Shown here: positions 1-64,000 of the stretch, one piece after another | Position numbering within the stretch: the stretch's first letter is position 1 | How the letters are laid out: every line of letters starts with the position of its first letter | NCBI GenBank assembly: GCA_963715305.1 | Contig: CAVQSB010000007.1 | Location: forward strand, 123,693 to 187,692 | Length of the DNA: 64,000 nucleotides | Reading direction: 5' to 3' | From: an uncultured Actinomycetota bacterium | Lineage (GTDB): Bacteria; Actinomycetota; Acidimicrobiia; Spongiisociales; UBA4744 | Made by a program: the position numbers and the translations under genes | The notes under the pieces: model-generated | Databases searched by the model: none | What the model was told of the DNA's origin: nothing | The model's input: the letters and a program-made list of their open reading frames with translations, nothing else

Positions 1-1720
1 AAAGAACGTACCCTCGTGCGGGGGAAGCAGTCCGACCGACTCGGCTCGCTCGTGGATGAGATCCAGATCGCTGTGATCGCCGGGTCCGTGGAGGCCCATG
101 TCGAACACGCCGAACGAAACCTGGCGCAAGGTGTTCAAGGCCACGTTGAGATGGCGCGCCCGCACGAGATCGTCTACCAGTTCCTTCGGAATGGACTCGC
201 CGGTTCGATAGTGCCGGGCGAATTGCTGCAACACCTCCGGCTGCCAGCACCATTCCTCCATGATCTGGCTGGGTGCCTCAACGAAGTCCCACTCGGTGTT
301 GGCACCGGAGAAGCGTGAGAACCGGGCTCGCGTGAGAGACATGTGGAGAATGTGCCCGAATTCGTGGAAAAGGGTTTCGACCTCGGTGTGCTGCAGCAGA
401 GCCGGCTTGTCCGCGGTTGGCTTGGTCAGGTTGGCCACGATGGCCGAAACCGGGCGGTGATACGTCCCATCCGGGTCCCTGGTGTCCCGGGTACAGCGGA
501 AAGGCGGCTGCGTGGCTGAACTTGCCCTCGCGGGGGAACAGGTCGGCATAGAAATACGCGAGATGCCGACCGCTGTCGGCATCGAGAATCTGATACAACA
601 GCACCTCTTCATGCCATGCTCGGGCTTCGACCACCGGTTGGTAGGTGAGACCAAAAACCTCAGCGGTGAGATCAAACATCCCGGCGATGACGTCTTCGAG
701 CATGAAATACTCGGCCACCTGATTGGGGTCTAACCCGAATTCCCTTTTTCGAATTTGCGTGTCGTAGTAGCGCCAGTCCCACGATTGGATTCTTTTCGAT
801 CCCGTGTCGCGGGCGAGCATGTCGGCCATCACTGCGATTTCGGCCATTCCTGCTTTGGAAAGCGGTGGGATCAATTCCGCATAGAACCGCTCAACGGCCT
901 CCGGGTACTTCGCCATCTTCTCTTCCATCTGATAGTGGGCCCAGGAGTCGAGCCCGAAGAGTTGAGCGATGCGCTCTCGTGCTTCGACCGCTTCTTCGAG
1001 AATCGGCCGGTTGGCGTCCACGGCACGACTGCTGAACTTGAAGGAAAGCGCCTCTCGAAGGTCGCGCCGTTCGGCCTGCTCCATGAACGGGACAACATGG
1101 GGGTAGGCCATGGTTACGCGCAAGGCGCCGTCGGTGCCCGGATCCAAACGCTCGAGGTAATCGTCGGGTAGGCCGGACAAGTCCTCTCGTTGGACCTCCA
1201 GGTAATCCTCGTACTCGGCAATGTTGCGTTGGAAGGCCACTTCGAGTTCAACGAGTCGCTCGCGCAGGAGCTGGACTTCGGCACGATCCTCCGGGGAGAG
1301 TTCATGCCCGGCCCGGCGGAAGTCTCGGAGCAGGAAGGCAACCAGACGTTCTGGTTCGCCTTCGAGTTGCTTCGCCTCGTCCGTCTCTGAGTATTCCTTG
1401 ACGGCGGCGAACAAGTCGGGTCGGAAGCTGAGCTCGACCTGCCATTTCTCGAGCCGCTCTTCGGCTGCGCGGGCCGCTTCCCGCACTTCTTCATCCGGGT
1501 GCACGTTGCCCAGGAAAGGCCCTTGTCCATATGCGTCCTGGAGGGCAACGGAGATATCCTCGAGAGGCTGGATCGTGTTCTTGAATGAGCGCGGCTCACC
1601 GGCGGCAATCAGGGAGCTGATGACTCGCTCGGCTTCGTTGATGGCATCGGCAACGATTTCGGTAGCGGTTGCGGCGGTGATCAGTGAGTAATCGACGAGC
1701 ATGAATGAAGAACCATACAC
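1..1720 (-). CDS. M3-family zinc metallopeptidase (oligopeptidase/Dcp-like); start codon at 1720, C-terminus runs off the window start; split by one frameshift near 465-480
   Basis: ORF 278..1720 has an M3-like N-terminal and middle region. The HEFGH zinc motif is encoded at 352-366 (revcomp ttccacgaattcgggcac) in a different frame. It is followed by M3 C-terminal sequence (EAPSQIMEEWCWQPEVL...) down to position 1. Confidence 0.8.
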
Positions 1721-2070
1721 CGGGCGGTCGCCCCGTCAGTAGTCGCCGGCATGGGGAACCCCGCCTCAAGTTGCTCCGATCCCGGACCGATTCCATTGCA
1801 GGTGTGGCTGTTGTCAATCCTCGGGATCGGCGCACTGGTTGGCTTGGCACGTGCGATGGTCTGGGGTGGACATCAGATCTGGCGCAGCACCGCCGCCGTT
1901 CGCCTCGAACGCCGGCTGAATCAGGTCGACGTGCTGGAGCTGGATCGCGCCTTTGCCCGAATCCAGCGCGATGTCCTTTTCGGGGACTGATTTCGCCTGG
2001 AGCCACAAGGTCGGTCCTGGGCCTCCTCGACTGCTCGGGCGGCGGGGTCCTTTGCACTAGGTTCCTCTGC

Positions 2071-2841
2071 ATGGAAACAGATCTTTCGGGCAAGGGTGTT
2101 GTGGTCACGGGTGGCGCAGGCGGCATCGGTCAGGCCATCGTCAGGGCATTCGCACGCGAAGGGGCACGGGTTGGCGTTCACTACCGCACGTCCCGTCCGG
2201 CCGCAGAAAGCCTGGCGGAGGAAGTCGGTGGGGTGGCTCTCGGTGCCGACTTGCGCGTCGAAGCCGAAGCAGACGAGCTCATTCCGCGGGCGCTGGCGGC
2301 CCTCGGCCGGGTCGACGTGGTCGTCGCGAATGCCGGCGTTTGGCCGACGGCCGACGCACCGATCTGGGAGCTCTCGCTGGAGCGCTGGAGGGAAACCCTC
2401 GACGCCAATCTGACGGCGACGTTCTTGACCGCCAGGGGTTTCCTTCGCCACGCCGCCACGACCCGGCAGGGAAATCTCGTAATGATCGCGTCGACGGCGG
2501 GCGTATTCGGCGAGGCCGGACACGCCGATTACGCCGCAGCTAAAGGCGCCATCCTGTCGGGTCTCTTGTTGAGTGCCAAGAACGAGGCGACCCGACTCGA
2601 AGGGTCGGTGCGGGTCAATGTGGTGGCGCCGGGGTGGACCGTGACTCCGATGACTACCGAGGCCCGCCGGGATCCGGATCTGGAGGCCAGGGTGACGTCG
2701 ACGATGGCCCTGAAGAAGCTCGGCGCCCCTGAAGATGTAGCTGCGCAGGTGGTTGCCCTGGCTTCTGATCGTGTGTCCGGACACGTAACCGGTCAGATCG
2801 TGGTGGTGGCCGGTGGCATGGAAGGCCGGTTGGTTCCTTGA
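2071..2841 (+). CDS. SDR-family short-chain dehydrogenase/reductase (FabG-like)
   Basis: ATG 2071 (METDLSGKGVVVTGGAGGIGQAIV...). It has the TGxxxGxG Rossmann motif and a YAAAK catalytic motif. The N-terminal extension in the 1705 ORF is non-coding-like. Confidence 0.85.
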   Translation: METDLSGKGVVVTGGAGGIGQAIVRAFAREGARVGVHYRTSRPAAESLAEEVGGVALGADLRVEAEADELIPRALAALGRVDVVVANAGVWPTADAPIWELSLERWRETLDANLTATFLTARGFLRHAATTRQGNLVMIASTAGVFGEAGHADYAAAKGAILSGLLLSAKNEATRLEGSVRVNVVAPGWTVTPMTTEARRDPDLEARVTSTMALKKLGAPEDVAAQVVALASDRVSGHVTGQIVVVAGGMEGRLVP

Positions 2842-2862
2842 TGTGTGAACCTTCGGGGCATC

Positions 2863-2915
2863 CTGTTCTGGCGTGAGAAAGCGGCGCATACTGCTCGAAA
2901 CTCACGCCAGAACGG
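2863..2915 (+). terminator. Long hairpin (13-bp perfect stem gttctggcgtgag / ctcacgccagaac, 23-nt loop) directly after the SDR stop; copy 1 of a repeated hairpin element
   Basis: Stem arms at 2865-2877 and 2901-2913 are exact reverse complements. The outer sequence is homologous to the hairpin at 3216-3274. Confidence 0.5.
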
Positions 2916-2933
2916 ACCGGGACCGGGACCGGG
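2914..2933. repeat. (GGACCG)3 hexamer tandem repeat
   Basis: ggaccgggaccgggaccggg is read directly from the sequence. Confidence 0.8.
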
Positions 2934-2985
2934 CGTCGGTTGGGCAGGCTATTCTCCTGGATCTGGCTCTGGAGAGGTGCAGCCC

Positions 2986-3216
2986 GATGAAGATCCGGCT
3001 CGAGTACTGCGCGGCTTGAAACTACACAGATCGTGCGGTCCGCATGACTGAACAATTATTGGAAGAATTCGAAGATACGATCACTGAGTTCACGTTGATC
3101 CCATCCCGCGGCGGGGTGTTCGAGGTTGATGTCGACGGGGACCGGATCTACAGCAAGAAGGCAACCGGTCGTCATGCCGAGTACGAAGACATCGCCGGCC
3201 CGATTCGCCGGCGATA
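2986..3216 (+). CDS. SelW/Rdx-family selenoprotein (76 aa) with in-frame UGA (selenocysteine) at 3016-3018; CxxU motif C-A-A-U
   Basis: SD GGAGAGG at 2970-2976. Translation is MKIRLEYCAAU NYTDRAVRMTEQLLEEFEDTITEFTLIPSRGGVFEVDVDGDRIYSKKATGRHAEYEDIAGPIRRR*. This matches the Rdx/SelW pattern (IEYCxxC/UxW ... LIPxxGGxFEVxVDGxxIxSKxxxGRFPE). The ORF track misses it because of the TGA. Confidence 0.6.
3030..3046 (+). promoter_or_regulatory. SECIS-like stem-loop 12 nt downstream of the UGA (UCGUGCG-GUC-CGCAUGA, one G.U pair), apical GGUC-like loop
   Basis: A 7-bp hairpin was found by inspection. Its spacing and loop resemble the bacterial fdhF-type SECIS apical stem. Confidence 0.35.
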
Positions 3217-3274
3217 ATCCTGTTCTTGTGTGAGAAACCTGCGGATACCGCAGGAAAATCACGCAAGAACAGGA
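3216..3274. terminator. Long hairpin (17-bp stem with one G.U, inner palindrome cctgcgg-ata-ccgcagg) filling the whole space between convergent stops (selW-like 3216, amidohydrolase 3275); copy 2 of the hairpin element
   Basis: Arms 3216-3233 and 3257-3274. The outer arms are homologous to copy 1 (tcctgttctKgYgtgagaaa ... aaaMtcacgcMagaacagg). Confidence 0.5.
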
Positions 3275-4856
3275 TTAACCCTTCCAGGTGACCGGATTGT
3301 CCGGGACGGGCACCGGCTGGCCGTCGATCCAGGTCGCCAGAACCCGGGTGTCCCGGAGTTCGTCCGGGGTGGCTTCGACCGGGTCCCGGTCCAAAACGAC
3401 GAAATCGGCGGCGCTACCGGCGGCCAGTGGTTCCGGTTCGCCCATGGCCCGGGCGGCACCGTCGGTGAAGAGGGCGAATGCACCCGTCCCGGTCAGGGCT
3501 TGTTCCGGAACCATCCCACCCCGGTCGCGGGCGGCCGCCATCCCCCACAAGGGATGGGGAGCCTCGACCGGACAATCTGAGCCTCCGGCCAACGGCACCC
3601 CGGCAGCCTGCAGCGAGGCCAGCGGGTAGGCGTTGCCGAGACGTTCCGGTCCGAGTCGCTTCTCCAGCCAAGCGGCCTCCGAGGCCATGAACGCCGGCTG
3701 TACTGAAGCTGTGACGCCGGAGGCGGCGAACCGGTCGATCAACCCGGCGTCGAGGATGGAGGCATGTTCGACCCGCAGATCGGCCGGGTCGGCACCTTCC
3801 GCCAGAAGCTCATCGAACAGATCGAGCACCCTGGCATTGGCCACGTCGCCGATGGCATGGATCGCGACCTTGCCGCCGAGTCGGAGGGCCGTCCTGGCGC
3901 GGGCACCGACTCGCGGTGCGGTCGAAACGCAGCGTGCCGTACTGGTCGGGCTGATCCGCGTAGGGGTACTGCAGGGCGGCCGTATGACCGCCCAGGCTCC
4001 CGTCGGCGAATTCCTTGACTCCGAGGAATTGCAGGCGGGGACCCGCGGCACGGATGTCGGCAGCTGCCTGTTCGAGCTCGGCCGGGTCTCCTGCAATGAC
4101 CAGCACCGGCATCTTGAGCGGGAGACGGTCGGCGATGGCCAACATGGCGCGGAGTTCGTTGCCGGTGTCACACCAGGGTCCCGTCCCGACCGCCAGGATG
4201 GCTCCAAGCGAAGTGACTCCCAGGCCGACCAGTCCGTGCATGGCTGCCAGGATCGCCTCCGGATCAGGATCGCTCGCCGGCCCGCTCAAAGCGGTAGCCA
4301 CTCGCTCGATGGCCGTCTCACGGAGGATTCCGTTGGGAACTCCGAATTCGTCTCGATCTAGGGTGCCACCGATCGGGTCAGTGGCCACCGAGCCGACACC
4401 GGCGTTGGCCAACGCCATGGTGTTGGCTACGGCGATATGGCCGCAGTACCGGTACACCAGGACGGGGCGGTCATCGACGGCCAGGTCGAGCTCCCGACGG
4501 GTCGGCAACCGTCGCTCCTGAAGTCCTTCATCATTCAACCGGATGGCGATGAGCGGGACTCCGGCTGGAAGCAGCGCGGCCGCCTCGCGAATTCGGGTGA
4601 GCACCTCCTCCAAATCGGCTGCCTCTTTCAACGTAGGTCGGGTGAGCGACAAGGCATAGGGAACGGGATGCATGTGGGCGTCGCGCAAACCCGGCGTGAT
4701 GACACTGCCTGGGAAGTCGTCCTCGGGGATTTCCGGCCTGCGCAAATCAGCGGCCTGCCCCACGGCGACTACCCGACCGTCGCTGATCAGGAGAGCGTCA
4801 CCGGGGAGATTCGATCCGATGCGGATCCGGTCGGCGACAACCAGTCGTTGTGTCAT
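3275..4856 (-). CDS. Amidohydrolase-family 3 metal-dependent hydrolase; frameshift near 3900-3950 splits it into ORFs 3810..4856 and 3275..4207
   Basis: N-terminal part has ...VITPGLRDAHMHP... The C-terminal part has GGKVAIHAIGD ... GSDCPVE, typical of amidohydrolase_3. The two ORFs overlap in different frames. Confidence 0.8.
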
Positions 4857-5449
4857 CGTGGCGATCCGAACTGCCCGTAGTGGACCAGGTCGGCCATCGG
4901 CTTGCGTCCCTGCGGGAGGGTTGCGCGGATGCCCTTGCGAATCTGACGCTCACCTTCCAGGTCCGGGTACCCGAACGCAACTGCATACCGACAACCGTGG
5001 TCGTCGGGGACGCCGAGTCGTTCACGGGCGCACGGCTCGCGGTGCAACGTGACCGGGCACGATCCGATTCCGAGGGCCGCGGCGGCCTCCATCATGTTCT
5101 GGGCGGCCCGGCCCATGTCGAAATCTCCACCAGCGGGCAACCGGACGATGACCACCGCAAGCGGCGCGCCCAACAGCGGAGTGGTGAAGCTCCCGCACTC
5201 GGCCAGCTGCTGGCGGCCCTCGGGTTCGGTGATCACCACAAAGGCCCATGGTTGGGTGTTCTTCGAGCTCCCGGTCCATCGACCGGCTTCCAGGATCATG
5301 TCGATGTGTGCGTCGTCTATCAGGTCCGGTCGGTACATGCGAACGACCCGGAGTCCGGCGATGCGCCGGTAGGTTTCGAGGGACGGTTCGAAGGACTGCA
5401 TCAGCACCTCTGCGGTTGTCTCAGCCGGGAGCTTACCGGCGAGCCGCAA
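4853..5449 (-). CDS. Nitroreductase-family protein
   Basis: 198 aa. Nitroreductase fold motifs are present (…RRSxR-like N-terminus, GIGSC, conserved C-terminus). It overlaps the downstream amidohydrolase start by 4 nt, so they form an operon. Confidence 0.75.
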   Translation of the reverse strand: MRLAGKLPAETTAEVLMQSFEPSLETYRRIAGLRVVRMYRPDLIDDAHIDMILEAGRWTGSSKNTQPWAFVVITEPEGRQQLAECGSFTTPLLGAPLAVVIVRLPAGGDFDMGRAAQNMMEAAAALGIGSCPVTLHREPCARERLGVPDDHGCRYAVAFGYPDLEGERQIRKGIRATLPQGRKPMADLVHYGQFGSPR

Positions 5450-5453
5450 CCGC

Positions 5454-6260
5454 TCATCCGAGCAATCCGGAGGGGATCGCCCCAGCCAGTGTGGTACGGA
5501 AGATCTCTTCCAGTGCTGCGTTGGACGCGAGCACCGCCGGATCTCCCGGCCGGGCGGGCGCGCCGGTCGGATCGGTGGTCCGTCCTCCTGCTTCGCGAAC
5601 GAGCAGGATCCCGGCCGCCACGTCCCAGGGGGCGAGTTTCAACTCCCAGAAGGCGTCGTAACGACCGCAAGCCACCCAGGCGAAGTCCAGCGACGCCGTG
5701 CCCATGCGTCTGATGCCCTGTATGTGTGTGAGCATTTCGGAAACGATGGCCGTGTAGGGGGCGGCATTCGTGCGCCGGTCGTAGGGGAAGCCGGTCGCGA
5801 CGAGGGCCGCCCCGAGGTCGCCCTGGGTGGATACGGATATTGGCTCACCGTTGCGGAAGGCGCCGCCGCCGGCCGTTGCGGTGAAGATCTCGTCCCGGAA
5901 GACGTCGATCACGACCCCCACCCTCGGCAACCCATGGTCGTAGAGTGCCACGGACACCCCCACGTGAGGAACCAGGTGCAGGAAATTCACGGTTCCGTCG
6001 AGAGGGTCGATGATCCACAGGCGAGCAAGTTCGAGTGGATCCCCCCCACTTTCCTCCGCGAGGATGTCATCGTCGGGCAAGGCCGCCCTGATGGTGGCGA
6101 TGATGGCGGACTCCGATGCGCGGTCTGCTTCCGTAACCGGGTTGACGTCTCCTTTGAAGTCGACACCGTGGAGGGCGCCCAGCCGTGGTCGGATCGCTTC
6201 ACTACCTCTCCGAGCGGCTGATATGGCGATCTCGAGATCCTGAGTGAGAGATGGTTCCAC
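5454..6260 (-). CDS. Inositol monophosphatase family protein (SuhB/ImpA/HisN-like)
   Basis: IMPase motifs are present: DPLDGT, WDxAAG and GGxxTD-like. Confidence 0.8.
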   Translation of the reverse strand: MEPSLTQDLEIAISAARRGSEAIRPRLGALHGVDFKGDVNPVTEADRASESAIIATIRAALPDDDILAEESGGDPLELARLWIIDPLDGTVNFLHLVPHVGVSVALYDHGLPRVGVVIDVFRDEIFTATAGGGAFRNGEPISVSTQGDLGAALVATGFPYDRRTNAAPYTAIVSEMLTHIQGIRRMGTASLDFAWVACGRYDAFWELKLAPWDVAAGILLVREAGGRTTDPTGAPARPGDPAVLASNAALEEIFRTTLAGAIPSGLLG

Positions 6261-6361
6261 GACGTCAGGATGTTAGGACTGGCGGCAAGGTTGGCGGCGG
6301 TTCGGGTGGTGAACCACTCCTGGGGCCCTATCACCGGGGCAGGTCATAGAATCCCCCCGTC

Positions 6362-7831
6362 ATGATTTCCGTACTCCTCGGCGCGCTTGGTGGGTTGTTG
6401 GTGTGGGTGGCCTTTCCTCCACTCGGCCTGGGGGCCGTCGTCTTCGTTGCGCCGGTGCCTCTCCTTCTCGGTGTGCGGAGGGCCTCGACCGGCCGTCAGG
6501 CCCTCCTCGTTGGGCTGGCTTTCGGGATTGGTTTCTTCGGACCGCTGCTGGAGTGGATCACCGAGATGGGTGTGATTGCCTGGGCGCCGTTGGTTGTGCT
6601 CGAAGCCTTGTTTCCGGCCGCGTTTGCGTGGATGGTCTTCCGGGTGCGCCATCGACCCGATTGGCAGTGGATGGGTGTTGTCGTCGGCGGTTGGGCCTTG
6701 ACCGAGCTTGCGCGATCGTATCTTCCGGTCGGAGGCTTCACGTGGGGATGGCTCGGGTACGCCGTCAGCGGCTTTGCCGGAGCCAGAGGGGCTGCGCAAT
6801 GGATCGGCGTGTCCGGGTGGACGGTGCTTACCATGCTGGTGGCGGGTGGTCTGGCCCTTTGGGTGGAGACCCGTCGTGGCGGAATCTGGGCGGCGGTTGG
6901 GGCGACCGGAGTGCTGGTGCTGGTGGTCGCGGGTGGAGTTTGGCCGGCCGTAGGCGACGGGCAGACCTTGCAGGTAGCCATCGTGCAAGGCAATAGTCCC
7001 TGCCCGGCGCAGCGGTGTGCCGACGAACGGAAGCTGATCACCCAAAGCCATCTCGATCTCACCCGGACGCTGCCGGCCGGCGAACTGGATCTGGTCGTGT
7101 GGCCGGAGAGTTCGACCGGGTATGCAACGGACCCCATCGATAACCCTGAGATCGCCGGCCAGATCGCAGACGAAGCAATCCGGCTGCAGAGCTACCTGCT
7201 GGTTGGGGGTGACCGCCCCGTCGACGATGAGCATTTTGCCAATGTCAATCTGCTCTTCGACCCCGAGGGACGCATCGTTGGCGAGTACCTCAAGACCCAT
7301 CCGGTGCCGTTCGGCGAGTACATCCCATGGCGTGCAGTGTTTGGATGGACGGAACAGTTCCGGGCTGCACCCAGGGACATGCTGCGCGGGGAAGGGCCCG
7401 TGGTTTTCTCAACCGAATGGGGTTCGCTCGGCTCAGTGATCTCCTTCGAAGGTGCGTTCGCCCGCATCATGCGGGGTCCCGTCCGAGACGGAGCGCAGCT
7501 GCTCGTCGTGGCGACGAATAACTCGAGTTACGGATTGGGACCGGCATCCGATCAGTTCATTGGCATGACCCGCATGCACGCCTCGGCATTGGGCGTCGAT
7601 GTGATCCACGCGGCTCTGACCGGGAGGTCAACGATCATTTCGGACAACGGCACGGTGGGTTCGGTTTCCGGTCTCTTTACGGCGGAGATCCTCACTGGGG
7701 AGGTCAGGGTTCGGGCGTCCGGCATGACCCTGTACACCACGCTCGGGGATTGGCCGTATCTTCTCGCCATCGTCTGGTTCTCCGGCGTTGTGGTTATGGC
7801 AGCGCGGGAGCGGGAGAAGACCCGGGTCTAG
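6362..7831 (+). CDS. lnt: Apolipoprotein N-acyltransferase
   Basis: 489 aa. It has an N-terminal multi-TM region and a CN-hydrolase domain (VVWPES...). The length is typical of Lnt. Confidence 0.85.
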   Translation: MISVLLGALGGLLVWVAFPPLGLGAVVFVAPVPLLLGVRRASTGRQALLVGLAFGIGFFGPLLEWITEMGVIAWAPLVVLEALFPAAFAWMVFRVRHRPDWQWMGVVVGGWALTELARSYLPVGGFTWGWLGYAVSGFAGARGAAQWIGVSGWTVLTMLVAGGLALWVETRRGGIWAAVGATGVLVLVVAGGVWPAVGDGQTLQVAIVQGNSPCPAQRCADERKLITQSHLDLTRTLPAGELDLVVWPESSTGYATDPIDNPEIAGQIADEAIRLQSYLLVGGDRPVDDEHFANVNLLFDPEGRIVGEYLKTHPVPFGEYIPWRAVFGWTEQFRAAPRDMLRGEGPVVFSTEWGSLGSVISFEGAFARIMRGPVRDGAQLLVVATNNSSYGLGPASDQFIGMTRMHASALGVDVIHAALTGRSTIISDNGTVGSVSGLFTAEILTGEVRVRASGMTLYTTLGDWPYLLAIVWFSGVVVMAAREREKTRV

Positions 7832-7850
7832 ACACCGAAAGGCCGCCATA

Positions 7851-7869
7851 CGGGCGGCCCTTCAGCGTC
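7851..7869 (+). terminator. GC hairpin ggccgcc-atacg-ggcggcc after lnt stop
   Basis: A 7-bp perfect stem lies 20 nt after the stop at 7831. Confidence 0.45.
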
Positions 7870-7898
7870 CGGTTCGAGGACTCGTGGCCCTCGCCAGG

Positions 7899-7920
7899 GA
7901 CATACCGGCACCGGTATGTC
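7899..7920. promoter_or_regulatory. Perfect 10-bp inverted repeat GACATACCGG-ca-CCGGTATGTC (candidate operator) ~300 bp upstream of the cytochrome gene
   Basis: The inverted repeat is read directly from the sequence. Confidence 0.3.
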
Positions 7921-8216
7921 TAGCAACCCTGGGTGCTGGGCGCGGGCGAGGTTGGAACGCCTGGTGGTCGCCGTTCCCTCAATGGTCGAAACGATCTGAC
8001 CGATACACCCGTTTGCGGGATTTAGCTCCCGCTTAACCGTGCCTTGGCAGACGGTTAGGTGCCGGTGCGGGAAGCTGAGCCGGGTCGGGGGATCTGCGTT
8101 GCCGGGAAGCGCCGCAATGAGCGTGAGGATGATCATGGCGCGATGGCCCAACCAATGTGGTGAGATAGCCGGAGGCTCTTCCAGCTCGCGCGCGACGCGA
8201 CGCGGCCGGGCCGGCG

Positions 8217-10013
8217 GTGTCGCTGACGCTGCTGCTCGTCCTGGGATCGGCGTTTGTTCTCCTGGCGCCCGGTGCGGAGGCCAAACAGAAGTTCATGTCG
8301 GGTTTCGCGCAGGCCTATCCCGCGGCTGCCGGCACTCCGCTCGACTCCTGCCTTCTCTGTCACACCAACCCGGTCAATCCCGGGGAAAACAACCTCAACA
8401 ACTACGGCAAGGACTGGGAAGACGGCGATTTCGGCGACAAGAACTACCTGGAGCCGGCGCTGGTCAATCGTGATTCCGATCGCGATGGAATACCGAACGG
8501 CCAGGAGATTCAGCAACTATCGCTCCCCGGTGATCCGTCGAGCATCGCACCGCCCACCACGACCACCACGGTGCCCGGTGCGCCTCCCAACGGGCAGGCT
8601 CTCTACGCCGCCCGGTGTTCTGTTTGTCATGGTCCCGGCGGCGGTGACCTGAGCGGAACGACCCGGGCGCGGTCGACCTTCATCACCATCACCCTCAACG
8701 GGCAGGGAGGGATGCCTCCGCAGTCGGGCCTTTCAACCGGAGAGGCTGGTGCCATCTGGGACTACGTGACCGGCACGGTCCCCGCCACGACGACGACTAC
8801 CCGGCCGGGAGCGACAACGGCGCCTGCCGGTGGCGCCACCGTGTGGGCACAACAGTGTGCTGCTTGCCACGGGGCCAACGGTGGGGATGTGGTTCCGACC
8901 AGCCGCAGCAATGCACAACTCGTTTCGATCGTCACCAACGGCGTTCCCGGGATGCGGGGCTTTCCCGAATTGGGAACCGCCCAGATCAGCAATGTGGCCG
9001 GCTACCTTCTCAGCCTGAGCGTCCCGCCGACCACCCAGCCCGGTGCCACGACCACAACAACTTCCCCACGGAGCGGTGCCGCCGTCTATGCAGCCAGTTG
9101 TGCTCTGTGCCACGGAGCGGACGGCGGCAATCTACGCGGCCACACGCTGAACCTGTCCCGGATCGTCTCGGCAACAAGCAACGGCGTTGGGACGATGAGC
9201 GGATACGCGAGCCGCCTCAGCGCCGCCGAGATCAATAATGTTGCTGTCTACGTCGCTTCGGTCGGCGCGAGCGCCGGTGTAACGACCACTACCGCGCCAC
9301 CGGGCAGTCCCCTCTCAGGGTCGATGCTGTATCAGCAGAATTGCTCCGCTTGTCACGGTCTCCACGGTGAAGGCGGCCCGGGGGGAGCGGTCGCCGGTAC
9401 GGCCCTGAGCCGTTCCCAAACGATTGGCGTCATCACCGGAGGAGCGAGCGGTATGCCCGGCTACGCCTCGCAACTATCTGCTGGGCAGATCGCCGCCGTG
9501 GCCGATCACGTCCTGGGAATCGCCGGCAGAGACATCGCGGCCGCCGACAGCGCTCCCGATAGAAGCGTGATACCAACGGAGCTCGTCGAAGGACATGCGC
9601 TGTTTGGTCGGTTCTGTGCGGCCTGTCACGGGGTCAACGGTGAAGGCGGATTGGGCGGTCCGGTTGCAGGTATCAACATCGCCGCCGACGAACTTGGCGA
9701 GATCATTCGAGCCGGGGTGGGCTCGATGCCCGGTTTTGCAGATCGGATGAGTGCTGCCGAGGTCGAAGCCCTGGTGGCGTATTCGCAAGCACTCGCCTCC
9801 GGACGGGAATTCGAGGTGGCCGACACCACCACGACGAGCGGGCAGGCGCCCACCCCACGAGACTCTGGTCCACAAGCCCTGGGGGTTTCCGAGCCCGACC
9901 CGTCGACCAGCCATTCAGCCTGGCCGGTCGTTGTGATTTCCCTGGTAGCCGGGCTCATCGCAACCGGCGCTGCTGTGCTCTGGGCGCGTTTGGGCCGCGA
10001 TCTCATCAACTGA
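8217..10013 (+). CDS. Six-heme c-type cytochrome: signal peptide, N-terminal CxxCH + DxDxDG Ca-binding-like segment, five tandem class-I cytochrome c domains separated by Thr/Pro linkers, C-terminal TM anchor
   Basis: GTG start. CxxCH motifs are CLLCH, CSVCH, CAACH, CALCH, CSACH and CAACH. Each repeat has a downstream GMP(G) Met-ligand region. Linkers are TTTTT/PP-rich. The C-terminus is hydrophobic (WPVVVISLVAGLIATGAAVLW). Confidence 0.8.
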   Translation: MSLTLLLVLGSAFVLLAPGAEAKQKFMSGFAQAYPAAAGTPLDSCLLCHTNPVNPGENNLNNYGKDWEDGDFGDKNYLEPALVNRDSDRDGIPNGQEIQQLSLPGDPSSIAPPTTTTTVPGAPPNGQALYAARCSVCHGPGGGDLSGTTRARSTFITITLNGQGGMPPQSGLSTGEAGAIWDYVTGTVPATTTTTRPGATTAPAGGATVWAQQCAACHGANGGDVVPTSRSNAQLVSIVTNGVPGMRGFPELGTAQISNVAGYLLSLSVPPTTQPGATTTTTSPRSGAAVYAASCALCHGADGGNLRGHTLNLSRIVSATSNGVGTMSGYASRLSAAEINNVAVYVASVGASAGVTTTTAPPGSPLSGSMLYQQNCSACHGLHGEGGPGGAVAGTALSRSQTIGVITGGASGMPGYASQLSAGQIAAVADHVLGIAGRDIAAADSAPDRSVIPTELVEGHALFGRFCAACHGVNGEGGLGGPVAGINIAADELGEIIRAGVGSMPGFADRMSAAEVEALVAYSQALASGREFEVADTTTTSGQAPTPRDSGPQALGVSEPDPSTSHSAWPVVVISLVAGLIATGAAVLWARLGRDLIN

Positions 10014-10065
10014 TCGGCGCACCTCCCGGCCGGGTCAACCTATCAACGCCTCGAGGTGTTGGGGA

Positions 10066-10750
10066 CTACTCCGTCTCGCACTCGGTGAGCGCCGCATCCA
10101 TAATGTCGATAGCCCGACCCAGTTCCTCCATCGTCGTGATCAAGGGGGGAATGAACCGGATCTCGTTGTCATCGGGTCCGCAGCCGATCACGAAAATTTC
10201 GGTTTCGAATGAGTACCGGGCTACGAAGCGTATCGCCTCTGCGTCCAGCTCGCGCGACTCGCGATCCTTGACCAGTTCGATCCCGATCATCAGACCAAGT
10301 CCCCGAACCTCACCATCGGTGCTGTGCGCGACCTGCATTTTGTTGAGCCGCTCAAAGGCGTGCGCCGACAGTAGCGAGCGTGAGGAAGGAGTCCCCCCAT
10401 GGTGTCGATGACGGCACCAACAGCGGCACAGGAGACCGGGTTGCCCCCGAAGGTATTCCGTGGGAGCCGACCAGCCATCGGTCCATGACCTCGGCGGACC
10501 CGCCGAGGATATTCGCTGTGAAGTTCAGAACTGCCGGCTCACTGTCCTTGACTGCGGCGGTGAGGTCATACCCGTGGAGATGCACTGAATCGGGGGGGGG
10601 GGGGGGGGGGGAATCGGATCGGACGCGGACTTCGATGGTGTCGCCTTGTGATACTTCCGCTCGTCGGACACCGCCCTCGACTGCACCACCCCGGACTCGA
10701 TAGCGACGTCGGTTCTGGTGTGATGCCTGTGCGGCAACCTCGACCGACAC
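10066..10750 (-). pseudogene. Remnant of a class-III (PLP) aminotransferase C-terminal ~230 aa, at least two frameshifts, N-terminal ~200 aa missing; contains poly-G tract
   Basis: Fragments in three frames: ...ILGGSAEVMD, ...TFGGNPVSCAAVGAVIDTMGG and ...FERLNKMQVAHSTDGEVRGLGLMIGIEL. Frame changes sit at C6 (10393-10398) and C5 (10444-10448) runs. Sequence 10612-10795 has no aminotransferase similarity. Confidence 0.6.
10592..10611. repeat. 20-nt poly-G homopolymer flanked by direct repeat gaatcgg
   Basis: The sequence is ctgaatc-G20-aatcggatcgg. On the minus strand it would encode PPPPPP. Confidence 0.9.
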
Positions 10751-10795
10751 TGAGGCAGCTACGGGTTGGTCGCCGAACCCATATGAGGTTCGGGC

Positions 10796-11812
10796 CTAGA
10801 CGAAACGAACACCATGATCCCGATCTGCCGTGACTTCTCCAATGACCCAGCTGCGGTGCCCATGGTTGGTGAATACGGCCTGAACGTCTGCGGCTCGCGC
10901 GGAAATCGCAATCACCGCGAAACCGATCCCCATGTTGAAGGTGCGAAACATCTCTTCTTCGGAAACCGAACCGAGGTCCTGGAGGTAACGGAAGATGGGA
11001 GGGACCGTCCAGGCCGTCCGGTCGACGATCGCGCCGCACCCGGCCGGCAAGATGCGGGGCAGATTTCCGGGGAGGGCTCCGCCGGTGATGTGGGCGAGTC
11101 CACGTACCGCTCCGGTTGCCACTGCGTCCAGGACGGCGGGGGCGTAGATCACGGACGGTTCGAGGAGAACCTCACCCACCGGGTTGCTACCACTGCACGG
11201 GCTTTCCAGGTCGACATCTTTGAGCACAGCCCGAACCAGCGAGAAACCGTTCGATCGCAGGTTGGGACTCTCGACTCCGATGATGGAATCGTTCGCTCCG
11301 ATCGATGTGCCCGTGATCTCCTCGCCTTCTTCGACGATCCCCAGGGCGGCACCGGCCAGGTCGAAGGCATCGGTCGCCATGACCCCAGGGTGAACGGCGG
11401 TCTCTCCCCCCAGCAGCGCGCAACCTGCCATTGAGCAACCCGCCGCCACCGACTCGATGAGGGTTTGATCCCGATCTGGCTGCAATGCTCCGACCGCGAG
11501 ATAGTCGACGAACGCGAGCGGGCGAGCCCCAACGGCCGCGAGGTCGTCGACGCACATCGCGACGAGATCGAATCCGAGGCCTGAGAAGCGATTGGTCGCG
11601 CGGGCCAGCTCGATCTTGGTCCCGACCCCGTCCGTGCTCATCATGAGCACCGGGTTCCGGTAACCGGCAGGAATCCGAATCCCGGCGGCGAACCCACCGA
11701 AACTGCCGACAACCTGGTCGCTCCAAGTCTGCTGCACGGCGGGGCCGATCCGCGCTACCAACTCGTCGGCTGCATCGAGATCGACGCCGGCTTCCCGATA
11801 GGTGGCCATCAC
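10796..11812 (-). CDS. purM: Phosphoribosylformylglycinamidine cyclo-ligase (AIR synthetase)
   Basis: 338 aa. PurM motifs are present (AGVDID-like N-terminus, GVGTK). Confidence 0.9.
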   Translation of the reverse strand: MMATYREAGVDLDAADELVARIGPAVQQTWSDQVVGSFGGFAAGIRIPAGYRNPVLMMSTDGVGTKIELARATNRFSGLGFDLVAMCVDDLAAVGARPLAFVDYLAVGALQPDRDQTLIESVAAGCSMAGCALLGGETAVHPGVMATDAFDLAGAALGIVEEGEEITGTSIGANDSIIGVESPNLRSNGFSLVRAVLKDVDLESPCSGSNPVGEVLLEPSVIYAPAVLDAVATGAVRGLAHITGGALPGNLPRILPAGCGAIVDRTAWTVPPIFRYLQDLGSVSEEEMFRTFNMGIGFAVIAISARAADVQAVFTNHGHRSWVIGEVTADRDHGVRFV

Positions 11813-13377
11813 CGGTCGCTTTCGAGGGCAAGCTTGTGCCCATTGGTCGGGAGGCTGGTGGGGTAGTCACCACTCAGGCAGGCAGTACAGAAGCCATGCC
11901 GGGCCGCTCCGGTGGCCGTGAGCAAACCTTCGAGCGACAGATAGGCGAGTGAGTCGCAGGCGAGGTACGCGCCGATCTCCTCCACTGTTTGGTGGGCGGC
12001 TAGGAGTTTGGACGGGTCGGAGGTATCCATGCCGTAGAAACAAGGCCATCGATACGGAGGCGAGGAGATGCGCAAGTGGATCTCTCGTGCGCCGGCTTCG
12101 CGCACCATCGCCACCAGCTGCCGGGTTGTTGTTCCGCGGACGATCGAGTCGTCGACCAGAATCACGCGTCTGCCTTCGAGCGTGGCCGGAATCGGATTGA
12201 GCTTCAGCCTGATCCCTCGATCGCGCAGCATCTGGCTCGGCTCGATGAACGTACGCCCCACATATCGATTCTTGACCAGACCGTCGGCGTAAGGGATGCC
12301 GCTCGCTGCCGAGAACCCCTGCGCCGCCGGTATCCCGGACTCCGGAACGGGGACGACCACGTCACCATCGACCGGCGATTCAGTGGCCAGGACACGTCCC
12401 ATGGTCTGACGGGCCGCGTGGATGTTCTGTCCGTTGAGGAGGCTGTCCGGTCGGGCAAAATAGACAAACTCAAAGACACACAGCCGGGGTTCGGCAGGAG
12501 CGAAGGGCCGGAAGCTGCGCAGGCCGGAAGCGTCAACCACCACCATCTCTCCCGGTTCGACGTCCCGGACAAAGGTCGCTCCGACCAGGTCGAGTGCCGC
12601 AGTTTCCGACGCGAATACCCAGCCGCCCGCTGCCAGCCGGCCGATGGACAGTGGCCGGAAGCCGTGAGGATCGCGCACGCCGATGACATGTCCCTGGTCC
12701 ATGGCAACCAGCGAGAAGGCACCTGCGAAGGCGGGGAGAGCCTGCACCATGGCCCGTTCCAGTTGGCGCCCATCCGCCCGTTCGTCCTGGACTTCGAGAG
12801 CGATTGCCTCCAACATCAATTCCGAATCGCTCGACCCGGCCTGGGGGCCGATCCGCCCGCTGAGTTCGAGAGCGTTGGTGAGGTTGCCGTTGTGGCCCAG
12901 GGCCAGCCCCGTGGAACCCACCTGTCGAAAGGCGGGCTGAGCGTTGTCCCAGGTCGTTGAACCGGTGGTCGAGTAGCGAGTGTGGCCGATCCCGAGGTGG
13001 CCCGGCAGCCCGGCCAACGATTTCTCGTCGAAGACCTGGCTGACCAGGCCCATGTCCTTGGAGACGGTCACTGTTTCGCCGTCTGAGACACCGATTCCGG
13101 CGCTCTCCTGGCCCCGATGCTGGAGGGCGAGGAGCCCGAACGAGATGAGGTGAGCGGCGTCGGTTTCGGGTGCGTAGACGCCAAACACCCCGCAGGCCTC
13201 ACCGGGCCTGGAGGATTCGGCGAAGTTGGAAGTGGTCAGCGCTGGCTCCAAGAGCGCGGATTGTAGGCAGGTCGGAACGCGTTCGAGATGGCCTCGCTCT
13301 CCGTCGAGCGAGGGAAACGCCCGCCGCAGACCGAGATGGCGGCAACCGCTGCCGGGAACCGACTTAACTTGTCTCAT
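11809..13377 (-). CDS. purF: Amidophosphoribosyltransferase; true start probably downstream of 13377 (propeptide before catalytic Cys at 13192-13194)
   Basis: It has the ...EACGVFGVY... Ntn Cys and a PRTase motif (VILVDDSIVRGTT). It overlaps the purM start by 4 nt. Confidence 0.85.
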   Translation of the reverse strand: MRQVKSVPGSGCRHLGLRRAFPSLDGERGHLERVPTCLQSALLEPALTTSNFAESSRPGEACGVFGVYAPETDAAHLISFGLLALQHRGQESAGIGVSDGETVTVSKDMGLVSQVFDEKSLAGLPGHLGIGHTRYSTTGSTTWDNAQPAFRQVGSTGLALGHNGNLTNALELSGRIGPQAGSSDSELMLEAIALEVQDERADGRQLERAMVQALPAFAGAFSLVAMDQGHVIGVRDPHGFRPLSIGRLAAGGWVFASETAALDLVGATFVRDVEPGEMVVVDASGLRSFRPFAPAEPRLCVFEFVYFARPDSLLNGQNIHAARQTMGRVLATESPVDGDVVVPVPESGIPAAQGFSAASGIPYADGLVKNRYVGRTFIEPSQMLRDRGIRLKLNPIPATLEGRRVILVDDSIVRGTTTRQLVAMVREAGAREIHLRISSPPYRWPCFYGMDTSDPSKLLAAHQTVEEIGAYLACDSLAYLSLEGLLTATGAARHGFCTACLSGDYPTSLPTNGHKLALESDR

Positions 13378-13621
13378 GGCCGGCTATTGCTTCCGATGTG
13401 ATGCACCCGCCGACGGCGACGTGTGTTCCCGCTGCGGGTCTTCGCTCTACCGCGGGGAAAAGCAGGCGCCAGAGAAGAGTCCCCGCCGCCTGACGGTCGG
13501 CGAGGTTCCCCCAGACCGACCGATCGGCGTCGGCCGTTGGGCCGTGATGGCCTTCCTGGCCGTCGCCGTGCTCCTGCTGGTCATTGCGATCCTGGCCGGC
13601 GCCTTCGCCGGAGTGACGTGA
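13376..13621 (+). CDS. Small zinc-ribbon membrane protein (MAGYCFRCDAP...CSRCG ... one TM helix)
   Basis: 81 aa from ATG 13376. It has CxxC...CxxC then a hydrophobic stretch (WAVMAFLAVAVLLLVIAILAGAFAG). Its N-terminus resembles the 21624 gene N-terminus. Confidence 0.4.
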   Translation: MAGYCFRCDAPADGDVCSRCGSSLYRGEKQAPEKSPRRLTVGEVPPDRPIGVGRWAVMAFLAVAVLLLVIAILAGAFAGVT

Positions 13622-13639
13622 AACCGTTGGCCCGACGGC

Positions 13640-15816
13640 TCACCCCATGCGGCGGGGGAGGGCGGTTCGCCACACGGAAGTCGCCTCTTTCAGGCTGACG
13701 AACGCTTCGCCCAACCGGATCTGATCTCCACCGAAGGTCCCAATGCGATGGATGGGCACTCCCGCTTTCATTGCCAAAGCCGCCACGGAGTCGGCGTGTT
13801 CCGGATCAACCGCAGCAATGAGTCGGTGGGGATCTTCAGCGAACCAGTTACCGGTCCATTCGGTGGTGACCCCGACACCGGACATCATGGCTACCTTGGC
13901 GACGGCCATTCCCAGGCCGCCTGTGGAGAGGTCGTGCAAGACAGGGGTCATGTCGGTGGTGGCCAGTTGGGTGGCCAGGCTCGTGAGGCGAATGGCCATG
14001 ACCGGGTCGGGCTCTGACGGACGGCCGCCGATCGTTTCCTCCACCACCTTCTGAAAGACGGTCCCGGCCACGTCGGTGGAGGTGGTGGGTCCGAGCAGCC
14101 ACAAGTCCATGCCGGAAGCTGCCCGGTCCAGACGCGGCGGATGTTCCGGGTACGGATCGGCCAGGCCGATCAGCCCGACGATCGGCGTTGGATAGATATC
14201 GACCCCATCCGTCTCGTTGTAGAAGGAGACGTTGCCGCCAACGACCGGTATCGCGAGGTGCTCACAAGCCTCCGAGATACCGTCGATCGTTTCGGAGAAC
14301 TGCCACATGACCTCGGGTTTCTCCGGATTCCCGAAGTTGAGGTTGTCGACGACGGCCATAGGCCGAGCCCCGGTCACAGCTACGTTGAGTGCAGCCTCGT
14401 AGACGAGGCGGGCACCGCCGCGCCGTGGATCCAGGTAGCAGCGACGACCATTACCGTCTGTCGTCCCGGCCAGCGCCTTCGTCGTTCCCTTGATACGCAG
14501 CAACGTGCCGTCGTGTCCCGGACCGATCACGGTGTTGAGGAACAACATGTGGTCGTACTGCTCGTAGACCCAGGCCGGGTCGGCCAGCGACGGGTCATCC
14601 AGAAGTGTCAACAATCCGGCTGCCACATCCGGTTGATCAACCGGCCGATTTCGCGCCCACACTTCATCGAGCCAATCCGGCCGCCGGAGAGGTCGGTGGT
14701 AGACCGGGGCATCCTCCGACAGCGACGCGGCCGGGACTTCTGCGACCAGCTCACCTCGTTCGAAGACCCGGAGCAGGCCGCCGGAGGAGACCGTCCCGAC
14801 GCGCTGACGCGTCGATTTCCCATTTGGCGGCGACGGCCAGGACTTCGTCGACGTCGGCGGGCGCAACGAACGCCATCATGCGTTCCTGCGATTCGGACAT
14901 CAGGAGTTCGGCCGGCGTCATGCCCGGCTCTCGCACATGAACTCGTCCCAGATCGACCTCCATGCCCATTCCCGATTTGGCGGCCGGTTCGGAGGTGGCG
15001 CAGGACAAGCCCGGCTGCTCCCAGGTCCTGAATGCCAACGACCAGGCCCCGCTCGTACAGTTCGAGGCACGCCTCGATCAGCTTCTTCTCCTCGAAGGGG
15101 TCGCCCACCTGGACGGACGGGCGTTTGGCCGTGCCGGCATCGTCGAAGCTCGCTGAGGCGAGGACGGAGGCGCCGCCGATACCGTCCCGTCCGGTGGCGG
15201 AACCAAGGAGAACAGCCTCGGTGCCTGCACCTCCCGATTCGGCAAGTACGAGTTGCTCGCGCCGGAGGATGCCGAGGGCCATCACGTTGACCAGCGGGTT
15301 GCCTGCGTAGCAATCCTCGAAGGCGATTTCACCGCCGACGGTCGGCACCCCTACCGCGTTTCCATATCCGGCGATTCCCGCGACGACGCCGGCCAGCAGG
15401 TAGCGGTTGTGAGCATCGTTGAGCGACCCGAAACGGATCTGATCCCATACGGCGATGGGCCTGGCTCCCATCGTGAACACATCGCGAAGAATGCCCCCCA
15501 CACCGGTGGCCGCACCCTGGTGAGGTTCGACGAACGACGGGTGATTGTGGGACTCGATCCGGAAGGCGGCCAGCCAGCCGTCGCCGAGATCGATGACACC
15601 GGCATTCTCGCCGGGACCGACCACCACCCACGGTGCCTCGGTGGGGAACCGCCCCAGGTGGGGACGGGAGGATTTGTACGAGCAATGCTCGGACCACATG
15701 ACCGAATACATGGCCAACTCGGCGTCCCGGGGAGGGCGGTCGAGGATGTCGCACACCGCCGCGTACTCGCCGTCGGTCATCCCGAGCGCCCGGTGGAGGG
15801 GTGTTTGGTCAGACAT
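13640..15816 (-). CDS. purL: Phosphoribosylformylglycinamidine synthase II (PurL); split by at least 2 frameshifts (~14795-14870 and ~14995-15040)
   Basis: ORFs 14608..15816, 14751..15038 and 13640..14866 together give a full-length PurL (…SEHCSYKSS…, …GLSCATSE…KWEID…, …VAEVPA…). Confidence 0.85.
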
Positions 15817-16508
15817 ACGCGGCGGTCATGCTCATGGCAAACGATTCCATCAGCACACGGCCGTCGGCCGACCCGAGCACCTGCTCGATGGCCCGCTCCG
15901 GATGCGGCATCAGACCGGCGACGTTGCCTGCGTCATTCGTGATGCCGGCTGTGTTGCCGAGCGATCCGTTCGGGTTGGCCTCGTCGGAGACCTCGCCCTG
16001 CCGGATCCGAATAGCGCAGCACGATTCGGCCGGAGCGGTCCATGCGGGCGAAGGTCGAAGGGTCGGTCGTATAGCTTCCCTCGTACGAATTGAGCGGCAG
16101 TTCGAGGACCTGTCCGATCCGGGCCGCCCGCGTCAAGATGGAGTCGGTCGAGGTGACCCGGAGATGAACCGGCCGGCAGATGAATCGGAGCCCGGCATTC
16201 TGCAGCAGAACTCCCGGTAGGAGACCGGCTTCGCAGAGGATTTGAAATCCGTTGCAGATACCGAGGACGGGGACACCCTTCGCGGCCAGACGTTCTACCT
16301 CTTTCATGACGGGTGAGAATCGGGCGATGGCACCGGTCCGGAGGTAGTCGCCGTGGGCGAAACCGCCCGGGAGAACGATCCCCGCGAAGGCACTCAGGTC
16401 GGTTTCGCGGTGCCAGACCAACTCGGCGTCAATGCCGACGGATGCCAGGGCATAGACGCTGTCGTGTTCGCAGTTGGTCCCCGGGAATACGACCACGGCC
16501 GCCTTCAC
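15809..16508 (-). CDS. purQ: Phosphoribosylformylglycinamidine synthase I, glutaminase subunit (PurQ); frameshift near 15990-16040
   Basis: GICNGFQ catalytic Cys. The C-terminal ...[30 protein letters not shown]... is in another frame. Its stop overlaps the purL ATG (ATGTCTGA). Confidence 0.85.
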
Positions 16509-16747
16509 TCCTGAACCACCACCTCGAAGTCTTCCATGACCGGATTGGCCAGCAGACGTTCACACATCGCTCGAACCTCAGCCTCAACGGCGTCGGGGTC
16601 GGTGCCCTGCACTTCCAGTTCGATGGTGCGATTGATCCGAACCTTCCCGACGTTCTCGTAGCCGAGGTCGCGTAGCGCTCGCGCCACGGTGGTTCCCTGT
16701 GGATCGGCAATGTCCGGGCGGCGGCGTATGTGAACCGTGACCTTCAT
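16505..16747 (-). CDS. purS: PurS subunit of FGAM synthase
   Basis: 80 aa (MKVTVHIRRRPDIADPQGTTVARALRDLGYENV...). Confidence 0.85.
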   Translation of the reverse strand: MKVTVHIRRRPDIADPQGTTVARALRDLGYENVGKVRINRTIELEVQGTDPDAVEAEVRAMCERLLANPVMEDFEVVVQE

Positions 16748-17627
16748 GCCGTGCCCGCCAGGTAGTCGTCGAATGGCCTGCCGACGATCCGCTCGTAGGC
16801 CTCCACGTAACGAGCCCGCGTACCGGCGATTACCTCGGCCGGGAGGCGAGGAGGCGGTGGGGAGTGGTCCCATCCGGTCGAGTCGAGCCAATCGCGCACG
16901 TACTGCTTGTCGAACGAAGGGACGGTCGGCCCGGCTCCCACTGGTCGACCGGCCAATAACGCGAGGAGTCGGCGAGTGAGTACCTCGTCGATCAGGACGA
17001 GGTCGCCCCCGACATGACCCGAATTCGAACTTGGTATCCGCCAGGATCACGCCCCGTCGGGCAGCGAACGTCGGAAGCTCGCAGGTAGATGTCGATCGAT
17101 CGGCGGCGCAACTCCTCGTACAGAGGCGTGCCGAGTTGCGTCCTCGCCTCGGCTTCCGTCAGGTTCTCGTCGTGGCCGGAGGCTGCTTTCGTGGCAGGTG
17201 TGAAGATCGGCGCCGGCAGTTGGTCGGCCATCTGGAGCCCGGCCGGGAGATGCTCGGTGGTCGGCCCGCCCCCGGCCCGGTACTCGCGCCAGGAAGATCC
17301 GTAGAGGTAGCCGCGCACGACGCATTCGACGGGAATGACGTCGGCTCTACGGACGATCATTGCCCGGCCCGCCAGCTCCGACCGCTGCTCATCGGTGATT
17401 CCGGAGAGGACGCTCAGGTCGCCGTCGATCATGTGATGCGGAACGTCCAGATAGTCGAACCAATGCAACGAGAGGCCGGTCAGCACACGGCCTTTGTCGG
17501 GGATCGGGTCGTCGAGGATGACGTCGTAGGCCGAGATGCGGTCGGTTGCGACGAAGAGCAGCCGGTCATCGTCGATCCGGTAGATCTCTCGGACTTTCCC
17601 CGATCCAACGTGGTCGAACGCCAGCAC
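16744..17627 (-). CDS. purC: SAICAR synthetase (PurC); at least 3 frameshifts (~16920-17060)
   Basis: Pieces: 16992..17627 (N-terminal two-thirds), ILADTKFEFG in ORF 16505..17050, and 16744..16956 (PSFDKQYVRDWL...EAYERI). Confidence 0.85.
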
Positions 17628-17675
17628 GGGCGGGATGGTAGCGGCTGGCCGGGGTCCCGCTGCCCGCCCGGAAGC

Positions 17676-19091
17676 CTAGCCTCCGAATCCCGGCGACCAC
17701 ACCAGTGTGTCGGGATGGAATTGGCTCCAGGCGAACCAGAACGCCTGGTGGCCGGGCAGCCCGATCCCGGTTGAATCGGTTCGCAACCCGCTTCCGTCGG
17801 CGACCATCCTCACCCCGGCCAGCGTTACTTCGTTCCCTGCATCGAGCTCTGCCTTTACCTGCTCAACAGGGAAGGCCAGAAACCGGCCTTGGGCCGTTTC
17901 TACGCCGAGTACCTGGGTCTGCACCGGGAGCCGCGGATCGACGGCTCCGATGGGGAAGATCGGTCCGCCGGCGTCCCGTCCGCCCAGCGGGTCGGCCGGG
18001 TAGGTTCGTCCTAGACCGCCGTCCTGGGCCAGGATGGTGGTCTCGGGATGGGCCGCCCGCCACGCTCCCCATGTCGAGGTCACCACCGATACTTGTTCGA
18101 GTTGCACCCCCGAATCGGCGAGGGACCCCGATACCGCCGTTCCCCGGAACGTATCGATGAGGGAGTAGGTATTGAGATCGAACATCATCTTGTTCGAGCG
18201 AATCAACAATCCGGATGTCCGCAGCAGGGGCAGCTCGATTCCGATCGGTACCGAATCAGTCAGATACGCCTGAGCTGATCCACAGAGCGTGCAGTACGGG
18301 ATTCCCAAACGCCGTCCCCCCAACGTGTCGTTCACCATCTCGTGGATCTCCATCATGTTCTTGGGGTAGGCGCGCGCCTGGCCGTTGAGGACGATTCCGA
18401 AAACGATCGAGTCATCGGGATACCAGGAGCCGGCGGCGGCCGGTGTGGTCTCAGGATCATCGAGGGCAGGGATGCAACCGCGCGGGCAGAGCGACTCGTC
18501 GCCTGCAGGGCGATCATCGATGAATACCCCTCCCCAGCTGACGTAGCGCCAGTCAACGGCGGCTGAATCATCGAAGAACGGCTCCCAACGTGGTTCGACC
18601 ATCGTGAACATGCGGCGCTTGTAGTCCAGGTAGCCCGGTGGGGCGGGCACGTCCCACGTGATGAGCAGGTTGGACGCTTCCACCCAGCCGGACCCCGGCG
18701 GGTCCGAGGTGAGGCTGGTCCCGGTCAAGTCCTCGAAAGCGGCCTCGGCGACGTCCGCACTTGGTCCAACCTGAACAAAACGGAGTAGGTCGGCCAGTAC
18801 CCAGGCAACCCGGATGTCGCCCGATGTGCCGATGCGGATGATGGCGTCCTGATCGATGGTCGTGGCGAGGGTGGTGACGAGGGTTTCGAGATCGTCGCGC
18901 AGGTCCGCGCCCAGAGGGCCAACCGGAGCATCTGGGGCGAGGGGAACGCCCGGCATCGGCGAGATTGGCACGGTGGAGGTTGCGGGCGGCTTCGCTGCCG
19001 GGATGGTGCTCGAGTCTGCGGGTTCGAGTTCCGAGCAGGCTCCGACGAGAAGGAGAAGCCCAATCGTGAGAAAACACCTGTTACGCATCAA
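17676..19091 (-). CDS. Secreted lipoprotein, probably DUF3179-family
   Basis: Lipobox LLLLVGAC. It has Pro-rich linkers. The conserved core (...VLNGQARAYP...EMVND...YCTLCGS...) resembles DUF3179. Confidence 0.55.
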   Translation of the reverse strand: MMRNRCFLTIGLLLLVGACSELEPADSSTIPAAKPPATSTVPISPMPGVPLAPDAPVGPLGADLRDDLETLVTTLATTIDQDAIIRIGTSGDIRVAWVLADLLRFVQVGPSADVAEAAFEDLTGTSLTSDPPGSGWVEASNLLITWDVPAPPGYLDYKRRMFTMVEPRWEPFFDDSAAVDWRYVSWGGVFIDDRPAGDESLCPRGCIPALDDPETTPAAAGSWYPDDSIVFGIVLNGQARAYPKNMMEIHEMVNDTLGGRRLGIPYCTLCGSAQAYLTDSVPIGIELPLLRTSGLLIRSNKMMFDLNTYSLIDTFRGTAVSGSLADSGVQLEQVSVVTSTWGAWRAAHPETTILAQDGGLGRTYPADPLGGRDAGGPIFPIGAVDPRLPVQTQVLGVETAQGRFLAFPVEQVKAELDAGNEVTLAGVRMVADGSGLRTDSTGIGLPGHQAFWFAWSQFHPDTLVWSPGFGG

Positions 19092-19152
19092 GAAAACGTA
19101 CTTGCCGTCGAGGCAGACCGCTTCGAGGAGAGGATTACGAACCGCGAAACAA

Positions 19153-19942
19153 TCATCGGCTCGCAGCGGTATGGAAGCTGTGCGGAGCTAGGACGTCGCC
19201 CGCAACCCATGCAACATCGTCCGGCACTCTATCCGAGATGAGCACACTGCCCCGACCCACGGTAGACAGGGCGGAGTATCCGGAGTTGCCATCGATCAAG
19301 AGCCAGTTGCCGTCCGGTGAGAAACCAAGCGGGCTCCCCGAGATCTCGGCGACAACACACGCACCTCCGGCCAGCGCGCCACACACCGATTCCAGGGCAA
19401 GCGGAGAGGCCAGGACAACCGTGATCGGACCGTTGGGACGGTCGAGCTGAGCCGCCAGAAGTTCGCCGCCCGGCCCGGCATCGGGGTCTGCGAGGATCCG
19501 GCCGCCGGTGATCGGTTCGGTGGACGTGTACACCGACCACTTGTACCAGGTGATGGAGGGGGCGACGGGGAAGAAGGGCGTAGTGAGGAGCGGGCTGTCG
19601 CCCGGCACCTGCCAGATCTGTGCCGAACCGACGTCGTCTGTTGCAAGAACGAAAAGGGTTCGCCGTACCACCCCGACCGCCAGGATGCGCTCGGCATCCA
19701 GGTCGGCGGCGGTGAGCACGGTGTTGATCCCCGCTTCCGGTAGGGAGGGTCTGAATCGCCGAGCCGTCCGGCGTTACATGAAAGACTGTTGCCCCAAGGG
19801 TGCTCAAGGAGCTTCCCTGGGCGACGGTTGCGAAGAGGCCGGCGTCCGGCCCGAAGAGAATGGAGCCGCGGTCGGTTTCGAGGTACCAGCGCGTTGCCTC
19901 CAGCTCACTGGTGGTGAGGGCTTCCCCGTCGCCGGGGCTCAA
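19153..19942 (-). CDS. PD40/TolB-like beta-propeller repeat segments (frameshifted ORFs 19229..19942 and 19153..19719); probably C-terminal continuation of the 21624 gene
   Basis: Repeats of the VTPDGS / FSPDGNWL type. The overlapping ORFs are in different frames. Confidence 0.4.
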
Positions 19943-20091
19943 TGCGACGGCCGGCTATCCAGGCGGCCCCCCGCTCGCAACTGAAGCGTTGTGAGGTTTC
20001 CGAGGAACCTCGCGGCGCATGGAGGTTGAGTGGATTCGCCAGATACGACCGGTCGAGCGGGCTCACCGGCCGCCACGGCAAGAAACGACCG

Positions 20092-21624
20092 TCAATGTCG
20101 GCCGGGGCAATCGTTGCCTGCCGTTTCCGGCGAAGAAGGCTCTCGGATCCGTTCATCGGTTCTGCGGGTCATTGCGCCGTTGCGCAGTTCGACCAAACTC
20201 GGATGTGACGCAGGGCAGGGTGAGCGATCGGCGAGATGGCCGGATCGTACGACGCGTAGCCGACCGAGGATTTCATCACTTCCTCCCAGCATCGTTGCCG
20301 AAGCACGTTCCGGGTCGCCGGACCAGACCTGCAGCCCGCTGGAGTCCATCCAGTACAGACCGCTTCCGTCTCCCGACCAGGTGAAGCCCTGGGCCGGTTC
20401 GGTGGTGAGCAGCTGGCGAGTTGTACCGATCATGGACAGCACGGTCAAACCGTCGTTCCCATCCGGTCCCACCTGCCCCCGCACCGCCAGGTACCGCTTG
20501 AGGGGATCAAAAGCCCCCTCCAGTTGGAGAACCGAACCAGACCCGGACAGATCATTCGCGAAAGGGTCGAGAAGGTCGTCCCACCGGCGCACCACCCGTC
20601 CGGCCAGGTCGCGTAGCTCGAGACCTGCGCTGCCCCAGGCAGCTACCCGGGTATTCGAAACGGCGATCGCTCGTCCCGGCATCGACGTCCGGCTCACGCT
20701 GTTGGTGGCGAGATCCCAGAGGTAATAGCCACCCTGAAAGGCGTTGAGGGCCAGGAGAGACGAGTCGGGTGACCAGGCGAGGGACGCGATGGCTTCCACC
20801 GCGGTCGCCGCCGAGTCCCGGGGTGAGGTGAGTTCGAAGGACGGCGACCCCGCGGAATCGAGATTGGCGCCGATGGTCCAGACGAAGGGAACGCCCGTCG
20901 CATCGATCATGGCCAACCGGGTGCCGTCGGGCGACAGCAAAGGGGGCATGCTCTCCGACCCGGGCCAGAGCAGCAAGGCTGTTTCCTCGGCCCCCGGTCC
21001 GGATCCGATGAGGACCACCCGTTGCCCGGCCCGATCGACGCCGACCAGTCGTCCGTCGGGCAGGGCATCGACGATCACTGTGTCCGGCCCGATGTTGAGC
21101 AAGCCGGGCGTCAGTGATGGTCCGAAGAGCGGCTCCGGTCGGCTGGATGAGAACGAGAACCCGCCCACCCAGGTGCCCGAGGGAGGCCGCCACACATCCC
21201 GGGAGCTACCGGGTGCAGGCACGGTTGTCGTCGTTTGGGCAGTGATGGGAGGGGTCGTCGGGGTCTCGGCTTCGGGTTCCAGGCCTGAAGGTCCGGTGAG
21301 AACGGAGAGGTAGATGATGCCGCCGACCACGATTGCGGCGATGGGGGCCCACCGACCCGGTGCAAGTGGACGCTGGCGACCTCCCGGTTTCTCAACGTGT
21401 CCGGGCAGATCCGCGCCGGACGGTGGCGCCACGACCGGAACCGGTTGGGGAGGCGGGGGCCGTTGGTCGGGTTCGGTGGGCGGGTCGGTCGCGATCTCGT
21501 TGGCCCGGTCCTCGTGGAGTGGTGCAGCCTGGCGGTCGGACGGACGCCAGGTTTCGTTCGTGCAGGTTGGGCAGAGTGGAGATTCCACCGGGGTGTCGCA
21601 TACAAAGCAATAGCGATCTGCCAT
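20092..21624 (-). CDS. Zinc-ribbon (MADRYCFVCDTP...CPTC) - TM helix - Thr/Pro linker - PD40-like beta-propeller protein (N-terminal part; frameshift(s) near 20100-20250)
   Basis: ATG at 21624. There is a TM helix (WAPIAAIVVGGIIYLSVL). WSPDSS/WSGDGS repeats follow. The annotated ORF's first 50 aa upstream of MADRY look non-coding. Confidence 0.6.
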   Translation of the reverse strand: MADRYCFVCDTPVESPLCPTCTNETWRPSDRQAAPLHEDRANEIATDPPTEPDQRPPPPQPVPVVAPPSGADLPGHVEKPGGRQRPLAPGRWAPIAAIVVGGIIYLSVLTGPSGLEPEAETPTTPPITAQTTTTVPAPGSSRDVWRPPSGTWVGGFSFSSSRPEPLFGPSLTPGLLNIGPDTVIVDALPDGRLVGVDRAGQRVVLIGSGPGAEETALLLWPGSESMPPLLSPDGTRLAMIDATGVPFVWTIGANLDSAGSPSFELTSPRDSAATAVEAIASLAWSPDSSLLALNAFQGGYYLWDLATNSVSRTSMPGRAIAVSNTRVAAWGSAGLELRDLAGRVVRRWDDLLDPFANDLSGSGSVLQLEGAFDPLKRYLAVRGQVGPDGNDGLTVLSMIGTTRQLLTTEPAQGFTWSGDGSGLYWMDSSGLQVWSGDPERASATMLGGSDEILGRLRVVRSGHLADRSPCPASHPSLVELRNGAMTRRTDERIREPSSPETAGNDCPGRH

Positions 21625-21697
21625 GGGAAAAGGGTAGTGGGAGCGTCCGCCAAGCCCTGTGGGAGGTGCGAGCAGGGAGTGGAAGGTTTTTGGCGGG

Positions 21698-21732
21698 TGG
21701 TAACTGGTAACTGGTGACGGGAAACGGGAAAC
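21698..21732 (+). promoter_or_regulatory. Heptad tandem repeats (tggtaac)2-tggtgac-(gggaaac)2 occupying the 5'UTR directly before ATG 21742
   Basis: The repeats are read directly from the sequence. No SD-like purine run lies between the repeats and the start codon. Confidence 0.3.
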
Positions 21733-21741
21733 TAGGTCCCC

Positions 21742-22434
21742 ATGCTCCCCATCGCCATCCTGCAGAACGATCAAACTAACCCACCTGGTTTGTTGGGCAC
21801 CAGCCTGGCCGGCCGGAAACTTCCGTTTTCGCTGATCGAAGTGTTTCGCGGTGAGCCGATGCCCGATCTTGCCAAGGTGTCCGGTGTCGTGCTCCTCGGC
21901 GGTTCTATGGGCGCCTTTGAGGAGCAGGTGTACCCCTTCCTGGTCGAAGAAAAGGCCCTGGTGCGGGGAGCGGTTGACCAGGGGCTACCCGTGATGGGTA
22001 TCTGCCTTGGATGTCAGATCGTGGCAGACGCCCTGGGAGGACGGGCCTATCGTGTCGAGCCGCAAGAAGTCGGGCTCATCGATGTCCATGTGACGAGCGC
22101 AGGCGAGCGCGATGCGGTCCTGGCCGGCGTTGCAGGGGTTTTTGCATCCTGGCATCACGACAGCTTCGATCTCCCGTCCGGGGCTACCTTGCTCGCCGAG
22201 TCCCACCTCTACCCCCAGGCACTCCGTTTCGGCTCGGCCGTAGGAGTGCAGTTCCACCCGGAGGTGACGGCCGGGGTACTCGAAGACTGGATCGATTGCG
22301 GCGCGCCGGCTCTCCGCGAGGCGGGGGTCGACGGCGCCGGTCTGCTGCGTGCCTTCCACACCTCCCAGCCCGGCCTGCGCGATCGGGCAGACGCGTTATT
22401 CGGAGCCTGGATCGCTGAAGTGCTGCAAACCTGA
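21742..22434 (+). CDS. Class-I glutamine amidotransferase-like protein
   Basis: GATase1 triad context is present (GICLGCQ, HHD/HPE). Confidence 0.75.
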   Translation: MLPIAILQNDQTNPPGLLGTSLAGRKLPFSLIEVFRGEPMPDLAKVSGVVLLGGSMGAFEEQVYPFLVEEKALVRGAVDQGLPVMGICLGCQIVADALGGRAYRVEPQEVGLIDVHVTSAGERDAVLAGVAGVFASWHHDSFDLPSGATLLAESHLYPQALRFGSAVGVQFHPEVTAGVLEDWIDCGAPALREAGVDGAGLLRAFHTSQPGLRDRADALFGAWIAEVLQT

Positions 22435-23250
22435 TTGGCGGGGAACATCCGGTGCGCCCGACGGGTTCTCCCCTCCGTGGAATCTCCCGATCCATTTCGT
22501 GTTGCCTGGTCGATCTTTCGCGCCCGTCGAGTAGTGCCGCCGCGCACATTCGGAAGCGCTGGAGTCGATCACACCGGGCTGGAACCCGTCCTGGGGGCTC
22601 TCGCCGGTGGCGGCACGCCGGCCCTGGGCCGGGTTCGGCACGATCTCGATCGTTATCTGGCCGGGCTGAGTGTCTTGGATCCAACCACGCTCAGCCGCGC
22701 GGAAGCGCTGGCCTACTGGTTGAATCTCTACAACGCCGGAGCGTTGAAACTGGTTGCACGGGCCTTTGATGAAGGATCTGAGTCGGTCCTGGCTGTGCCC
22801 GGCGGGTTCGACGCGAACGTGGCTGAGATTGCCGGGGAGCGTTTGTCCCTCGATGGCATCGAACACGGCAAGATCAGGCGTTTTTGTGACCCGCGGATTC
22901 ACGCCGCCCTCGTTTGCGGGTCGGTGTCTTGTCCGACGCTGAGGTATGAGCCCTATCGCGGCGACGACATCGAGTCCCAACTCGACGATCAAGTCCGGCG
23001 CTTTCTATCAGCGGGCGGGGCCCGAATCGATGCGGATTCTCGAACCGTCCATCTCTCACGCGTCTTCCTCTGGTACGGGGGTGACTTTGTTCGGCCGGAA
23101 CGTATGCCCACCTGGCTCCCTGCCCGGCGAGGGGCGCTCGTCCGCTCTCTGCTTCCCTGGCTCGACGAACCCGCAGGGTGGCTGGCCTCCGGGTCGGCCT
23201 CGGTTGCATTCCAACCCTACGACTGGGGGTTGCGCTGTTCCGTCGGTTGA
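22435..23250 (+). CDS. DUF547 domain protein (TTG start called by ORF track; true start uncertain)
   Basis: It has ...AYWLNLYNA...HAALVCGSVSCPTL..., characteristic of DUF547. Its 3' end overlaps the convergent 23217 gene by 34 nt, so the end is uncertain. Confidence 0.55.
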   Translation: MAGNIRCARRVLPSVESPDPFRVAWSIFRARRVVPPRTFGSAGVDHTGLEPVLGALAGGGTPALGRVRHDLDRYLAGLSVLDPTTLSRAEALAYWLNLYNAGALKLVARAFDEGSESVLAVPGGFDANVAEIAGERLSLDGIEHGKIRRFCDPRIHAALVCGSVSCPTLRYEPYRGDDIESQLDDQVRRFLSAGGARIDADSRTVHLSRVFLWYGGDFVRPERMPTWLPARRGALVRSLLPWLDEPAGWLASGSASVAFQPYDWGLRCSVG

Positions 23251-23891
23251 GTCAGGCGGAGGCCTAGTACGAGCGCTCCGATCGCCATAATCGCGGCGGT
23301 TATGTCAAAGGGCAGAACGTATCTCCACAAGTCCTGACCGGATAGCAGCCAGCCGCCGTCCGCGGTGAAACCGACAACGTCGAGGTACCGCCAGATCGAC
23401 CAGATGCAGGCCACTGCGAGCATCAAACCGCCCAGCAGGGCCACGCGATCGCCCCTCATCAACCGGACCCCGAACATCAATCCGGCGGTTGCCCAGGCAA
23501 TATCGAGCGCCGACAAAAGCTGGAGAAACTGCAAGGAAGGTTGGTATCCGAGCGCCGCAGACGAGGCAAGAGTCACGAGTGCTACGACCCCGGTCGTCAG
23601 CGCAATGGTCGAAGCCGTCGCTCCGAACCGTCGCCAGAACTCGCTCCTGCCCATTCCGACGAACCACGGCCCGTCGGTGAAACGCGCGAGATCGAGGGCT
23701 AATCCCAAACCGAATGCGACGATCGCTCCAAGATGGAAGGTGACCACCACCAGGAGGCGGTCCGGCTCAGCCTGCGGGAGGGCAACCAGCACGAGAGAAA
23801 CCAGGAGGCCGGCAGCCAGCCAGGGGAGTGATCGGGCGAGAGCTCTCTCAACAGGCGACATGTAGAGAGCGTAGCTTCGAGTTCCGGGCAC
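23217..23891 (-). CDS. Integral membrane protein of unknown function (≥5 TM)
   Basis: It shows a hydrophobic helix pattern and has no recognised motifs. Confidence 0.45.
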   Translation of the reverse strand: MPGTRSYALYMSPVERALARSLPWLAAGLLVSLVLVALPQAEPDRLLVVVTFHLGAIVAFGLGLALDLARFTDGPWFVGMGRSEFWRRFGATASTIALTTGVVALVTLASSAALGYQPSLQFLQLLSALDIAWATAGLMFGVRLMRGDRVALLGGLMLAVACIWSIWRYLDVVGFTADGGWLLSGQDLWRYVLPFDITAAIMAIGALVLGLRLTQPTEQRNPQS

Positions 23892-23936
23892 CAGCCGGCC
23901 GCCCCGACCGAAGCACGGGTTTGCTGGTTGTCGTCG

Positions 23937-24779
23937 TCAGTCTCCCGGGGTTGCCCCACCGTGATCGGCATGTCCGGTGCGGTCGAAGTGCCGGTGCCGG
24001 CCACCCATCGCCTCGTGGTAGGGGTCGTCGAGAACGACGGTTCCATCCTCTGTTGTAATGAGATTGATTCCGTAGGCCTTGGTTAAACACGTGGCCGTGA
24101 GCACTTCTGCCGGGGGACCCGAAGCGACCACCCTGCCCGATAGGAGCACCACGTGATCGGCGCTGGCGGCCTCGCTGAGATCGTGGGTCGTCAAGACCAC
24201 GGTCACGCCACGAGAGCGCTCGACCGCAACGGCTTCCAGGATGCGGTCACGAGACACGATGTCGAGGCCAGTGACCGGTTCATCGAGCAGCAACAGGTCG
24301 GCTTCCTGAGCCAGGCCCTGGGCAACGAAGACGCGTTGGCGCTGGCCACCGGACAGCTCATCGAGGTGGCGGTCGGCAAGATCCAGCACGTCGAGGCGCT
24401 CCATGGCGGCTTTGCAGACGGCGCGGTCTTCGCTCTGGAATCGGCCGAACATCCCGAGGTGGCCGTACCGGGCCATCGACACCACTTCGCTCACCGTGAT
24501 GGGCATCTCCTCGTGAACCTTGGTGGATTGGAGAACGTAGGCAGTACCCCGGTGTTTCGGGTAGCTGACCAACACCCCCAGTTCACCACCGACCGGCTCG
24601 AGCAGACCGCCAATCGCGTGGAGCAGGGTGGACTTCCCGGATCCGTTTGGCCCGATAATGGCCGTCACGGTTCCGGCCGGTATGTCGAGATCGGAGGCGG
24701 CGAGAGCGATGCGGTCGCCGTGAGCGAGTTGCAGTCCGCGAGCGGTGATGGCGATGTCTTTCACCGACATTGGCTGCAC
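23937..24779 (-). CDS. znuC: Metal (Zn/Mn) ABC transporter ATP-binding protein
   Basis: Walker A GPNGSGKST, LSGGQRQR and Walker B are present. It sits in a zur operon next to the divergent znuA-znuB. Confidence 0.7.
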   Translation of the reverse strand: MQPMSVKDIAITARGLQLAHGDRIALAASDLDIPAGTVTAIIGPNGSGKSTLLHAIGGLLEPVGGELGVLVSYPKHRGTAYVLQSTKVHEEMPITVSEVVSMARYGHLGMFGRFQSEDRAVCKAAMERLDVLDLADRHLDELSGGQRQRVFVAQGLAQEADLLLLDEPVTGLDIVSRDRILEAVAVERSRGVTVVLTTHDLSEAASADHVVLLSGRVVASGPPAEVLTATCLTKAYGINLITTEDGTVVLDDPYHEAMGGRHRHFDRTGHADHGGATPGD

Positions 24780-25204
24780 ACTCCTTGCAGGTCCAGCCGG
24801 TGACCCCTGACCGCAAAGTCGAAGCGCTTGCCAACCTCAGCGACGATGTCGGCCACCGCAGCTTCGAGATCAACCGGTACGGCGGCATCGCTGGTCGTCC
24901 CGCACTCGATGCATGTCATGTGATGATGATGTCCGGTCAACCACTCAGCTAGTTCGTAACGGGCGACCCCGGCTTGATCGGGGAAGCGTTCGATTACCTT
25001 GGTTTCCTCGAGAACCGCAAGGGTCCTGTAGAGCGAAGAAAGCGGGATGGCTCCCTCAATGGTTGCGGCGAGATCGGCAGCCGATTGGGGCCCGGGTGAT
25101 CCGCTGAGTGTTTCGACGACCAACCGCCGTGCGGGTGTGAACCGTGCCTGCTTTGACTCGAGGCGGTCCCGAGCGGCCGTGAGCGTTTCGTTTCGTTGAC
25201 GCAT
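24761..25204 (-). CDS. zur: Fur-family zinc uptake regulator
   Basis: Fur fold with HHHHMTCIECG and C-terminal CxxC. It is upstream of znuC and divergent from znuA. Confidence 0.8.
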   Translation of the reverse strand: MRQRNETLTAARDRLESKQARFTPARRLVVETLSGSPGPQSAADLAATIEGAIPLSSLYRTLAVLEETKVIERFPDQAGVARYELAEWLTGHHHHMTCIECGTTSDAAVPVDLEAAVADIVAEVGKRFDFAVRGHRLDLQGVCSQCR

Positions 25205-25232
25205 GGTGCACCCAATGCTACCTTGTATTGCG

Positions 25233-25251
25233 AATGAGAACCATTCTCATT
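25233..25251. promoter_or_regulatory. Zur-box-like palindrome AATGAGAA-cca-TTCTCATT in zur/znuA divergent promoter
   Basis: It is a perfect 8-3-8 inverted repeat. It resembles the actinobacterial Zur box (ATGAnAAnnnTTnTCAT) and lies 2-17 nt upstream of the znuA ORF. Confidence 0.5.
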
Positions 25252-25267
25252 TATGAAGAGAGGGACC

Positions 25268-26209
25268 ATGAAACGGTTCGTAGCGTTGGCAGTGGTTCTT
25301 GCGGCGATTGGATCCGCTTGTGGTTCTGCCGACAGCGGCACCGACGAGCGGCCGCTGGTGATCGCCACCACCACGATCCTCGGCGACCTGGTCGCCAATA
25401 CGGCCGGAGATGCCGTGCAAGTTGAGGTGTTGATGCCGGTTGGTGCCGATCCACACGACTTCGCTCTGTCGGCCCGCCAGGCCGCGCATCTTCGGGATGC
25501 AACCCTGGTGGTGGCCAATGGAGTCGGACTTGAGGAGGCGCTGCTGGATGTGTTGGCTGCGGCCGAGCAGGACGGAGTCGAGGTGATGAGAGTCGGTGAG
25601 CTCCTCAATCCCCAACCGTTTGTGGCAGGACCGACATCCGGCTCGTACGGAGATGTGGAAGGTTCCGGGTCGGATGGAAACGAGCAGGGCCTTGATGCCC
25701 ATGTGTGGATGGATCCGATCAGAATGGTCGATGCCGTCGACCTGATTGCCCAACGTATCAATGCGAGCACCGGTGTCGATATCGCGGCTTCCGCTGCCGC
25801 TTACCAATCCCGGATACTGGAACTCCACGAAGAGATCGTTCTGATGATCGATGGGGTGTCGCCGGAGCGTCGGAAGATGGTGACCAACCACTTCTCCTTT
25901 GGGTATTACGCAACCCGCTATGGGATCACCTTGCTCGGCACGGTGATCCCCACAGCCACAACGGGTGCGGAGACCAGCGCAGCCGACTTCGCAGCCCTGG
26001 TTTCACTCCTCAAGCGCGAAGGAGTATCCGTTGTTTTCGCCTCGGTCACAGAACCTACGACGCTCGCTGATGCTCTCGCCGAAGAGGTCGGCTACGAAGT
26101 GAAGGTGGTCAAGCTCTACACAGGCTCCGTGGGCGAGGCAGGATCGGGCGCCGAGACCTACATCGATATGATGCGCTCGAGTACCCGGCTCATTATCGAG
26201 AACCTGTAA
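25268..26209 (+). CDS. znuA: Metal ABC transporter substrate-binding lipoprotein (ZnuA/TroA family); ATG 25268 preferred over 25253
   Basis: SD AGAGAGGG is at the right spacing before ATG 25268. Signal/lipobox is MKRFVALAVVLAAIGSAC. It has the cluster A-I SBP fold. Confidence 0.8.
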   Translation: MKRFVALAVVLAAIGSACGSADSGTDERPLVIATTTILGDLVANTAGDAVQVEVLMPVGADPHDFALSARQAAHLRDATLVVANGVGLEEALLDVLAAAEQDGVEVMRVGELLNPQPFVAGPTSGSYGDVEGSGSDGNEQGLDAHVWMDPIRMVDAVDLIAQRINASTGVDIAASAAAYQSRILELHEEIVLMIDGVSPERRKMVTNHFSFGYYATRYGITLLGTVIPTATTGAETSAADFAALVSLLKREGVSVVFASVTEPTTLADALAEEVGYEVKVVKLYTGSVGEAGSGAETYIDMMRSSTRLIIENL

Positions 26210-26226
26210 TTGCGGGAGGGATCTGT

Positions 26227-27060
26227 ATGGATTGGCTGATCGACCCGCTCTCCGAGCCGTTCATGCAGCGCGTCCTGGTGGGAAGCGCCCTGGCGGTGAT
26301 GACGGCTTCTCTGATCGGGACCTGGATCGTCTTGCGGGGACTCAGCTTCATGGGTGACGCTCTCGCCCACGGGGTGACACCCGGGATAGCTCTGGCCTTC
26401 GCGCTCGGTTTCAACCTGACCCTGGGTGCCATAGGCGCAGCCGTCGCCATGACGCTGGGGATCAACCTCGTGCATCGCAAGGCCGGTCTTCGTGAGGACA
26501 CCGGCATCGGATTGCTGTTCGTCGGCATGCTGGCGCTCGGCGTCATTATCATGTCCCGCCTGCCTTCGTTCTCCAGCAATCTGGCCACCATTCTGTTTGG
26601 GGACACCCTCGGGATCAGGCGAGAGGACATTGTCGTGCAGGCGGTCGCGGCCGCCGTGACCCTGGTTGTCATCCTGGTGTTCTATAGGGCCTTCCTCGTC
26701 CTCTCCTTCAACGAGGAAAAGGCCGAGATGTTGGGACTACGGCCCCGTCTGGCGCACCTCGTGATGTTGTCATTGCTGACGCTGGCCATCGTGACCTCGT
26801 TCCGGACCGTGGGGACCCTGCTGGTCTTTGCGCTGATCGTTGCGCCGCCGGCCACGGCTTCACTGGTGGTCCGGAGGGTCCCCTCCATGATGGCAACGGC
26901 GGTCGCGTTTGGTTTTCTGGCCGTGCTGAGCGGCCTCTTGATCAGCTGGCATGCCGACACTGCTGCCGGAGCAACCATGGCCGCAATGTCGGTAACGATT
27001 TTCTTCTCCGTGCTGGCCTTGCGAGAGCTCATGAGCAAGAGACGAGTACCGGGCATGTAG
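26227..27060 (+). CDS. znuB: Metal ABC transporter permease (ABC-3 family)
   Basis: 277 aa with 8-9 TM helices and a ZnuB/MntB-like sequence. Confidence 0.8.
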   Translation: MDWLIDPLSEPFMQRVLVGSALAVMTASLIGTWIVLRGLSFMGDALAHGVTPGIALAFALGFNLTLGAIGAAVAMTLGINLVHRKAGLREDTGIGLLFVGMLALGVIIMSRLPSFSSNLATILFGDTLGIRREDIVVQAVAAAVTLVVILVFYRAFLVLSFNEEKAEMLGLRPRLAHLVMLSLLTLAIVTSFRTVGTLLVFALIVAPPATASLVVRRVPSMMATAVAFGFLAVLSGLLISWHADTAAGATMAAMSVTIFFSVLALRELMSKRRVPGM

Positions 27061-27192
27061 GACTGCCGCCTGCCTGGTCAGCGAGAGTCGCATCGTTCTG
27101 AGCTTGAGTGGTGCCGACCTCGGTCGACTAGTTCGTGGTTGATGGCCGCCGACTGGTCACCATTTCTGTGAGGCATCTACCATGGACCCGCT

Positions 27193-28353
27193 ATGGGTAA
27201 ACATCGCTCCGCCGTCCGGGATCACAATGTGAATGCCAGGTTGCGTCGGCTCTCGATCCTCTTCGGGTCCGCCGGTGTGTTTCTGGTGGCCATCTCCGGC
27301 TGGCAAGCTTGGACGGCCTATCAGGACATCGAGAGGGTGACCTTCGGCGACGCTGTTGCAGCTGCCGAGAACCTGGCAACCATCCCGGCCATTGAGGTCG
27401 AGGAACTCCGAGCGGCAGAGGATGTCTCCGAGGAAGCTTCGCAAGGCGACGACACGCTGAACCTCGAAGCGGACGTGCTGGCCGATTTGCAGCGCCGTCG
27501 AGACGAGTTCGGAGTTGGGCCGGAAGTTGTCGAGTTTCCGTTCGTGTCGAGCCCCCGACTTCCTGATGAGATGTTCACGTCCTATTTGCTGACGGGCGTG
27601 GAAGGCGGGTTTCGCGCCGATGCCATCATCTTTGTGCTGTTTCCCCAGGGCGGCTCGAGCCCCCCGCTCATGGTGTCTCTCCCCCGCGACCTGTACCTTC
27701 CCAACCCGTGCACGCAGCGCTACACGCGTGTCAACGCCGGTTTGGTCGGATGCAAGGGCTACGCGAGTGGTGCGGAGTTGCTTTCTCTGATGGTTTCCGA
27801 CTTCACGGGCATCGAGGTTGATCATTTCGCTCGGATCGACTTCAGTGGATTCCAGAAGGTCATTGACGCTCTCGGCGGCGTTGAGATCTGTGTCGAGCAT
27901 GCTGTTCGCGACGCCAAGTCGTTTCTGAACTTGCCGGCCGGTTGCACGCAAGCCACAGGTGTTCAGGCGTTGTCGTGGGTCCGATCCCGCCGAACTCAGG
28001 AGTACGTGGACGGTGCCTGGCGGACCGTTGCCGGGGTCAGCGACTTCACGCGACAGCAAAAAGAACAGGACATGTTGTTCAAGATCGCCGGAAAGCTGAA
28101 CTCGTTTTCGTCCTTCTCATCGTTTTCGCAGGTTGCCCAGAGTCTGACCGATACCGTGGCACTGGACGAGGGGTTCTCGTTCGGAGATGCCCTGTCGCTT
28201 GCCTGGGAGATGAGAGGTCTGAAATCTACAGATGTGTTCCGGGTCAAGGTAACAACCCGGAACTATGTGACGACCGCCGGGGCCTACGTGCTGCTTCCAA
28301 CGGCGTCGTTCAACGAGCGGCTCGCCCTGTATTACCCCGAAGCCGCCCGCTAA
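27193..28353 (+). CDS. LytR-CpsA-Psr (LCP) family cell-envelope phosphotransferase
   Basis: An N-terminal TM anchor is followed by an LCP domain (LLTGVEGGFRADAIIFVLFP...SLPRDLY...). Confidence 0.8.
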   Translation: MGKHRSAVRDHNVNARLRRLSILFGSAGVFLVAISGWQAWTAYQDIERVTFGDAVAAAENLATIPAIEVEELRAAEDVSEEASQGDDTLNLEADVLADLQRRRDEFGVGPEVVEFPFVSSPRLPDEMFTSYLLTGVEGGFRADAIIFVLFPQGGSSPPLMVSLPRDLYLPNPCTQRYTRVNAGLVGCKGYASGAELLSLMVSDFTGIEVDHFARIDFSGFQKVIDALGGVEICVEHAVRDAKSFLNLPAGCTQATGVQALSWVRSRRTQEYVDGAWRTVAGVSDFTRQQKEQDMLFKIAGKLNSFSSFSSFSQVAQSLTDTVALDEGFSFGDALSLAWEMRGLKSTDVFRVKVTTRNYVTTAGAYVLLPTASFNERLALYYPEAAR

Positions 28354-28388
28354 ATCGCCGCGCGCGAGAAGTGGTTGTTGGTTCCCGG

Positions 28389-28784
28389 CTACCTCTCGAC
28401 CAATTCGAACGTAGTTTCGATGGGAACATTGCCCCGTATCACGGCCGCAACCGAGCACATCTCGGTGTGGCTGCGGTGGATGGCGTCTTCTACCTGGTCC
28501 GCCGTGAGGGCCTGTCCTGTCACCCGGTAGTGAAGCCGGAATCTTTGGAACTTCCAGGGAGGATCAGGCTCTTTCGTGAACGTGACCTCGATCGACAGGC
28601 CGGTCAGGTTCTCACCGAGTTGCGACACGAGGTCGACGCCGGAGCACGATGCCAGCGCCATCGGCAGAAGGTGAGATGGGCGGACCCCTAGTGCTTGACG
28701 CCCGTCGATATCAACGGGTATACCTTTTGAGTCGGTCCCGTCGAACCGCAGTTGACCTTCCCAGGTGACCGTTACTGCCGCCAT
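28389..28784 (-). CDS. OsmC/Ohr family peroxiredoxin-like protein
   Basis: 131 aa with conserved Cys residues (ALASCSG, EMCSV). Confidence 0.8.
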   Translation of the reverse strand: MAAVTVTWEGQLRFDGTDSKGIPVDIDGRQALGVRPSHLLPMALASCSGVDLVSQLGENLTGLSIEVTFTKEPDPPWKFQRFRLHYRVTGQALTADQVEDAIHRSHTEMCSVAAVIRGNVPIETTFELVER

Positions 28785-28955
28785 GTCCTATCGTCTTCCT
28801 TTCAGAACTCTGGCTAGACAAATCGGATCCGGTATTTCCTGTCAAATCGACCGCCGGCATGGGGGGCGAATGGAGGTTTCGGTAGTGCAAGGCGGCTCAT
28901 CCTTGGCTAAGTTGTCGGTGCACCCTTCAACGGGCGCGCGAAGGAGGAAAGGGTT

Positions 28956-30656
28956 ATGAAAAAACGACTACCAATCTTGGCAGTGCTGTTGGCGTTGACG
29001 CTGATCGCTGCTGCCTGTGCAGGGGACGCCGAGACAACGACAACGGCGGCGCCTGGAACGACCGAAGCCCCGGGTACGACCGAAGCTCCGGGTACGACCG
29101 AAGCCCCGATGGATTTTGAGGGTGCAGTCCTCGATGCCGGTGGGTGTGATTACGGTGGCCGGGTTGAGAAAATCTCGGCAATAGACCAGTACACCGTTGA
29201 GTTCGATCTGTGCGGTCCGCATCCGGCGTTCCTGGCGCAGATGGCTTTCATCGTCTTCGGGATCCAGCCTGAAGAGCATTTCGCCGCCACCGGTGGCGCA
29301 CCACTCGACAACCCGGTCGGAACGGGACCCTTCTCTTTGAAAGAGTGGGTCCGGGGCGACTCGGTGGTCTTTGAGCGGTTCGATGACTACTACGGGCAGG
29401 TTGCGCCGCAATCAACCCTGGTTCTCAAGTGGGCAACGGAGAGCGCCGGTCGTTTGCTGGAGCTCCAATCCGGTACGGTTGATGGAATCACCTTCCCCGG
29501 CACTGAGGACCTGGAAACGATCGAAGACGATCCCAACCTGGTTCTGCTCACCAAGCCGGAGCCGAATATCTTCTATGTGGGCTTCACCAACACCTTCGAG
29601 CCGTTCGACAATGTCGACGTCCGCAAGGCGATTGCCATGGGCATCGACCGTGAGCGGATCGTGGATACGTTCTACGCTCCGGGGTCAGAAGTTGCCTCAC
29701 ATTTCACGCCGTGCTCCGTGGAGAACGGTTGTGAGGGCGAATCGTGGTACGAGTTCGATGCCGCAGCCGCCAAGCAGATGCTGGCCGATGCCGGATTCCC
29801 GAACGGGTTCTCGACATCGATCTTCTATCGCGATGTGACCAGGGGCTATCTGCCGACACCTGGTGATGTGGCAGCCGATCTTCAGGCTCAGCTCAAGACG
29901 AACCTGAACATCGACGCCGAGGTGGTTGTTATGGAATCAGGGGAGTTCATCCAGGCCTGCTCGACGGCGGGCACCTGCGATGGCATCCACTTGTTGGGTT
30001 GGACGGGCGACTACCCGCACGTCACCAACTTCCTGGACTTCCACTTCGCTGAGAACAACGCCCAGTTCGGCAGTCCGCATCCGGAGATCTACGAACCTCT
30101 GGCAGCGGCTTCGCAACTGGCATCCGCTTCGGAAGCAGCTCCGCTCTACGCAGAAGCCAACAACGCCATCAAGGCACTGGTGCCCATGGTGCCGATCGCC
30201 CACGGCAATGCGTTCTACGCAGCCCAGGCCGCGGTACAGGGTTCCTTTGCTCCCCCGTGGGGAGATGTGGTGTTCAATCTGTGGGACAACGGCGGAGACA
30301 CGATGGTGTTCATGCAGGGCAACGAGCCGATCTCTCTGTATTGCGCAGACGAGACCGACGGCGAGTCCCTGCGTGCCTGCACCCAGGTCCTCGAGGGCTT
30401 GTACTCCTACACGACCGACGGATTGGTCCAGCCGCAGCTGGCCACCGAGTGTGTGCCGAACGAAGATCTGAGTCTGTGGACCTGCTCGCTCCGCGAGGGC
30501 GTGCTCTTCCACGACGGGTCGACGTTCGACGCCAACGACGTGGTGGCCACGTTCTCGGTTGGTCTGGATGCCGCCAACCCGCTACACGTTGGTAACAGTG
30601 GAGTGTTCGAGTACTACGACTACCTATTCAATGGCCTCATCAACGCAGAGTCGTAA
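28956..30656 (+). CDS. ABC transporter substrate-binding lipoprotein, family 5 (peptide/nickel, DppA/OppA-like)
   Basis: Lipobox AAACAG. The linker contains APGTTE x3. It has the SBP_bac_5 fold. Confidence 0.85.
   Translation: MKKRLPILAVLLALTLIAAACAGDAETTTTAAPGTTEAPGTTEAPGTTEAPMDFEGAVLDAGGCDYGGRVEKISAIDQYTVEFDLCGPHPAFLAQMAFIVFGIQPEEHFAATGGAPLDNPVGTGPFSLKEWVRGDSVVFERFDDYYGQVAPQSTLVLKWATESAGRLLELQSGTVDGITFPGTEDLETIEDDPNLVLLTKPEPNIFYVGFTNTFEPFDNVDVRKAIAMGIDRERIVDTFYAPGSEVASHFTPCSVENGCEGESWYEFDAAAAKQMLADAGFPNGFSTSIFYRDVTRGYLPTPGDVAADLQAQLKTNLNIDAEVVVMESGEFIQACSTAGTCDGIHLLGWTGDYPHVTNFLDFHFAENNAQFGSPHPEIYEPLAAASQLASASEAAPLYAEANNAIKALVPMVPIAHGNAFYAAQAAVQGSFAPPWGDVVFNLWDNGGDTMVFMQGNEPISLYCADETDGESLRACTQVLEGLYSYTTDGLVQPQLATECVPNEDLSLWTCSLREGVLFHDGSTFDANDVVATFSVGLDAANPLHVGNSGVFEYYDYLFNGLINAES
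29047..29100 (+). repeat. 3 x 18-nt coding tandem repeat (APGTTE)3 in SBP linker
   Basis: The unit gcnccgggtacgaccgaa occurs three times. Confidence 0.7.
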
Positions 30657-30678
30657 GACCTGCTGAGGTTGAGACACT

Positions 30679-30707
30679 GAGGGGGAGGCGCCGAGCGCCT
30701 CCCCCTC
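30679..30707 (+). terminator. Intra-operon GC hairpin (13-bp stem, loop cga) between SBP and permease genes - attenuator/partial terminator
   Basis: The hairpin is gagggggaggcgc-cga-gcgcctccccctc. Confidence 0.45.
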
Positions 30708-30728
30708 GTCTATGCTCCACGGCACTCG

Positions 30729-31808
30729 ATGGTTACTTACATAACACGCCGGATCTTGCTCGCCATCCCGGTCCTGATCGGGATTGTGGTGGTGGTGTTC
30801 CTCTTGATTCGCGCCATACCCGGCGATCCTTGCACCTCACTCCTCGGTGAACGGGCCACCGTGGAGGCTTGCGAGCGGTTCAACGAGGCAAACGGCCTGA
30901 ACGAGCCGGTGCTGGTCCAGCTGGGTATCTACATGAAGAACGTGGTGACCTTCAACCTGGGTGAGTCTGTTCGATTCTCTCGACCGGTGAGCCAGCTTCT
31001 CATCGAGCGTTTGCCGCTGACCACGGAACTGGCTCTTTCCGCTCTGGCGATCGCCGTCCTGGTTGGTGTGCCACTAGGTGTAGTCGCGGCCCGGCGCCAC
31101 AACAGCGTCATCGACACCGGCACCATGGCCCTGGCCAACGTCGGGGTTTCGATGCCGGTCTTCTGGCTGGGTCTCATGCTCGCCTATGTCTTTGCTCTGC
31201 TGCTACGAGATACTGCGTTCAGCCTGCCTCCGTCCGGACGGATCAGCGCCGGTGTGTTCTCGGTCCCCTACTTTGAGGTGTGGGGTTGGCAGCTGGAAGC
31301 GGGTTCGGGGGCGGCCCGAGTGCACGAATACATCGCCAACCACTACATCTTCAACAACCTCATCACCGGCAACTGGAAAGTCTTCTGGGATGCCGTCAAA
31401 CACATGATCTTGCCTGCGGTCGCTTTGGCCACGATTCCCCTCTCGATCATCGCTCGCATTACTCGTAGCTCATTGCTCGAGGTCATGGGGAGGGACTTCA
31501 TTCGGACCGCCCGGGCGAAAGGCGTCAAGGAGCGCTGGGTGGTGAGGCGGCATGCTTTCCGCAATGCCATTCTCCCGGTCGTCACCATCATCGGGTTGCA
31601 GCTCGGTGCACTCCTGGGCGGGGCGGTCCTCACCGAAACGGTGTTCAACCTCGCTGGAATCGGGCGGGCCCTGTTCGATGCCATCACCGGCCGTGACTAT
31701 GCGATCGTCCAAGGGTTTACGGTGATCGTTGCCGGCATCTATGTCATCGTCAACCTGCTCGTCGACCTTTCTTACGCATATCTCGATCCGAGGATCCGAC
31801 TCGAATGA
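30729..31808 (+). CDS. ABC transporter permease (DppB/OppB-like)
   Basis: 359 aa with a BPD_transp_1-type sequence. Confidence 0.85.
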   Translation: MVTYITRRILLAIPVLIGIVVVVFLLIRAIPGDPCTSLLGERATVEACERFNEANGLNEPVLVQLGIYMKNVVTFNLGESVRFSRPVSQLLIERLPLTTELALSALAIAVLVGVPLGVVAARRHNSVIDTGTMALANVGVSMPVFWLGLMLAYVFALLLRDTAFSLPPSGRISAGVFSVPYFEVWGWQLEAGSGAARVHEYIANHYIFNNLITGNWKVFWDAVKHMILPAVALATIPLSIIARITRSSLLEVMGRDFIRTARAKGVKERWVVRRHAFRNAILPVVTIIGLQLGALLGGAVLTETVFNLAGIGRALFDAITGRDYAIVQGFTVIVAGIYVIVNLLVDLSYAYLDPRIRLE

Positions 31809-32768
31809 CCTCGTTCAACCGCCGTGAAGCTATCGAGCAACTCGAGGCTGAAGCCGGAGATGTCGAACGGTTGTTGGAAAAGCCTTCGACCCAATGGCGT
31901 TTGGCGTTGCAACGGTTCCGGGGACGCAAGTCGGGAATGATCGGTCTCGGTATCATCGTCGCCCTGGTGCTCGTCGCCATCTTCGCGCCCTTGCTGGCGC
32001 CCTACGGGCCTACGGATATCCTCATCGGGATCGAAGATGTCAGGCGGTACGACCCACCCTGTATTCACCTGCTCGGCTGCGCCGCGGATCAGCCGCAGCA
32101 TCTCCTGGGCATCGACGGGAACGTGCGTGATGAGCTGTCCGCGAGTCATTTTCGGATCGCGGGTGAGTTTGACCCTGGGCTTCTTCACGGTGACCTTGGC
32201 CCTGATGGTTGGCTCGACGATCGGTGCTCTCGCCGGTTTTCGGGGCGGGTGGTTCGACAACATCATCATGCGGTTCATGGACGTGATCCTCGGGTTCCCA
32301 TCCCTTCTGCTGGCCATCGCCATCGTGGCTGTGTTGGGTCCCGGGCTTCAGAATGCGTTGATCGCCATCGCCATCGTCACGATGCCCGGGTACGCGCGCG
32401 TCATGCGGGCCCAGGTTCTGGCCATCAAGGAGAGCGACTTTGTGTCGGCCTCCCGTGCCCTCGGGGCGTCTTCGATGCAGATCCTCGTGCGGCGGGTTGT
32501 TCCCAATGCGCTCACTCCGCTTGTTGTCTTGGCGACGCTGGGCGTGGCAACTGCCATCCTGGAAGCCGCCGGACTCTCCTTCCTTGGCCTGGGAGCTCAA
32601 CCTCCGATGGCCGAGTGGGGCTCGATGCTTGCTTCTGAGCGAAACCAGGTCTTCAACGCCCCCCACCTGGTCTTCTTCCCCGGCTTCGCCATCATGCTCA
32701 CCGTGCTCGGATTCAACCTGATGGGCGACGGAATGCGCGACGCTCTCGATCCCACCCTCAACCGATGA
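31805..32768 (+). CDS. ABC transporter permease (DppC/OppC-like); frameshift near 32100-32150
   Basis: ORFs 31805..32638 and 32037..32768 overlap in different frames. ...PCIHLLGIDGNVRD / VMSCPRVIFGSRVSL joins into the canonical DppC motif. Confidence 0.8.
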
Positions 32769-33821
32769 GTGCTGCCATCCCCCTCCCCGAAGAATTCGTC
32801 GATGAGCCGCTGGCCGGTGCCGCCGAAAGCGAGCCGCTCCTCGAGGTGCGTGGATTGAAGACGCATTTCGATACTCGACAGGGTGTCGTGAAAGCGGTCG
32901 ACCAGGTGGACTTCCACGTCGATCGGGGCGAAGTGCTCGGCCTGGTCGGGGAGTCTGGATGCGGCAAGTCGGTGACCTCGTTTTCGATCATGGGGTTGAT
33001 TGCCCACCCGGGTGCGATCGTTGCCGGCGAGATTATCTTCCACGGTCAGGATCTGACCAAGCTCAAGAAGGACGAAATCCGCAAGCTGCGTGGCGAGCAC
33101 ATCTCGATGATCTTCCAGCAACCCGCCTCGGCGCTCAACCCCGTGTATCGGGCCGGTGCGCAGATCAAGGAAGTCTTTGAGTTGCATCGGGACTGGACTA
33201 AAGACGTCGAAGAGGAAAAGGTGATCGAGATGCTGACCCAGGTCGGTATTCCGGATCCCAAGAGAAGGGCGGCTGCCTATCCCCATGAGTTGTCCGGAGG
33301 GATGGCCCAGCGAATCATGATTGCCATGGCGCTGGCGTGTGAGCCGGAGTTGCTGATCGCCGACGAGCCGACGACGGCGCTGGATGTGACCATCCAGGCT
33401 CAGATCCTCGATCTGATGCGTGAGCTGCAGAAATCCACGAATACCGCCGTCATTCTCATCACCCACGACCTCGGTGTTGTTGCCGAAATGGCCGATCGGA
33501 TAGCCGTCATGTACGCCGGGGAGATCGTAGAAGAGGCCGACGTGCGGACCATCTTCAGAAATCCGCATGCACCCGTACACCCAGGGTCTGGTCGGGTCGA
33601 TCCCGGTCCTGGGCAAGCTCAAGTCGGTTCTGGACACCATCCCGGGCGTGGTTCCCTCGCTCATCGATCTTCCCGCTGCCTGCCGTTTTGCTTCGCGTTG
33701 TGTCGCCCGGATAGAACACGGCCTGGAGATCTGCACCCAACGAAAGCCCGATCTGCTGGAAACTGCGGAGGGGCACAAAGTACGTTGCTGGCTCTACCAG
33801 GATGAGGATTCCGATGGCTGA
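32765..33821 (+). CDS. ABC transporter ATP-binding protein (DppD/OppD-like); frameshift near 33570
   Basis: Walker A GESGCGKS is present. The C-terminal ...[15 protein letters not shown]... segment is in ORF 33567..33821. Confidence 0.8.
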
Positions 33822-34834
33822 GAATCTTGTTGAGATCCGAGACCTGGTGAAGCAATTTCCGGTGAAGGCCGGATTGCTGCAGCGGCAGGTGGCGACGGTC
33901 AACGCGGTAGCCGGAGTCGATCTGGATATTCACAAGGGTGAGACCATCGGATTGGTCGGCGAGTCCGGTTGCGGGAAGACGACTCTGGGACGGGTCCTGG
34001 TCCGGCTGCTCGAGCCGACCTCAGGCACCGTTCGGTTCGACGGCGAGGATATGACCCACCTGCAAGGGCAAGGCTCTCAAGCCGTTCCGTCGTCGGGTTC
34101 AGATCATCTTCCAGGATCCCTACGGATCGCTCGATCCACGCACCCAGGTCGGTGACGCCATCGCTGAGGGTCTGCGACTGCACGGTGTCGATGACCGGGA
34201 CGAACGGCGCCAGCGGGTGACCGAGATGCTCGAGCTGGTCGGTCTTGAGTCCCGTCATGCGGGTCGTTATCCGCATGAGTTCTCCGGTGGTCAACGGCAG
34301 CGGATTGGCATCGCCAGGGCATTGATCCTGAAGCCGGATCTCGTGGTGGCGGACGAGCCGGTCTCGGCGCTCGACGTTTCCGTGCAGGCGCAGGTGCTCA
34401 ACCTTCTGAAGGAGCTGCAATCGGAGCTCGATCTGACGTTGCTTTTCGTGGCTCACAACCTGGCGGTAGTCGAGCACATCTCTGATCGGGTGGCGGTGAT
34501 GTACCTGGGCAAGATCGTCGAGCTGACCGATCGAGACACCCTGTACCGCAATCCCTTGCATCCCTATACGGAAGCCCTGTTGTCGGCCATCCCGATCCCC
34601 GATCCCGACCGGCCCCGCAACCGGCAGATCTTGCAGGGTGATGTTCCGTCTCCCTTGAACCCGCCCCTCGGTTGCCACTTCCACCCTCGCTGTCCGATAG
34701 CCAGGATCGGGCTGTGCGATGTCGAGGAACCGCAACTGCTTCCACTCAACGACGAGGTCGACCATATGGCTTCATGTCACCTCCGCACCGGTGACCACCG
34801 CCGGTTCGACCCGCGCCGGCCCATCAAGCGGTGA
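33814..34834 (+). CDS. ABC transporter ATP-binding protein (DppF/OppF-like); ≥2 frameshifts 34060-34220
   Basis: The N-terminus is in ORF 33802..34155 and the C-terminus in 34217..34834. The oligopeptide ABC C-terminal zinc-ribbon-like motif CHFHPRCP is present. Confidence 0.8.
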
Positions 34835-35082
34835 AACCGGGCAGGTGAATCGGACGGCGGGCCGGCCGACGACCAATAACTGGTAGCGTCCGACCTATGG
34901 GCGCCTGGTTACGTCGGTTTGGCACGACCGCAGCTGCGGTTTTCCTGGGCGGATCGTTGTCTGATCGCGTTTGGAATCGCCGCCATGCAACTCCTCCTGG
35001 ACGGGCTCGATCCTGCCCGAATCGAAGAGGGAACCAGAGAGCGCGGCGGTGCAACTGGGCGTTCCCGCAGGCATTCGCAGAC

Positions 35083-35403
35083 ATGAGCGTGATGGCGACC
35101 ATCTCCGGCATCGTTGTCCTGCTGTTCGTACTCGTTTCGGTGATCGCCCTGCTCGGTGTGGCCCTGAGGCGGCAAGGATTTCGCGAAGCCGCACTCGGGG
35201 TCTTTGCTGCTTTCGCCATCGTCATGATTCCGCTCGGTATCAGTGGCCGGGTGGCCGACCCTCCCGCGGAGAACGCGATGGTCGGCATCATGGTCGGGTT
35301 GGTTTCCGGCCTGGTGGTCGTGCTCCTGGCGGTGCCGGCCACATCGTTGACGTTCGATCAGGCCGAGGTCGATCATCGGCGAAAGCAGGCTCGCCGGACC
35401 TAG
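35083..35403 (+). CDS. Small hypothetical membrane protein (3 TM)
   Basis: It starts MSVMATISGIVVLLFVLVSVIALLG... The upstream part of ORF 34897 looks non-coding. Confidence 0.35.
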   Translation: MSVMATISGIVVLLFVLVSVIALLGVALRRQGFREAALGVFAAFAIVMIPLGISGRVADPPAENAMVGIMVGLVSGLVVVLLAVPATSLTFDQAEVDHRRKQARRT

Positions 35404-35411
35404 AGGCCCAA

Positions 35412-36708
35412 TCAGATCTCGAGCGTTTCGAGTCTTTCGAACACGATCGCCGAGTTGGCGAGGGATCTTTCGATCGAGAAGCATGACCTGAGTCGTTCCG
35501 ATGTCAGATCGACCGCCGGATCTTTCTTCAAGAGATCGAGCAGATGCCCACCACCGTCCCACGACGCCAGGGCATTGCGCTGCACGATCCGGTAAGCATC
35601 ATCGCGGCTCGATCCGTCCTCAACGAGGGCCAGAAGCACGGCCTGACTGAAGACCAGGCCGCGGGTGCCTTCGAGATTGGCCAGCATGCGGTCGTGGTCG
35701 ACCTCGAGATGTTCGATCAACCCCGCGAACTTGACGAGCATGTAGTGCAGGACATGACAGGCGTCCGGGATGATCACTCGCTCGGCCGAGGAATGGCTGA
35801 TGTCGCGCTCGTGCCAAAGAGCAACGTTCTCGAGCCCCACCTGCCGCGTAGCCCCGGAGGAGTCGTGCCATCCCGGTCATTCGTTCCGAGAGGATCGGGT
35901 TGCGCTTGTGCGGCATGGCCGACGATCCCTTCTGCCCGGGCCTGAACGCTTCACGAGCTTCCCGCACCTCCGACCGCTGCAGGTGGCGGATCTCGGTGGC
36001 AAATCGCTCGATCGAAGCACCCGTCAACGCAACGGCCTGCAGGAACTCGGAGTGCCGATCGCGGTGGGTCACCTGTGAGGACACCGGTTCGATGCCCAAC
36101 CCGAGGTGCTCGCAGACGTAGCGTTCGAGGCGGGGTGGTGTGTGAGCATAGGTCCCCACCGCGCCACTGATCTTGCCAACGGCTACGGCCCGGCGGGCCC
36201 GGGTGAGCCGTTCGTGATCCCTGGCCAGCTCAAAGGCCCACGTAGCGAGCTTCAAGCCGAAGGTGGTCGGCTCCGCCCAGATGCCGTGGGTACGTCCCAG
36301 CATGGCCGTGGCGCGATGCTCCAGTGCTTTCCCCTTGACAACTTCGAAGAGTCTTTCGGTTCCGCCGAGCAGCAATCCGGCCGCTTCGTTGAGCAGCACG
36401 CCCTGCGCAGTATCGAGGACATCGGACGAGGTGAGCCCGTAATGGACCCATTCGCCGCCCGTGGCCGTGTTCTCGGCGAGCAGATCGACGAATGCCGCCA
36501 GATCATGGTTGGTTATCTCTTCGCGCGCTCTCCAGGCGACGGGATCGACCGGGTCGGCGCGCCGGACCGCGGCGGCCGCCTCCGGGGGAGCCACCCCGAG
36601 TTCGCTCCATCCCTCGACGACCAGAGCTTCGACTTCTTGCCAGACCGCCAGCTTGCGTTCTTCGGACCAGACGGCCGCCATGTCCGGAAGCGTGTAACGA
36701 GGGATCAT
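35412..36708 (-). CDS. purB: Adenylosuccinate lyase; frameshift near 35830-35880
   Basis: MIPRYTLPDMAAVWSEE... N-terminus (B. subtilis-type PurB). It has the SSxMPHKxN signature. The C-terminal 140 aa are in ORF 35412..35840. Confidence 0.85.
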
Positions 36709-36716
36709 GGGAAGAA

Positions 36717-36747
36717 GTTATCAGTTATCAGTCGTCAGTTGTCAGTT
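36717..36747 (-). promoter_or_regulatory. Heptad tandem repeats (minus-strand reading: tgacaac-tgacgac-tgataac-tgataac) in the purB 5'UTR, ending 9 nt before the start codon
   Basis: Plus strand reads gttatcagttatcagtcgtcagttgtcagtt. There is no SD between the repeat and ATG. GGAGAAAC lies upstream of the repeat, ~40 nt from ATG. Confidence 0.3.
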
Positions 36748-36821
36748 TCTCCTGGTCGCTGATACCTGAAAGGACGGTCGCAGGCCGACCGACTGATCAC
36801 TCGTGACGGCGAGGCGGTGGC

Positions 36822-37283
36822 TCAGCGCTGTGACTCCTCGGCCAGCTCGGCCCGATACTCGGCCAAGCGCTTCGCAAGGCCCTCGTCCTGCAGAGCCAGG
36901 ATGGCGATGGCCAGAAGGGCTGCGTTGGCCGATCCGTCGACGGCGACGGTCGCCACAGGGATGCCGGTGGGCATCTGGACCGTGGCCAGCAGAGCATCCA
37001 GGCCTTGGAGAGAGGCGCTGAGGGGCACGCCGATGACCGGAAGGAGTGATTTGGCGGCCATGACACCGGCGAGGTGGGCGGCTTTTCCTGCGCCGGCGAT
37101 GATGACCGAGAATCCCTGGTCGGCCGCTGTGGCTGCAAACACAAACGCGGCATCCGGCGTCTTGTGTGCCGAGAGCACCCGCACTTCGTGCCCGACGCCG
37201 AACCGGGCCAGGGTATCGCCGGCCGCCTGCATCTTGGGTTGATCCTTGGCGGATCCCATCACAATGGCGACCTTGCTCATCAC
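36822..37283 (-). CDS. purE: N5-carboxyaminoimidazole ribonucleotide mutase
   Basis: 153 aa. MSKVAIVMGSxSD ... AGKAAHLAG is present. Confidence 0.9.
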   Translation of the reverse strand: MMSKVAIVMGSAKDQPKMQAAGDTLARFGVGHEVRVLSAHKTPDAAFVFAATAADQGFSVIIAGAGKAAHLAGVMAAKSLLPVIGVPLSASLQGLDALLATVQMPTGIPVATVAVDGSANAALLAIAILALQDEGLAKRLAEYRAELAEESQR

Positions 37284-38551
37284 ATACCTTTCGTTAATCC
37301 GGCAATGTCAGATCGGTACTGCTTTCCGTCAAATCTGATGGCTTCTGCACCCGCATAGGCGATGCGGCGGGCTTCGGCGAGGGAACCGGCAGTTCCGACC
37401 ACGTTCATCACCCGGCCCCCGCTGGTTTTCAGGGTTCCGAACTGACGGGTGGTGCCGGCATGAAAGAGGGTGATACCCGCCATCGCCGCGGCCGTTGTGA
37501 CACCCCTGATCGGATCTCCCAGGCGCGGTTGTTCCGGGTAACCGTGCGCGGCCAGCACGACATCCACGGCTGCGTTATCCGACCAGGTGAGTTCCAGGCT
37601 GCCAGCATCACCATCGAGACAAGCCAGGATCGCCCCGAGCAGGTCGGTGTTGAGCAGCGGAAGTACCACCTGAGTTTCGGGGTCGCCCAGGCGGCAATTG
37701 AACTCGAGCACCCGGGGGCCCTGCTCGGTGAGGACGAGGCCCGCATACAGGAAGCCCCGGTACGGGTGTCCCTCTAATTCCATGTGCTGCAACACCGGTT
37801 TCATGACGTGATCGACCGTCCATTCGACCAGTCCGGCCGGGAGGTCATCGACCGGCGAGTAGCAACCCATGCCTCCCGTGTTGGGTCCCTGGTCGTTGTT
37901 GCCCAGGCGTTTGTAGTCACGCGCCGGTTGCAGCGGCACAGCTTCGGTGCCATCACACATCGCGAACACACTTACTTCCGGCCCGGCCAGGTAGTCCTCG
38001 ATCACGATCGTCTGCCCGGCCTCGCCGAAGGCACCTTCGAAACAGTGGTCCACCCAGCCCCGGGCTTCCTGAAGGTCGCTGGTGACGATCACCCCTTTGC
38101 CGGCCGCCAAACCGTCGGCCTTCACCACGAAAGGCCCCGGTTGTCTCTCCAGAAAGTCGAGGGCCGGGGTGCGATCAGTGAAGGTCTCGGCCCGGGCGGT
38201 TGGCACACCGGCCCCTTCCATGATCGATTTGGCGAAAGACTTCGAGGACTCCAGTCGGGCGGCAGCCCGTGACGGTCCAAAGGCTCTGACTCCCTGTGTG
38301 GTCAGAGCATCGACCACTCCCGCAGCCAGGGGTCCTTCGGGTCCAACCACCACCAGGTCGACGTCCTGCTGATGGGCGAAAGCCGCGACCGCGCCGACGT
38401 CGGTCGGCGATACTCCGTCGACGACCGCTCCAAGTTCCGCCAGACCCGGGTTGCCTGGCAGGGAGGTCAGGCTCGTGAGCAGTTCGCTTTGGGCAAGTTT
38501 CCACCCGATGGCGTGTTCGCGTCCCCCGCCACCAAGCAGGAGGACCTTCAT
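37280..38551 (-). CDS. purD: Phosphoribosylamine--glycine ligase
   Basis: MKVLLLGGGGREHAIGWKL... The ATP-grasp domain is present. Confidence 0.9.
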   Translation of the reverse strand: MKVLLLGGGGREHAIGWKLAQSELLTSLTSLPGNPGLAELGAVVDGVSPTDVGAVAAFAHQQDVDLVVVGPEGPLAAGVVDALTTQGVRAFGPSRAAARLESSKSFAKSIMEGAGVPTARAETFTDRTPALDFLERQPGPFVVKADGLAAGKGVIVTSDLQEARGWVDHCFEGAFGEAGQTIVIEDYLAGPEVSVFAMCDGTEAVPLQPARDYKRLGNNDQGPNTGGMGCYSPVDDLPAGLVEWTVDHVMKPVLQHMELEGHPYRGFLYAGLVLTEQGPRVLEFNCRLGDPETQVVLPLLNTDLLGAILACLDGDAGSLELTWSDNAAVDVVLAAHGYPEQPRLGDPIRGVTTAAAMAGITLFHAGTTRQFGTLKTSGGRVMNVVGTAGSLAEARRIAYAGAEAIRFDGKQYRSDIAGLTKGM

Positions 38552-39825
38552 GACGATCGGGTCAGGACTTGCGAGCGTTCCGGCCCGACCGACACCCAGT
38601 TGATGGGAACTCCGGTGCGTTTCTCGATGAATTCGATGTACTGCTGGGCTGTGCCGGGAAGGTCGGAGAATTTCCGCACCCCGGTTATGTCCGTCTTCCA
38701 GCCGGGGAGTTCCTCGTAGATGGGCGTGCAGTCGTAGAGAACTCGCTGCTGTCGGGGCAACTCGGTGTACGTCTCTCCGCGGGAGCTATACGCCACGGCA
38801 ACGTGCAACGTGTCGAATTCGGAGAGGATGTCGAGCTTGGTGAGGAAGATGTCGGTGAGGCTGTTGACCCGTGCTGCATAGCGCAGGGCGACGAGATCGA
38901 GCCACCCGCAGCGCCGCCGGCGCCCGGTGACCGTGCCGAACTCTCCTCCGACGGTGACCATGGTTTCGCCGATCTCGTCGGATAGCTCTGTCGGGAATGG
39001 TCCGGTGCCGACCCGGGAGATGTATGCCTTGGCGACCCCGACCACTCGATCGATCGCTTTTGGCCCAACTCCCGATCCGGTCAGTGCCCCACCGGCGGTC
39101 GGACTTGACGAGGTGACAAAAGGGTACGTCCCGTGGTCGATATCGAGCAGCGTTCCCTGGGCGCCTTCGAACAGGACCTCCTGGTTGGCCTCGATCGCCT
39201 CCCAGATCAGCAGCGACGAGTCCGTAACGAACGGGAGGAGCGTTTCTGCGTAGGTGAGATACTCGGTGGCAATCTGCTCAGCGTCCATAGGTAGCTGGTT
39301 GTAGACCCGCGTAAGCAGTTTGTTCTTGTCGGCCAGGGCTACCGCAAGCTTGTCGCGGAAGATCTTCGGGTCGAAGAGGTCCTGGATTCGGATCCCCTGC
39401 CGGGAGTATTTGTCGGTGTAGGCCGGGCCGATGCCTTTCTTCGTCGTACCGATCATCTGGCGTCCCAGATACCGTTCCATGACCGCGTCGAGCTTGCGGT
39501 GATAGGGCATGATGAGGTGGGCATTTGAGGAAATCCGCAGCCGGGACGGGTCGACGCCGCGCCCGGTCAGCATGGATATTTCGTCGAGCAGAACCTTCGG
39601 GTCTACGACGCAACCGGAGGCAATGACCGGCGTGCAGTTCGGATACATAACCCCGCTGGGGATCAACGATAGGGCGAAACGTTCCGTCCCGATGACGATG
39701 GTGTGGCCGGCGTTGTTGCCGCCCTGATAGCGCACGACCAGGTCGGCTCGTTCGGCGAAAACGTCGGTTACCTTGCCTTTTCCCTCATCGCCCCATTGGG
39801 CGCCGAGCACGATCGTGGCGGGCAT
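38548..39825 (-). CDS. purA: Adenylosuccinate synthetase
   Basis: QWGDEGKGK P-loop and GGNNAGHT are present. Confidence 0.9.
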   Translation of the reverse strand: MPATIVLGAQWGDEGKGKVTDVFAERADLVVRYQGGNNAGHTIVIGTERFALSLIPSGVMYPNCTPVIASGCVVDPKVLLDEISMLTGRGVDPSRLRISSNAHLIMPYHRKLDAVMERYLGRQMIGTTKKGIGPAYTDKYSRQGIRIQDLFDPKIFRDKLAVALADKNKLLTRVYNQLPMDAEQIATEYLTYAETLLPFVTDSSLLIWEAIEANQEVLFEGAQGTLLDIDHGTYPFVTSSSPTAGGALTGSGVGPKAIDRVVGVAKAYISRVGTGPFPTELSDEIGETMVTVGGEFGTVTGRRRRCGWLDLVALRYAARVNSLTDIFLTKLDILSEFDTLHVAVAYSSRGETYTELPRQQRVLYDCTPIYEELPGWKTDITGVRKFSDLPGTAQQYIEFIEKRTGVPINWVSVGPERSQVLTRSS

Positions 39826-39978
39826 GACTTGGCTCCTTGATGGCCGGGCCGGGTCATGGTAGTGGTGGGGGCCAGGGCTGCATCCTGCTGCTGAGGTGGC
39901 TTATCCGGGTCCCGCCTCTCAGCCATGTAGGGCTCATGGAATCACTATGCTCAGTCACCTTGAACTGGAGGGATCACC

Positions 39979-40590
39979 GTGCCGCGCATCCGCGCAGCAA
40001 ATATCGAAGAACATAAAGAACTGACCCGCGGGCAGATTCTGCAGGCCGCCCAAGAGCTCTTCCAGGCTGAGGGGTATACCGAGACGTCCCTGGGCGACGT
40101 TGCCAACCGCATCGGGATCGGCCGGACGACCTTCTACGAGTACTTCACCGATAAGGAAGATCTGTTGTGCTCACTGGTCGAGTCAACCTTGCCGGGGATC
40201 ATCAGCGACATCATCGCGAATGTGCCCAGGGATGTGGGCCCTTCAGAACAACTCTCCCACCTGGCCATCGGGATGGTCGAATTCGTTTCGACCGATGCCA
40301 TGCTGGGGCGGGTCCTCCATACCGACGCTTCGCGGCTCTCCCCGTCTGCGCAACTCCGCGTCCGGGCCACCCACCACGAATTCGCCAATGAGTTCATGCG
40401 TATCTACATGGAAGGGGTCGGCTCCGGGACGCTGCGACCCTATCCTCCCGATCTGGCCGGCCGGTTTCTGCAGGAATTGATGATGTCGGCGGCCCGCTCG
40501 TTGATTGCTCTCAAGGAACCGGCCGAGCGTTTACCCGAGGTGACCCGCAGCATGGTCGATTTCATGCTGCACGGCCTCAGCACCAGATGA
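39979..40590 (+). CDS. TetR-family transcriptional regulator
   Basis: GTG start with SD GGAGGG. It has an HTH (…TSLGDVANRIGIGRTTFYEYF…). Confidence 0.8.
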   Translation: MPRIRAANIEEHKELTRGQILQAAQELFQAEGYTETSLGDVANRIGIGRTTFYEYFTDKEDLLCSLVESTLPGIISDIIANVPRDVGPSEQLSHLAIGMVEFVSTDAMLGRVLHTDASRLSPSAQLRVRATHHEFANEFMRIYMEGVGSGTLRPYPPDLAGRFLQELMMSAARSLIALKEPAERLPEVTRSMVDFMLHGLSTR

Positions 40591-41789
40591 CCCGCCTCCT
40601 TTTCCGGGGAGGGACGGTCTTCGACGGGACCGGCGCGCCTGCGGCGCTCGCCGACGTGACTATCGAGCACGGACGGATCGTCGAGGTCGGCCCAGGACTC
40701 GACGGAGATCAGGCCATCGATTGCACCGGGTCCCACCTTCTGCCGGGCCTGTTTGATACCCACGTTCACGTCATGCTCAGCCATATCGACATGTGGCGGA
40801 TGGTTCAGACCCCCTTTTCCTATCGGTTCTTCGAGGCATCCAAGAACCTGGCGGCGACCCTTCAAGCCGGGATCACCACTGTGCGCGACGCGGGAGGAGC
40901 GGACCTTGGTGTAAAACAGGCTCTCGCCGATGGCCTTATCGCAGGTCCGCGGATGCAGATCTCGCTCATCATGCTGTCCCAGACCGGCGGACATGGTGAC
41001 GGATGGATGGCCTCCGGCGGCACCGTCGATCTCTTTCCTCCCTATCCCGGCATGCCCGAGTCGATTGTCGACGGTATCGACGACATGCGGCGCAAGGTGC
41101 GGGAGCTGGTTCGAGATGGTGCCGACGTGATCAAAGTGGCCACGTCTGGGGGGGTGCTTTCACCGCGCGATGAGCCTACCCATGCCCACTTCCGGTTAGC
41201 CGAACTGGAGGTCCTGGTCGAAGAAGCCACGGCGGCGGGCATCAGCGTGATGGCGCACGCCCAGGCGACGGTCGGTATCAAGAACGCCATTCAAGCGGGG
41301 ATCCGATCGATCGAACACGGGATCTACCTCGATGATGAAGCGATCGAGATGATGCTCGAGCGAGGCACGTTCCTGGTACCAACCCTGGTCGCTCCGACCG
41401 GGGTCCTGCGCGCCGCGGCGGCGGGCGCCCAGATCCCTGAGGCATCGCTGACAAAAGCTCGCGACGTGATCGAATCTCATCGCGATTCGTTCGGCCGGGC
41501 GGTGGCGGCCGGAGTCAAGATCGCCATGGGCACCGACACCGGGGTAACCCCCCACGGCGAGAACCTGGCGGAGTTAGCCCTCATGGTCGAAGGGGGCATG
41601 ACCCCACACGAGGCCCTGGTAGCAACCACCAGGACGGCCGCCGAGCTGATGGGACTCGACGACGAATTGGGAACCCTCGAGCCGGGCAAACGAGCCGACC
41701 TGGTGATGGTGGAGGGCGACCCCCTCGAATTCGGCGAACTCCCCGACCGCATAACCCAAGTCTGGAAAGACGGCGAGAGGGTCGTCTAG
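40587..41789 (+). CDS. Amidohydrolase-family metal-dependent hydrolase (co-operonic with TetR)
   Basis: HVHVM metal-binding motif and a TIM-barrel amidohydrolase layout. It overlaps the TetR stop by 4 nt. Confidence 0.8.
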   Translation: MTRLLFRGGTVFDGTGAPAALADVTIEHGRIVEVGPGLDGDQAIDCTGSHLLPGLFDTHVHVMLSHIDMWRMVQTPFSYRFFEASKNLAATLQAGITTVRDAGGADLGVKQALADGLIAGPRMQISLIMLSQTGGHGDGWMASGGTVDLFPPYPGMPESIVDGIDDMRRKVRELVRDGADVIKVATSGGVLSPRDEPTHAHFRLAELEVLVEEATAAGISVMAHAQATVGIKNAIQAGIRSIEHGIYLDDEAIEMMLERGTFLVPTLVAPTGVLRAAAAGAQIPEASLTKARDVIESHRDSFGRAVAAGVKIAMGTDTGVTPHGENLAELALMVEGGMTPHEALVATTRTAAELMGLDDELGTLEPGKRADLVMVEGDPLEFGELPDRITQVWKDGERVV

Positions 41790-41793
41790 AACA

Positions 41794-41850
41794 CGGTTTT
41801 GGCGTCGATCTAACACCAAGGGCGGTGGAGGATTGACGCCAAAACCCGTA
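41794..41850 (+). terminator. Long hairpin (14/15-bp stem acggttttggcgtc ... gacgccaaaacccgt, ~28-nt loop) right after amidohydrolase stop
   Basis: The arms are inverted repeats read from the sequence. Confidence 0.4.
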
Positions 41851-41963
41851 GTCGGGGCCCCGCTAGCTTTGGAGGAAGAACTATTGATGCATCTCACCGA
41901 ATCAACCGATAGTGGTGAGAGACCTATAGGGCCGGTTATCCCGGTGGTTGGTGCGGAGGTCGG

Positions 41964-43439
41964 ATGCTGGAACGTGAATTGAAGCTCAACGCGCCGCCGG
42001 ACTTCCGCTTGCCCGATCTCTCGATCGGTGGACTCGATGTGGTCAACGGATCATGGCGCTACCTCGATGCTGTCTACTACGACACGGCAGATCTGCGTCT
42101 GGCGCGCTGGGGCTGCAGTCTCAGGCACCGCACCGATGAGGGGTGGACGGTCAAGTTGCCCCCGTTGGAAGATCGGGACCTTCAGCAGCGTCCGGAAGTG
42201 AGTTTTGAGGGTCGGTGGGATCGGGTCCCGAGCGCAGCAGAAGCTCTGGTGCGCGTGTTTTCCCGTCGCTCCCCCCTTCAGCAGGTCGCCAGGCTGCGCA
42301 CCGTGCGGAAACCGGTGGTGCTGATCAACGGGTGGGGAAAAGCGGTGGCCGAGATCGTTGTTGACGATGTGTCGACGTATCGCGGTCGGGGTCCGGCCGG
42401 CCGCTTCCAGGAGATCGAGATCGAGCTGGCCGCAGGCGCCGATGAGGGTCTCCTGGGAGGGATTATTTCAGGTCTGCGCGCAGCCGGGGCCGGCTCGATA
42501 ACCCGCGTAAGCAAGCTGGGGCGGACTCTCGGGGCTGCTGCGCTCGAAGATCCCGATGTTGCGGTCAGAGAACCAGGGGTCAATCCAAGCGTCGGCGAAG
42601 TGGTCAAGTCGGCGATTGGGCGCTCGGTTCTGCGATTCATGGTTCACATGCCAGGCGTGCAATTGGGCGAAGATCCGGAGGGGCTCCACCAGGCACGGGT
42701 GGCGACCCGGCGTCTTCGCTCCGACCTTCGTACCTTTGGTCCCCTTCTCGACGAGCATTGGGTGGGGGAGCTCAGAGAAGAGCTGCGATGGATGGGTGGA
42801 GCATTGGGAACCGTACGGGACGTTGACGTGCTCACGCTGCGTCTCCAGGCGACGTCCGACAAGCTTTCCGAGGTTGACCGATACCCGATGCACGTGATGA
42901 TGACCATGCTTCATTCCGAACGTTTGAGGCGGCGCCAAGCACTGTTGGTAGTGACCAGCCAGGATCGGTATCTCGACCTCCTCGATCGTATGGTCGACGC
43001 GGCCGGTTCGCCCCGGCTCTTGCCAACCGTTGACGCGGGGCCACGAGAAGCTTTACTCGACCTCGTCAGGGCACCGTTTGAATGGCTCAAACAGACGATC
43101 ATGGAGTTGCCGGAGCAGCCTGCCGACCCGGATCTGCACCGTATCCGGATCCGGGCGAAACGGGTCCGCTACGCCGCTGAGGCGGTTGCTCCCATGGTGG
43201 GCAAGAAGGCCGTTCGGTTCGCAGGCGCGGCAGCCGCGCTCCAGGACACGCTCGGCAACCTGCAGGATGCCGCGGTCGCCCACTCCTGGCTGAGTCGAGC
43301 GGCGCAGCATCATCCCGCGGTCGCCTTCACTGCAGGTCAGCTGGCCGGACTCGAGCTGACTCGAGCAGATGTAGCCCGCACGAACTGGCAGGGGGAGTGG
43401 CAGAAACTCAATCGGGACAAGCTGCGGAGCTGGATGTGA
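41964..43439 (+). CDS. CYTH (triphosphate tunnel metalloenzyme) + CHAD domain protein
   Basis: N-terminal ERELKL... (ExExK CYTH motif). The C-terminus has CHAD helices with conserved basic Arg/His (HQARVATRRLRSDLR, HRIRIRAKRVRYAAE). Confidence 0.8.
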   Translation: MLERELKLNAPPDFRLPDLSIGGLDVVNGSWRYLDAVYYDTADLRLARWGCSLRHRTDEGWTVKLPPLEDRDLQQRPEVSFEGRWDRVPSAAEALVRVFSRRSPLQQVARLRTVRKPVVLINGWGKAVAEIVVDDVSTYRGRGPAGRFQEIEIELAAGADEGLLGGIISGLRAAGAGSITRVSKLGRTLGAAALEDPDVAVREPGVNPSVGEVVKSAIGRSVLRFMVHMPGVQLGEDPEGLHQARVATRRLRSDLRTFGPLLDEHWVGELREELRWMGGALGTVRDVDVLTLRLQATSDKLSEVDRYPMHVMMTMLHSERLRRRQALLVVTSQDRYLDLLDRMVDAAGSPRLLPTVDAGPREALLDLVRAPFEWLKQTIMELPEQPADPDLHRIRIRAKRVRYAAEAVAPMVGKKAVRFAGAAAALQDTLGNLQDAAVAHSWLSRAAQHHPAVAFTAGQLAGLELTRADVARTNWQGEWQKLNRDKLRSWM

Positions 43440-43855
43440 CCCTCGTTCGGGCAGCCGGTGGGCTGGTCAGCCGGATCGGCAAAGCAGGCGACCTCCAGGT
43501 TCTCCTGGTCCATCGTTCGCGCTACAACGACTGGAGCTTTCCCAAAGGGAAGTTGGATGACGGTGAATCTTTTGAAGACGCCGCGCGGCGAGAGGTCACT
43601 GAAGAGACCGGTCTGATCTGTCGCCTGGACGGAGAGCTGGCTCCCGTCCGTTACCTGGATTCCGCCGGCCGGCCCAAGTTCGTACGGTATTGGCACATGA
43701 TCCCGATCGAAGGGGATATCCGCGATTTTGAATACAACGCCGAGATCGATGACCTGCGGTGGGTCGGGGTGGGAGAGGCTGAGGCATTGCTGAGCTACCA
43801 GCACGACCGTGAGCTACTCAAACCTTGGCGGGATGGCCGCTTCGGGTCCGGTTAG
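43436..43855 (+). CDS. NUDIX hydrolase (GTG start overlapping CHAD stop)
   Basis: Nudix box GKLDDGESFEDAARREVTEETG is present. Confidence 0.75.
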   Translation: MTLVRAAGGLVSRIGKAGDLQVLLVHRSRYNDWSFPKGKLDDGESFEDAARREVTEETGLICRLDGELAPVRYLDSAGRPKFVRYWHMIPIEGDIRDFEYNAEIDDLRWVGVGEAEALLSYQHDRELLKPWRDGRFGSG

Positions 43856-46074
43856 TCCTTGAAGCCACCTGCCGGCGTGGCCACATCGGGCGGTTCAGGA
43901 TCGTAGGGGAGGGCAGCCGTGATCCCGTCCTCGTTGCGGGCAGAGAAGTTGCTCAGCATCCAGGCTTGAGAATCGACCAACTCCTCGTCCGGTCCCGGTT
44001 GCACCCGCGTATAGGTGCCGTCGGCATGGAGTTGTCTGGCCTGAACGTTGTCCATGAGGTGCACAAAGAGGACCGAGTCGCGAATCAGTTTCATCGGCTG
44101 GCCGCTGACCGGGAAGAACACTTCAACCCGACGATTCAGGTTACGGGGCATCAGGTCGGCACTTCCCAGCAGCATCTCCTCATCGCCCCCGTTTCGAAAG
44201 TAGAAGATCCGGGCGTGTTCGAGGAAACGTCCGACGACCGACGTGACCCGGATGGTTTCGCTCAAACCCGAAATTCCCGGTCGCAGTGCGCAGATCCCCC
44301 GCACCTGCAGGTCGATCTTCACTCCCGCTTGCGAAGCGCGGTAGAGGGCTTGAATCATCCTCTTGTCCACCAGGGCGTTCATCTTGAAGGCGAGGTATCC
44401 ATCGCCGTGGTCACGATGTCGTTGGATCTCGCGTTCGATGCGAGCGGCAAATTCCTCTCGCATGGTCGTCGGGGCGACGAGCAGCTTGCGGTAGGTCGTT
44501 TGATGGGCGTAGCCGGTCAGGACGTTGAACAACTCGGATACATCTGCGGCGATGTCCTCGTCGGAGGTGAAGAACCCGAAATCGGTGTAGATACGGGCCG
44601 TGACCGGGTTGTAGTTGCCGGTGGCCATGTGGACGTACCGACGTATGCCGGATGATTCCCGGCGCACGATCAGCAGCAATTTGCAGTGGGTCTTCAGGCC
44701 GACCAGACCGTAGACGACGTGCACCCCCGCTTTTTCGAGCTGGCGCGCCCACCCCAGGTTGTTCTCCTCGTCGAACCGGGCTTTCAGCTCGACCAGCACG
44801 GAAACCTGGCGGCCGTTCTCGCGGGCTTCCAGGAGCGCATCAACAATCGGGGAGTTGGGCCCCACCCGGTACAGGGTTTGTTTGATAGTCAGGACTTTTG
44901 GATCCCGGGCCGCCTGGCGAACCAGCTCCACGACCGGAGCGAAGCTGTCGTAGGGGTGGTACGTGAGCACATCTTGCTGGCGCATGACAGCGAACAGGTC
45001 TTTGGCTCCCCGGAACGCCGGCGGAGTCGCGGGCAGGAACGGCTCGAACTTGAGATCCGGTCGATCGACGTCCGTGAGTTCCATGAGGTCGGCGAGACCG
45101 AGCGGGCCTTCCACGGTGAAGACCTGGTAAGGCGCCAGGCGGAGGTTCTTGGCGAGAACGTTCCTCACCCACTCCGGCATGTCGTGGTCGATCTCGAGTC
45201 GGTCGGCCGATCCGAACCGCCGCATCCCTACTCCCTGCTCCACGGCAACGGATAGGTCGGCTGCTTCGTCTTCTTCGATCTCGACGTCGGCGTCCCGGGT
45301 CAAGCGAAACGGGTAGGCAGCCTGTACCTCGACCCCGGGGAACAACAAGTCGAGGTTGGCCGCGATGACCTCCTCGATCCAGACAAAAGTGTTGGAGGTT
45401 TCGACCAGGCCGAGGCTCTCGTAGGTATCGGCGCTTTCTTCGCTGGGGACTTTGAGCAATCTTGGGAAGGCCGGAGGTACCTTCAGCCGCGCAAAGCGTT
45501 CTCCCCGAACCGGGTCGTTGATCAGAACCGCCAGGTTCATGCTGAGGTTGCCGATATGGGGGAAGGGACGGCCAGGATCGAACGCCAGCGGAGTGAGGGC
45601 CGGGAAGATCTCGCGTTTGTAATGACGGCGCAACAGTTTCTTCTGTTTCCCTTTGAGCTCGTTGTAGGACAGCACGGACAGGTCGGCTTCCTGCAAGGCT
45701 TTGCTCAGGTCGCTCTGCCAGCAGTCCATCTGGGCGGCCAACTGGGGGACCAGTTCGCTGCGGAGGGCGGCGAGTTGCTCGGATGGCGTCATGCCATCGG
45801 GAGGCCCGGCCAGCACGCCCGATTCGAGCTGACGACGCAGGCCGGAAACCCGGATCATGAAGAACTCGTCCAGGTTGTTGGCGAAGATGGCCAGGAACTT
45901 CACCCGTTCCAGGACGGGATGGCGATGATCGAGAGCCTCTTCCAATACGCGACCGTTGAACTGCAACCAGCTGAGTTCACGATTGATGAACAGGGAGGCG
46001 TCCTCCAGGTCCGTCAACGGCTCGATATCGGGGTGGTTTTCAGTAACCATCATGAAAGGGTGGGAGGGCCTCAT
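43852..46074 (-). CDS. ppk: Polyphosphate kinase 1
   Basis: 740 aa. It has a PPK1 N-domain, head, and two PLD-like C domains, with a conserved His context. Confidence 0.9.
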   Translation of the reverse strand: MRPSHPFMMVTENHPDIEPLTDLEDASLFINRELSWLQFNGRVLEEALDHRHPVLERVKFLAIFANNLDEFFMIRVSGLRRQLESGVLAGPPDGMTPSEQLAALRSELVPQLAAQMDCWQSDLSKALQEADLSVLSYNELKGKQKKLLRRHYKREIFPALTPLAFDPGRPFPHIGNLSMNLAVLINDPVRGERFARLKVPPAFPRLLKVPSEESADTYESLGLVETSNTFVWIEEVIAANLDLLFPGVEVQAAYPFRLTRDADVEIEEDEAADLSVAVEQGVGMRRFGSADRLEIDHDMPEWVRNVLAKNLRLAPYQVFTVEGPLGLADLMELTDVDRPDLKFEPFLPATPPAFRGAKDLFAVMRQQDVLTYHPYDSFAPVVELVRQAARDPKVLTIKQTLYRVGPNSPIVDALLEARENGRQVSVLVELKARFDEENNLGWARQLEKAGVHVVYGLVGLKTHCKLLLIVRRESSGIRRYVHMATGNYNPVTARIYTDFGFFTSDEDIAADVSELFNVLTGYAHQTTYRKLLVAPTTMREEFAARIEREIQRHRDHGDGYLAFKMNALVDKRMIQALYRASQAGVKIDLQVRGICALRPGISGLSETIRVTSVVGRFLEHARIFYFRNGGDEEMLLGSADLMPRNLNRRVEVFFPVSGQPMKLIRDSVLFVHLMDNVQARQLHADGTYTRVQPGPDEELVDSQAWMLSNFSARNEDGITAALPYDPEPPDVATPAGGFKD

Positions 46075-46169
46075 CCCAGATATATCGGCAGGCCACTACG
46101 TTCAATATACCGTTTTCTCGGTTTGACCGACCGGTAGCATGACGGGCCGTACGTATCGGAAAGGTCTGC

Positions 46170-46673
46170 GTGAAGACGATCATCCTGTTCCGCCATGGGA
46201 AATCGGACTGGGACGCTCCCTCCGGCTCCGACCATGAACGGCCCCTGGCCGCCCGGGGCCGCACGGCGGCGGACGCCATGGGCAGGTTCCTGTCGGAAAA
46301 AGGGGAGGTCCCTGACCTGGCCATTGCCTCGAGTGCCGTGCGCGCCCGGGACACCCTCGACCGGGCGGTCCGCGCCGGGGAGTGGGCATGCGAGGTCGCA
46401 CAGCGCGATGACCTGTATCTCCCTTCTCCGTACATGCTTCTGGAGGTCCTCCAACAACAGCCCCATGCAGTCTCATCGGTGATGCTGGTCGGGCACCAAC
46501 CGGCATGGTCCGAAACCCTCTCGCTGCTGGTGGGCGGCGGCGATTTTCATTTCCCGACCGCAGCGATGGCCCGGGTCGATGTCGACTCCGAGCGATGGGC
46601 CGACGTGGATTTCGGTGTGGGTCGACTCCGCTGGATGGTGACCCCGAAGGAAGTGGCTAGCGAAGAGCGCTAG
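46170..46673 (+). CDS. Histidine phosphatase superfamily protein (SixA-like)
   Basis: RHG motif (LFRHGKSDW) and a catalytic His in LVGHQPA. Confidence 0.75.
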   Translation: MKTIILFRHGKSDWDAPSGSDHERPLAARGRTAADAMGRFLSEKGEVPDLAIASSAVRARDTLDRAVRAGEWACEVAQRDDLYLPSPYMLLEVLQQQPHAVSSVMLVGHQPAWSETLSLLVGGGDFHFPTAAMARVDVDSERWADVDFGVGRLRWMVTPKEVASEER

Positions 46674-46680
46674 CCACTTC
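46650..46680 (+). terminator. Perfect 13-bp hairpin gaagtggctagcg-aaga-cgctagccacttc overlapping the sixA-like stop codon, between convergent genes
   Basis: The stem is read directly. The stop TAG at 46671-46673 lies inside the 3' arm. Confidence 0.4.
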
Positions 46681-46739
46681 CCTGCTACCACGTGCTTGGT
46701 ATCTCGCCACGTTCTACGAAGACAAAGTACCCGGTTTCT

Positions 46740-48779
46740 CTAGTTGAATCCCACCCAGGCAACGTCGGTGAGGTCGTCAAGGCTGCTGGCCTTCAGGCCA
46801 CTTTCCGACATGGTGTACACCAGATCGCCGATCACCAGCGAGCGATGAATCTGCGCCCTACCGTCGTACCAGTACTCGCCTTCTGCTGTGCCCTTGTTCT
46901 GTCCGGAGTGCGTGACGGACCCGATATCCCTGATGCCCTCCCGATCGGCGACAACACCGATCGCTCCGGCGAACCAATCCTCGCGGCCGTCCTCCCACGA
47001 ACGGGCCTGGACCGGCAACACCGTCAGTCCCGTGGCCGGCCAGTAGAGGAAAGCCCGGTGGTCGTACTCGACCTCCGACCATCCGTCCTCAAAGGTCATC
47101 TTGTGGATTCGCTTCGGGTTGGCCGGGTCGCTCACGTCGAAGACCGCGACCTGCGTGCCCTTGGTCCGTCCCTGCTCGTCGGCATCCTGGCCGATCCCGA
47201 GGAGGAGACCATCGCCCATCGGGTGCAGGTAGGCCGAGTAGCCGAGGATCTTCAACTCGCCGAGCACTTCGGGTGCCTTCGGATTGGAAAGGTCGATGGT
47301 GTAGAGCGGGTCGGTCTGGCGGAAGGTCACGACGTAGGCGGTATCACCCAGGTAGCGGACGCTGTAGATCCGTTCGCCCTTCCCCAACTCGCCGACTTCA
47401 CCGATTTCCTCGAGGACGCCATCATCGGCGCGCAGCACCCTGACGAAACTCTCTGAAACTGTGTCGTCCCTCCATCCCCACCACTCCGGTTCGCTGGTCG
47501 TGGCCACCCGGAGATCGCCGTTGTGTTCTGACATGGCCCATTGATTCAGGAGGAATCCCTCGACCTCGCCTGAAGCCACGTACATCGCAGGCGAATCGCC
47601 GGAGATGTCGAACTGGTGAATCTCGGTGGTAACGCTCCTGAACTCCTGGGGTGCGAACGTGTCCTCGAGAACGCTCCAGTCGTGCCAGCGCTGGGTGGCT
47701 ACGTAGAGCGAATTCTGGGAGGCATAAACGGTCTCACCGTCGGCGAACAGGCCGACCGCGTCGACCGGTTCGAGACCCTCAGAAAGGTCGATGGTCAACA
47801 CGCTCAAGGTTCCCAGACCGGAGAACTCCTCGGGCGCAAAGGTTTGCTCACATTCCAAAAGGAGACCTTCTGTGGTGAAGGTACGGTTGCCGCGCTTCTC
47901 TTCGAGGACGAAGTAGGGCAGCCAGTTGTCGATCGCTGAGTCTTCGATCACCCGACGGTTGGCCCTTTCCGCTTCTCGTTCTGCTCGGAGTCCGGAGCCG
48001 GTCGGGTAGACAAACTCAAGTCCGGTCGGGTACGCATCCACCACGACGCGGGCCGTGTCGCCGACCATGCGGGCACTGAGATAGGACCCGTCGACAAACA
48101 GCGTCTTCACAACTTGCATGTCATCGGGATCGGAGATGTCGATCTCTGATAGAACGGAGATTCCGGAGCCGTAGTAGGGGAGGTCAGGGTTCCAGATTTC
48201 GGGCGCGAGGCGCACGGGAACGTCCCACTGATTGGTACGGGACATGACCAGGAGCTTGTCACCGGCCAGGAACATCTCCTGGGCCCAACCGTCCTCGAGA
48301 CGGAGCGAGCCCACTAACTCGGGCGTTCTTTCGCTCACGTCGACGTAGTAGAGAACGCCCTGGGCGATGGCCAGGATCCGGGTTCCGTCAGACTTGACGA
48401 TGTCGGGTTCGTCGACACCGGCTTCCTGGACGTTGGTGGTCGAGTAATCCACCCCGGGTTGCGAGGTCGAATTCCTTCCTTCGCCCGCCGGGACTGCTGT
48501 TGTGGCCGTATCTTCCATGGCCATCTCGATCCACGGCCCTCCACCCCAGTATCCGCCACCGAGCCCGTACGGGCCGACCATGTCGAGCGCATGTTCCTTC
48601 ACGTATTCGAGCAGCGGGTCGCAGGCATCGAAAGGCTGCAGGGCAAACGCCATGCTGACCGGCGGGCCAATTCTGTGGCTGGTTGTGGTGGTCGGGTCGA
48701 TGCCCGGATTGACCGCCCCGGTGGTGCAGGCTGCGATCAGCAGCGTCATGGTGATGAGTAGTCCGAAGATCTTTCGCAT
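46740..48779 (-). CDS. Secreted beta-propeller-domain lipoprotein (Beta_propel-like)
   Basis: Lipobox LLIAACTTG. The 679-aa protein has repeated blade-like segments. It has no frameshift. Confidence 0.6.
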   Translation of the reverse strand: MRKIFGLLITMTLLIAACTTGAVNPGIDPTTTTSHRIGPPVSMAFALQPFDACDPLLEYVKEHALDMVGPYGLGGGYWGGGPWIEMAMEDTATTAVPAGEGRNSTSQPGVDYSTTNVQEAGVDEPDIVKSDGTRILAIAQGVLYYVDVSERTPELVGSLRLEDGWAQEMFLAGDKLLVMSRTNQWDVPVRLAPEIWNPDLPYYGSGISVLSEIDISDPDDMQVVKTLFVDGSYLSARMVGDTARVVVDAYPTGLEFVYPTGSGLRAEREAERANRRVIEDSAIDNWLPYFVLEEKRGNRTFTTEGLLLECEQTFAPEEFSGLGTLSVLTIDLSEGLEPVDAVGLFADGETVYASQNSLYVATQRWHDWSVLEDTFAPQEFRSVTTEIHQFDISGDSPAMYVASGEVEGFLLNQWAMSEHNGDLRVATTSEPEWWGWRDDTVSESFVRVLRADDGVLEEIGEVGELGKGERIYSVRYLGDTAYVVTFRQTDPLYTIDLSNPKAPEVLGELKILGYSAYLHPMGDGLLLGIGQDADEQGRTKGTQVAVFDVSDPANPKRIHKMTFEDGWSEVEYDHRAFLYWPATGLTVLPVQARSWEDGREDWFAGAIGVVADREGIRDIGSVTHSGQNKGTAEGEYWYDGRAQIHRSLVIGDLVYTMSESGLKASSLDDLTDVAWVGFN

Positions 48780-48860
48780 GGGTGTCTCCCTCGCTGTTGA
48801 TCCTCGGACGCACAGAGTGGTGGCGAAGGTTCCCGGGTCGAGCCGATGACCGAATCAAAT

Positions 48861-48904
48861 GTTCACGTTCCGTTTACCCGGCGGTCGTGTTCGGGTCACC
48901 TTGA
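48861..48904 (+). promoter_or_regulatory. PHO-box-like array of four 11-nt direct repeat units (gttcacgttcc gtttacccggc ggtcgtgttcg ggtcaccttga) ~65-110 nt upstream of pstS
   Basis: GTTCAC / GGTCAC cores recur at 11-nt periodicity, like actinobacterial PhoP/RegX3 boxes. Confidence 0.45.
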
Positions 48905-48969
48905 GCTCATAGCTTGAAAACCGCTGGATTCAGTTCGGCACGATGTAGTCACCAACGAAGGGGCACCGA

Positions 48970-50007
48970 ATGATGAGACGCACCTATCGCCTGGCGGCGA
49001 TCCTCACCGTCTTTGTGCTGCTCGCCGCGGCTTGTGGCGGTGGCGCCGATGAAACAACCACGACCACCGCCGGCGGACAAGATGCAACTACGACCACCTC
49101 TGCGTCTCCTGGAGAAGGAATGCTTCCCGCCGTCGATCCGCTTGATATCACCGGTGACATTGTCACTGCCGGCAGCTCGACCGTCTTCCCGCTGTCGGAA
49201 GCGATGGCGGCCCGATTCGAGGATGAGGGCTACGGCGGGCGGATCACCATCGACAGCATCGGGTCGGGGGCTGGTTTCGAACGATTCTGCGATCAGGGTG
49301 AGACGGACATTGCCAATGCCAGCCGTCCGATCAAGGATTCCGAGATTGAGTCGTGCCGGGCGATCGGGCGCGAGCCGATCGAGTTCCGCGTCGGAACGGA
49401 TGCGTTGGCAGTCACCGTTAGCCCCACCAACACCTTCGCCACCGATATCACCTTTGCAGAATTGGCCGCCCTCTTCTCGACGGCCACAACGTGGCAAGAC
49501 GTCCGGCCGGACTGGCCTGCCAACCCGATTCAACGGTTCATCCCTGGAACCGACTCGGGGACCTTCGACTACTTCGTCGAAGAGGTCTTCGACGAGGACG
49601 AGGCTCCGATGCTGGCGGCCGGCAACACGCAGCTTTCCGAAGACGACAATGTGCTCGTTCAGGGCATCGAAGGTGACGGGTGTGATCCTTCGAACTCCTC
49701 CACGACCTGTGCGATCGGGTTCTTCGGTTTCGCCTACTACTCGGAGAACTCGGACCAGCTCAAGGTCTTGGCGGTGGAAGGAGTGGAACCGAACCAGGCG
49801 AACGTCGACGCCGGTACGTATCCGCTGGCGCGGCCGTTGTTCGTCTACAGCACGTCAGACATCATGAAGGACAAGCCGCAGGTAGCAGACTTCATCAACT
49901 TCTACCTGACCTACGTCAACGAAGAGGTCATCGACGTCGGGTACTTCCCGGCACCCCGTGATGCGCTCGAGGCCGCCGAGCAGGCATGGCTCGACGCCAT
50001 GAGCTGA
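48970..50007 (+). CDS. pstS: Phosphate ABC transporter substrate-binding lipoprotein
   Basis: Lipobox LAAACGG. PstS-family sequence (TGSSTVFPL, GSGAGFERF). Confidence 0.85.
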   Translation: MMRRTYRLAAILTVFVLLAAACGGGADETTTTTAGGQDATTTTSASPGEGMLPAVDPLDITGDIVTAGSSTVFPLSEAMAARFEDEGYGGRITIDSIGSGAGFERFCDQGETDIANASRPIKDSEIESCRAIGREPIEFRVGTDALAVTVSPTNTFATDITFAELAALFSTATTWQDVRPDWPANPIQRFIPGTDSGTFDYFVEEVFDEDEAPMLAAGNTQLSEDDNVLVQGIEGDGCDPSNSSTTCAIGFFGFAYYSENSDQLKVLAVEGVEPNQANVDAGTYPLARPLFVYSTSDIMKDKPQVADFINFYLTYVNEEVIDVGYFPAPRDALEAAEQAWLDAMS

Positions 50008-50078
50008 TCAACTCCATGCGGCGGGGCGGGTGGACCCAATGAGGTGTTCCCGCCCCGCGCGAGAACGCTAGGACCACC

Positions 50079-51050
50079 ATGGCCACCGAAGTACCAACCG
50101 CCGGAGACCTACGGGCGAACAGCCTGAAGAAGCGTCCGCGCCCGGTCGAGATGCTGATCCAAGGGTCGCTGTTCGTGGCAGCCGCCACTTCGGTCGTCAC
50201 CACCATCGGGATCGTTTACGAACTGGGCAAAGAGGCGTTGCTCTTCTTCCAGACCGATGATGTGACACTGGGTGAGTTCTTCTCCTCGACCACTTGGCAG
50301 CCGGCCATCCTCGATTTCGGAATCTGGCCCCTGGTCCTCGCCACCGTGATGGTCAGCGTGATCGCCATGGTGGTGGCGCTGCCGATCGGCCTGGCGACCG
50401 CTATCTACCTCAGCGAGTATGCCTCGGAGCGGTCCCGGGGGATCCTCAAACCCATCCTCGAGGTGCTGGCCGGTGTTCCGACCGTCGTGTACGGGTATTT
50501 TGCGCTGACCTTCATGACCCCGCTCCTCCGTTCGATTCTTGGTGACGGGGTGGTGGAAATCTTCAACGACGCCTCGGCCGGCATCGTGGTTGGGATTCTG
50601 ATCGTTCCTCTCGTCAGCTCGATGGCCGAAGATGCCTTGCACGCTGTGCCCATGTCGCTGCGGGAGGCGGCTCATGCATTGGGGGCAACCAAGCTGGAAA
50701 CGGCACTACGGATCGTGGTCCCGGCTGCTCTGTCGGGTATCGCCGCCGCTTTTGTAGTTGCCATCTCCCGGGCAATTGGGGAGACGATGGTGGTCGCGAT
50801 TGCGGCAGGTGCCGGGCCCAAGAACTTCACCTTCGGACAAGACGGCCTCTTCTCCTACATTCTCAACCCTTTTGTTGCAGGCGAGACCATGACCGGGCAC
50901 ATCGTGCGGATCAGCGGCGGTGACCTCAGCTACGACTCCATCGACTACAACAGCATCTTCGCCATCGGTCTGACGCTGTTCGTGATCACCCTGGTCCTGA
51001 ACATGCTGAGCCGGCGGTTCGTCGCCCGCTTCCGTGAGGTGTACGAATGA
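50079..51050 (+). CDS. pstC: Phosphate ABC transporter permease PstC
   Basis: 323 aa with 6 TM helices and the EAAxALGA motif region. Confidence 0.85.
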   Translation: MATEVPTAGDLRANSLKKRPRPVEMLIQGSLFVAAATSVVTTIGIVYELGKEALLFFQTDDVTLGEFFSSTTWQPAILDFGIWPLVLATVMVSVIAMVVALPIGLATAIYLSEYASERSRGILKPILEVLAGVPTVVYGYFALTFMTPLLRSILGDGVVEIFNDASAGIVVGILIVPLVSSMAEDALHAVPMSLREAAHALGATKLETALRIVVPAALSGIAAAFVVAISRAIGETMVVAIAAGAGPKNFTFGQDGLFSYILNPFVAGETMTGHIVRISGGDLSYDSIDYNSIFAIGLTLFVITLVLNMLSRRFVARFREVYE

Positions 51051-52402
51051 CCCGCCCGGTTCCCGACGCGTATCCTGAGGGGGCGGAACTGAGCCGGGCC
51101 ATCGCGAGGCGGCACCGCCGGGGCACTATCTTCAAATTCAGCTTTGTAGTGGCCCTGATGCTCGCCGTTATTGCGCTACTCACGTTGCTCCTCAAGGTCA
51201 TCGATTCGTCTTTCGGGTATGTTGCACTGCAGAACGAGGTGCAGCCGCGCGAACTGGTTGTCCGCCTCGGCTACGGGGAGGACGTCGACCTCGTTGACCT
51301 GTCGAAATCGGATCTGGTTGCTCTCCTGCAACAGACGGTCACCAACAACGTCGGTCGCCGATTGGAGCGCGATCAGCGGTTCTTCGACGATCGCTTGGTC
51401 TTCGAGTCCGAGGCGAAATACGCCGAGCTGTGCTCCGGCGCCGAGCCGGTCGCGGGCTGTTCGGCGCCCGCGCGGGATCAGGCGGGTGTGTATCAACTCG
51501 TGGTGGAACGAGTCGTGCAGCCGACTGTCCTGAAGACGTGGACCCTTTTCGAATCCGTGCTGTCCGGTCGCGAGGTTCAGGCCGATGCAGCGACAGAATT
51601 CCCTGAGGCTGAGCTGGTATTTCGGTCCTGGCTGAGCGGACGATTCCTGGTCAGCCCGCAAGCACCCGACCCGGCCGTGGCAGGCGTGCGCACGGCCGTG
51701 TTGGGCTCGCTCTGGATCGTCGCGATCACACTTGTCTTCTCGTTCCCGGTCGGGGTGGGGTCGGCCGTCTACCTGGAGGAGTACGCGTCGGACAACCGGA
51801 TGAACCGGCTGATACAGACCAACATCAACAACCTCGCCGGGGTGCCATCGATCATCTACGGAATGCTCGGTCTGGCGATCTTCGTTCGCGCCCTCGAGGG
51901 GTTTTCGAGCGGAGCCTGGTTCGGTGTCGGTGAAGGCACGACCGCCAACGGACGGACCATCGTTGCGGCCGGCCTAACGCTGGGTTTGCTCATTTTGCCC
52001 ATCATCATCATCAATGCTCAGGAGGCCATTCGGGCCGTCCCCCGGTCACTCCGTCAGGCCGGCCTGGCCCTGGGCGCCACCAAGTGGCAGACCACCCGCG
52101 CGCATGTGCTGCCCAATGCCCTGCCGGGGATTCTCACCGGCACGATCCTGGCCGTTGCCCGGGCCCTTGGCGAGACGGCACCGCTGGTGGTGGTGGGGGC
52201 GTCGACCTTCATCACAACCGATCCCAGCGGGCCGTTCTCGAAGTTCACGGCCCTTCCGATTCAGATCTTCCAGTGGACATCCCGCCCCCAGGACGAATTC
52301 CGGAACATTGCGGCGGCTGCCATCCTGGTGTTGCTGGTCATGCTGTTGACCCTCAATGCGACTGCCGTGATACTTCGCAACCGATACGCAAGGAGAATGT
52401 GA
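51047..52402 (+). CDS. pstA: Phosphate ABC transporter permease PstA (long form)
   Basis: 451 aa with the [13 protein letters not shown] motif. Confidence 0.85.
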
Positions 52403-52403
52403 A

Positions 52404-53239
<836 letters not shown>

Positions 53240-53243
<4 letters not shown>

Positions 53244-53914
53244 CAGCACCGAGACGCCATTTTCACGTTGAGCTCGCGTCGATCGAGCACGAGTTGGTGC
53301 TGATGGCCGGTTTGGCCGAGCAGGCGGTGGGAAGAGCGGTGAGCGCCCTGGTTCGAAACGACGGTTCCCTCGCCGGCGATGTTGTTGCCCGGGACGCAGA
53401 TATTGACGAGAAGTACCTCCTGATACATCAGAAGTGGCTGGAGACGATGGCCCTGCAAACTCCGGTCGCCGGAGACCTGCGTCTCATGTCTGCGGTTCTC
53501 CACCTCTTGGTGACGCTGGAACGAATGGGAGACCAGGCAGCCAATATCGCCAAGATCGTCAGCGCCATTGACGGACACGCCCGCGAGCCATCGATTCTCG
53601 AGCAGCTTCAGGAGATGGGCGATCTGGTGCAACCCATGGTGAGAACGGCTATGGAAGCCTTCGTCCAGAGAGATCTTTCCCTGGCGTTACAGGTCCCGGA
53701 GATGGACGAACCGGTGAACCGGCTGAATCGCAGTATGGCCCAGGAAGTTGCTCGATGCGCCCCGGACCAGGATGTTCTCGAGTGGGCGGTCCCGATGTTG
53801 ATGGTGTCGCGGGCGCTCGAACGGGTCGGGGACCAAGCCGTGGACATTGCCGAGCAGGTGGCGTTTCTGCTCACCGGCGAGTTTCAGGAGTTCACCCGAC
53901 CGGACACCGAGTGA
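53240..53914 (+). CDS. phoU: Phosphate signalling complex protein PhoU
   Basis: Two PhoU repeats are present. Confidence 0.85.
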
Positions 53915-53915
53915 C

Positions 53916-54623
53916 ATGACCGACCGTACCCGGCGGATCCTCATTGTCGAGGACGAAGCGAGCCTGGCAGATTCCATCCGGTATAACCTCGAACGCGAAG
54001 GCTACGAAGTGATGGTCGCCTCCGACGGGCGCAATGCCGTTCGGATGGCACGAGAGCAACCGCCCGACCTCGTATTGCTCGACCTGATGCTGCCGACGAT
54101 GTCGGGCCTCGATGTGTGCCGGTCCCTGCGGGCCGAGTCGAATGTACCGATCATCATTGTTACGGCCAAGGATGGCGAGGCGGACAAGGTGGCAGGCCTC
54201 GAGTTAGGAGCCGACGACTATGTCACCAAACCATTCGCGATGCGGGAACTGATTGCCCGCGTCGGAGCCAATCTGCGCCGGGTGACCATGATCGAACCTG
54301 CTCCCGGCCCGGATGAAGACGAGATACTCGAAGGCGGCCCGATTCGGCTGAATATCTCCCGTCACGAGGCGACCGTGCGAGGAAGAGAGGTCAGTTTTCG
54401 CCCGAAAGAGTTCGAACTGGTCTCAGCTTTCTTGAGCCGGATGGGCCGTCTCCTCAGCCGGGATTTCCTGATTGACGAGGTATGGGGCCCCGGACACTAC
54501 GGCGATATGAAGACTCTGGATGTCCATATCCGTCGTATCCGCAAGAAGATCGAGGAGGACCCGCATCGGCCTGTACATCTGGTGACGGTGCGGGGCCTCG
54601 GATACAAATACCTCGATGGCTGA
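53916..54623 (+). CDS. OmpR-family response regulator (RegX3/PhoP-type)
   Basis: ATG 53916. It has a receiver domain (ILIVEDE...DLVLLDLMLP) and a winged-helix C-terminus. Confidence 0.85.
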   Translation: MTDRTRRILIVEDEASLADSIRYNLEREGYEVMVASDGRNAVRMAREQPPDLVLLDLMLPTMSGLDVCRSLRAESNVPIIIVTAKDGEADKVAGLELGADDYVTKPFAMRELIARVGANLRRVTMIEPAPGPDEDEILEGGPIRLNISRHEATVRGREVSFRPKEFELVSAFLSRMGRLLSRDFLIDEVWGPGHYGDMKTLDVHIRRIRKKIEEDPHRPVHLVTVRGLGYKYLDG

Positions 54624-56345
54624 GCGACCCCGCAAGACCCTCGTCGGCCGTCTCTTGACGTGGTACGCGGTCACCGTCGTGATGCTGCTCGTCGTACTCG
54701 GTCTGCTCCTCAACAGCGTTCTCAAGGTCCAGTTGATCGACGATCTCACGCAGTCGCTGGAGTCTCAGGCATTGCTCTTGCGAGCGATCGTCGACTCCGA
54801 ACGCGACCTCGAAGGAGCGGTCTCCGACTGGGCCCGCGTCGAGAGCTTGCGGGTCACTGTGATCGACTCGAGCGGCACGGTCCTGGCCGACTCATCGCGC
54901 GACCCGCGAGGAATGGCGAACCATGCCGATCGGCCGGAAGTTCGCGCCGCACTTACTGGGGTGACGGGCGTCTCATCGAGGATCAGTGAAAGCGTCGGCG
55001 TGGAATACCGCTACGTTGCAGTTCCCCCCAACAATGACGGATGGATCGTCAGGGTGGCGGAACCGGTGAGCGTGATCGGCGAGCGTCTCCAACGGCTGCG
55101 ATTGGCGATAACGTGGGCCGGGATAGGGGCGGCCCTGCTTGGACTCGGCGCTGTGTGGCTGGGTGCCCGAAGGATCGTTCGGCCCATACGGCAGGTGACC
55201 GAATCGATTGTGAGGATGGCCTCCGGAGACGGTCCGGCAAAGATCGACGGAGCCGACTCGGCCGAATTGCACGCCATGGCCGGGGCCGTTGACCGGATGG
55301 CGGACGAACTGTACAAACGAGCCCGGCTGAGTGAAGAAGATCTCCGATCTCGGGAAGGGATCCTCGACGTACTCGATGAAGGCGTCATCCTGATTTCGAT
55401 CGACAACGAAGTTGCGTTTGCCAACAGCTGGGCGCACACAACGCTGGGAAGCCGCTCCGGGCTGGCCGAGCTGCCCGGACCGCTGCAGGAACTCGCCGGG
55501 TCGGCTCGATCCGCCTCCGATCCCGTTCACCGAGAATTCGTGTTCGGCGTTCCCGGCCGTCGTCTGGCCGCGACGGCCGTGTTGCCCGACGCGGAGGGAA
55601 GTGTGCTGCTTGTGCTGCAGGACGTGACAGAGGCCGCCCGGGTGGAGGCTATGAGGCGGGACTTCGTAGCCGACGCATCGCACGAATTGAAGACCCCGAT
55701 TGCCGCCATTCGAGCGGGCGCCGAGACCATCGTCCGGGCCATTGACGAGGACCCGGCCGCAGCCAGGACGTTTGCCGAACAGGTGGAAGCCGACTGCGAT
55801 TCGCTTGGGGCGGATCGTGGTAGATCTGCTCGATCTTTCGCGCCTCGAGACAGAGGAGCTGGTTTTCGAAGGGGTGCGGTTGGACCAAATCGTTGTTGAT
55901 GAAGTAGCGCGCCTCGATGATGCCGTCGACGAGGCGCGCGTGGAGTTCAGTCTGGATGTGGTATCGGTGACGGTTTCGGGAAGTGGACCCGATCTGCGTC
56001 TGGCCACTCGCAATCTCCTCGATAATGCGCGACGGTACGCGGCAGGCGGCCGGGTCGTGGTCGGAGTCCGGCAGGTGGGCGAGCGAGGCCGTCCTCGAAG
56101 TAGCCGACGATGGTGTGGGGATCCCGAGTCGCGAGCTGCCCGCGAATTTTTGAGCGTTTCTACCGCGTCGATGTTGCCCGATCGCGGCACACGGGTGGGA
56201 CCGGCCTCGGGCTGGCGATTGTCAAGCATGTGGCAGAACGCCACGGCGGCCGTGTGGAGGTCGAGAGTGAGCTGGGGGCAGGCTCGACGTTCCGTCTGGT
56301 ACTTCCGCTCACCGGAAAGATGTCGACGTCAGTTCCGAGGTCTGA
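54616..56345 (+). CDS. Sensor histidine kinase (SenX3/PhoR-type); ≥2 frameshifts (~55800, ~56090); 3' end approximate
   Basis: TM, HAMP, PAS-like region and H-box HELKTP in ORF 54616. The N/G boxes are in ORFs 55700 and 56110 ([19 protein letters not shown]). The long continuation of ORF 56110 is antisense shadow of the 56383 gene. Confidence 0.7.
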
Positions 56346-56382
56346 CTTCCGGTTCCGGTCGAGAGGGAGCCTGATGGGGCTC

Positions 56383-57057
56383 TTATTCGCGGTCCGCTTT
56401 GGCCTCGTCGTAGTAGTCGAGACGATCGATCGGCATGACCAGCGATGTGAGGATATTCATGAGATGAGCTGTGATCCGTTTCAAGTATCGATAGAGCAAC
56501 GCCCGCGGCACCGCCTCGCGACCCGGCTTGTCGGTCTGGAGTTGCTCATCGACGAGTTCATCGAATTCATCTTGCAGATCGTCGCCGCCCTTGAGGAGGG
56601 CGTGGGCCATTTCGAGATCTTTCTCGCCGAACACCCGGGCGGTCTCCCCGATGAGCTTGGAGATTCGATCCCGGTAGCGGGTCAACACACCAATGTCCTC
56701 GGCACCGGAGAGATCGATCCCACTGTTGGCGATATCCCAGATGTTCTTCGAGTAGTCGCCGATCCGTTCTGCATCCTTGACGACGCTCATCGACGCCAGT
56801 ACGAGGGGGATGTCGGCGGAGGTACCCCGCACGCTGACGTGGACGACCAACTCCCGCCGCACGGCCCGCTCTGCCTTGTTCACGCCCTTGTCGGTCTTGC
56901 GGATGTCCTTGCCGACCAACGACGGGTCGGTCCCGCCGATCAGGGCATTGATGGCGGTGTCGAAGGTGTGCCGGTCGTCGAGGATCATCTGGCGGATCTG
57001 CGCTTCGATCCGCTCGAGTTGCGCGTCTCCACCTCCCCGGAAGAAGTCAAGCACCAT
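56383..57057 (-). CDS. PhoU-like (DUF47 / PhoU_div) regulator of Pi transporter
   Basis: 224 aa with a TIGR00153-like sequence. It lies downstream of the Na/Pi symporter gene. Confidence 0.7.
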
Positions 57058-57071
57058 GGTTCACTCCAATC

Positions 57072-58214
57072 TCATTGCAGTATCAGTATCCCAATCACGG
57101 GGACCAAAACGAAGGCCCCGATCACATAGACGATGACGAGCGATTTCCTGACTTCCGCAACTGCGGCAAGCTTCTGAGCCAGGAACAGAGGAATTCTTCT
57201 GAGTTGCGGGATCGGATAGAACAGCAGGATGCCGCTGATGTTGAACAACGTGTGGACCAGGGCGATGACCAGACCTTCGGGCCGTTCGGTGGCGAGGGAG
57301 GCCAGGAGAGCCGTGACCGTGGTACCAACGTTGGCTCCGAGCGTGATCGGGTAGGCGTTGCTGAGCGTGAGAACCCCGGCTGCGATCATGGGGATCAGCA
57401 CCGACGTAGTGATGCTCGAGGACTGCACCGCCACCGTCATGATGAGACCGATGGCCATGGCGGTCACACCGCCGCCTTTGGCCAATACCGCGTTCATGGA
57501 CCGTTCGATGTTCCCGGCGACGACCAGTTTCATATTGCGGGTTATGTAGGCCAGTGCCAAAAAGATGAACCCAAGTCCCACGATGAGTAACAAAATGCCC
57601 ATCAGGGTGTCGCCGGCACCGAGGCTCTCGAAAGTGTTTTCGAGCAGCTTGACCGGTGCTTTGACGGCCGCCTTGATCGGGCTGTCCGGGGCCTCGAACC
57701 CTGCGGTGCTCGACCTACCCAACCATCCCGCCAATGCTTCTGCGGATTTCGACAGGAACTTGGTGGCGAGTTCCAGCGGGAGCAGCGCCGCTACCGCCAT
57801 GATATTGAAGAAGTCATGCATGGTGGCGCCTGCGAACGCCCGTCGGAACTCGGTGCTGCGGCGCAAGTATCCGAGTGAAGCGAGGGTGTTGGTGACCGTC
57901 GTTCCGATGTTGGCGCCCATGATCATCGGCACCGCCAGGGGAACGGTCAGCGTTCCGGCTCCGACCAGACCGACGATCGTGGCGGTCGAGACCGACGAGG
58001 ACTGCACGAGGACCGTCGCCAGGATGCCGACAAAGAGACCGGCCAGCGGATTGGAGACGCCTGCGAAGAGAGAGTCGGTGAAGTCCTCCCCGAGCCCCTG
58101 GATGCCGGTCTCGAGCGCTTTGACCCCGACGAGGAACAGGTAGAGGAGGAACAGCACCAGGATCACGCGGACCCGGACCGGGATGGTGCGCCTGGTTGTG
58201 GTCTCGTCCGTCAT
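57072..58214 (-). CDS. Na+/phosphate symporter (NptA / Na_Pi_cotrans family)
   Basis: Start is MTDETTT (ATG 58214). It has two Na_Pi_cotrans repeats (QSSSVSTA.. / VQSSSITTS..). The 110-aa upstream extension in the ORF track is non-coding-like. Confidence 0.8.
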
Positions 58215-58315
58215 GATCGTACCTGATCGGCTCTGCCGTCGCGGGCCTTGTTGTCGGCAACAGCATAGATGTCTCGTGTGCCGCGCGAACCGGCACGGAT
58301 GCGTACGCTTCAGGA

Positions 58316-59011
58316 GTGGAGAACGCTGTGCCCAGGGTGGCGGTGACCGCCAGTATCGAAGCCTCGGCCGGAATGGCCGCCGAGCTGGTGGCGGTCGGGC
58401 TTCGTCCGGTTGCACTTCCGTGTGTTCGCATTCAGCAGGCTGATGACGTCGATCTGGCGCGCGCCCGTGCCTCGGCCGAAGAGGCCGACCTTGTGGTTCT
58501 GACATCCTCGCGGGCGCTCGACGTCCTGTGGCCCGACGGTCCAATTCCGGCCACGCCGATTGCCGTGTTGACGCCCGCCGGAGCGGCCCGGGTCGAGGAG
58601 CGGGGCGGCCGGGTGGCCCATGTCGGAACCGGGAACCCTTCTGACTTCACGGCCTATCTCATCCGCAAAGCGGCAGGTCGGCGAGTTGCCTATCCGCATG
58701 ATGAAGGCATCGATCCACGGATCACGATCTCGCTTGCGGACGCAGCAGAAGAACTGGTAGCGGTTGCCGTGTACGGATGGGTCCCGGTGGCCCCTTCGCT
58801 CGATGAGGTAGAGGCGGTGGTCTTCGAGTCTTCGCTGGCGGTAGAGGGATGGGTGGAGGCGCGTGACCTGGCGGGGGTTGTCGCCGCAGCGATCGGTCCG
58901 GCGACTGCCGCGGCTCTGCGACGGTACGGCCGCGGTCCGGACATCCTGATTCGCCGCCCCCACTTCGAGATACTGGCCGAGACCCTCGCCAGCGCCTTGC
59001 TGGCCGGCTAG
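58316..59011 (+). CDS. Uroporphyrinogen-III synthase (HemD)-like protein
   Basis: HemD-family-like sequence (…VLTSSRALDVL…). The assignment is tentative. Confidence 0.45.
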   Translation: MENAVPRVAVTASIEASAGMAAELVAVGLRPVALPCVRIQQADDVDLARARASAEEADLVVLTSSRALDVLWPDGPIPATPIAVLTPAGAARVEERGGRVAHVGTGNPSDFTAYLIRKAAGRRVAYPHDEGIDPRITISLADAAEELVAVAVYGWVPVAPSLDEVEAVVFESSLAVEGWVEARDLAGVVAAAIGPATAAALRRYGRGPDILIRRPHFEILAETLASALLAG

Positions 59012-59124
59012 CTCCGCCCTCCCCCCTGACGAGCGAAGCGAGTCGGTTGGCGGGAGTACCCGAGCGCAGTGAGGGGGTGGGGGGCCGGGGGGTTGGATCC
59101 CACCAATATCAGTTTGGCAAGAGC

Positions 59125-59147
59125 CAGTTGCTCGCCACTAGCAACTG
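59125..59147. terminator. Hairpin cagttgc-tcgccacta-gcaactg between convergent genes
   Basis: A 7-bp perfect stem adjacent to the heptad repeat. Confidence 0.35.
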
Positions 59148-59188
59148 ATTGCTGCATTGCTGATTGCTGATTGCTGATTGCTGATCGC
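59146..59188. repeat. (TGATTGC)n heptanucleotide tandem repeat, ~6 units (tgattgc tgcattgc tgattgc tgattgc tgattgc tgatcgc), abutting the stop codon of the 59192 gene in a locally AT-richer segment
   Basis: The repeat is read directly from the sequence. Confidence 0.8.
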
Positions 59189-59191
59189 TGC

Positions 59192-59377
59192 CTAGCTGGC
59201 GTCCACGCGCTCGTTTCCGTTCATATACGGAGTGGGGATTTGTCCAGGCGTCCACCACACGGATTTGGTTTGTGGATCATGGCGGTAGCCCCGCCGGATT
59301 GATGAAGCGTATCCTCCGAGCCAACTTGCCCCTGCGAAGATTGCGGCACCCGCGATCCAGGTGATCACCGATCCCAT
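59192..59377 (-). CDS. Small hydrophobic protein (61 aa) with KSVWWTPG motif
   Basis: It has a TM-like N-terminus (VITWIAGAAIFAGASWLGGY). A paralog lies immediately upstream. Confidence 0.4.
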   Translation of the reverse strand: MGSVITWIAGAAIFAGASWLGGYASSIRRGYRHDPQTKSVWWTPGQIPTPYMNGNERVDAS

Positions 59378-59586
59378 AATGATTCCTCCTGATTGGTACG
59401 GCTGGTTGTTCCCGGCCGTGTTCTAATTGAGCAAACGTCAAAAAACGGGCCGTCTCTGACGGCCCTGCCTTCAGGAGTGAATACTACTCGATCCCCGGGC
59501 TCACGAACGAAAACGCCTCGCAATGCGCGCCACTATGTGTGGTGGTTTCCGGGCCGCATTCAGCTGGCCGCCGGGGGGCCAGCCAC

Positions 59587-59771
59587 TCACCTGATCTCGT
59601 CGTCTGGATCGCTATCGGCAATCAATGGTGGGACCTGTCCGCCCCCACCGTGGCCACCTCCGCCCGGTACCCACCAGACGGACTTTGAACCTTTGGCGTG
59701 CCCGTATTCGCCTCGCCATACCGACCGGGCGTACCGGATGAACCATCCGAGGATCCCAATCGCCCCCGCAG
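59587..59771 (-). CDS. Paralog of the 59192 small protein (..EWILAAGAIGILGWFIRYARSVWRGEYGHAKGSKSVWWVPGGGGHGGGG...); start unresolved (no in-frame ATG; possible indel)
   Basis: Minus-strand frame translation is alignable to the 59192 protein (SVWWTPG vs SVWWVPG). It is not reported in the ORF track because it lacks an in-frame start. Confidence 0.25.
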
Positions 59772-59804
59772 CCAGGATCCACTCGCACCATTCTATGGCT
59801 GTTC

Positions 59805-60552
59805 CTACTGCTGCAACACTGCTTCCAGGAATTTCTTGGTTCGCTCGTGCTGAGGGTTGAGCAGCACGTCGTCGGGGTGGCCATCCTCAACAACCACACC
59901 TTCGTCCATGAACACCACACGGTCGCCGACCTGTCGGGCAAAACCCATTTCGTGGGTGACCACCATCATGGTCATGCCTTCCTCGGCCAGTTTGCGCATG
60001 ACATCGAGAACTTCGCCCACCAGCTCAGGATCGAGGGCGCTGGTCGGCTCATCGAAGAGCATCATGTCCGGGTCCATCGAAAGTGATCGGGCGATGGCCA
60101 CTCGCTGCATCTGACCGCCTGAGAGGTTGATGGGGTACTCGTCGATCTTGTCGAGCATGCCAACTCTTTCCAACACAGCCCTGGCTTTCTCGTCGGCCTC
60201 ATGCTTCCGATCTATTCAGGACCTTCCGCTGGGCAATGGTCAGATTCTGCATGACCGTCAGGTGCGGGAAGAGGTTGAACTGTTGGAAGACCATGCCGAT
60301 GCGGGCGCGGACTGCGTCCACGTCGGTCTCGGGATCGGTGAGATCGATGCCCTCAACCAGCACCTTGCCGGAAGTAGGGACTTCCAGGAGGTTTACGCAT
60401 CGCAACAACGTCGACTTGCCCGACCCGGATGGTCCGATGACACACACCACCTCGCCGGCTTTGACCTGGAAATCGATGCCGCGCAGCACTTCGAGATCGC
60501 CGAAATACTTGTGGAGCTCCAGGATCTGAATGGGAGGAACGTTCTTATCCAT
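59805..60552 (-). CDS. Polar amino-acid ABC transporter ATP-binding protein (GlnQ-like); frameshift near 60185-60200
   Basis: The N-terminal half is ORF 60199..60552 (GPSGSGKST). The C-terminal half is ORF 59805..60176 ([25 protein letters not shown]). The junction ...[23 protein letters not shown] is in shifted frames. Confidence 0.8.
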
Positions 60553-60555
60553 GGT

Positions 60556-61362
60556 TCACCTCGCCCTCGCCGCACGCTTCTCGAGTTGCGCAACAAACCT
60601 CGTCATCGGGAGCGTGATGACCAAGTACATGAGCGCGATGACAATCAACGGGGTGCCGTTGAAGGTGTCGTTCATGAAGTCTCGGCCGAATTTGGTCAAT
60701 TCCTTGGTGGCAATTGTTGTTCCCAGAACGAACAGCAGGGAGGTGTCCTTGATGAGGATCACCAACTCGTTGGTGAGCGGCGGGATGATGATCCGGAACG
60801 CCTGCGGCAAGACAATCGACCTGGTGGCGGCTCCTTTGCTCATGCCAAGCGAGCGTGCGGCTTCCATTTGACCACGCGGGACAGCTTCGATGCCGGCCCG
60901 TATGGTTTCGGCCATGTAGGCAGCCACGACAATGCCCAAACCGACCGTTCCTTTGCCGAGCGTGCCCCCCGGAATTCGAACACCCATGGCGATCGGCAAG
61001 CCGAATCCCACCAGGATGATGGTGACCAAAGCGGGGAGGCCCCGAAATAGCTCGATGTAGGTGGTGGCGATCCACTTATAGGGTTTGATATCGGATCGCT
61101 TCATCAAGGCCAGAATCAGTGCCAGCGTCAAACCAAACGTGAACGCCAGAGCGGTGTAGATGATGGTGTTCTTGACTCCAACGGTGATGACCTCGGGGAA
61201 CATCTCCGCAGCGATTTCAGGATTGAAGAATGCCTTCTGGATCTTGGGCCAATCGGCTGCGATCACCACGATGACGAATATCAGGATGAGGGTGCCGTAG
61301 AGGATTCCCCGACGGGCTTTTGCTTTGGTCGACTTCTTCATGACGCCGTCCCCAGTCTCCAA
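60556..61362 (-). CDS. Polar amino-acid ABC transporter permease (His/Glu/Gln/Arg/opine family)
   Basis: 268 aa with EAARSLGMS in the EAA motif. Confidence 0.85.
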   Translation of the reverse strand: METGDGVMKKSTKAKARRGILYGTLILIFVIVVIAADWPKIQKAFFNPEIAAEMFPEVITVGVKNTIIYTALAFTFGLTLALILALMKRSDIKPYKWIATTYIELFRGLPALVTIILVGFGLPIAMGVRIPGGTLGKGTVGLGIVVAAYMAETIRAGIEAVPRGQMEAARSLGMSKGAATRSIVLPQAFRIIIPPLTNELVILIKDTSLLFVLGTTIATKELTKFGRDFMNDTFNGTPLIVIALMYLVITLPMTRFVAQLEKRAARAR

Positions 61363-61415
61363 CGATAAGGGGGACCCTAGTCGGGTCCCCCTTAGGCTGA
61401 CTTCTCAGATCGGGT

Positions 61416-62186
61416 TTACTTGAAGTACTTGTCGTAGAGGGTGTCGTAGGTGCCGCCGCTCTTGACGGTGGCCAGAGCGTCGTTGACAGCTGTGAGCAAG
61501 GCTTCCTTGCCCTCTTCCTTGACGGCGAAGCCGTATTCCTCTCCGGTCGGGTAGGTAGCAACCACGGTCAGGGTGTCGTCGCCCAGCATGCGCTCGGCAT
61601 TGACCGGCAAGTCCTGGAGGATGCCCTGGATATCGCCGGCTTCCATTGCCACGAACAAGTCGGCGCTCTCGCCGAAGCTGACAACGTCAACGCCGCCGGG
61701 GTTGTTGTCGTTGGCATAGGCCTCGCCGGTAGTACCCGCCTGCACGCCAACGCGCAATCCCACGAGATCGTCGTAGCTGGTGTAACCCGAGTCGACTTTG
61801 ACCATCAAGGACTGGTCGGCGTCGAAGTAGCCGTTCGAGAAGTCGATGTTCTCTTCCCGCTCTTCCGTGATGGTGATCGCCGAGGCGGCGATGTCGCACT
61901 CGTTGCCGACCATGGCCGTCCCGCTGGTAATGGAGTCGAAGCCGGAGTCGATGAACACGACCTCCAGGTCGAGTTCCGCGCCGATGGCCTCCATCAGCTC
62001 AACGTCGAAGCCGGAATACGCGCCGGCTTCTTCAAACTCGAACGGGGCGTAGGGAATGTCCGAGCACACCGTCAGGGTGTCGGCGGTAACCAGGTCGTAT
62101 TCGCCGCCCGCTCCGCCGCTACATGCTCCGGCAATCATTGCAAACGCCAGCAGCAGCACCAGCGCGGCAGTGTTTCTTCTTCTCAT
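61416..62186 (-). CDS. Amino-acid ABC transporter substrate-binding lipoprotein (SBP family 3)
   Basis: Lipobox MIAGAC and the SBP_bac_3 pattern. Confidence 0.8.
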   Translation of the reverse strand: MRRRNTAALVLLLAFAMIAGACSGGAGGEYDLVTADTLTVCSDIPYAPFEFEEAGAYSGFDVELMEAIGAELDLEVVFIDSGFDSITSGTAMVGNECDIAASAITITEEREENIDFSNGYFDADQSLMVKVDSGYTSYDDLVGLRVGVQAGTTGEAYANDNNPGGVDVVSFGESADLFVAMEAGDIQGILQDLPVNAERMLGDDTLTVVATYPTGEEYGFAVKEEGKEALLTAVNDALATVKSGGTYDTLYDKYFK

Positions 62187-62374
62187 GACCCTTCCTCCTC
62201 ATGTTTGGTCGAGGGTCGGCCCTCCGACCGTTTCCCCTCTTCGGGATGTTAGGCGGATCGAAAAGGGCTTCCCAATGGGTGCGGGGGTTGGTCTATTCGC
62301 TCCAATCACTAATCTGGTGTTCATTGGCGCGGTTGTCCCGGTCGGCGGGCCATCGCTCGACCTGGGGTTGACCT

Positions 62375-64000
62375 GTGACCACAACCGACAACTTGCTCGC
62401 TCGTGTGACCGGTCCCGCCGATTTGCGGGATCTTGGTCCCGACCAGTTGACACAATTGGCCGGCGAGATCCGATCGTTCATGGTGGACGCTATCTCACGG
62501 ACCGGCGGCCATCTCTCGCCCAACCTCGGTGTCGTCGAGTTGACGCTTGCGCTGCATCGGGTTTTCGACAGTCCCACCGATCGCATCCTCTGGGACGTTG
62601 GCCATCAGGCATATGTTCACAAGCTGGTCACCGGTCGCCAGGATGAATTCGAGACGCTCCGCCAGTACCGGGGGATGACCGGATACCCGAGTCGAATCGA
62701 AAGCGAGCATGACTTCGTCGAGAACAGCCATGCTTCTACATCGCTGAGCTACGCCCTTGGCATGGCACTTGCCAAACAACGAGTCGGGGATGACAGCTAC
62801 ACGGTGGCGGTCATCGGTGACGGCGCCTTGACCGGTGGTATGGCCTACGAAGCCCTCAACCATATTGCGGTACTGCAGCCGCCCAGGCTGATCATTGTGG
62901 TGAACGACAACGGTCGCTCGTACGCCCCGACCGTCGGTGGTATTGCGGCGCTCGCCCACCTTCGGTTCGATCCACGTTACGAGTGGACCAAGAAGACGAT
63001 CGGCAAGCTGCTGCGCAGTATCCCCGCCATCGGCGAAGGAGCAGACGAACTAGCTCATCGTCTCAAGGAGTCCGTAAAGCAGCTGATCGAGCCGGGAACG
63101 GTGTTCGATGCGCTGGGCCTGAAGTACTCGGGCATTATCGACGGTCACGATATTCACGCGATTGAGGAGAATCTTGTTCACGCCAGGTCGTTCGATGAGC
63201 CCTCGGTGGTGCACATCATTACGGAGAAGGGTCGCGGGTATGAACCCGCCCTGAACAACGACGAGGACAAATTGCACGGTGTCGGCGCATTCGACGTCGA
63301 ATCCGGCCGCCCGGCCAAGTCGGAATTGAAGCTCACCAGCGTTGCCGGTCAGGCTGTATTGCATGCGGCTCGGGAACGGGACGATCTGATCGCGATCAGC
63401 GCAGCCATGGTTTCACCGACCGGCCTTTCGGCGATGGCCGCGGAGTTTCCCGACCGGGTTATCGACACCGGCATTGCCGAACAACATGCCGTCACGCTGG
63501 CGGCCGGGCTGGCGATGACGGGGATGCGGCCCGTCGTTGCCATCTATTCGAGTTTCCTGCAGCGAGCATTCGACCAGATCGTGACCGACGTTGCCATGCA
63601 CGATCTGCCGGTGGTTTTCATGATCGATCGGGCGGGGATCACGGGGCCGGATGGTGCCTCCCACCACGGCGCGTTCGATCTCTCGTACCTGCGGATGATC
63701 CCCAACATGACCATCGGTGCTCCGGCCGACGCCGATGAGCTGTGCGGCATGCTGGCGACCGCTTGGGACACCGTCGGCCCCATGGCCATCAGGTTTCCGA
63801 AAGGCGCCGCCGGCTCATTGCCCGGCGCTACCCACCGAGCCTCTCGAGGTGGGCGTGGCAGAAATGGTCCAGCAGGGTGAGGACGTGTTGCTGCTGGCTG
63901 TCGGCAGCATGGTCGAGCCGGCAGTGAAGGCGGCGGGGATGCTGGCCCAACAGGGGATCTCCTGTGGGATCGTCAATGCCCGGTGGGTGAAACCTCTCGA
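62375..64000 (+). CDS. dxs: 1-deoxy-D-xylulose-5-phosphate synthase, 3' partial (runs off window); frameshift near 63820-63850
   Basis: GTG start. GHxSTSxSxxxG, the TPP-binding GDG...N motif and a transketolase-like pyrimidine domain are present. After ...AIRFPKG the frame changes and the C-terminal domain continues in another frame to 64000. Confidence 0.85.

Follow-up and report, generated by a model that had tools for sequence, protein, structure and literature searches.

A public Acidimicrobiia metagenome contig in which 13 conserved genes are very probably split by single-base consensus errors

We analyzed a 64,000-nucleotide stretch of an Acidimicrobiia metagenome-assembled genome (MAG) contig (hereafter the window), and 13 otherwise normal genes in it are very probably split by uncorrected single-base consensus errors, which makes the damage an assembly artefact and not biology. 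Judging from sequence, the organism's real copies of these genes are almost certainly intact. The consensus of the source contig would carry single-base errors left uncorrected, which in 23 of 27 cases take the form of one extra base. Each such indel shifts the reading frame, so that a gene caller reports two to several overlapping fragments in place of one gene.

Results

Frameshifts in 13 conserved genes

Frameshifting indels, 27 in all, were located in 13 conserved genes through Pfam scans, frameshift-aware protein-DNA alignment, and a codon-usage model of the reading frame. The genes are those for an M3 peptidase and an amidohydrolase, purL, purQ, purC, a gene of 807 codons, dppC, dppD, dppF, purB, phoR, glnQ, and dxs. 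The window holds about 58 genes, and roughly one in four is mis-called as fragments. Frameshift-aware alignment of eight control genes against intact orthologues showed no event. In seven of the affected genes, namely those for the M3 peptidase and the amidohydrolase, purL, purQ, dppC, dppF, and glnQ, a single Pfam family runs on across two or three frames. In purB, the histidine kinase gene, and dxs, consecutive domains occupy separate frames or the ORF lacks the terminal domain. In each case, the ORF fragments are collinear pieces of one orthologue with a 1‒2-nt indel between them.

The frame switches of a codon-usage Viterbi model, which was used instead of a GC3 frame plot too noisy at 63% G+C, coincide with the split Pfam profiles. 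At gene borders, and also on antisense strands, the model gave spurious switches, which homology resolved. The switches at 23873/24003 and in the dppF region proved false, and further shifts near 1985, 13357, 23873, and 43422, together with a fourth dpp site, were dismissed as gene borders or model noise. A sequence-only reading had named the split genes and their sites, and the splits were found at the places named. Its figure of more than 20 split genes holds for sites but not for genes, which number 13 plus one remnant. Two sites each in purL and in the remnant agree with its list, whereas purC has four sites and not three, and dppC, dppD, and dppF together have three and not four.

Peptidase and amidohydrolase genes

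The M3 peptidase gene (1..1720, minus strand; its 3′ end lies beyond the window start) carries a 1-nt insertion at 475‒476, and the Pfam Peptidase_M3 match is divided between two frames (profile positions 1‒210 and 208‒345). The window has one base more at 476 than the relative L084, which encodes an intact 650-aa orthologue, and frameshift-aware alignment places the insertion at 475 with 94% identity. The amidohydrolase gene (Amidohydro_3; 3275..4856, minus strand) has a 1-nt insertion at 3911, where the profile is split into 7‒254 and 264‒471. The sequence GAC[T]CGC holds one base more than L084 here, and deleting base 3911 brings back the peptide FDRTAVGARAR, as in the 526-aa L084 protein. 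A 348-aa fragment of the amidohydrolase is present in the public record.

Purine genes and the 807-aa gene

In purL (13640..15816, minus strand), 1-nt insertions at 14804 and 15007‒15012 spread the Pfam AIRS_C match over three frames (3‒73, then 71‒140). The window shows one extra base at both sites against both L081 and L084; the orthologues are intact at 723‒724 aa, and the public record holds a 402-aa N-terminal fragment. The neighboring purQ (15812..16508, minus strand) has a 1-nt insertion at 16001‒16004, with GATase_5 positions 3‒193 and 199‒235 in two frames; the extra base is seen against L081 and, at 16004, by frameshift-aware alignment. The SAICAR_synt match in the main ORF of purC (16747..17627, minus strand) ends at profile position 159 of 233. 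DNA alignments with L081 and L084 contain gaps here, and frameshift-aware alignment resolves four events, namely insertions at 17069, 17016‒17020, and 16974 and a deletion at 16921. In purB (35412..36708, minus strand; orthologue of 437 aa), a 1-nt insertion at 35844‒35845, an extra base relative to L172, puts Lyase_1 and ADSL_C into two frames.

The most heavily affected gene is a conserved one with weak beta-propeller matches (19195..21657, minus strand), whose orthologues in L081 and L083 measure 807‒808 aa. It holds 9‒11 indels between 19738 and 20250. Protein-DNA alignment gives nine events (19738, 19949, 20008, 20043, 20083, 20157, 20200, 20210, and 20250), and DNA alignment with L081 gives 11 non-compensating gaps in about 510 bp. 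The mismatch rate within this cluster is 7‒14%, not above that of the flanks, so there is no excess of substitutions.

Transport, signaling, and dxs genes

The three dpp genes lie in tandem on the plus strand, and each has one extra base relative to both L172 and L174. In dppC (31805..32768; orthologue of 320 aa), the insertion at 32141 leaves OppC_N and BPD_transp_1 in different frames. In dppD (32765..33821), it falls at 33558‒33566; removing one base yields a 351-aa protein of orthologue length, and a 346-aa fragment stands in the public record. In dppF (33802..34834), the insertion at 34062‒34066 divides ABC_tran into 3‒51 and 90‒136 in two frames.

The gene for a PhoR-type histidine kinase (54616..56389, plus strand) has HisKA and HATPase_c in different frames, and frameshift-aware alignment finds three 1-nt insertions, at 55792, 56081, and 56139. 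A 572-aa JGI PhoR protein (P0254) aligns through frames +1, +2, +3, and +1 in turn. In the gene for a GlnQ-type ABC ATPase (59805..60552, minus strand), a 1-nt insertion in 60201‒60206 (GCA[T]GAG on the gene strand; event at 60204 by frameshift-aware alignment) splits ABC_tran into 1‒80 and 89‒137. Fourteen cluster mates of 248 aa align with residues 1‒116 and 116‒248 in adjacent frames, each half at up to 97% identity. The two ORFs share just 14 bp, and removing one base gives a 248-aa protein. Finally, dxs (62375..64000, plus strand; its 3′ end lies beyond the window) contains a 1-nt insertion at 63821, where the window has one base more than L166 and L088. The public record holds a 501-aa fragment, while the cluster mate P0236 has 624 aa and is intact in six short-read assemblies.

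Kind and distribution of the indels

The bias toward 1-nt insertions (23 of 27 events) is significant (binomial p = 3e-4), and DNA alignments to relatives show them as isolated +1 gaps within otherwise well-aligned coding sequence. At the skipped base, the run length was 1 at 14 of the 23 insertion sites, 2 at three, and 3 at six, and no event site lies in a homopolymer run of at least 4. The contexts of the 23 insertions are heterogeneous, and no shared motif or slippery sequence was found among them. A search of Rfam gave no matches.

The events are strongly clustered. Neighboring events were separated by less than 400 bp in 14 cases, compared with 4.05 ± 1.7 expected, a value reached in none of 20,000 permutations. 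Nine events fall within about 500 bp of the 807-aa gene, four within 150 bp of purC, and three within 350 bp of phoR. This clustering corrects a detail of the sequence-only reading, which had given roughly one indel error per 3 kb.

Relatives and the deposited record

The fragments in the window equal the public-record proteins of the deposited 270,197-bp contig (NCBI, ENA). Since the frameshifted fragments are the deposited contig's own products, the defect sits in the deposited assembly. Both sides of every shift retain orthologue-level identity (80‒97% to intact orthologues), and dN/dS is 0.095 upstream of the shifts and 0.111 downstream of them, compared with 0.140 for intact genes. Frameshift-aware alignment showed no in-frame stops in the 13 genes, and these contain no large deletions or insertion sequences, only lesions of 1‒2 nt.

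In short-read contigs of relatives (n = 10, 75‒98% identity; SPAdes NODE_, JGI Ga..., and Logan contigs), no frame switch occurred over about 72 kb, or about 24,000 aligned codons, and the orthologues are full length in all of them. Three sister assemblies with long-read-style "contig_" records (L082, L083, and L084), on the other hand, have 1-nt insertions of their own, all +1 and at other sites. The genes hit there are purF, purQ, lnt, cytC, and the 807-aa gene, and purF of L083 is broken into 295 and 197 aa. The sister assemblies have the accessions ERZ25039508, ERZ25039514, and ERZ25039600, and short-read assemblies available for comparison are ERZ25043434‒ERZ25043460.

A GTDB scan gave no relative above 64% PurM identity, and closer relatives were obtained through protein searches and cluster mates. 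The closest full-length proteins found across a shift site are 95‒97% identical. Our searches found no accurate assembly of the exact same strain spanning any site: 10 corrected variants of GlnQ, the amidohydrolase, and DppD, as an indel-free copy of the strain would encode, were absent from the protein collection in exact look-ups, and those for PurS and GlnP returned no record. The "2x" contig L085 is about 71% identical with many gaps and does not extend to phoR. A Logan contig of ERR12037370 encodes an identical Lnt, and its adjoining ORF agrees with the window.

Discussion

Origin of the errors

In low-coverage long-read MAGs, indels fragment gene calls, and metagenome bins of low coverage are hit harder (PMC9262707, PMC12007338). 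The IDEEL test quantifies such fragmentation in long-read (Nanopore or PacBio) assemblies and low-coverage MAGs, and tools such as Kastor correct it (PMC9262707, PMC12007338). The window resembles these cases in that genes found whole in accurate assemblies are broken up by single-base consensus indels, their fragments correspond to one orthologue, and sister assemblies of the same pipeline kind are affected too. It differs in the kind of error: those published occur chiefly at homopolymers and are often deletions, whereas here 23 of 27 are insertions, no event lies in a run of four or more, and the events are strongly clustered. We infer that the source is an assembly of long reads that had little polishing or low coverage. 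The patches would be local stretches where the consensus was drawn from very few or conflicting long reads, and they seem to reflect coverage dips or strain mixtures.

Strain mixture could also be the main cause of the artefact in place of low coverage, a possibility to which we give some weight but which we consider unlikely. The consensus would then write both strain alleles one after the other, turning polymorphisms into 1-nt insertions, and the patches would mark microdiverse regions. The insertion bias, the position of the errors outside homopolymers, and their patchiness are consistent with such a process, as is the co-occurrence of many near relatives in similar samples. At several sites, such as 3911 (GCG[A]GTC) and 60202 (GCA[T]GAG), the inserted base follows a third codon position with a synonymous alternative. 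However, chance alone would put about two thirds of slots next to a third position, and the exact place of a gap is ambiguous.

Improbable biological readings of the frameshifts

If the frameshifts were real, the genome would be in decay, as happens in lineages newly restricted to a host or otherwise relaxed, and the 13 genes would be young pseudogenes. The fragments do stand in the deposited record, and the neighboring aminotransferase remnant resembles a true pseudogene in its truncation and raised divergence. As in pseudogenes of reductive evolution, the frameshifted frames still resemble functional orthologues, a pattern that the remnant fits. The 13 genes, however, show purifying-selection dN/dS on both sides of the shifts, with the downstream value matching intact genes and thus no relaxed selection, and their lesions include neither in-frame stops, large deletions, nor insertion sequences. 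Decay also fits poorly with the 9‒11 indels in some 500 bp of one gene without an excess of substitutions, with the strong +1 bias, and with the same mode of error elsewhere in sister assemblies and its absence from short-read assemblies. Moreover, there is no bias to dispensable genes, and the core genes purL, purC, purQ, purB, and dxs would have to vanish simultaneously. We therefore regard decay of the 13 genes as very improbable.

Programmed +1 ribosomal frameshifting or transcriptional slippage, decoding the shifts at many genes, is less credible still. Most shifts are in the same +1 direction, as in prfB-type frameshifting, and in glnQ the shift coincides with a TGA stop (GCA TGA G), which is superficially prfB-like. 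Nevertheless, no motif, slippery sequence, or homopolymer is common to the 23 contexts, and the length over which the original frame continues without a stop past the shift ranges, by site, from 14 to more than 400 nt. Unlike in prfB, one gene can hold several shifts, at spacings of 10‒60 nt in purC and in the 807-aa gene, and no relative has a conserved shift site; in orthologues of 80‒97% identity, a single continuous frame encodes the same residues. That the extra bases are real and the lineage tolerates dozens of +1 shifts in core genes through pervasive recoding, whether by efficient +1 ribosomal frameshifting or by transcript correction and with no fixed motif, is equally hard to credit.

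Consequences for the record

While its biological interest is low, the finding is of value as a quality warning on a public MAG. Since the defect lies in the assembly and not in the biology, pseudogene calls and exact coordinates in this region are untrustworthy. The record would mislead on pseudogene counts, protein-family clustering, and fine coordinates, and calls of pathway completeness would also be wrong for purine synthesis, the DXP pathway, and peptide and phosphate transport. The fragments are already separate representatives in large protein collections. The same signature in three sister assemblies implies that the problem may extend to an entire batch of deposited assemblies, and homopolymer-focused polishers would miss non-homopolymer 1-nt insertions that occur in patches.

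A probable pseudogene among the artefacts

One locus seems to be different. Only the C-terminal third of a class III aminotransferase gene is present (10066..10505, minus strand), with 1-nt deletions at 10372 and 10455, two shifts beyond the 27 counted above. The gene is intact in relatives, where it encodes 425 aa. About 1 kb of L084 sequence is missing from the window at this locus, including the 5′ part of the gene (about 840 nt), and the remnant is 87% identical, compared with 92‒94% for adjoining genes. The truncation, the two 1-nt deletions, and the raised divergence suggest that the remnant is probably a genuine pseudogene whose two shifts are real decay. A blanket correction of the contig would consequently also be wrong. 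The sequence-only reading had called all the splits assembly errors and not pseudogenes; this is well supported for the 13 genes, given their intact orthologues, low dN/dS, and similarly affected sister assemblies, but probably does not hold for the remnant. It had also placed several shifts in short G/C homopolymers. The two gaps of the remnant map outside the C6 and C5 runs that it cited, and the C6 run at 10393‒10398 is identical in L084. Of the run sites that it named, only the one near 470, in the M3 peptidase gene, has its shift within a run, of three bases.

Frame breaks in 13 genes of the window

The window (63% G+C) combines a purine-biosynthesis neighbourhood with dpp, znu, pst/pho and gln transport operons, ppk and dxs; its 64 kb contain no tRNA genes, and an Rfam scan gave no match. 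PurM- and PurL-based searches place it in an uncultured member of the Acidimicrobiia, and exact look-ups assign its intact proteins to a single public contig (270,197 bp; NCBI and ENA).

Pfam scans of the window's ORFs show single families that start in one ORF and continue in another that overlaps it in a different frame. The Peptidase_M3 profile passes from 1-210 to 208-345 in the M3 peptidase, and Amidohydro_3 from 7-254 to 264-471 in the amidohydrolase, each over two frames; in purL, AIRS_C is divided into 3-73 and 71-140, and a third frame carries the second AIRS module. In purQ, GATase_5 is split across frames. Separate frames hold OppC_N and BPD_transp_1 in dppC, ABC_tran 3-51 and 90-136 in dppF, Lyase_1 and ADSL_C in purB, HisKA and HATPase_c in the histidine kinase (phoR), and ABC_tran 1-80 and 89-137 in glnQ. 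The C-terminal domain of dxs is not in frame. Frame changes from a codon-usage Viterbi model, trained on clean genes of the window, coincide with these break sites. A custom frameshift-aware protein-to-DNA alignment against the closest intact orthologues yielded 27 events, spread over 13 genes, against zero in eight control genes (purF, purM, lnt, purA, dppA, dppB, the Beta_propel gene and the Na/Pi transporter). The split genes listed in the sequence-only reading are borne out almost exactly, although purC has four sites rather than three and dppC/D/F three rather than four; its "more than 20 genes" are in fact over 20 sites, distributed among 13 genes and one remnant, out of ~58 genes.

Intact orthologues in relatives

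Comparison with close relatives found the affected genes full length in all short-read contigs: purL 724, purQ 232, purC 323, the large gene (19195-21657, minus strand) 807, dppC 320, dppD 351, dppF 339, purB 437, glnQ 248 and dxs 624 aa. The relatives include L084 ('contig_37416'; ~91% nucleotide identity, identical gene order), the SPAdes contigs L081 and L166 (sample ERZ25043460; 82-88%), the Logan short-read contig L172 (spanning dppABCDF, purB and purA) and the JGI contigs L086 and L088; L173 and L174 were likewise fetched as close relatives. A JGI PhoR of 572 aa shares 95% identity with the window's first kinase fragment and continues via frames +2, +3 and +1. In 14 GlnQ proteins of 248 aa, residues 1-116 and 116-248 match adjacent frames, each at up to 97% identity and with no residue lost. 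DNA alignments show lone single-base gaps within coding sequence that otherwise aligns well, and removing one base gives back orthologue length and local sequence in glnQ, the amidohydrolase and dppD. Exact look-ups gave no accurate assembly of the very same strain across any shift site; the single Logan contig whose Lnt is identical spans none. The N-terminal fragments are exact protein-collection entries, each from the 270,197-bp contig (purL 402, dxs 501, glnQ 117, dppD 346, kinase 427 and amidohydrolase 348 aa).

Evidence for assembly error rather than gene decay

Since dN/dS against orthologues is 0.095 upstream of the first shift and 0.111 downstream, compared with 0.140 in intact genes, the out-of-frame segments evolved under normal purifying selection. 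The affected genes, which take in purL, purQ, purC, purB and dxs, contain no in-frame stops or larger lesions. A coarse tblastn count gave 12 frame switches in the window, 2-3 at each locus of the sister 'contig_' assemblies L082, L083 and L084 (every one a +1 shift, at positions differing from the window's), and none in ten short-read contigs (~24,000 aligned codons). Since the sister loci carry +1 switches and the short-read contigs none, the error mode tracks assembly type rather than lineage. Finer alignment places single-base insertions outside homopolymers in all three sister loci, and the gene caller split purF of L083 into 295 and 197 aa. With this evidence we are highly confident that the 13 genes are broken by assembly indels and are not pseudogenes, as had been proposed, once counts, homopolymers and the remnant are corrected. 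There is no biological novelty here; the result serves as a quality flag for the deposited record and probably its sister assemblies.

Frameshifted core genes also occur in the public assemblies of L084 (purQ) and L082 (several), and L085 ('ctg337423_2x_l') is broken up into short ORFs; the quality problem probably affects the whole batch.

Error signature and possible origin

One extra base in the window accounts for 23 of the 27 events (binomial p = 3e-4), and two of the other four resemble 2-nt insertions in DNA alignment. Indels are known to fragment gene calls in long-read assemblies, above all in low-coverage metagenome bins (PMC9262707, PMC12007338). Those errors are mainly homopolymer-associated, whereas no event here lies in a run of at least 4; run length at the insertions is 1 at fourteen sites, 2 at three and 3 at six. 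The association with G/C homopolymers suggested earlier therefore fails: the C6 run (10393-10398) is the same in L084, the C5 run is the product of a substitution, and the gaps at this aminotransferase locus map to 10372 and 10455.

The events cluster, with nine in ~500 bp of the large gene (11 by DNA alignment), four in 150 bp of purC and three in 350 bp of phoR. Fourteen neighbour distances fall below 400 bp against 4.05 ± 1.7 expected, a value reached in 0 of 20,000 permutations. Substitution mismatch to L081 in the largest cluster is 7-14%, not above its flanks. Most likely, the contig would be a long-read-style consensus in which an extra base was written where supporting reads were few or conflicting. 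Coverage dips may have produced such patches, or strains living side by side may each have contributed an allele to the consensus; some inserted bases do follow third codon positions with a synonymous alternative base, but this placement would be frequent by chance alone.

A truncated aminotransferase gene

The class III aminotransferase, intact in relatives (425 aa), retains only its final ~440 nt (10066-10505, minus strand). At 10066-10785, ~1 kb of L084 sequence is replaced by ~280 bp and the 5' two thirds of the gene are gone, because of a real deletion or, alternatively, a mis-join at this locus. The sequence-only reading counted this remnant among the artefacts. Its two shifts are both deletions rather than insertions, and its identity is 87% against 92-94% for neighbouring genes. 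These sequence features and the truncation make a genuine, truncated pseudogene its best interpretation. L081 has an extra 354-aa gene at the equivalent position.

Gene content and small indels

A pstSCAB-phoU-phoB-phoR block (48900-56390) lies between the Beta_propel gene and a phoU/Na-Pi transporter pair. These are directly joined in L086, L088 and L166; compared with these three relatives, the entire phosphate operon therefore represents either an insertion or a rearrangement. The DUF3179, GATase and DUF547 genes (17676-19091 and 21742-23250), also in L083 and missing here in L081, are a gene-content difference among close relatives. purE and purD (36822-38551) separate purB from purA, which are adjacent in L172; the ~580-bp dppF-purB gap (34834-35414), with a 168-aa ORF lacking a Pfam match, has no counterpart there (spacing ~120 bp).

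The 598-aa multi-haem c-type cytochrome (8217-10013), with repeated CxxCH modules and Thr/Pro-rich linkers, has in-frame linker indels of 6-12 nt relative to relatives and is intact amid the surrounding errors. An 18-nt repeat (29058-29108, 2.8 copies) lies in the dppA signal/linker region, and a 7-nt tandem repeat, CTGATTG (59145-59190, 6.4 copies), between a HEM4-like gene and glnQ is not in L088 or L166. A 1-nt deletion at 1801 relative to L084 abolishes the ATG of a 63-aa ORF upstream of a short-chain dehydrogenase; this and the intergenic 1-nt indels at 6308, 6320, 8008, 8203 and 60556 are either errors or real variation.

What the first reader, a model, noticed from the sequence alone, without database searches (positions are those of the whole stretch)
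2986..3216. Unannotated SelW/Rdx-type selenoprotein gene with in-frame UGA and SECIS-like hairpin
None of the supplied ORFs covers this gene because TGA at 3016-3018 is read as stop. Translating from ATG 2986 (SD GGAGAGG at 2970-2976) through that TGA to TAA 3214-3216 gives a 76-aa protein. The sequence is MKIRLEYCAAU-NYTDRAVRMTEQLLEEFEDTITEFTLIPSRGGVFEVDVDGDRIYSKKATGRHAEYEDIAGPIRRR. It has the Rdx/SelW signature: an N-terminal beta-strand ending in a CxxU redox motif, then a conserved LIP-x-GG-FEV-VDG core. Twelve nt after the UGA there is a 7-bp hairpin (3030-3046) with a GGUC-type apical loop, similar to the E. coli fdhF SECIS. Indel errors dominate this assembly, not substitutions, so TGA is less likely to be an artefact of TGC/TGT. 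This indicates the organism uses selenocysteine. The gene would be absent from standard annotation.
Basis: partly seen in the sequence, partly recalled or inferred. Interest (0 to 1): 0.8.

Follow-up and report, generated by a model that had tools for sequence, protein, structure and literature searches.

The report
SelW-like selenoprotein gene with SECIS hairpin

Summary
With U read as C, the 76-aa product matches Pfam Rdx (74 bits, E 8.5e-21) and NCBIfam TIGR02174 CXXU_selWTH above their cut-offs. An 88%-identical orthologue models as the SelW-type thioredoxin-like fold (TM 0.9 to bacterial SelW-related crystal structures). The TGA is not an error: 34 of 34 genomic and 38 of 39 metagenomic orthologues carry TGA at the same codon, mostly in Acidimicrobiia with some Planctomycetota. 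The ten codons upstream are conserved as protein and vary synonymously. TGA is also the commonest true stop in this window, so a local recoding signal is needed. The hairpin lies 11 nt after UGA, at positions 15-31. It is 99.6% paired across 37 distinct sequences, shows compensatory changes, has frozen Arg codons, and has an invariant GU flanked by a covarying N-N' pair, like the E. coli fdhF SECIS. No selA, selB, selC or selD lies in these 64 kb, so the machinery is untested for this genome. Gemmatales orthologues sit next to a Sec-containing selD. SelW-like is a long-known, abundant bacterial selenoprotein family. This is a new member of a known kind, of low to moderate interest.

The parts
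2971..2977 (+). Shine-Dalgarno-like GGAGAGG, 9 nt upstream of the start codon
   Evidence: Read from the sequence. A purine-rich GGAGG/GGAAGG/GAAAGG block sits at the same distance in L001-L007. Its function is inferred.
2987..3217 (+). SelW-like / Rdx-family selenoprotein gene: 76 codons plus TAA, with Sec at codon 11
   Evidence: Translation. Pfam PF10262 74.4 bits, E 8.5e-21, covering profile positions 1-73 of 74. NCBIfam TIGR02174 61.1 bits against a cut-off of 34.2. ATG or GTG start at the same position in orthologues. SelW-type fold modelled for the 88%-identical orthologue P0001, pLDDT 94.
3008..3019 (+). Redox motif Cys8-Ala-Ala-Sec11 (TGC GCG GCT TGA), at the junction of strand beta1 and helix alpha1
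   Evidence: TGC is invariant and TGA nearly invariant in alignments A1 and A4. The motif aligns to the CxxC of 2fa8, 3dex and 2oka. In the model, beta1 spans residues 2-8 and alpha1 spans 14-31.
3017..3019 (+). In-frame UGA, read as selenocysteine
   Evidence: TGA at this codon in 34 of 34 genome loci and 38 of 39 metagenome loci. TGA is the ordinary stop of 18 of 28 Pfam-supported genes in the window, so there is no global reassignment.
3027..3050 (+). SECIS-like hairpin: lower stem 3027-3029 with 3048-3050, bulged A at 3030, upper stem-loop 3031-3047 (positions 15-31 counted from the U of UGA), invariant apical G3038 U3039 flanked by G3037 and C3040
   Evidence: MFE fold. 80% of cells paired against 38% or less for slid controls, across 30 distinct sequences. 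99.6% paired, with U-A/C-G covariation at the stem base and C-G/G-C/A-U covariation at the pair flanking GU, across 37 distinct sequences. Arg16 is CGT and Arg19 is CGC in 26 of 26 sequences, while other conserved residues vary freely at third positions. No Rfam SECIS model matched.
3215..3277 (.). Very stable palindrome overlapping the stop codon, between the convergent selW-like and amidohydrolase genes; probable terminator or transcript-stabilising hairpin (inferred)
   Evidence: -43.9 kcal/mol, z -11.2. A hairpin with compensatory arm changes sits at the same place in L001, L003, L004, L006 and L007. It has no U tract, so the terminator scan did not call it.

Best explanation
Window 2987-3217 (+) is a functional, monocistronic gene for a 76-residue SelW-like (Rdx family) selenoprotein.

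Proposed mechanism: the ribosome starts at ATG 2987 and reaches UGA at codon 11. A SelB-type elongation factor carrying Sec-tRNA(Sec) is tethered by the mRNA hairpin that begins 11 nt downstream (3031-3047). The factor recognises the exposed GU at the tip of the hairpin, and selenocysteine is inserted instead of termination.

The product is a minimal thioredoxin-like protein (beta1-alpha1-beta2-beta3-beta4-alpha2). Its Cys8-x-x-Sec11 pair, at the start of helix 1, cycles between the selenol/thiol and selenenylsulfide states. It therefore most likely acts as a small thiol-dependent oxidoreductase or antioxidant.

Shown here: family membership, the fold (on a close orthologue), conservation of the UGA, selection on the coding sequence upstream of it, and conservation and covariation of the hairpin.

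Inferred: SelB binding, actual Sec insertion, the redox cycle, and the physiological substrate, which is unknown for any bacterial member.
For: - Family: PF10262 at 74.4 bits, with 27 bits contributed by the 19 residues around and upstream of the UGA. TIGR02174 CXXU_selWTH is above its cut-off. Sequence hits to six solved bacterial SelW-related proteins and to mouse SelW, with the U aligned to the second Cys of CxxC.
- Fold: the AlphaFold model of orthologue P0001 (pLDDT 94) superposes on 2fa8, 2obk and 2ojl at TM about 0.9 and rmsd 1.1 A.
- UGA conservation: TGA at codon 11 in 34/34 and 38/39 orthologous loci from different assemblers and phyla.
- Coding upstream of the UGA: codons 1-10 are conserved as protein with synonymous variation; for example Ala9 uses GCG, GCC, GCA and GCT.
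- No alternative start: Met20, the start of the truncated database ORFs, is present in only 18 of 26 distinct Acidimicrobiia-type sequences.
- No reassignment: TGA terminates 18 of 28 genes in the window.
- Hairpin: 99.6% paired. The base pair is U-A in 10 and C-G in 26 sequences. The pair flanking the GU is C-G in 23, G-C in 12 and A-U in 2. Synonymous sites in the stem are frozen.
- Geometry: it matches the published E. coli fdhF SECIS, namely an 11-nt spacer, a 17-nt element at positions 15-31 and an apical GU (PMC8659212).
- Sec decoding in orthologue-bearing genomes: in Gemmatales the gene lies about 200-350 bp upstream of a selD that itself has an in-frame UGA at the active-site position, CAG*AGK.
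- Sec machinery in the class: selA, selB, selC and selD are reported in another Acidimicrobiia order (bioRxiv 10.64898/2026.04.03.716425).
Against: - No tRNA-Sec, selA, selB or selD lies in the 64-kb window or in the flanks of the Acidimicrobiia orthologues. The decoding machinery is therefore unverified for this genome.
- No Rfam SECIS model matches, even at E <= 10.
- The stability of the window hairpin alone is not exceptional.
- It lacks the bulged U17 of the E. coli element, and its GU lies at positions 22-23 rather than 23-24.
- Near-identical relatives exist with GGA (Gly) or AGA (Arg) in place of TGA, so the Sec residue is not indispensable in every population.
- The covariation counts are inflated by shared ancestry.
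Confidence: 0.9

Rival explanations
1. UGA 3017-3019 is an ordinary stop. The real product would be the 57-aa protein starting at ATG 3044, as almost all databases annotate the homologues, and the upstream 10 codons would be non-coding leader.
For: 110 of the 120 best database homologues are 53-62-aa proteins starting at this internal Met. The 57-aa piece alone still passes the Pfam cut-off at 47 bits. TGA is the commonest stop in the window.
Against: The truncated form lacks strand beta1 and the CxxU redox centre, that is, the defining part of the fold. The upstream codons, start codon and SD are conserved as coding sequence across phyla. Met20 is replaced by Thr or Leu in many orthologues, which would leave no start. 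The truncations follow from gene callers treating TGA as a stop.
Confidence: 0.03
2. The gene is a pseudogene or an assembly or sequencing error: a TGC/TGT Cys codon (or another sense codon) corrupted to TGA in an error-prone long-read assembly.
For: The assembly carries frameshift-type errors in several neighbouring genes. Relatives with GGA or AGA at this codon exist.
Against: The same TGA is present in 72 of 73 independently assembled orthologous loci, including many short-read contigs. The rest of the ORF is intact and under purifying selection. The errors seen elsewhere in the window are indels, not substitutions.
Confidence: 0.02
3. The UGA is recoded, but not to selenocysteine. The hairpin-dependent system, or near-cognate read-through, would insert Cys, Trp or Gly. 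One example would be a SelB-like factor with a Cys-charged tRNA(UCA), as proposed for some bacteria; this rests on my own knowledge, not on anything checked here.
For: Sec machinery was not found in the window. Natural Gly and Arg variants show that the position tolerates other residues.
Against: The family is a documented Sec family with few Cys forms (PMC1794560, PMC2398784). Gemmatales orthologues are adjacent to a Sec-type selD. The hairpin has the SelB-type GU loop. A simple TGC codon would be the cheaper way to encode Cys.
Confidence: 0.04

Closest known systems
Bacterial SelW-like selenoproteins (Pfam PF10262 Rdx; NCBIfam TIGR02174 CXXU_selWTH)
   Same: About 75-80 aa long, with an N-terminal CxxU motif after beta1. 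Has the LIPS-GG-FEV core and a thioredoxin-like fold. Sec forms far outnumber Cys forms, and a SECIS hairpin lies directly after the UGA (PMC1794560; PMC2398784, where SelW-like has a CxxU motif, with 427 Sec against 56 Cys sequences in GOS).
   Different: This clade has YSKKATGRHAEYE where canonical bacterial Cys forms have W-x-R-K-x-x-GGFPE and eukaryotic SelW has SK-x-x-GGFP. The host lineage is mainly Acidimicrobiia MAGs, for which selenoproteins are hardly documented: only one 2026 preprint was found.
Campylobacter-type SelT/SelW/SelH (seleno)protein, NCBIfam NF041051
   Same: This is the best-scoring NCBIfam model, at 80.2 bits over nearly the full length.
   Different: The score is below the equivalog cut-off of 88, so the gene is not a member of that specific equivalog.
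E. coli fdhF SECIS element
   Same: Lies immediately downstream of the UGA, with an 11-nt spacer and a 17-nt upper stem-loop at positions 15-31. An invariant GU sits at the tip, flanked by a complementary pair, comparable to G22-C25 around G23 U24 (PMC8659212 for positions 15-31, U17, G23 and U24; the G22-C25 closing pair is from my own recollection of the NMR structure).
   Different: The GU is at positions 22-23, not 23-24. There is no bulged U17; instead there is one unpaired nucleotide 3' of the N-GU-N' unit and a bulged A at position 14. No Rfam SECIS family matches. In Planctomycetota and some other orthologues the hairpin is shifted by 4 nt, with the GU at positions 26-27.
Mammalian selenoprotein W (PDB 2npb) and other Rdx proteins (SelT, SelH, MIEN1)
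   Same: Same fold and the same CxxU or CxxC position (TM 0.74 to 2npb).
   Different: Eukaryotic members use a 3'-UTR SECIS and SBP2/eEFSec. Here the signal lies inside the coding sequence, within the codons for D-R-A-V-R-M.

Membership tests
Rdx / SelW-like family (PF10262, TIGR02174) | Profile HMM score above the curated cut-off over the full domain | tested here: met
   PF10262 74.4 bits against 22.6, covering profile positions 1-73 of 74. TIGR02174 61.1 bits against 34.2.
Rdx / SelW-like family (PF10262, TIGR02174) | CxxC or CxxU redox motif between beta1 and alpha1 | tested here: met
   C8-A-A-U11. It aligns with the CxxC of 2fa8, 3dex and 2oka. It lies between E2-8 and H14-31 in the model.
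Rdx / SelW-like family (PF10262, TIGR02174) | Thioredoxin-like beta1-alpha1-beta2-beta3-beta4-alpha2 fold | tested here: met
pLDDT 94. TM 0.90-0.92 and rmsd 1.1 A to 2fa8, 2obk, 2ojl and 2p0g.
NF041051 SelTWH_Campy equivalog | Score at or above the equivalog cut-off (88 bits) | tested here: not met
   80.2 bits.
Bacterial selenoprotein gene | In-frame UGA aligned with Cys of homologues and conserved among orthologues | tested here: met
   34 of 34 and 38 of 39 loci have TGA. Cys forms P0095 and P0110 and the PDB homologues have Cys at that column.
Bacterial selenoprotein gene | Stem-loop (bSECIS) directly 3' of the UGA with G/U in the apical loop, conserved as a structure | tested here: met
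   No curated Rfam SECIS model matches, but those models are lineage-specific.
Bacterial selenoprotein gene | selA, selB, selC (tRNA-Sec) and selD present in the same genome | not testable with these tools
   None found in the 64-kb window. The AIRS protein at 10796-11812 is PurM, not SelD. The rest of the genome is not available. A Sec-type selD lies next to the orthologue in seven Gemmatales loci.
Bacterial selenoprotein gene | Selenium actually incorporated at the UGA position | not testable with these tools
   Needs 75Se labelling or mass spectrometry.
E. coli fdhF-type SECIS | Upper stem-loop of 17 nt at positions 15-31, 11 nt after the UGA | tested here: met
   Window 3031-3047 corresponds to positions 15-31. 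The definition is taken from PMC8659212.
E. coli fdhF-type SECIS | G23 and U24 in the apical loop | tested here: inconclusive
   The invariant GU is at positions 22-23, one nucleotide closer to the UGA.
E. coli fdhF-type SECIS | Bulged U17 in the upper stem | tested here: not met
   Position 17 is a G paired with U. The only bulges are the A at position 14 and one nucleotide 3' of the loop.

The most novel reading that the evidence does not exclude
The Acidimicrobiia/Planctomycetota sequences form a distinct, essentially obligate-Sec SelW subfamily marked by the YSKKATGRHAEYE motif. Its E. coli-like N-GU-N' SECIS is written into the codons of the conserved D-R-A-V-R-M helix start, so that RNA and protein constraints are locked together. 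Wild populations are polymorphic for UGA against GGA or AGA at the catalytic codon while keeping the hairpin. That would mean Sec is being lost to non-redox residues, or that the protein has a second role that does not need the CxxU centre. It would also mark soil and freshwater Acidimicrobiia as an overlooked group of selenium users whose main selenoprotein is truncated in nearly every database.
Probability: 0.2. Interest if true: 0.4.

Novelty: new member of a known kind. Interest (0 to 1): 0.22.

Why it matters
On the practical side, the gene should be annotated as a 76-aa selenoprotein with a translation exception at codon 11, not as a 57-aa fragment or nothing. Its presence predicts that this uncultured actinobacterium has the full selenocysteine pathway and needs selenium.

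More broadly, about nine in ten database homologues of this clade are mis-called truncations, and a few were read through with a Trp-reading genetic code. This illustrates how systematically small selenoproteins are lost from metagenome annotation.

The conserved, covarying hairpin adds a clean comparative example of a bacterial SECIS outside the model organisms. None of this changes what is known about selenoproteins.

Tried and rejected
- **Rfam:** the whole window at gathering thresholds gave no hits. Region 2900-3300 at E <= 10 gave only chance matches (mir-35, COG3860 RNA, sR38) and no SECIS family.
- **Hairpin stability alone:** the MFE of the 48 nt after the UGA was compared with 300 synonymous recodings per sequence. 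The window gave only z -0.5, and the mean over 30 sequences was -1.3. Stability was therefore dropped as an argument in favour of covariation and codon-usage evidence.
- **Sec machinery:** searched by ARAGORN on the window and on 34 loci, by Pfam scans of about 40 window ORFs, by NCBIfam on the AIRS protein, which is PurM, and by tblastn of E. coli SelA, SelB and SelD against the window plus all fetched loci. Nothing was found in the window. selD was found only next to the Gemmatales orthologues.
- **Other selenoprotein genes in the window:** a custom scan looked for in-frame TGA followed by a GU-loop hairpin. It gave six other candidates. All are explainable as antisense frames, ordinary stops followed by an in-frame neighbour, or frameshifted fragments.
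- **Source contig:** an exact look-up of the 57-aa product found no record.
- **G at the Sec position of P0001:** I first assumed it was an alternative-code translation. The DNA shows a real GGA codon, whereas the W variants are TGA.
- **Cys-form control for absence of the hairpin:** only two distant sequences were available, which is too weak to use.

Full report
**1. Observation**

The finding's coordinates are all one base too low.
- The sequence shows GGAGAGG at 2971-2977, ATG at 2987-2989, TGA at 3017-3019 and TAA at 3215-3217.
The stated 2986-3216 is out of frame.
- The mechanical ORF list holds the two halves as 2873-3019 and 3044-3217.
- Folding 3017-3070 gives the described hairpin. 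The upper stem-loop is 3031-3047 (UCGUGCG GUC CGCAUGA), with a 3-bp lower stem at 3027-3029 and 3048-3050 and a bulged A at 3030. The energy is -11.4 kcal/mol, z -1.8.

**2. Protein family**

- With U replaced by C, the 76-aa product hits Pfam Rdx (PF10262) at 74.4 bits, E 8.5e-21, over profile positions 1-73 of 74.
- The 57-aa piece after the TGA scores only 47.0 bits, so the residues around and upstream of the TGA belong to the domain.
- NCBIfam TIGR02174 (CXXU_selWTH, SelT/SelW/SelH family) is passed at 61.1 bits against a cut-off of 34.2. The Campylobacter equivalog NF041051 is missed at 80.2 against 88.
- A sequence search of the PDB finds six bacterial SelW-related structures (2fa8, 3dex, 2oka, 2obk, 2ojl, 2p0g), mouse SelW (2npb) and MIEN1. 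The U column aligns to the second Cys of their CxxC.
- The window protein itself could not be submitted for modelling. The 88%-identical orthologue P0001 models with pLDDT 94 as E2-8, H14-31, E34-40, E45-49, E52-56, H66-75. It superposes on the bacterial SelW-related crystal structures at TM 0.90-0.92 and rmsd 1.1 A, and on mouse SelW at TM 0.74.

**3. Is the TGA real and read through?**

A scan of one genome per species returned 34 orthologous loci. Most are Acidimicrobiia or Actinomycetota MAGs. Some are Gemmatales, Pirellulales or other Planctomycetota, and a few carry other bin labels.
- All 34 have TGA at codon 11. All have an ATG or GTG start ten codons upstream and a conserved (M/V)K-x-x-(L/I)EYC-x-x-U N-terminus.
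- A metagenome scan added 39 usable loci, 38 with TGA and one with GGA.
- Many of these are short-read assemblies (k141 contigs), so the TGA cannot be a long-read artefact.
- In the 26 distinct Acidimicrobiia-type sequences, the codons before the TGA vary synonymously while the amino acids are kept: Ala9 uses GCG, GCC, GCA and GCT, and Glu6 uses GAG and GAA. This is the signature of translated sequence.
- Met20, where the truncated database ORFs start, is present in only 18 of those 26 and is absent from the Planctomycetota sequences.
- TGA ends 18 of 28 Pfam-supported genes in the window. The code is therefore standard, and read-through at codon 11 needs a local signal.

**4. The hairpin**

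Alignments around the UGA are gap-free (A1; A4).
The covariation score is 0.304 against 0.125 or less, and five pairs show changes on both sides.
- On A4 (37 distinct sequences, with the GU at positions 22-23), the six-pair upper stem plus one extra pair is 99.6% paired. The base pair is C-G in 26 and U-A in 10. G-U switches to G-C in 4. The two nucleotides flanking the invariant GU are always complementary: C-G in 23, G-C in 12 and A-U in 2.
- The G-C and A-U states occur on different stem backgrounds (L049, L052 and L054 against the window clade), so they reflect several events, although shared ancestry inflates all the counts.
- Independent of pairing, Arg16 is CGT and Arg19 is CGC in 26 of 26 sequences. 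Equally conserved Pro39, Ser40, Gly42 and Gly43 use three to five codons each. This is RNA-level constraint on synonymous sites.
- Counted from the U of UGA, the element occupies positions 15-31 after an 11-nt spacer, the same as the published E. coli fdhF SECIS (PMC8659212).
- It differs from that element in having its GU at 22-23 instead of 23-24, and in lacking the bulged U17.
- In L021, L022 and the Planctomycetota orthologues the hairpin is rebuilt 4 nt further downstream, with the GU at 26-27.
- Weak points: the window hairpin is not unusually stable compared with synonymous recodings (z -0.5). No Rfam SECIS family matches.

**5. Sec machinery**

- The window has no tRNA at all.
- Pfam scans of about 40 of its ORFs show neither SelA nor SelB. 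The only AIRS/AIRS_C (SelD-like) match is the protein at 10796-11812, which is PurM (TIGR00878, 360 bits).
- tblastn with E. coli SelA, SelB and SelD (taken from NC_000913) against the window and all fetched loci finds nothing in the window or in the Acidimicrobiia flanks.
- It does find selD about 200-350 bp downstream of the orthologue in seven Gemmatales loci. That selD has its own in-frame TGA at the active-site position, CAG*AGK, so those genomes clearly decode Sec.
- For the class Acidimicrobiia, a 2026 preprint reports selA, selB, selC and selD in all 84 complete Actinomarina genomes (bioRxiv 10.64898/2026.04.03.716425).
- For this genome the machinery remains an inference from the selection seen on the UGA and hairpin.

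**6. Context**

The gene stands alone between a short-chain dehydrogenase (2071-2841, +) and a convergent Amidohydro_3 gene (3275-4949, -). An M3 peptidase lies upstream, and nitroreductase, inositol monophosphatase, Lnt and a purMFLQS cluster lie downstream. The same order is seen in three short-read contigs of a close relative. There is no conserved redox partner in an operon. The orthologues share a purine-rich SD and a conserved block about 35-45 nt upstream, TAGGCT in relatives and CAGGCTATTCT here. This may be a -10 region, but that is an inference; the sigma-70 scan found nothing.

**7. What the databases hold**

- Of the 120 best protein homologues, 110 are 53-62 aa long and cover only residues 20-76. 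JGI names many of them "selenoprotein W-related protein".
- The few full-length entries carry W, G, R, S or C at the Sec column.
- Checking the DNA showed that the W entries tested (P0050 and P0059) are TGA read with a Trp-reading code, G (P0001) is a genuine GGA, R (P0025) is a genuine AGA, and C (P0095 and P0110) is TGC.

**8. Comparison with what is known, and verdict**

Bacterial SelW-like CxxU selenoproteins have been described since the mid-2000s. Ten were found in the 2006 genome survey, which noted that they have few or no Cys homologues (PMC1794560). [quoted passage not shown]

The gene passes the membership tests for that family and for a bacterial selenoprotein gene, as far as these can be run here. 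But this is a new member of a known kind. What is mildly new:
- the host lineage, since selenoproteins in Acidimicrobiia are almost undocumented;
- the subfamily motif YSKKATGRHAEYE;
- the clean N-GU-N' covariation;
- the UGA/GGA/AGA polymorphism.

Interest is about 0.2.

Noticed in passing
window 2861-2916 and 3215-3277; also L001 (both sides), L003, L004, L006 and L007 (downstream), L005 (tandem copies): Two long, near-perfect palindromes with shared arm sequence (CCTGTTCTnGnGTGAGAAA ... TCACGCnAGAACnGG) bracket the selW-like gene. Their energies are -33.6 and -43.9 kcal/mol (z -5.4 and -11.2). These are the only two full copies in 64 kb. They look like a lineage-specific REP-like or terminator-like element without a U tract.
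   Followed up: partly
L037-L039 (gene at 10001-10231, 8531-8761 and 2362-2592), L043, compared with L002 and L044; L042: Near-identical relatives are polymorphic at the Sec codon. TGA is found in L002 and L044, GGA (Gly) in L037-L039 and L043, and a more distant sequence has AGA (Arg). The downstream hairpin is intact in all of them. K57E and E64A changes in the conserved YSKKATGRHAEYE motif assort independently of the TGA/GGA state.
   Followed up: partly
L029 3421-4419, L030, L031, L074-L077: In Gemmatales the selW-like selenoprotein gene is followed within about 200-350 bp by selD, which is itself a selenoprotein with an in-frame TGA in CAG*AGK. This makes a two-gene selenoprotein cluster.
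   Followed up: partly
window 278-1735 (-), 3275-4949 (-), 13640-15825 (-): The M3 peptidase, Amidohydro_3 and purL genes are each split over two overlapping frames. Syntenic short-read relatives have intact genes of 650 aa, 526-539 aa and at least 724 aa. This is consistent with indel errors in this assembly.
   Followed up: partly
window 8217-10013 (+) and 10066-10524 (-): A 598-aa protein with five cbb3-type cytochrome c domains (CxxCH) joined by Thr-rich linkers sits between lnt and purM. Close relatives have an intact class-III aminotransferase between these two genes and no called gene matching a cytochrome c family. The window keeps only a C-terminal fragment of that aminotransferase.
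   Followed up: no
database proteins P0002-P0120; L040, L041: 110 of the 120 best homologues in the protein collection are 53-62-aa truncations starting after the UGA. At least two 'full-length' entries (P0050 and P0059) were produced by translating TGA as Trp; P0059 was also read through its true TGA stop.
   Followed up: yes
bioRxiv 10.64898/2026.04.03.716425 (Actinomarina): The preprint's most abundant predicted selenoprotein family in Actinomarina is an 'uncharacterized' 78-aa protein with no UniRef90 hit. Its size and lineage make it a candidate for the same SelW-like family. The text gives no sequences, so this could not be checked.
   Followed up: no

Follow-up and report, generated by a model that had tools for sequence, protein, structure and literature searches.

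A tandem cytochrome c from an uncultured Acidimicrobiia bacterium as a candidate membrane-anchored redox string

The reading frame at 8217..10013 (+) of the 64-kb stretch of DNA analysed here, referred to below as the window, begins with GTG and encodes a tandem c-type cytochrome of 598 residues. Our preferred reading, to which we assign a probability of about 0.55, is that the protein is a membrane-anchored six-heme redox string which acts by tethered diffusion downstream of complex III. It would be a Sec-exported cytochrome that a single C-terminal helix tethers to the outside of the cytoplasmic membrane, and it would consist, from the membrane outward, of a disordered stalk of 34 residues, two long-loop beads resembling those of QcrC, three short-loop beads and a head. 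The five beads (about 70 residues each, class I, His/Met) would be joined by Thr/Pro linkers of 8–13 residues, and the distal head of about 90 residues would bear the sixth c-heme beside an EF-hand-type Ca2+ loop. Since no packing of the beads into a rigid heme wire is predicted, electrons would hop from bead to bead through transient collisions, as in PgcA, the Geobacter protein for which tethered diffusion has been demonstrated experimentally (PMC11520253, PMC10570954). The membrane-proximal end would most likely exchange electrons with a quinol-oxidising Rieske/cytochrome b complex. The string would then deliver electrons to, or take them from, a partner beyond the direct reach of complex III, candidates being a terminal oxidase at a different point on the membrane and a wall or cell-surface site contacted by the head.

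Domain architecture

The protein contains six CxxCH motifs (residues 45, 134, 214, 295, 376 and 467; spacings of 89, 80, 81, 81 and 91), where about 0.004 would be expected by chance from its own composition, and all 12 of its cysteines lie within them. Five stretches are recognised by the Pfam model Cytochrome_CBB3 (PF13442; E 2.1e-69, 230.2 bits against a gathering cutoff of 27), the best-scoring of them being 458-522 in bead D5, and PF00034 likewise scores above threshold (97.5 bits; cutoff 21.3). Each of these repeats has an aligned methionine (M166, M246, M327, M413 and M504) that is invariant in 37 homologs. The six-heme tandem protein described in the earlier note was thereby recovered. 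The first CxxCH is part of a separate head module of about 90 residues and not of a cytochrome c repeat. Judging from the conserved motifs, the beads would each hold a heme with His/Met ligation.

Table 1. Features of the tandem cytochrome gene in window coordinates; residues are numbered from the called GTG start.
Feature	Position	Strand	Residues and motifs	Basis
Probable native 5' end; positively charged signal-peptide n-region	8135..8203	+	MARWPNQCGEIAGGSSSSRATRR	Homolog starts, frame translations, L003 alignment
Signal-peptide hydrophobic core and c-region	8217..8282	+	1-22 as called, ending PGAEA/KQK (A-x-A)	Conservation, hydropathy
Head domain	8283..8552	+	23-112; CLLCH 45-49 (nt 8349-8363); EF-hand-type loop D86-E97 (nt 8472-8507)	Conservation, AF2
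Linker 0	8553..8579	+	113-121, PTTTTTVPG	pLDDT <50, conserved Thr
Bead D1	8580..8783	+	122-189; C134-x-x-C137-H138, M166	PF13442, repeat alignment, invariant residues, AF2 folded block
Linker 1	8784..8819	+	190-201, ATTTTTRPGATT	pLDDT <50, conservation
Bead D2	8820..9023	+	202-269; C214-x-x-C217-H218, M246	Pfam, alignment, conservation, AF2
Linker 2	9024..9059	+	270-281, PPTTQPGATTTT	pLDDT <50; T272, T273, P275 >=90% conserved
Bead D3	9060..9278	+	282-354; C295-x-x-C298-H299, M327	Pfam, alignment, conservation, AF2
Linker 3	9279..9302	+	355-362, VTTTTAPP	pLDDT <50; T357-T359 >=90% conserved
Bead D4, long-loop, QcrC-like	9303..9527	+	363-437; C376-x-x-C379-H380, M413; CHGLHGEGGPGG	Pfam, alignment, conservation, AF2
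Linker 4, not Thr-rich, variable among homologs	9528..9566	+	438-450	pLDDT <50
Bead D5, long-loop	9567..9815	+	451-533; C467-x-x-C470-H471, M504	Pfam, alignment, conservation, AF2
Membrane-proximal stalk, low complexity, T/P/S/D-rich	9816..9917	+	534-567	Longest pLDDT <50 segment
C-terminal TM helix, short basic cytoplasmic tail, stop codon	9921..10013	+	Helix W569-W589; tail R591, R594	Hydropathy, AF2 helix 569-597

As modelled, the beads have the small all-alpha cytochrome c fold: Foldseek superimposed them on c553 (1c75) and c6 structures with target-normalised TM scores of 0.72-0.81 and rmsd values of 1.7-2.8 Å. Among PDB sequences, a profile of the beads matched best to cytochrome c6 (4e-11) and to the c-domain of CcoP in a CcoP-cytochrome cy fusion (6xkx, 5.5e-11), followed by actinobacterial QcrC (1e-9) and by domains I, II and III of PgcA (8qj6, 2.3e-8; 8qjg, 2.1e-7; 8qk0, 1.9e-5). 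The beads are thus nearer to c6, CcoP and QcrC than to PgcA. The CcoP model TIGR00782 scored below its cutoff (96.4 bits versus 179.95), and the 64-kb window contains no heme-copper oxidase gene. D3 is the type of bead that is duplicated in seven-heme relatives, the additional bead of P0008 and P0023 aligning after it, and it also shows a weak direct sequence match to PgcA domain I (8qj6).

The threonine positions of the linkers are conserved among homologs, which upholds the Thr/Pro linkers of the earlier note. In linker 0, T114-T118 are invariant in nine close homologs and T115-T118 at least 90% conserved in 37; in linker 1, T192, T193, T195 and P197 are invariant in the same 37. The sequence of the stalk varies among homologs. 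A full-length AF2 model (pTM 0.29) places the folded domains at pLDDT 70-92, and its six segments below 50 coincide exactly with the linkers. Flexible or disordered linkers between beads that do not pack into a fixed heme wire are therefore predicted, and the threonine runs are possibly glycosylated. At the C terminus, hydropathy reaches 2.39 over 19 residues, a peak with counterparts in nearly all family members; R591 of the tail is invariant and R594 at least 90% conserved. Taken together, these results support the signal peptide, the C-terminal anchor and the beads-on-a-string layout that had been noticed from the letters.

In the head, F30, C45, C48, H49, N61, D86, D88, D90, G91, N94, E97, I98, P104 and G105 are invariant in 101 distinct family sequences. 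Its loop D86-S-D88-R-D90-G91-I-P-N94-G-Q-E97 has the canonical EF-hand spacing D-x-D-x-D-G-x-x-N-x-x-E and is flanked by helices 80-83 and 94-99 in the AF2 model. What had been called a calcium-binding-like loop is accordingly retained as a candidate Ca2+ binder. The head probably carries a covalent c-heme, but the family alignment revealed no conserved distal Met or His ligand. Since the head always follows a signal peptide, ligation by the amino group of the mature N terminus, as in cytochrome f, was considered; as a general mechanism it is ruled out by internal tandem copies, of which P0121 has seven. Modelled alone, the head folds confidently (pLDDT 90, pTM 0.82). Foldseek found no PDB match for this model, and the head profile obtained no significant match among PDB sequences, most hits being calmodulin-type EF loops at E >=0.02. 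P0121 itself matches Pfam EF-hand_1 at 6e-9.

In the NCBIfam model NF041762 ('GEGP motif-containing diheme protein'), the repeat unit (roughly model positions 69-120) is a relative of the head. Against the model's cutoff of 300 bits, the isolated head reaches 55.2 and the full protein, which has a single unit, 47.6; the seven-copy P0121 passes with 434 bits. This unit is all that NF041762 shares with the protein; the model has no described function, and a literature search found no text on NF041762 or the 'GEGP motif'. The head profile matched 2,889 cluster representatives, most of them secreted or surface proteins that carry the module at their N terminus. Among its other carriers are SLH proteins with MtrC-like multihemes, cohesin/dockerin proteins with c7-type multihemes, SdrD-B/SpaA and TIG stalks and an archaeal PGF-CTERM protein; 107 of 122 head-domain proteins have no further heme.

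Genomic context and candidate roles

The cytochrome-string family comprises at least 165 cluster representatives with 4–7 hemes, and its matches with a named source are nearly all Acidimicrobiia. Complete members have 4, 5, 6 or 7 hemes in 21, 21, 35 and 18 proteins, respectively; signal peptide, head and C-terminal anchor are constant and the number of beads varies from 3 to 6. The earlier note had called such proteins uncommon in Actinobacteria. For this lineage that was overstated, while the distinction from the diheme QcrC of other Actinomycetota stands. Literature searches returned nothing relevant on a cytochrome-string family in Acidimicrobiia.

A comparison of 47 long open reading frames with Pfam found neither a respiratory or oxidoreductase gene nor a second multi-CxxCH frame in the 64-kb window, in line with the claim that no oxidoreductase gene adjoins. 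In seven of nine species representatives of the window's clade, the gene stands alone between lnt and pur genes. It weighs against our preferred reading that the link to complex III is for these reasons transferred from divergent relatives at 35-40% identity. In two of them from independent samples (L084, L086), the start of the homolog overlaps the stop of the third gene of an operon for Rieske protein, cytochrome b and subunit IV with cytochrome c, of which it forms the fourth cistron. The L085 homolog follows an operon of this kind (Rieske, cytochrome b, subunit IV-cytochrome c) at a distance of about 0.9 kb and has ccmF/ccmH nearby; that of L083 adjoins ccmE/C/B/A. System I ccm genes thus occur beside the homolog in some relatives, and an Fe-S/NrfD/cytochrome c module precedes the gene for a headless relative with tandem c domains. 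The homology of the operon-linked proteins spans head, beads and linkers at 40-44% identity, and the complex encoded with them has a c domain of its own, fused to subunit IV. Five of the nine divergent contexts are without a respiratory neighbour, one of these having ccm genes only, which likewise speaks against our preferred reading. Among 80 metagenome loci no general linkage of the head to complex III or to ccm was found; this linkage belongs to the cytochrome-string family and not to the head. The extracytoplasmic relay to an unknown partner proposed in the earlier note thus keeps its string, while the partner can be narrowed by the company of the divergent homologs. The presence of 3–6 beads and a conserved head is left unexplained by a simple shuttle from complex III to an oxidase, an observation that counts against our preferred reading.

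PgcA of Geobacter sulfurreducens (GSU1761; PMC10570954, PMC11520253) is similar in having several small monoheme c domains, conserved low-complexity Pro/Thr linkers and no packed heme chain. The beads of both proteins fall within one superfamily, class I (Cytochrome_CBB3-like), and the bead profile matches all three of those in PgcA. By contrast, PgcA is a lipoprotein of a diderm that is released outside the cell and has an N-terminal secretion domain, whereas the protein described here, from a presumed monoderm, lacks a lipobox cysteine and a secretion domain and has a C-terminal TM helix instead. PgcA has three beads, two His/Met and one His/His, as opposed to five His/Met beads and a non-homologous heme/EF-hand head; its linkers are of the (PT)n type instead of threonine runs (TTTTT, with PG). 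Relatives of the window protein are linked to complex III and not to outer-membrane conduits, and tethered diffusion, shown for PgcA, is our proposal for the string.

Single-domain shuttles between bc complexes and oxidases offer another comparison. Cytochrome cy of Rhodobacter, c552 of Paracoccus and CccA/CccB of Bacillus are class I His/Met proteins with an anchor and a flexible linker; they have one heme domain and an N-terminal anchor or lipid, in contrast to five beads, a head and a C-terminal anchor. OcwA of Thermincola and other wall multihemes (PMC6703420, PMC7911101) are also c-type cytochromes outside the cytoplasmic membrane of monoderms and possibly bridge the wall, but they are compact bis-His multihemes with close-packed hemes and lack the bead-linker layout; Pfam and PDB sequence searches detected no sequence relationship to them.

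One alternative, which we regard as possible but doubtful, is that the protein is a wall-spanning conduit for extracellular electron transfer (EET) in a monoderm. The helix would anchor it, the Thr-rich linkers, possibly O-glycosylated, would extend through the peptidoglycan, and the head would be the terminal site that donates electrons to metal oxides, humics or oxygen species or accepts them, for example from Fe(II). Fully stretched, the protein would measure about 40-50 nm, counting six domains of about 2.5 nm and 88 linker residues of about 0.34 nm apiece, a span similar to that of a Gram-positive wall, and a bead number that varies while head and anchor stay constant resembles a stalk of adjustable length. 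The surface-type proteins that otherwise carry the head at their N terminus point the same way, as does a ten-heme reading frame that is divergently adjoining in three of 25 long head-domain loci. Precedents are PgcA outside the cell (PMC11520253) and the Gram-positive wall cytochromes of Thermincola (PMC6703420, PMC7911101). Against the conduit stands that all five beads are of the His/Met class I type, which usually serves oxidases and bc complexes, whereas known EET conduits are bis-His multihemes. The gene occupies a housekeeping locus conserved across species, and EET genes sit more often in accessory cytochrome clusters. Moreover, the clade has no multiheme or porin-type partner nearby, the many head proteins devoid of other hemes imply that a head needs no wiring to the chain, and metal respiration in these MAGs is without experimental or habitat support.

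It is tempting to go one step further, although we consider this extension speculative and rather unlikely. The head would then define a c-heme/Ca2+ module of a new class, its distal site being open or unusual, and in these Acidimicrobiia the five-bead string would wire it to the respiratory chain. Head and string would make up a cell-surface terminal reductase or oxidase that has so far gone unrecognised, an EET route of monoderm Actinomycetota branching directly off complex III. On thousands of surface proteins of bacteria and archaea, the same head would act as a general tip for redox reactions or ligand binding.

A small chance remains for a dedicated partner of an extracytoplasmic enzyme encoded elsewhere (thiosulfate or sulfite dehydrogenase, PQQ dehydrogenase or nitrite reductase), comparable to TsdB, SorU or cytochrome cL. 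Class I beads commonly serve such enzymes, the top multi-domain match in Foldseek was the tetraheme fusion TsdBA (E 2.9e-3, above 0.001), and SorU, SorB, MoxG and PedF appeared as sub-threshold NCBIfam matches. These scores are far under their cutoffs, though, no gene for such an enzyme adjoins in about 20 loci examined, and recurrent linkage is confined to quinol-oxidising modules and ccm genes.

The chance is slim that the protein belongs to the bc complex itself as its cytochrome c subunit, an expanded QcrC with a structural role and fixed stoichiometry in a supercomplex of the bcc-aa3 type. Actinobacterial QcrC (7rh5, 7q21, 6hwh; NF050122) likewise has tandem class I c domains on the outer membrane face and a C-terminal TM anchor; D4-D5 align to both of its domains and, with the terminal helix, mirror its layout. 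The best single-sequence PDB matches were 7q21_C (4.3e-6) and 7rh5_O (9.1e-6, over residues 367-527), and D4-D5 share 28-32% identity with canonical QcrC from Cutibacterium, among others. Nevertheless, NF050122 (bc1_QcrC_actin) gave 78.5 bits against a cutoff of 200, and QcrC is a rigid unit with two hemes whose gene opens a qcrC-qcrA-qcrB operon, directly upstream of those for Rieske protein and cytochrome b, whereas here six CxxCH motifs, four extra modules and flexible linkers are encoded outside any qcrCAB operon, between lnt and pur genes. The c domain already fused to subunit IV in the co-operonic relatives also argues against this role.

The 5' end of the gene and export

Reading frames were chosen by length and Pfam matches because gene calling based on GC3 discriminated poorly at 63% GC. 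The N terminus as called in the earlier note is probably incomplete. Homologs have in common an upstream extension of about 27 residues (MARW...EIAGGSSSSRATRR / MARW...RATRRAGLAGSLTLLL), and a peptide of the MARW type is encoded in the window from ATG 8135, in a frame different from that of the called gene. Relative to L003, which is 90% identical, the DNA alignment places one extra base near 8203. Judging from these sequences, ATG 8135 is probably the native start, giving a native span of 8135-10013, and GTG 8217 is probably just the first start codon past the frame break, so that the called N terminus is truncated. The break is most likely a one-base indel of assembly or sequencing, because at least eight similar breaks hit housekeeping genes in the first 18 kb, among them purL (twice), purC and purQ. 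If it were real, export could be impaired, which counts against our preferred reading. A scan of 7700-10500 for promoters and terminators gave no promoter-like site and one terminator-like site within the gene, no more than expected by chance.

The N-terminal hydrophobic peak is kept throughout the family, and P18, G19, A22 and K23 are invariant across close homologs. With this context conserved, the signal peptide would be cleaved at PGAEA/KQK. Export by Tat was considered and rejected, as homologs do not consistently share the RR of the restored n-region (PRRV, SWRG, WWRG) and Sec is the export route of c-type cytochromes. Lipoprotein status, and with it a functional tie to the adjoining lnt, was likewise discarded for want of a cysteine outside the CxxCH motifs.

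It is barely credible that the gene is a decaying pseudogene whose real 5' frameshift has left it functionless in the source organism: the break does part the native start from the remaining frame, but the other 598 codons are intact, L003 (90% identical) shares every ligand residue, the comparable breaks in essential genes point to assembly error, and the nearest relatives are Nanopore-only soil MAGs (PMC12313526).

Implications for respiration in Acidimicrobiia

The class of tethered-diffusion cytochromes ("hemes on a string") has been recognised only since 2023-2024, from PgcA alone (PMC10570954, PMC11520253), and a beads-on-a-string design similar to that described here is so far known only from this Geobacter protein. 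The cytochrome-string family would carry the principle into a Gram-positive phylum and would add to it a membrane anchor, His/Met beads of the high-potential type and, in relatives, a direct operon link to Rieske/cytochrome b. This suggests that tethered strings are a general respiratory design and not just a specialisation for the reduction of metal oxides. The head domain, large in number of carriers and confidently folding in AF2, with neither a solved structure nor literature found, is a well-defined target for structural and spectroscopic work. For the abundant uncultured Acidimicrobiia of soil and sea, the string represents a candidate route from complex III to terminal acceptors.

A membrane-anchored string of cytochrome c beads

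The ORF encodes 598 amino acids, and the six-heme tandem cytochrome c with Thr/Pro linkers and a C-terminal membrane anchor that the earlier note described is borne out. Six CxxCH motifs start at residues 45, 134, 214, 295, 376 and 467 and hold all 12 cysteines of the protein, whereas its own composition predicts a chance count of about 0.004. Pfam assigns five Cytochrome_CBB3 domains (PF13442; E 2.1e-69, 230 bits vs a cutoff of 27). These beads (D1 to D5, D5 being membrane-proximal) share 28–43% pairwise identity, and each combines its CxxCH with an aligned methionine (M166, M246, M327, M413, M504) that is invariant across 37 homologs. The Thr runs between the repeats are conserved position by position: T114–T118 do not vary among nine close homologs and reach at least 90% conservation in the wider alignment, and T192, T193 and T195 are invariant across the 37 homologs. 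At the C-terminus a hydrophobic stretch of 21 residues (W569–W589), followed by conserved R591 and R594 and modeled by AlphaFold2 as a helix (569–597), is consistent with an N-out/C-in anchor. The product is a chain of five class I beads and a putative heme/EF-hand head, exported and held by its C-terminus, with conserved ligand residues. The first CxxCH lies outside the cytochrome c repeats: residues 23–112 (window 8283–8552) form a separate head.

A search of 5.8 billion proteins gave at least 165 matches to the string; those with a named source are nearly all from Acidimicrobiia or Actinomycetota MAGs, where the sole annotation is 'c-type cytochrome' or 'mono/diheme cytochrome c family protein'. 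Common to nearly all is a signal peptide, the head, three to six beads spaced by about 80 residues and joined by Thr-run linkers, and an anchor at the C-terminus. Bead number varies within the family: the 95 apparently complete members carry four (21), five (21), six (35) or seven (18) predicted hemes, the extra bead of seven-heme relatives being of the D3 type, and in 88 of them every cysteine lies inside a CxxCH. A subfamily linked to respiratory operons (P0098–P0117) has an insert of about 250 residues between head and first bead (e.g. residues ~115–290 of P0101), which has no Pfam match and may be an additional domain. A full-length six-heme homolog with 61% identity (L006, CAXMQV010000127.1) comes from a MAG labelled 'uncultured Gammaproteobacteria'. 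As the string is otherwise exclusive to Acidimicrobiia, horizontal transfer is a less probable cause than a mistake in binning or labelling.

The AlphaFold2 model of the whole protein, built on an alignment of 37 sequences, has a global pTM of only 0.29 and contains six well-predicted blocks. The six segments with pLDDT <50 (113–121, 190–201, 270–281, 355–362, 438–450, 534–567) are exactly the linkers, and fixed packing between beads is predicted to be absent. In Foldseek the beads matched Bacillus pasteurii c553 and cytochromes c6 (target-normalised TM 0.72–0.81, rmsd 1.7–2.8 Å), and multi-domain matches were to TsdBA and to mycobacterial and corynebacterial QcrC, all with E-values >0.001 because the query was the full-length model. 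A five-bead profile searched against PDB sequences recovered cytochrome c6 (E 4e-11), the CcoP c-domain (6e-11), actinobacterial QcrC (1e-9) and domains I, II and III of PgcA, the heme-tethered redox string of Geobacter (8qj6, 2.3e-8; 8qjg, 2.1e-7; 8qk0, 1.9e-5; all confirmed as PgcA entries). The beads fall into two subtypes, D1–D3 with a short loop past CxxCHG and D4–D5 with a five-residue insertion (CHGxxGEGGxGG).

Genomic context and a proposed relay

The Pfam-scanned long ORFs of the window are unmatched or housekeeping and include no respiratory enzyme, in agreement with the earlier note that no oxidoreductase gene is adjacent. Among the window genes are lnt, directly upstream of the cytochrome, purM/F/L/Q/S/C/D/B/A, PPK, CHAD/CYTH, PhoU, LCP, DXS and ABC transporters for Zn, peptides, phosphate and amino acids; no further ORF of the window has several CxxCH motifs, and a Trp-rich motif of the CcsA type is absent. 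The order lnt–cytochrome is kept in seven of nine species representatives of the close clade. A phosphate/polyphosphate cluster within the window comprises CYTH+CHAD, polyphosphate kinase 1, a beta-propeller protein (PF09826), PstS-PstC-PstA-PstB, PhoU, a sensor kinase and a Na/Pi cotransporter.

In relatives, operon linkage to quinol:cytochrome c oxidoreductase modules recurs. In two divergent loci from independent samples (L084, L086) the start of the homolog overlaps the stop of the third gene of an operon encoding Rieske (148 aa), cytochrome b (228 aa) and subunit IV+cytochrome c (440 aa). In L085 the homolog lies about 0.9 kb downstream of a Rieske/cytochrome b/subunit IV operon in which about four c domains are fused to subunit IV, with ccmF/ccmH nearby. 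A headless relative in L089 is the fourth gene behind Fe-S, NrfD and cytochrome c genes. The homolog in L083 adjoins ccmE/C/B/A, and a NapC/NirT gene and a multiheme cytochrome lie close by, but without a quinol-oxidising module; the four other divergent contexts were uninformative. Homology of the operon-linked proteins extends over their signal peptide and head (44% identity) and their beads (about 40%), and they have the same Thr-run linkers.

The b6-type complex III of these Acidimicrobiia consists of a small Rieske protein, a split cytochrome b of ~228 aa and a subunit IV fused to one to four cytochrome c domains, and System I maturation genes at the same loci are ccmABCE and ccmFH. The classical qcrC-qcrA-qcrB order occurs in other Actinomycetota, including one 'Acidimicrobiaceae' MAG (L022). 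In L085 the string homolog P0082 is followed by two F420H2-dependent quinone reductase fragments and then, about 700 bp downstream of P0082, by a heliorhodopsin gene.

With a probability of roughly 0.55, we propose that the string relays electrons between the Rieske/cytochrome b complex and an acceptor or donor that this complex does not reach directly; for the window gene, the functional link to complex III would be carried over from relatives at 35–40% identity. Beads would exchange electrons by transient collisions, that is by tethered diffusion as established for PgcA by SAXS (Dmax ~180 Å), NMR and sequential oxidation of its domains (PMC11520253; PMC10570954). Linkers of 8–13 residues could readily bring neighbouring beads within tunnelling distance, and the 34-residue stalk may allow all beads to range over the membrane surface or to extend away from it; the fully extended length is estimated at about 40–50 nm (88 linker residues × 0.34 nm plus six domains × 2.5 nm). 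Candidates for the distal partner site are a terminal oxidase and the cell surface.

The main rival is a dedicated wall-spanning conduit for extracellular electron transfer (EET) with the head as terminal site, a tentative reading that the association of the head with surface proteins favours; yet all beads are predicted to be His/Met in chemistry and the conserved locus is of the housekeeping type. That the string is the partner of one specific periplasmic-type enzyme is improbable, and a role as an expanded QcrC subunit is slightly more so. The likeness to QcrC lies in the two membrane-proximal beads and the anchor, the QcrC alignment falling on the long-loop beads D4–D5; the protein scores 78.5 against a cutoff of 200 for NF050122 (QcrC) and also lacks the operon setting of QcrC. 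Its CcoP score is likewise below the cutoff (96 vs 180). PgcA is closest in working principle and its beads are distant homologs; however, its defining lipoprotein/secretion-domain feature is missing, and anchor, bead number, linker type, head and host envelope all differ. Since it conforms to none of PgcA, QcrC and CcoP, we class the protein as a variant of the tethered-cytochrome kind outside every named family.

Frame breaks and the native N-terminus

A pseudogene is the least credible alternative, with only a very small chance of being correct; the break in its reading frame has an explanation in the assembly. Close homologs begin about 27 residues earlier (MARW...EIAGGSSSSRATRRAGLAGSLTLLL), and ATG 8135 of the window encodes, in a different frame, MARWPNQCGEIAGGSSSSRATRR. 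Compared with the 90%-identical relative L003, a G/C-rich run of the window is longer by one base at ~8203, and GTG 8217 is merely the first start codon past this break. Relative to syntenic orthologs in L001, frame switches also hit purL (twice), purC, purQ and genes for peptidase M3, an amidohydrolase and an inositol-phosphatase/nitroreductase. Further along the window, the HAMP/HisKA and HATPase_c parts of a sensor kinase fall into separate ORFs. Because similar breaks affect neighbouring genes and the nearest relatives are 'MFD' MAGs, which were built from Nanopore long reads of soils and sediments in Denmark (PMC12313526), the break is almost certainly an assembly indel. The native protein therefore almost certainly has about 625 aa, and its signal peptide, of the usual Sec type, would end at the conserved PGAEA|KQK site. 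Protein predictions from this indel-prone contig (window 1–18000 and 54616–57129) are often truncated or split.

Between the cytochrome gene and purM, two short ORFs are gene remnants or further assembly damage; this gap measures 0.8 kb in the window vs 1.5–3 kb in relatives.

Positions of features in the window and in related metagenome loci
Sequence	Position	Strand	Feature	Remark
Window	8217-10013	+	cytochrome-string ORF	
Window	~480	 	frame break, peptidase M3	L001 ortholog
Window	~3915	 	frame break, amidohydrolase	L001 ortholog
Window	~5435	 	frame break, inositol-phosphatase/nitroreductase	L001 ortholog
Window	~14790, ~15010	 	frame breaks, purL	L001 ortholog
Window	~16000	 	frame break, purQ	L001 ortholog
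Window	~17000	 	frame break, purC	L001 ortholog
Window	10066-10338	-	class III aminotransferase	90-aa C-terminal fragment
Window	10502-10765	-	remnant	resembles 346-aa hypothetical gene at equivalent L001 position
Window	41964-58544	 	phosphate/polyphosphate cluster	
Window	54616-57129	 	sensor kinase	split
L083	9947-12521	 	Bacillus/b6-type complex III and/or System I maturation genes	
L084	5548-8004	 	as L083	
L085	3758-7088	 	as L083	
L086	5545-8004	 	as L083	
L085	10577-11335	 	heliorhodopsin	
L095	8565-9533	 	10-CxxCH ORF	divergently upstream of head gene
L103	3273-4247	 	10-CxxCH ORF	divergently upstream of head gene
L114	4442-5353	 	10-CxxCH ORF	divergently upstream of head gene

The head domain

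Invariant among 101 distinct head sequences are F30, C45, C48, H49, N61, D86, D88, D90, G91, N94, E97, I98, P104 and G105, i.e. the CxxCH and a loop of canonical EF-hand spacing. Because they share no invariant Met, second His, Lys, Cys or Tyr, the distal ligand of the predicted head heme would be absent or variable. The isolated head is predicted to fold confidently (pLDDT 90, pTM 0.82); Foldseek returned no PDB match to this model at E <= 10, and the head profile found nothing significant among PDB sequences, its weak matches (E >= 0.02) being mostly calmodulin-type EF-hand loops. Among curated models, NCBIfam NF041762 ('GEGP motif-containing diheme protein') comes closest, and our literature search found no publication on it; against its cutoff of 300 bits a single head scores 55 and a seven-copy protein 434.

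Searched against 1.84 billion cluster representatives, the profile has 2,889 matches with E <= 1e-3, of which 1,206 reach E <= 1e-10. The motif is present in 122 of the top 140 matches, within the first 100 residues in 97.5% of these 122 and as the sole CxxCH of the protein in 107. Partner modules include cytochrome c beads, SdrD-B/SpaA stalks, TIG repeats, SLH with MtrC-like multihemes and cohesin/dockerin with c7-type multihemes; an archaeal protein with a PGF-CTERM anchor and several proteins with PASTA domains carry the head too, and it forms tandem arrays of up to seven copies (P0121).

Since 80 sampled metagenome loci with head domains have no Rieske, cytochrome b or ccm linkage, the link to complex III is a property of the cytochrome string and not of the head. 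A divergently adjacent 10-heme ORF of ~300–325 aa, MtrA/DmsE-like in size, was found in only three of 25 long loci, which hints at an EET connection for some head-domain proteins. The head forms a large stand-alone family in bacteria and archaea, placed almost always right after the signal peptide and often on non-redox stalk proteins (TIG, SdrD-B, PASTA, PGF-CTERM), where a lone predicted heme would sit at the tip of a non-conductive surface protein.

Follow-up and report, generated by a model that had tools for sequence, protein, structure and literature searches.

A G20 homopolymer in the remnant of purM-linked genes of an uncultured Actinomycetota bacterium: probable slippage in non-functional DNA, possibly a consensus error

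Slipped-strand tracts, such as those of contingency loci or the 7C run of mycobacterial glpK, consist of a single nucleotide, have grown from a short run, and typically are 7-13 nt long. The G20 homopolymer considered here is equally pure, may have grown from a short run as well, and occurs in a phylum whose NucS repair leaves indels uncorrected (PMC7015689). Its length exceeds the ~7 nt or more that characterize the homopolymers of contingency loci, and it is far longer than slipped-strand tracts usually are. Contingency loci switch intact genes or promoters, whereas G20 is situated in neither an intact gene nor a promoter and hence is no switch; it lies in remnant DNA that appears to evolve neutrally. 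Long G runs in assemblies can also stem from two-colour Illumina sequencing, poly-G being the signature of the unlabelled G in this chemistry (PMC8002175). The run described here differs from such poly-G in that it is internal, has collinear flanks, constitutes a net insertion, and belongs to an indel-rich assembly. With bacterial pseudogenes that decay by deletion the locus shares a syntenic gene that is cut by kb-scale deletions and carries additional 1-nt deletions, the loss of codon-position bias, and the replacement of invariant residues. In contrast to general decay, only one locus of the comparable 12 kb is affected, and the palindromes present at both deletion junctions are not a standard feature of this process. 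Finally, the tract interrupts a member of a cupredoxin-like HxHGYD family, of which the fragment retains the motif along with the strands that precede it, but it is truncated at both ends and has gained five Pro residues in a loop that otherwise does not vary in length.

The features of the locus are given below by their positions in the window, which is the whole 64-kb stretch of DNA that was analysed.

10066 to 10510, minus strand: class-III aminotransferase remnant (last ~148 codons) of the syntenic gene
10489 to 10510: deletion junction 2, where ~1050 bp are absent (L081 1161-2210; L161 7027-8068)
10511 to 10786, minus strand: internal fragment of gene X with cupredoxin-like HxHGYD domain (residues SYGFGDQPVAAS...VHLHGYDLTAAV...FTAN)
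10592 to 10611: G20 homopolymer, G on the plus strand and C20 on the coding (minus) strand
10779 to 10794: deletion junction 1, where ~716 bp are absent (L081 173-888, the 5' two-thirds of X)
10796 to 11812, minus strand: purM (AIR synthase), intact, with the stop codon at 10796-10798; synteny anchor

The run comprises exactly 20 G (plus strand, ...cactgaatc-G20-aatcggatcgg...) and no other homopolymer of the window, which has a G+C content of 62.7% and does not contain a single N, exceeds 7 nt. Base composition leads one to expect ~9e-6 runs of this kind, and the longest run of G or C in related Acidimicrobiia loci (1.2 Mb) measures 8 nt, none reaching 9 nt or more, so that G20 is a real property of the sequence and far beyond chance. 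In these respects, the original prediction, which had singled out the run at 10592-10611 as exceptional and flanked by ctGAATC-G20-AATCGG, is borne out. All coding signal around the tract is on the minus strand, where it reads GAT TCC (CCC)x6 GAT TCA, i.e., Asp-Ser-Pro6-Asp-Ser, and a 132-codon ORF at 10352-10750 spans it. As CCC makes up 35% of the Pro codons, the probability of six identical CCC codons in a row is ~0.002 under local codon usage, and none of the 11 long ORFs checked in the window encodes a PPP run. Promoter-like sites, terminator-like sites, or Rfam families were not found at 9900-10900.

A search with the purM protein led to a 92%-identical relative, P0154, on contig L161, the DNA of which is 91.6-92.1% identical to the window over 12 kb. 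Both share the gene order purC-purS-purQ-purL-purF-purM-aminotransferase, followed by a convergent gene for a multihaem cytochrome c and by LNT. In L161, a 219-bp spacer and an intact aminotransferase of 425 aa come after purM. In the relatives L162 (86% DNA identity to the window over purF-purM) and L081 (78% over the purM 3' end), purM is followed by gene X, which encodes 343-354 aa with the cupredoxin-like domain at the C-terminal end, then by a leader and the aminotransferase. The intact aminotransferases of relatives comprise 425-447 aa and follow purM also in Acidimicrobiia at ~60% purM identity. Relatives obtained in a purM scan of GTDB reached at most 64% identity and were used for synteny, as they are too distant for a comparison of DNA.

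The window locus consists of a fragment of X joined to the final third of the aminotransferase gene, both left behind by two deletions. Whereas deletion 1 removed the beginning of X, deletion 2 took its 3' end, the leader together with the 20-codon small ORF contained in it, and ~280 codons from the start of the aminotransferase gene, and 279 bp of the window now replace 1042 bp of L161. X is nearly all gone from L161 too, via a different internal deletion that kept ~60 nt of the 5' end and ~15 nt of the 3' end. X was therefore lost separately in the sister lineage and appears to be dispensable in this clade. Junction 2 is located on a perfect palindrome with 9-bp arms and a 2-nt loop (CCTCGGCGG-ac-CCGCCGAGG, 10489-10508), and junction 1 on a palindrome with 7-bp arms, CCGAACC...GGTTCGG around CATATG (arms at 10773-10779 and 10787-10793). 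As hairpins cover 0.36% of the window for arms of at least 9 bp and 1.9% for arms of at least 7 bp, the chance that both deletion junctions fall on palindromes is roughly 1e-3 to 1e-4.

The aminotransferase remnant is recognized by Pfam PF00202 (E=7e-22, profile positions ~266/272-403) and is also supported by NCBIfam. It does not comprise the full-length (~400-residue) aminotransferase fold with the PLP-lysine region, and two 1-nt deletions, at ~10454 and ~10371, divide it among three frames. A decayed aminotransferase C-terminus had been proposed for 10066-10590, and the assignment as such is right, but the homology already ends at ~10498-10510. The tract thus is not situated at the point where the aminotransferase signal stops, as had been thought, since this signal ends 80-95 bp further to the left. 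Likewise, purM does not begin at 10796 but ends there, on the minus strand, and the fragment of X continues in the reading frame of purM after the purM stop.

To polarise the amino-acid differences that separate the window from L161, 6-10 outgroups were used, and ~143 codons of the remnant were counted, three junction codons being left out. In the remnant, 17 changes are window-derived and 3 are L161-derived (20 versus 3 if the junction codons are included), an asymmetry for which the binomial p is 0.003. The respective counts of window-derived and L161-derived changes are 9 and 9 for purM, 7 and 4 for purF, 16 and 16 for purL, and 8 and 10 for LNT. Expressed as a rate, window-derived changes affect 11.9% of the remnant versus 2.0% of purM, purF, purL, and LNT taken together (Fisher p=6e-8), while the rate of the aminotransferase on the L161 branch is normal (p=0.76). 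The changes derived in the window hit residues that are invariant in the outgroups, i.e., Pro to Leu twice, Gly to Asp, and Asp to Gly. At codon position 2, 10% of the remnant mismatches L161, versus 1.6-4.3% in the neighbouring genes, and at 12.3% the divergence of its DNA from L161 equals the intergenic level (11.7%). Constraint on the remnant is thus relaxed on the window branch. The remnant has drifted freely during much of the period after the separation from L161 and is a genuine pseudogene, not intact genes that were mis-assembled; had the assembly taken a shortcut across intact genes, such a pattern would not be seen. For the fragment of X, 14 window-unique and 14 L162-unique amino-acid changes in 87 codons and a dN/dS of 0.20 versus L081 were obtained, both values being of low power. 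When the distant L081 had been employed as sister, the remnant showed no acceleration and seemed to be under constraint, a result that was reversed with the closer L161, the resolution offered by L081 being too low. An apparent acceleration of purC and purQ was an artefact of out-of-frame translation, as a count by codon position at the DNA level made clear.

The tract itself lies within the fragment of X. The 276 nt at 10511-10786, on both sides of the run, encode one fragment, SYGFGDQPVAASVSVEV...RVRGGAVEGGVRRAEVSQGDTIEVRVRSDS-PPPPPP-DSVHLHGYDLTAAVKDSEPAVLNFTAN, which shows 59-63% amino-acid identity to the X proteins of L162 and L081. Compared with these, ~240 codons are missing at its beginning and ~22 at its end, and it has no N-terminal region or signal peptide. 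A first homology search with the tract-spanning ORF had returned two weak matches only, and in Pfam the fragment shows sub-threshold similarity to Cupredoxin_1 (PF13473) and Cu-oxidase_2; the family was recognized through a metagenome scan, which yielded at least 362 loci, and a profile search, which yielded 4836 cluster representatives at E <=1e-3. The sequence at 10612-10795, for which no similarity had been reported, encodes together with 10511-10591 a part of this cupredoxin-like domain. The family is very large and uncurated and consists of small secreted proteins with the invariant motif D-x-x-[DE]-x-V-H-x-H-G-Y-D, no model of Pfam or NCBIfam reaching threshold for it. The X proteins of the relatives (L081 149-1213; L162 1943-2974) possess in addition two N-terminal repeats with an EGHAHL...DG motif.

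In all 146 motif-carrying representatives of the family, the spacing of D-x-x-[D/E]-x-V before H-x-H-G-Y is fixed. Pro occupies the relevant position of the loop in 15 of the 146, and a PPP run in none of them. At the site of the tract, L081 has the codons GAC ACG CCT GAT TCG (D-T-P-D-S) and L162 the codons GAC TCC TCC GAT TCC (D-S-S-D-S). The window retains the residues of the motif, but its spacing is broken by five Pro, and the loop reads D-S-PPPPPP-D-S. The flanks of the tract are collinear and in frame with contiguous residues of the homologues, and not one flanking base is lost or duplicated. As the length of the loop is invariant, the flanks must have been adjacent ancestrally and nothing is missing between them, so that the tract amounts to a net gain of 15 nt. 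With respect to any homologue, it adds five Pro codons and keeps the frame, and none of the homologues from the homology, metagenome, and profile searches carries a similar poly-G or poly-Pro-like insertion. The direct repeat gaatcgg that had been noted around the run is not a duplication; it consists of the codon pairs GAT-TCC and GAT-TCA, which align to separate conserved Asp-Ser/Thr codons. An overlapping duplication at contig ends (GAATCGG twice) was rejected for the same reason, both copies being homologous to distinct codons.

Compared with L161, the window shows ~19 one-base indels in 12 kb, insertions and deletions alike, which are distributed over purC (4), purQ (2), purL (2), the aminotransferase remnant (2), the cytochrome gene (1), and intergenic DNA (the rest), and 11 of them break conserved genes. 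The type of indel is clustered by region, with insertions at 14804-17067 and deletions at 6307-10794, which suggests that few reads cover each position. Given that purL, purC, and purQ show no excess of substitutions, their frameshifts look like consensus errors of low coverage and not like pseudogenes. Such an indel-rich error profile probably resembles a long-read consensus and not an Illumina one, and the name of the sister contig, 'contig_37416', suggests a long-read assembler as well. In the window, single-base indels that break genes are located at ~460, ~3900, 8203, 14804, 15007, 15978, 16001, 16922, 16973, 17018, 17067, and ~35840, and the genes concerned are M3-peptidase-like, amidohydrolase-like, cytochrome c, purL, purQ, purC, and adenylosuccinate-lyase-like. 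In an assembly that is so prone to indels, neither the length of 20 nor the in-frame state of the run should be over-read.

On balance, we consider it somewhat more probable than any other account that the tract is a real genomic C:G homopolymer that has grown by slippage in a functionless gene remnant, its exact length being uncertain. Slippage as the process, and the presence of the run in cells rather than in reads alone, are what we infer from the data presented above. The ancestral order, which relatives retain, was purM, X (a secreted protein of 343-354 aa), a short leader, and the class-III aminotransferase. In the lineage of the window, one deletion removed the 5' two-thirds of X and another the DNA from the X 3' end through aminotransferase codon ~280, and the leftover at 10066-10795 appears to have drifted neutrally since about the split from the 92%-identical relative. 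Slipped-strand mispairing could then have lengthened a short C run at a Ser-Pro or Ser-Ser codon pair (TCC-CCC or TCC-TCC), and selection against a runaway homopolymer would be absent from this leftover. The site of the tract is C-rich in the relatives (TCC TCC in L162, ACG CCT in L081), and the presumed C5 seed (TCC CCC) would require a single T-to-C change. In Actinobacteria, mismatch repair by NucS leaves indels uncorrected, as established for Mycobacterium (PMC7015689), which makes a drift in run length plausible, presumably also in this organism. That the tract is found in ~720 bp (~1% of the window) of non-functional DNA, and there on C-rich codons, is predicted by slippage filtered through selection and not by a random artefact. 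Several findings count against slippage, i.e., real genomes of this group hardly ever contain G:C runs of 20, the fragment of X shows no clear excess of amino-acid change (at low power), and growth from ~5 to 20 requires many slippage steps. The in-frame state (+15 nt) has a chance of one in three and, given the indel errors, carries little weight. The tract most probably is without function; neither strand offers an intact ORF, a promoter, or a downstream gene that it could control.

The rival that has to be taken most seriously, possible though less probable, is that the run is a technical homopolymer artefact of a metagenome assembly that is prone to errors and probably based on long reads. 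The true sequence would then be short (TCC CCC or similar), and the extra ~15 bases would go back to a read that stalled or was mis-basecalled, or else to an error made in polishing, and would have survived because coverage was very low. The many single-base indel errors in conserved genes raise the prior for a technical anomaly of this kind, and their frequency, their clustering by region, and the style of the sister contig name (an indirect clue) are all in its favour, as is the absence of natural G:C runs this long from 1.2 Mb of relatives. The locus is also structurally variable among relatives, and such regions are where a metagenome consensus tends to be worst. However, the documented errors are all of plus or minus 1 nt, and +15 belongs to a different class; the placement of the run in that ~1% of functionless DNA, on a C-rich codon pair, is unlike a random error; and adapter remnants (Illumina, Nextera, 454, Ion, PacBio, ONT) were not found in a search for them. 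Moreover, homopolymers typically come out too short, not too long, in long-read basecalling. Much less probable is the explanation favoured in the original prediction, i.e., no-signal poly-G from a two-colour Illumina instrument (NextSeq/NovaSeq) or a join at a contig end, gap, or breakpoint, possibly with gap filler. The round length of 20 and the GAATC on either side of the run are what one would like to see for such an origin. Yet the flanks are contiguous within one domain, and the alignment of the region downstream of purM in L081 and L162, which had been put forward as a check for a breakpoint, shows them contiguous there as well. Dark cycles substitute bases, and only 5 nt fit between the flanks in the 146 homologues; according to de Bruijn graph reasoning, poly-G tails make contig ends or joins of a G run with a C run and not a collinear continuation. 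The indel-rich error profile is unlike that platform, and no N marks a gap. The related idea that G20 represents a recoded run of N or a Newbler-style gap of 20 N is unlikely, since the flanks abut in homologues.

A functional element is the reading to which we give the least credence, whether as a phase-variable contingency tract, a G-quadruplex that acts as a roadblock, or a poly-proline insertion under selection in a chimeric protein that is expressed. The run is in frame and spanned by the 132-codon ORF, G20 could in principle fold into a G-quadruplex, judging from its sequence, which trivially provides four or more stackable G runs, and the tract lies between convergent transcription units, the purM operon and the cytochrome c gene. 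For phase variation, which the original prediction had listed as an alternative, there would be no intact gene to act on, as the host ORF fuses two truncated domains, without signal peptide, the last strands of X, or the PLP-binding part, and only a convergent gene lies downstream. The remnant evolves neutrally, and a promoter-like site is absent from the surroundings (9900-10900). A poly-Pro linker, also suggested originally, is difficult to reconcile with six identical CCC codons (P ~0.002) and with a family loop that never varies in length, and no homologue has anything similar. Another account, which stays closer to the preferred reading of slippage in a functionless remnant and which we regard as unlikely, is a runaway expansion in a lineage devoid of indel repair, maybe seeded by a template switch, with the palindromic junctions hinting at losses by hairpin-associated break-and-join. 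If this were true, hardly any G:C mononucleotide tract of the phylum would be longer.

The terminal part of the run and its flank, GGGGGGAATC (10606-10615), are complementary in 9 of 10 positions to the native GAGTCCCCCC at 10389-10398. This latter sequence is a native G6 run of the aminotransferase 'MGGL' codons, ~200 nt away from the tract. It is speculative that the G6 copy at 10389-10398 has served as the template-switch seed of the C run.

Whichever of the two more probable origins applies, the feature is of an ordinary kind, be it a simple sequence that has expanded in junk DNA or an error of the consensus, and a new question would arise only if the palindromic junctions or the length of the tract prove reproducible. 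The locus provides a clean, small example of gene loss in which a conserved purM-linked aminotransferase and its neighbour have been lost to two deletions, leaving a homopolymer free to grow. Where conserved genes show about one frameshifting indel per kb, as in this assembly, oddities of a single sequence need support at the level of the reads, and the gene calls of purL, purC, and purQ are not to be read as pseudogenes.

Some observations concern the vicinity of the locus or other parts of the window. The ORFs at 59805-60215 and 60199-60555 (minus strand), which are in different frames, both match a single ABC-ATPase-like protein of relatives, and their boundary (60185-60225) contains AGATCGGAAG, the 10 nt with which the Illumina TruSeq adapter begins. 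This match does not extend further and probably is due to chance (~0.1 expected). In the relatives, a block of ~90 nt 5' of the aminotransferase (L161 7105-7200, L162 3005-3100, L081 1245-1340), which is deleted in the window, is ~93% conserved among lineages that are just 73-84% identical in purM. This leader block holds the conserved 20-codon small ORF MFRIARCVPRH(A/V/T)RRPLFAAP, and an Rfam search of the leader of the relatives gave no match. On the other side of the remnant, the plus strand encodes at 8217-10013 a protein of 598 aa with five CxxCH haem-binding motifs, Thr-rich (TTTT) linkers, and a C-terminal membrane anchor, which relative to its orthologue in L161 shows in-frame deletions of 12 nt and 9 nt, the latter corresponding to the unit of a tandem repeat.
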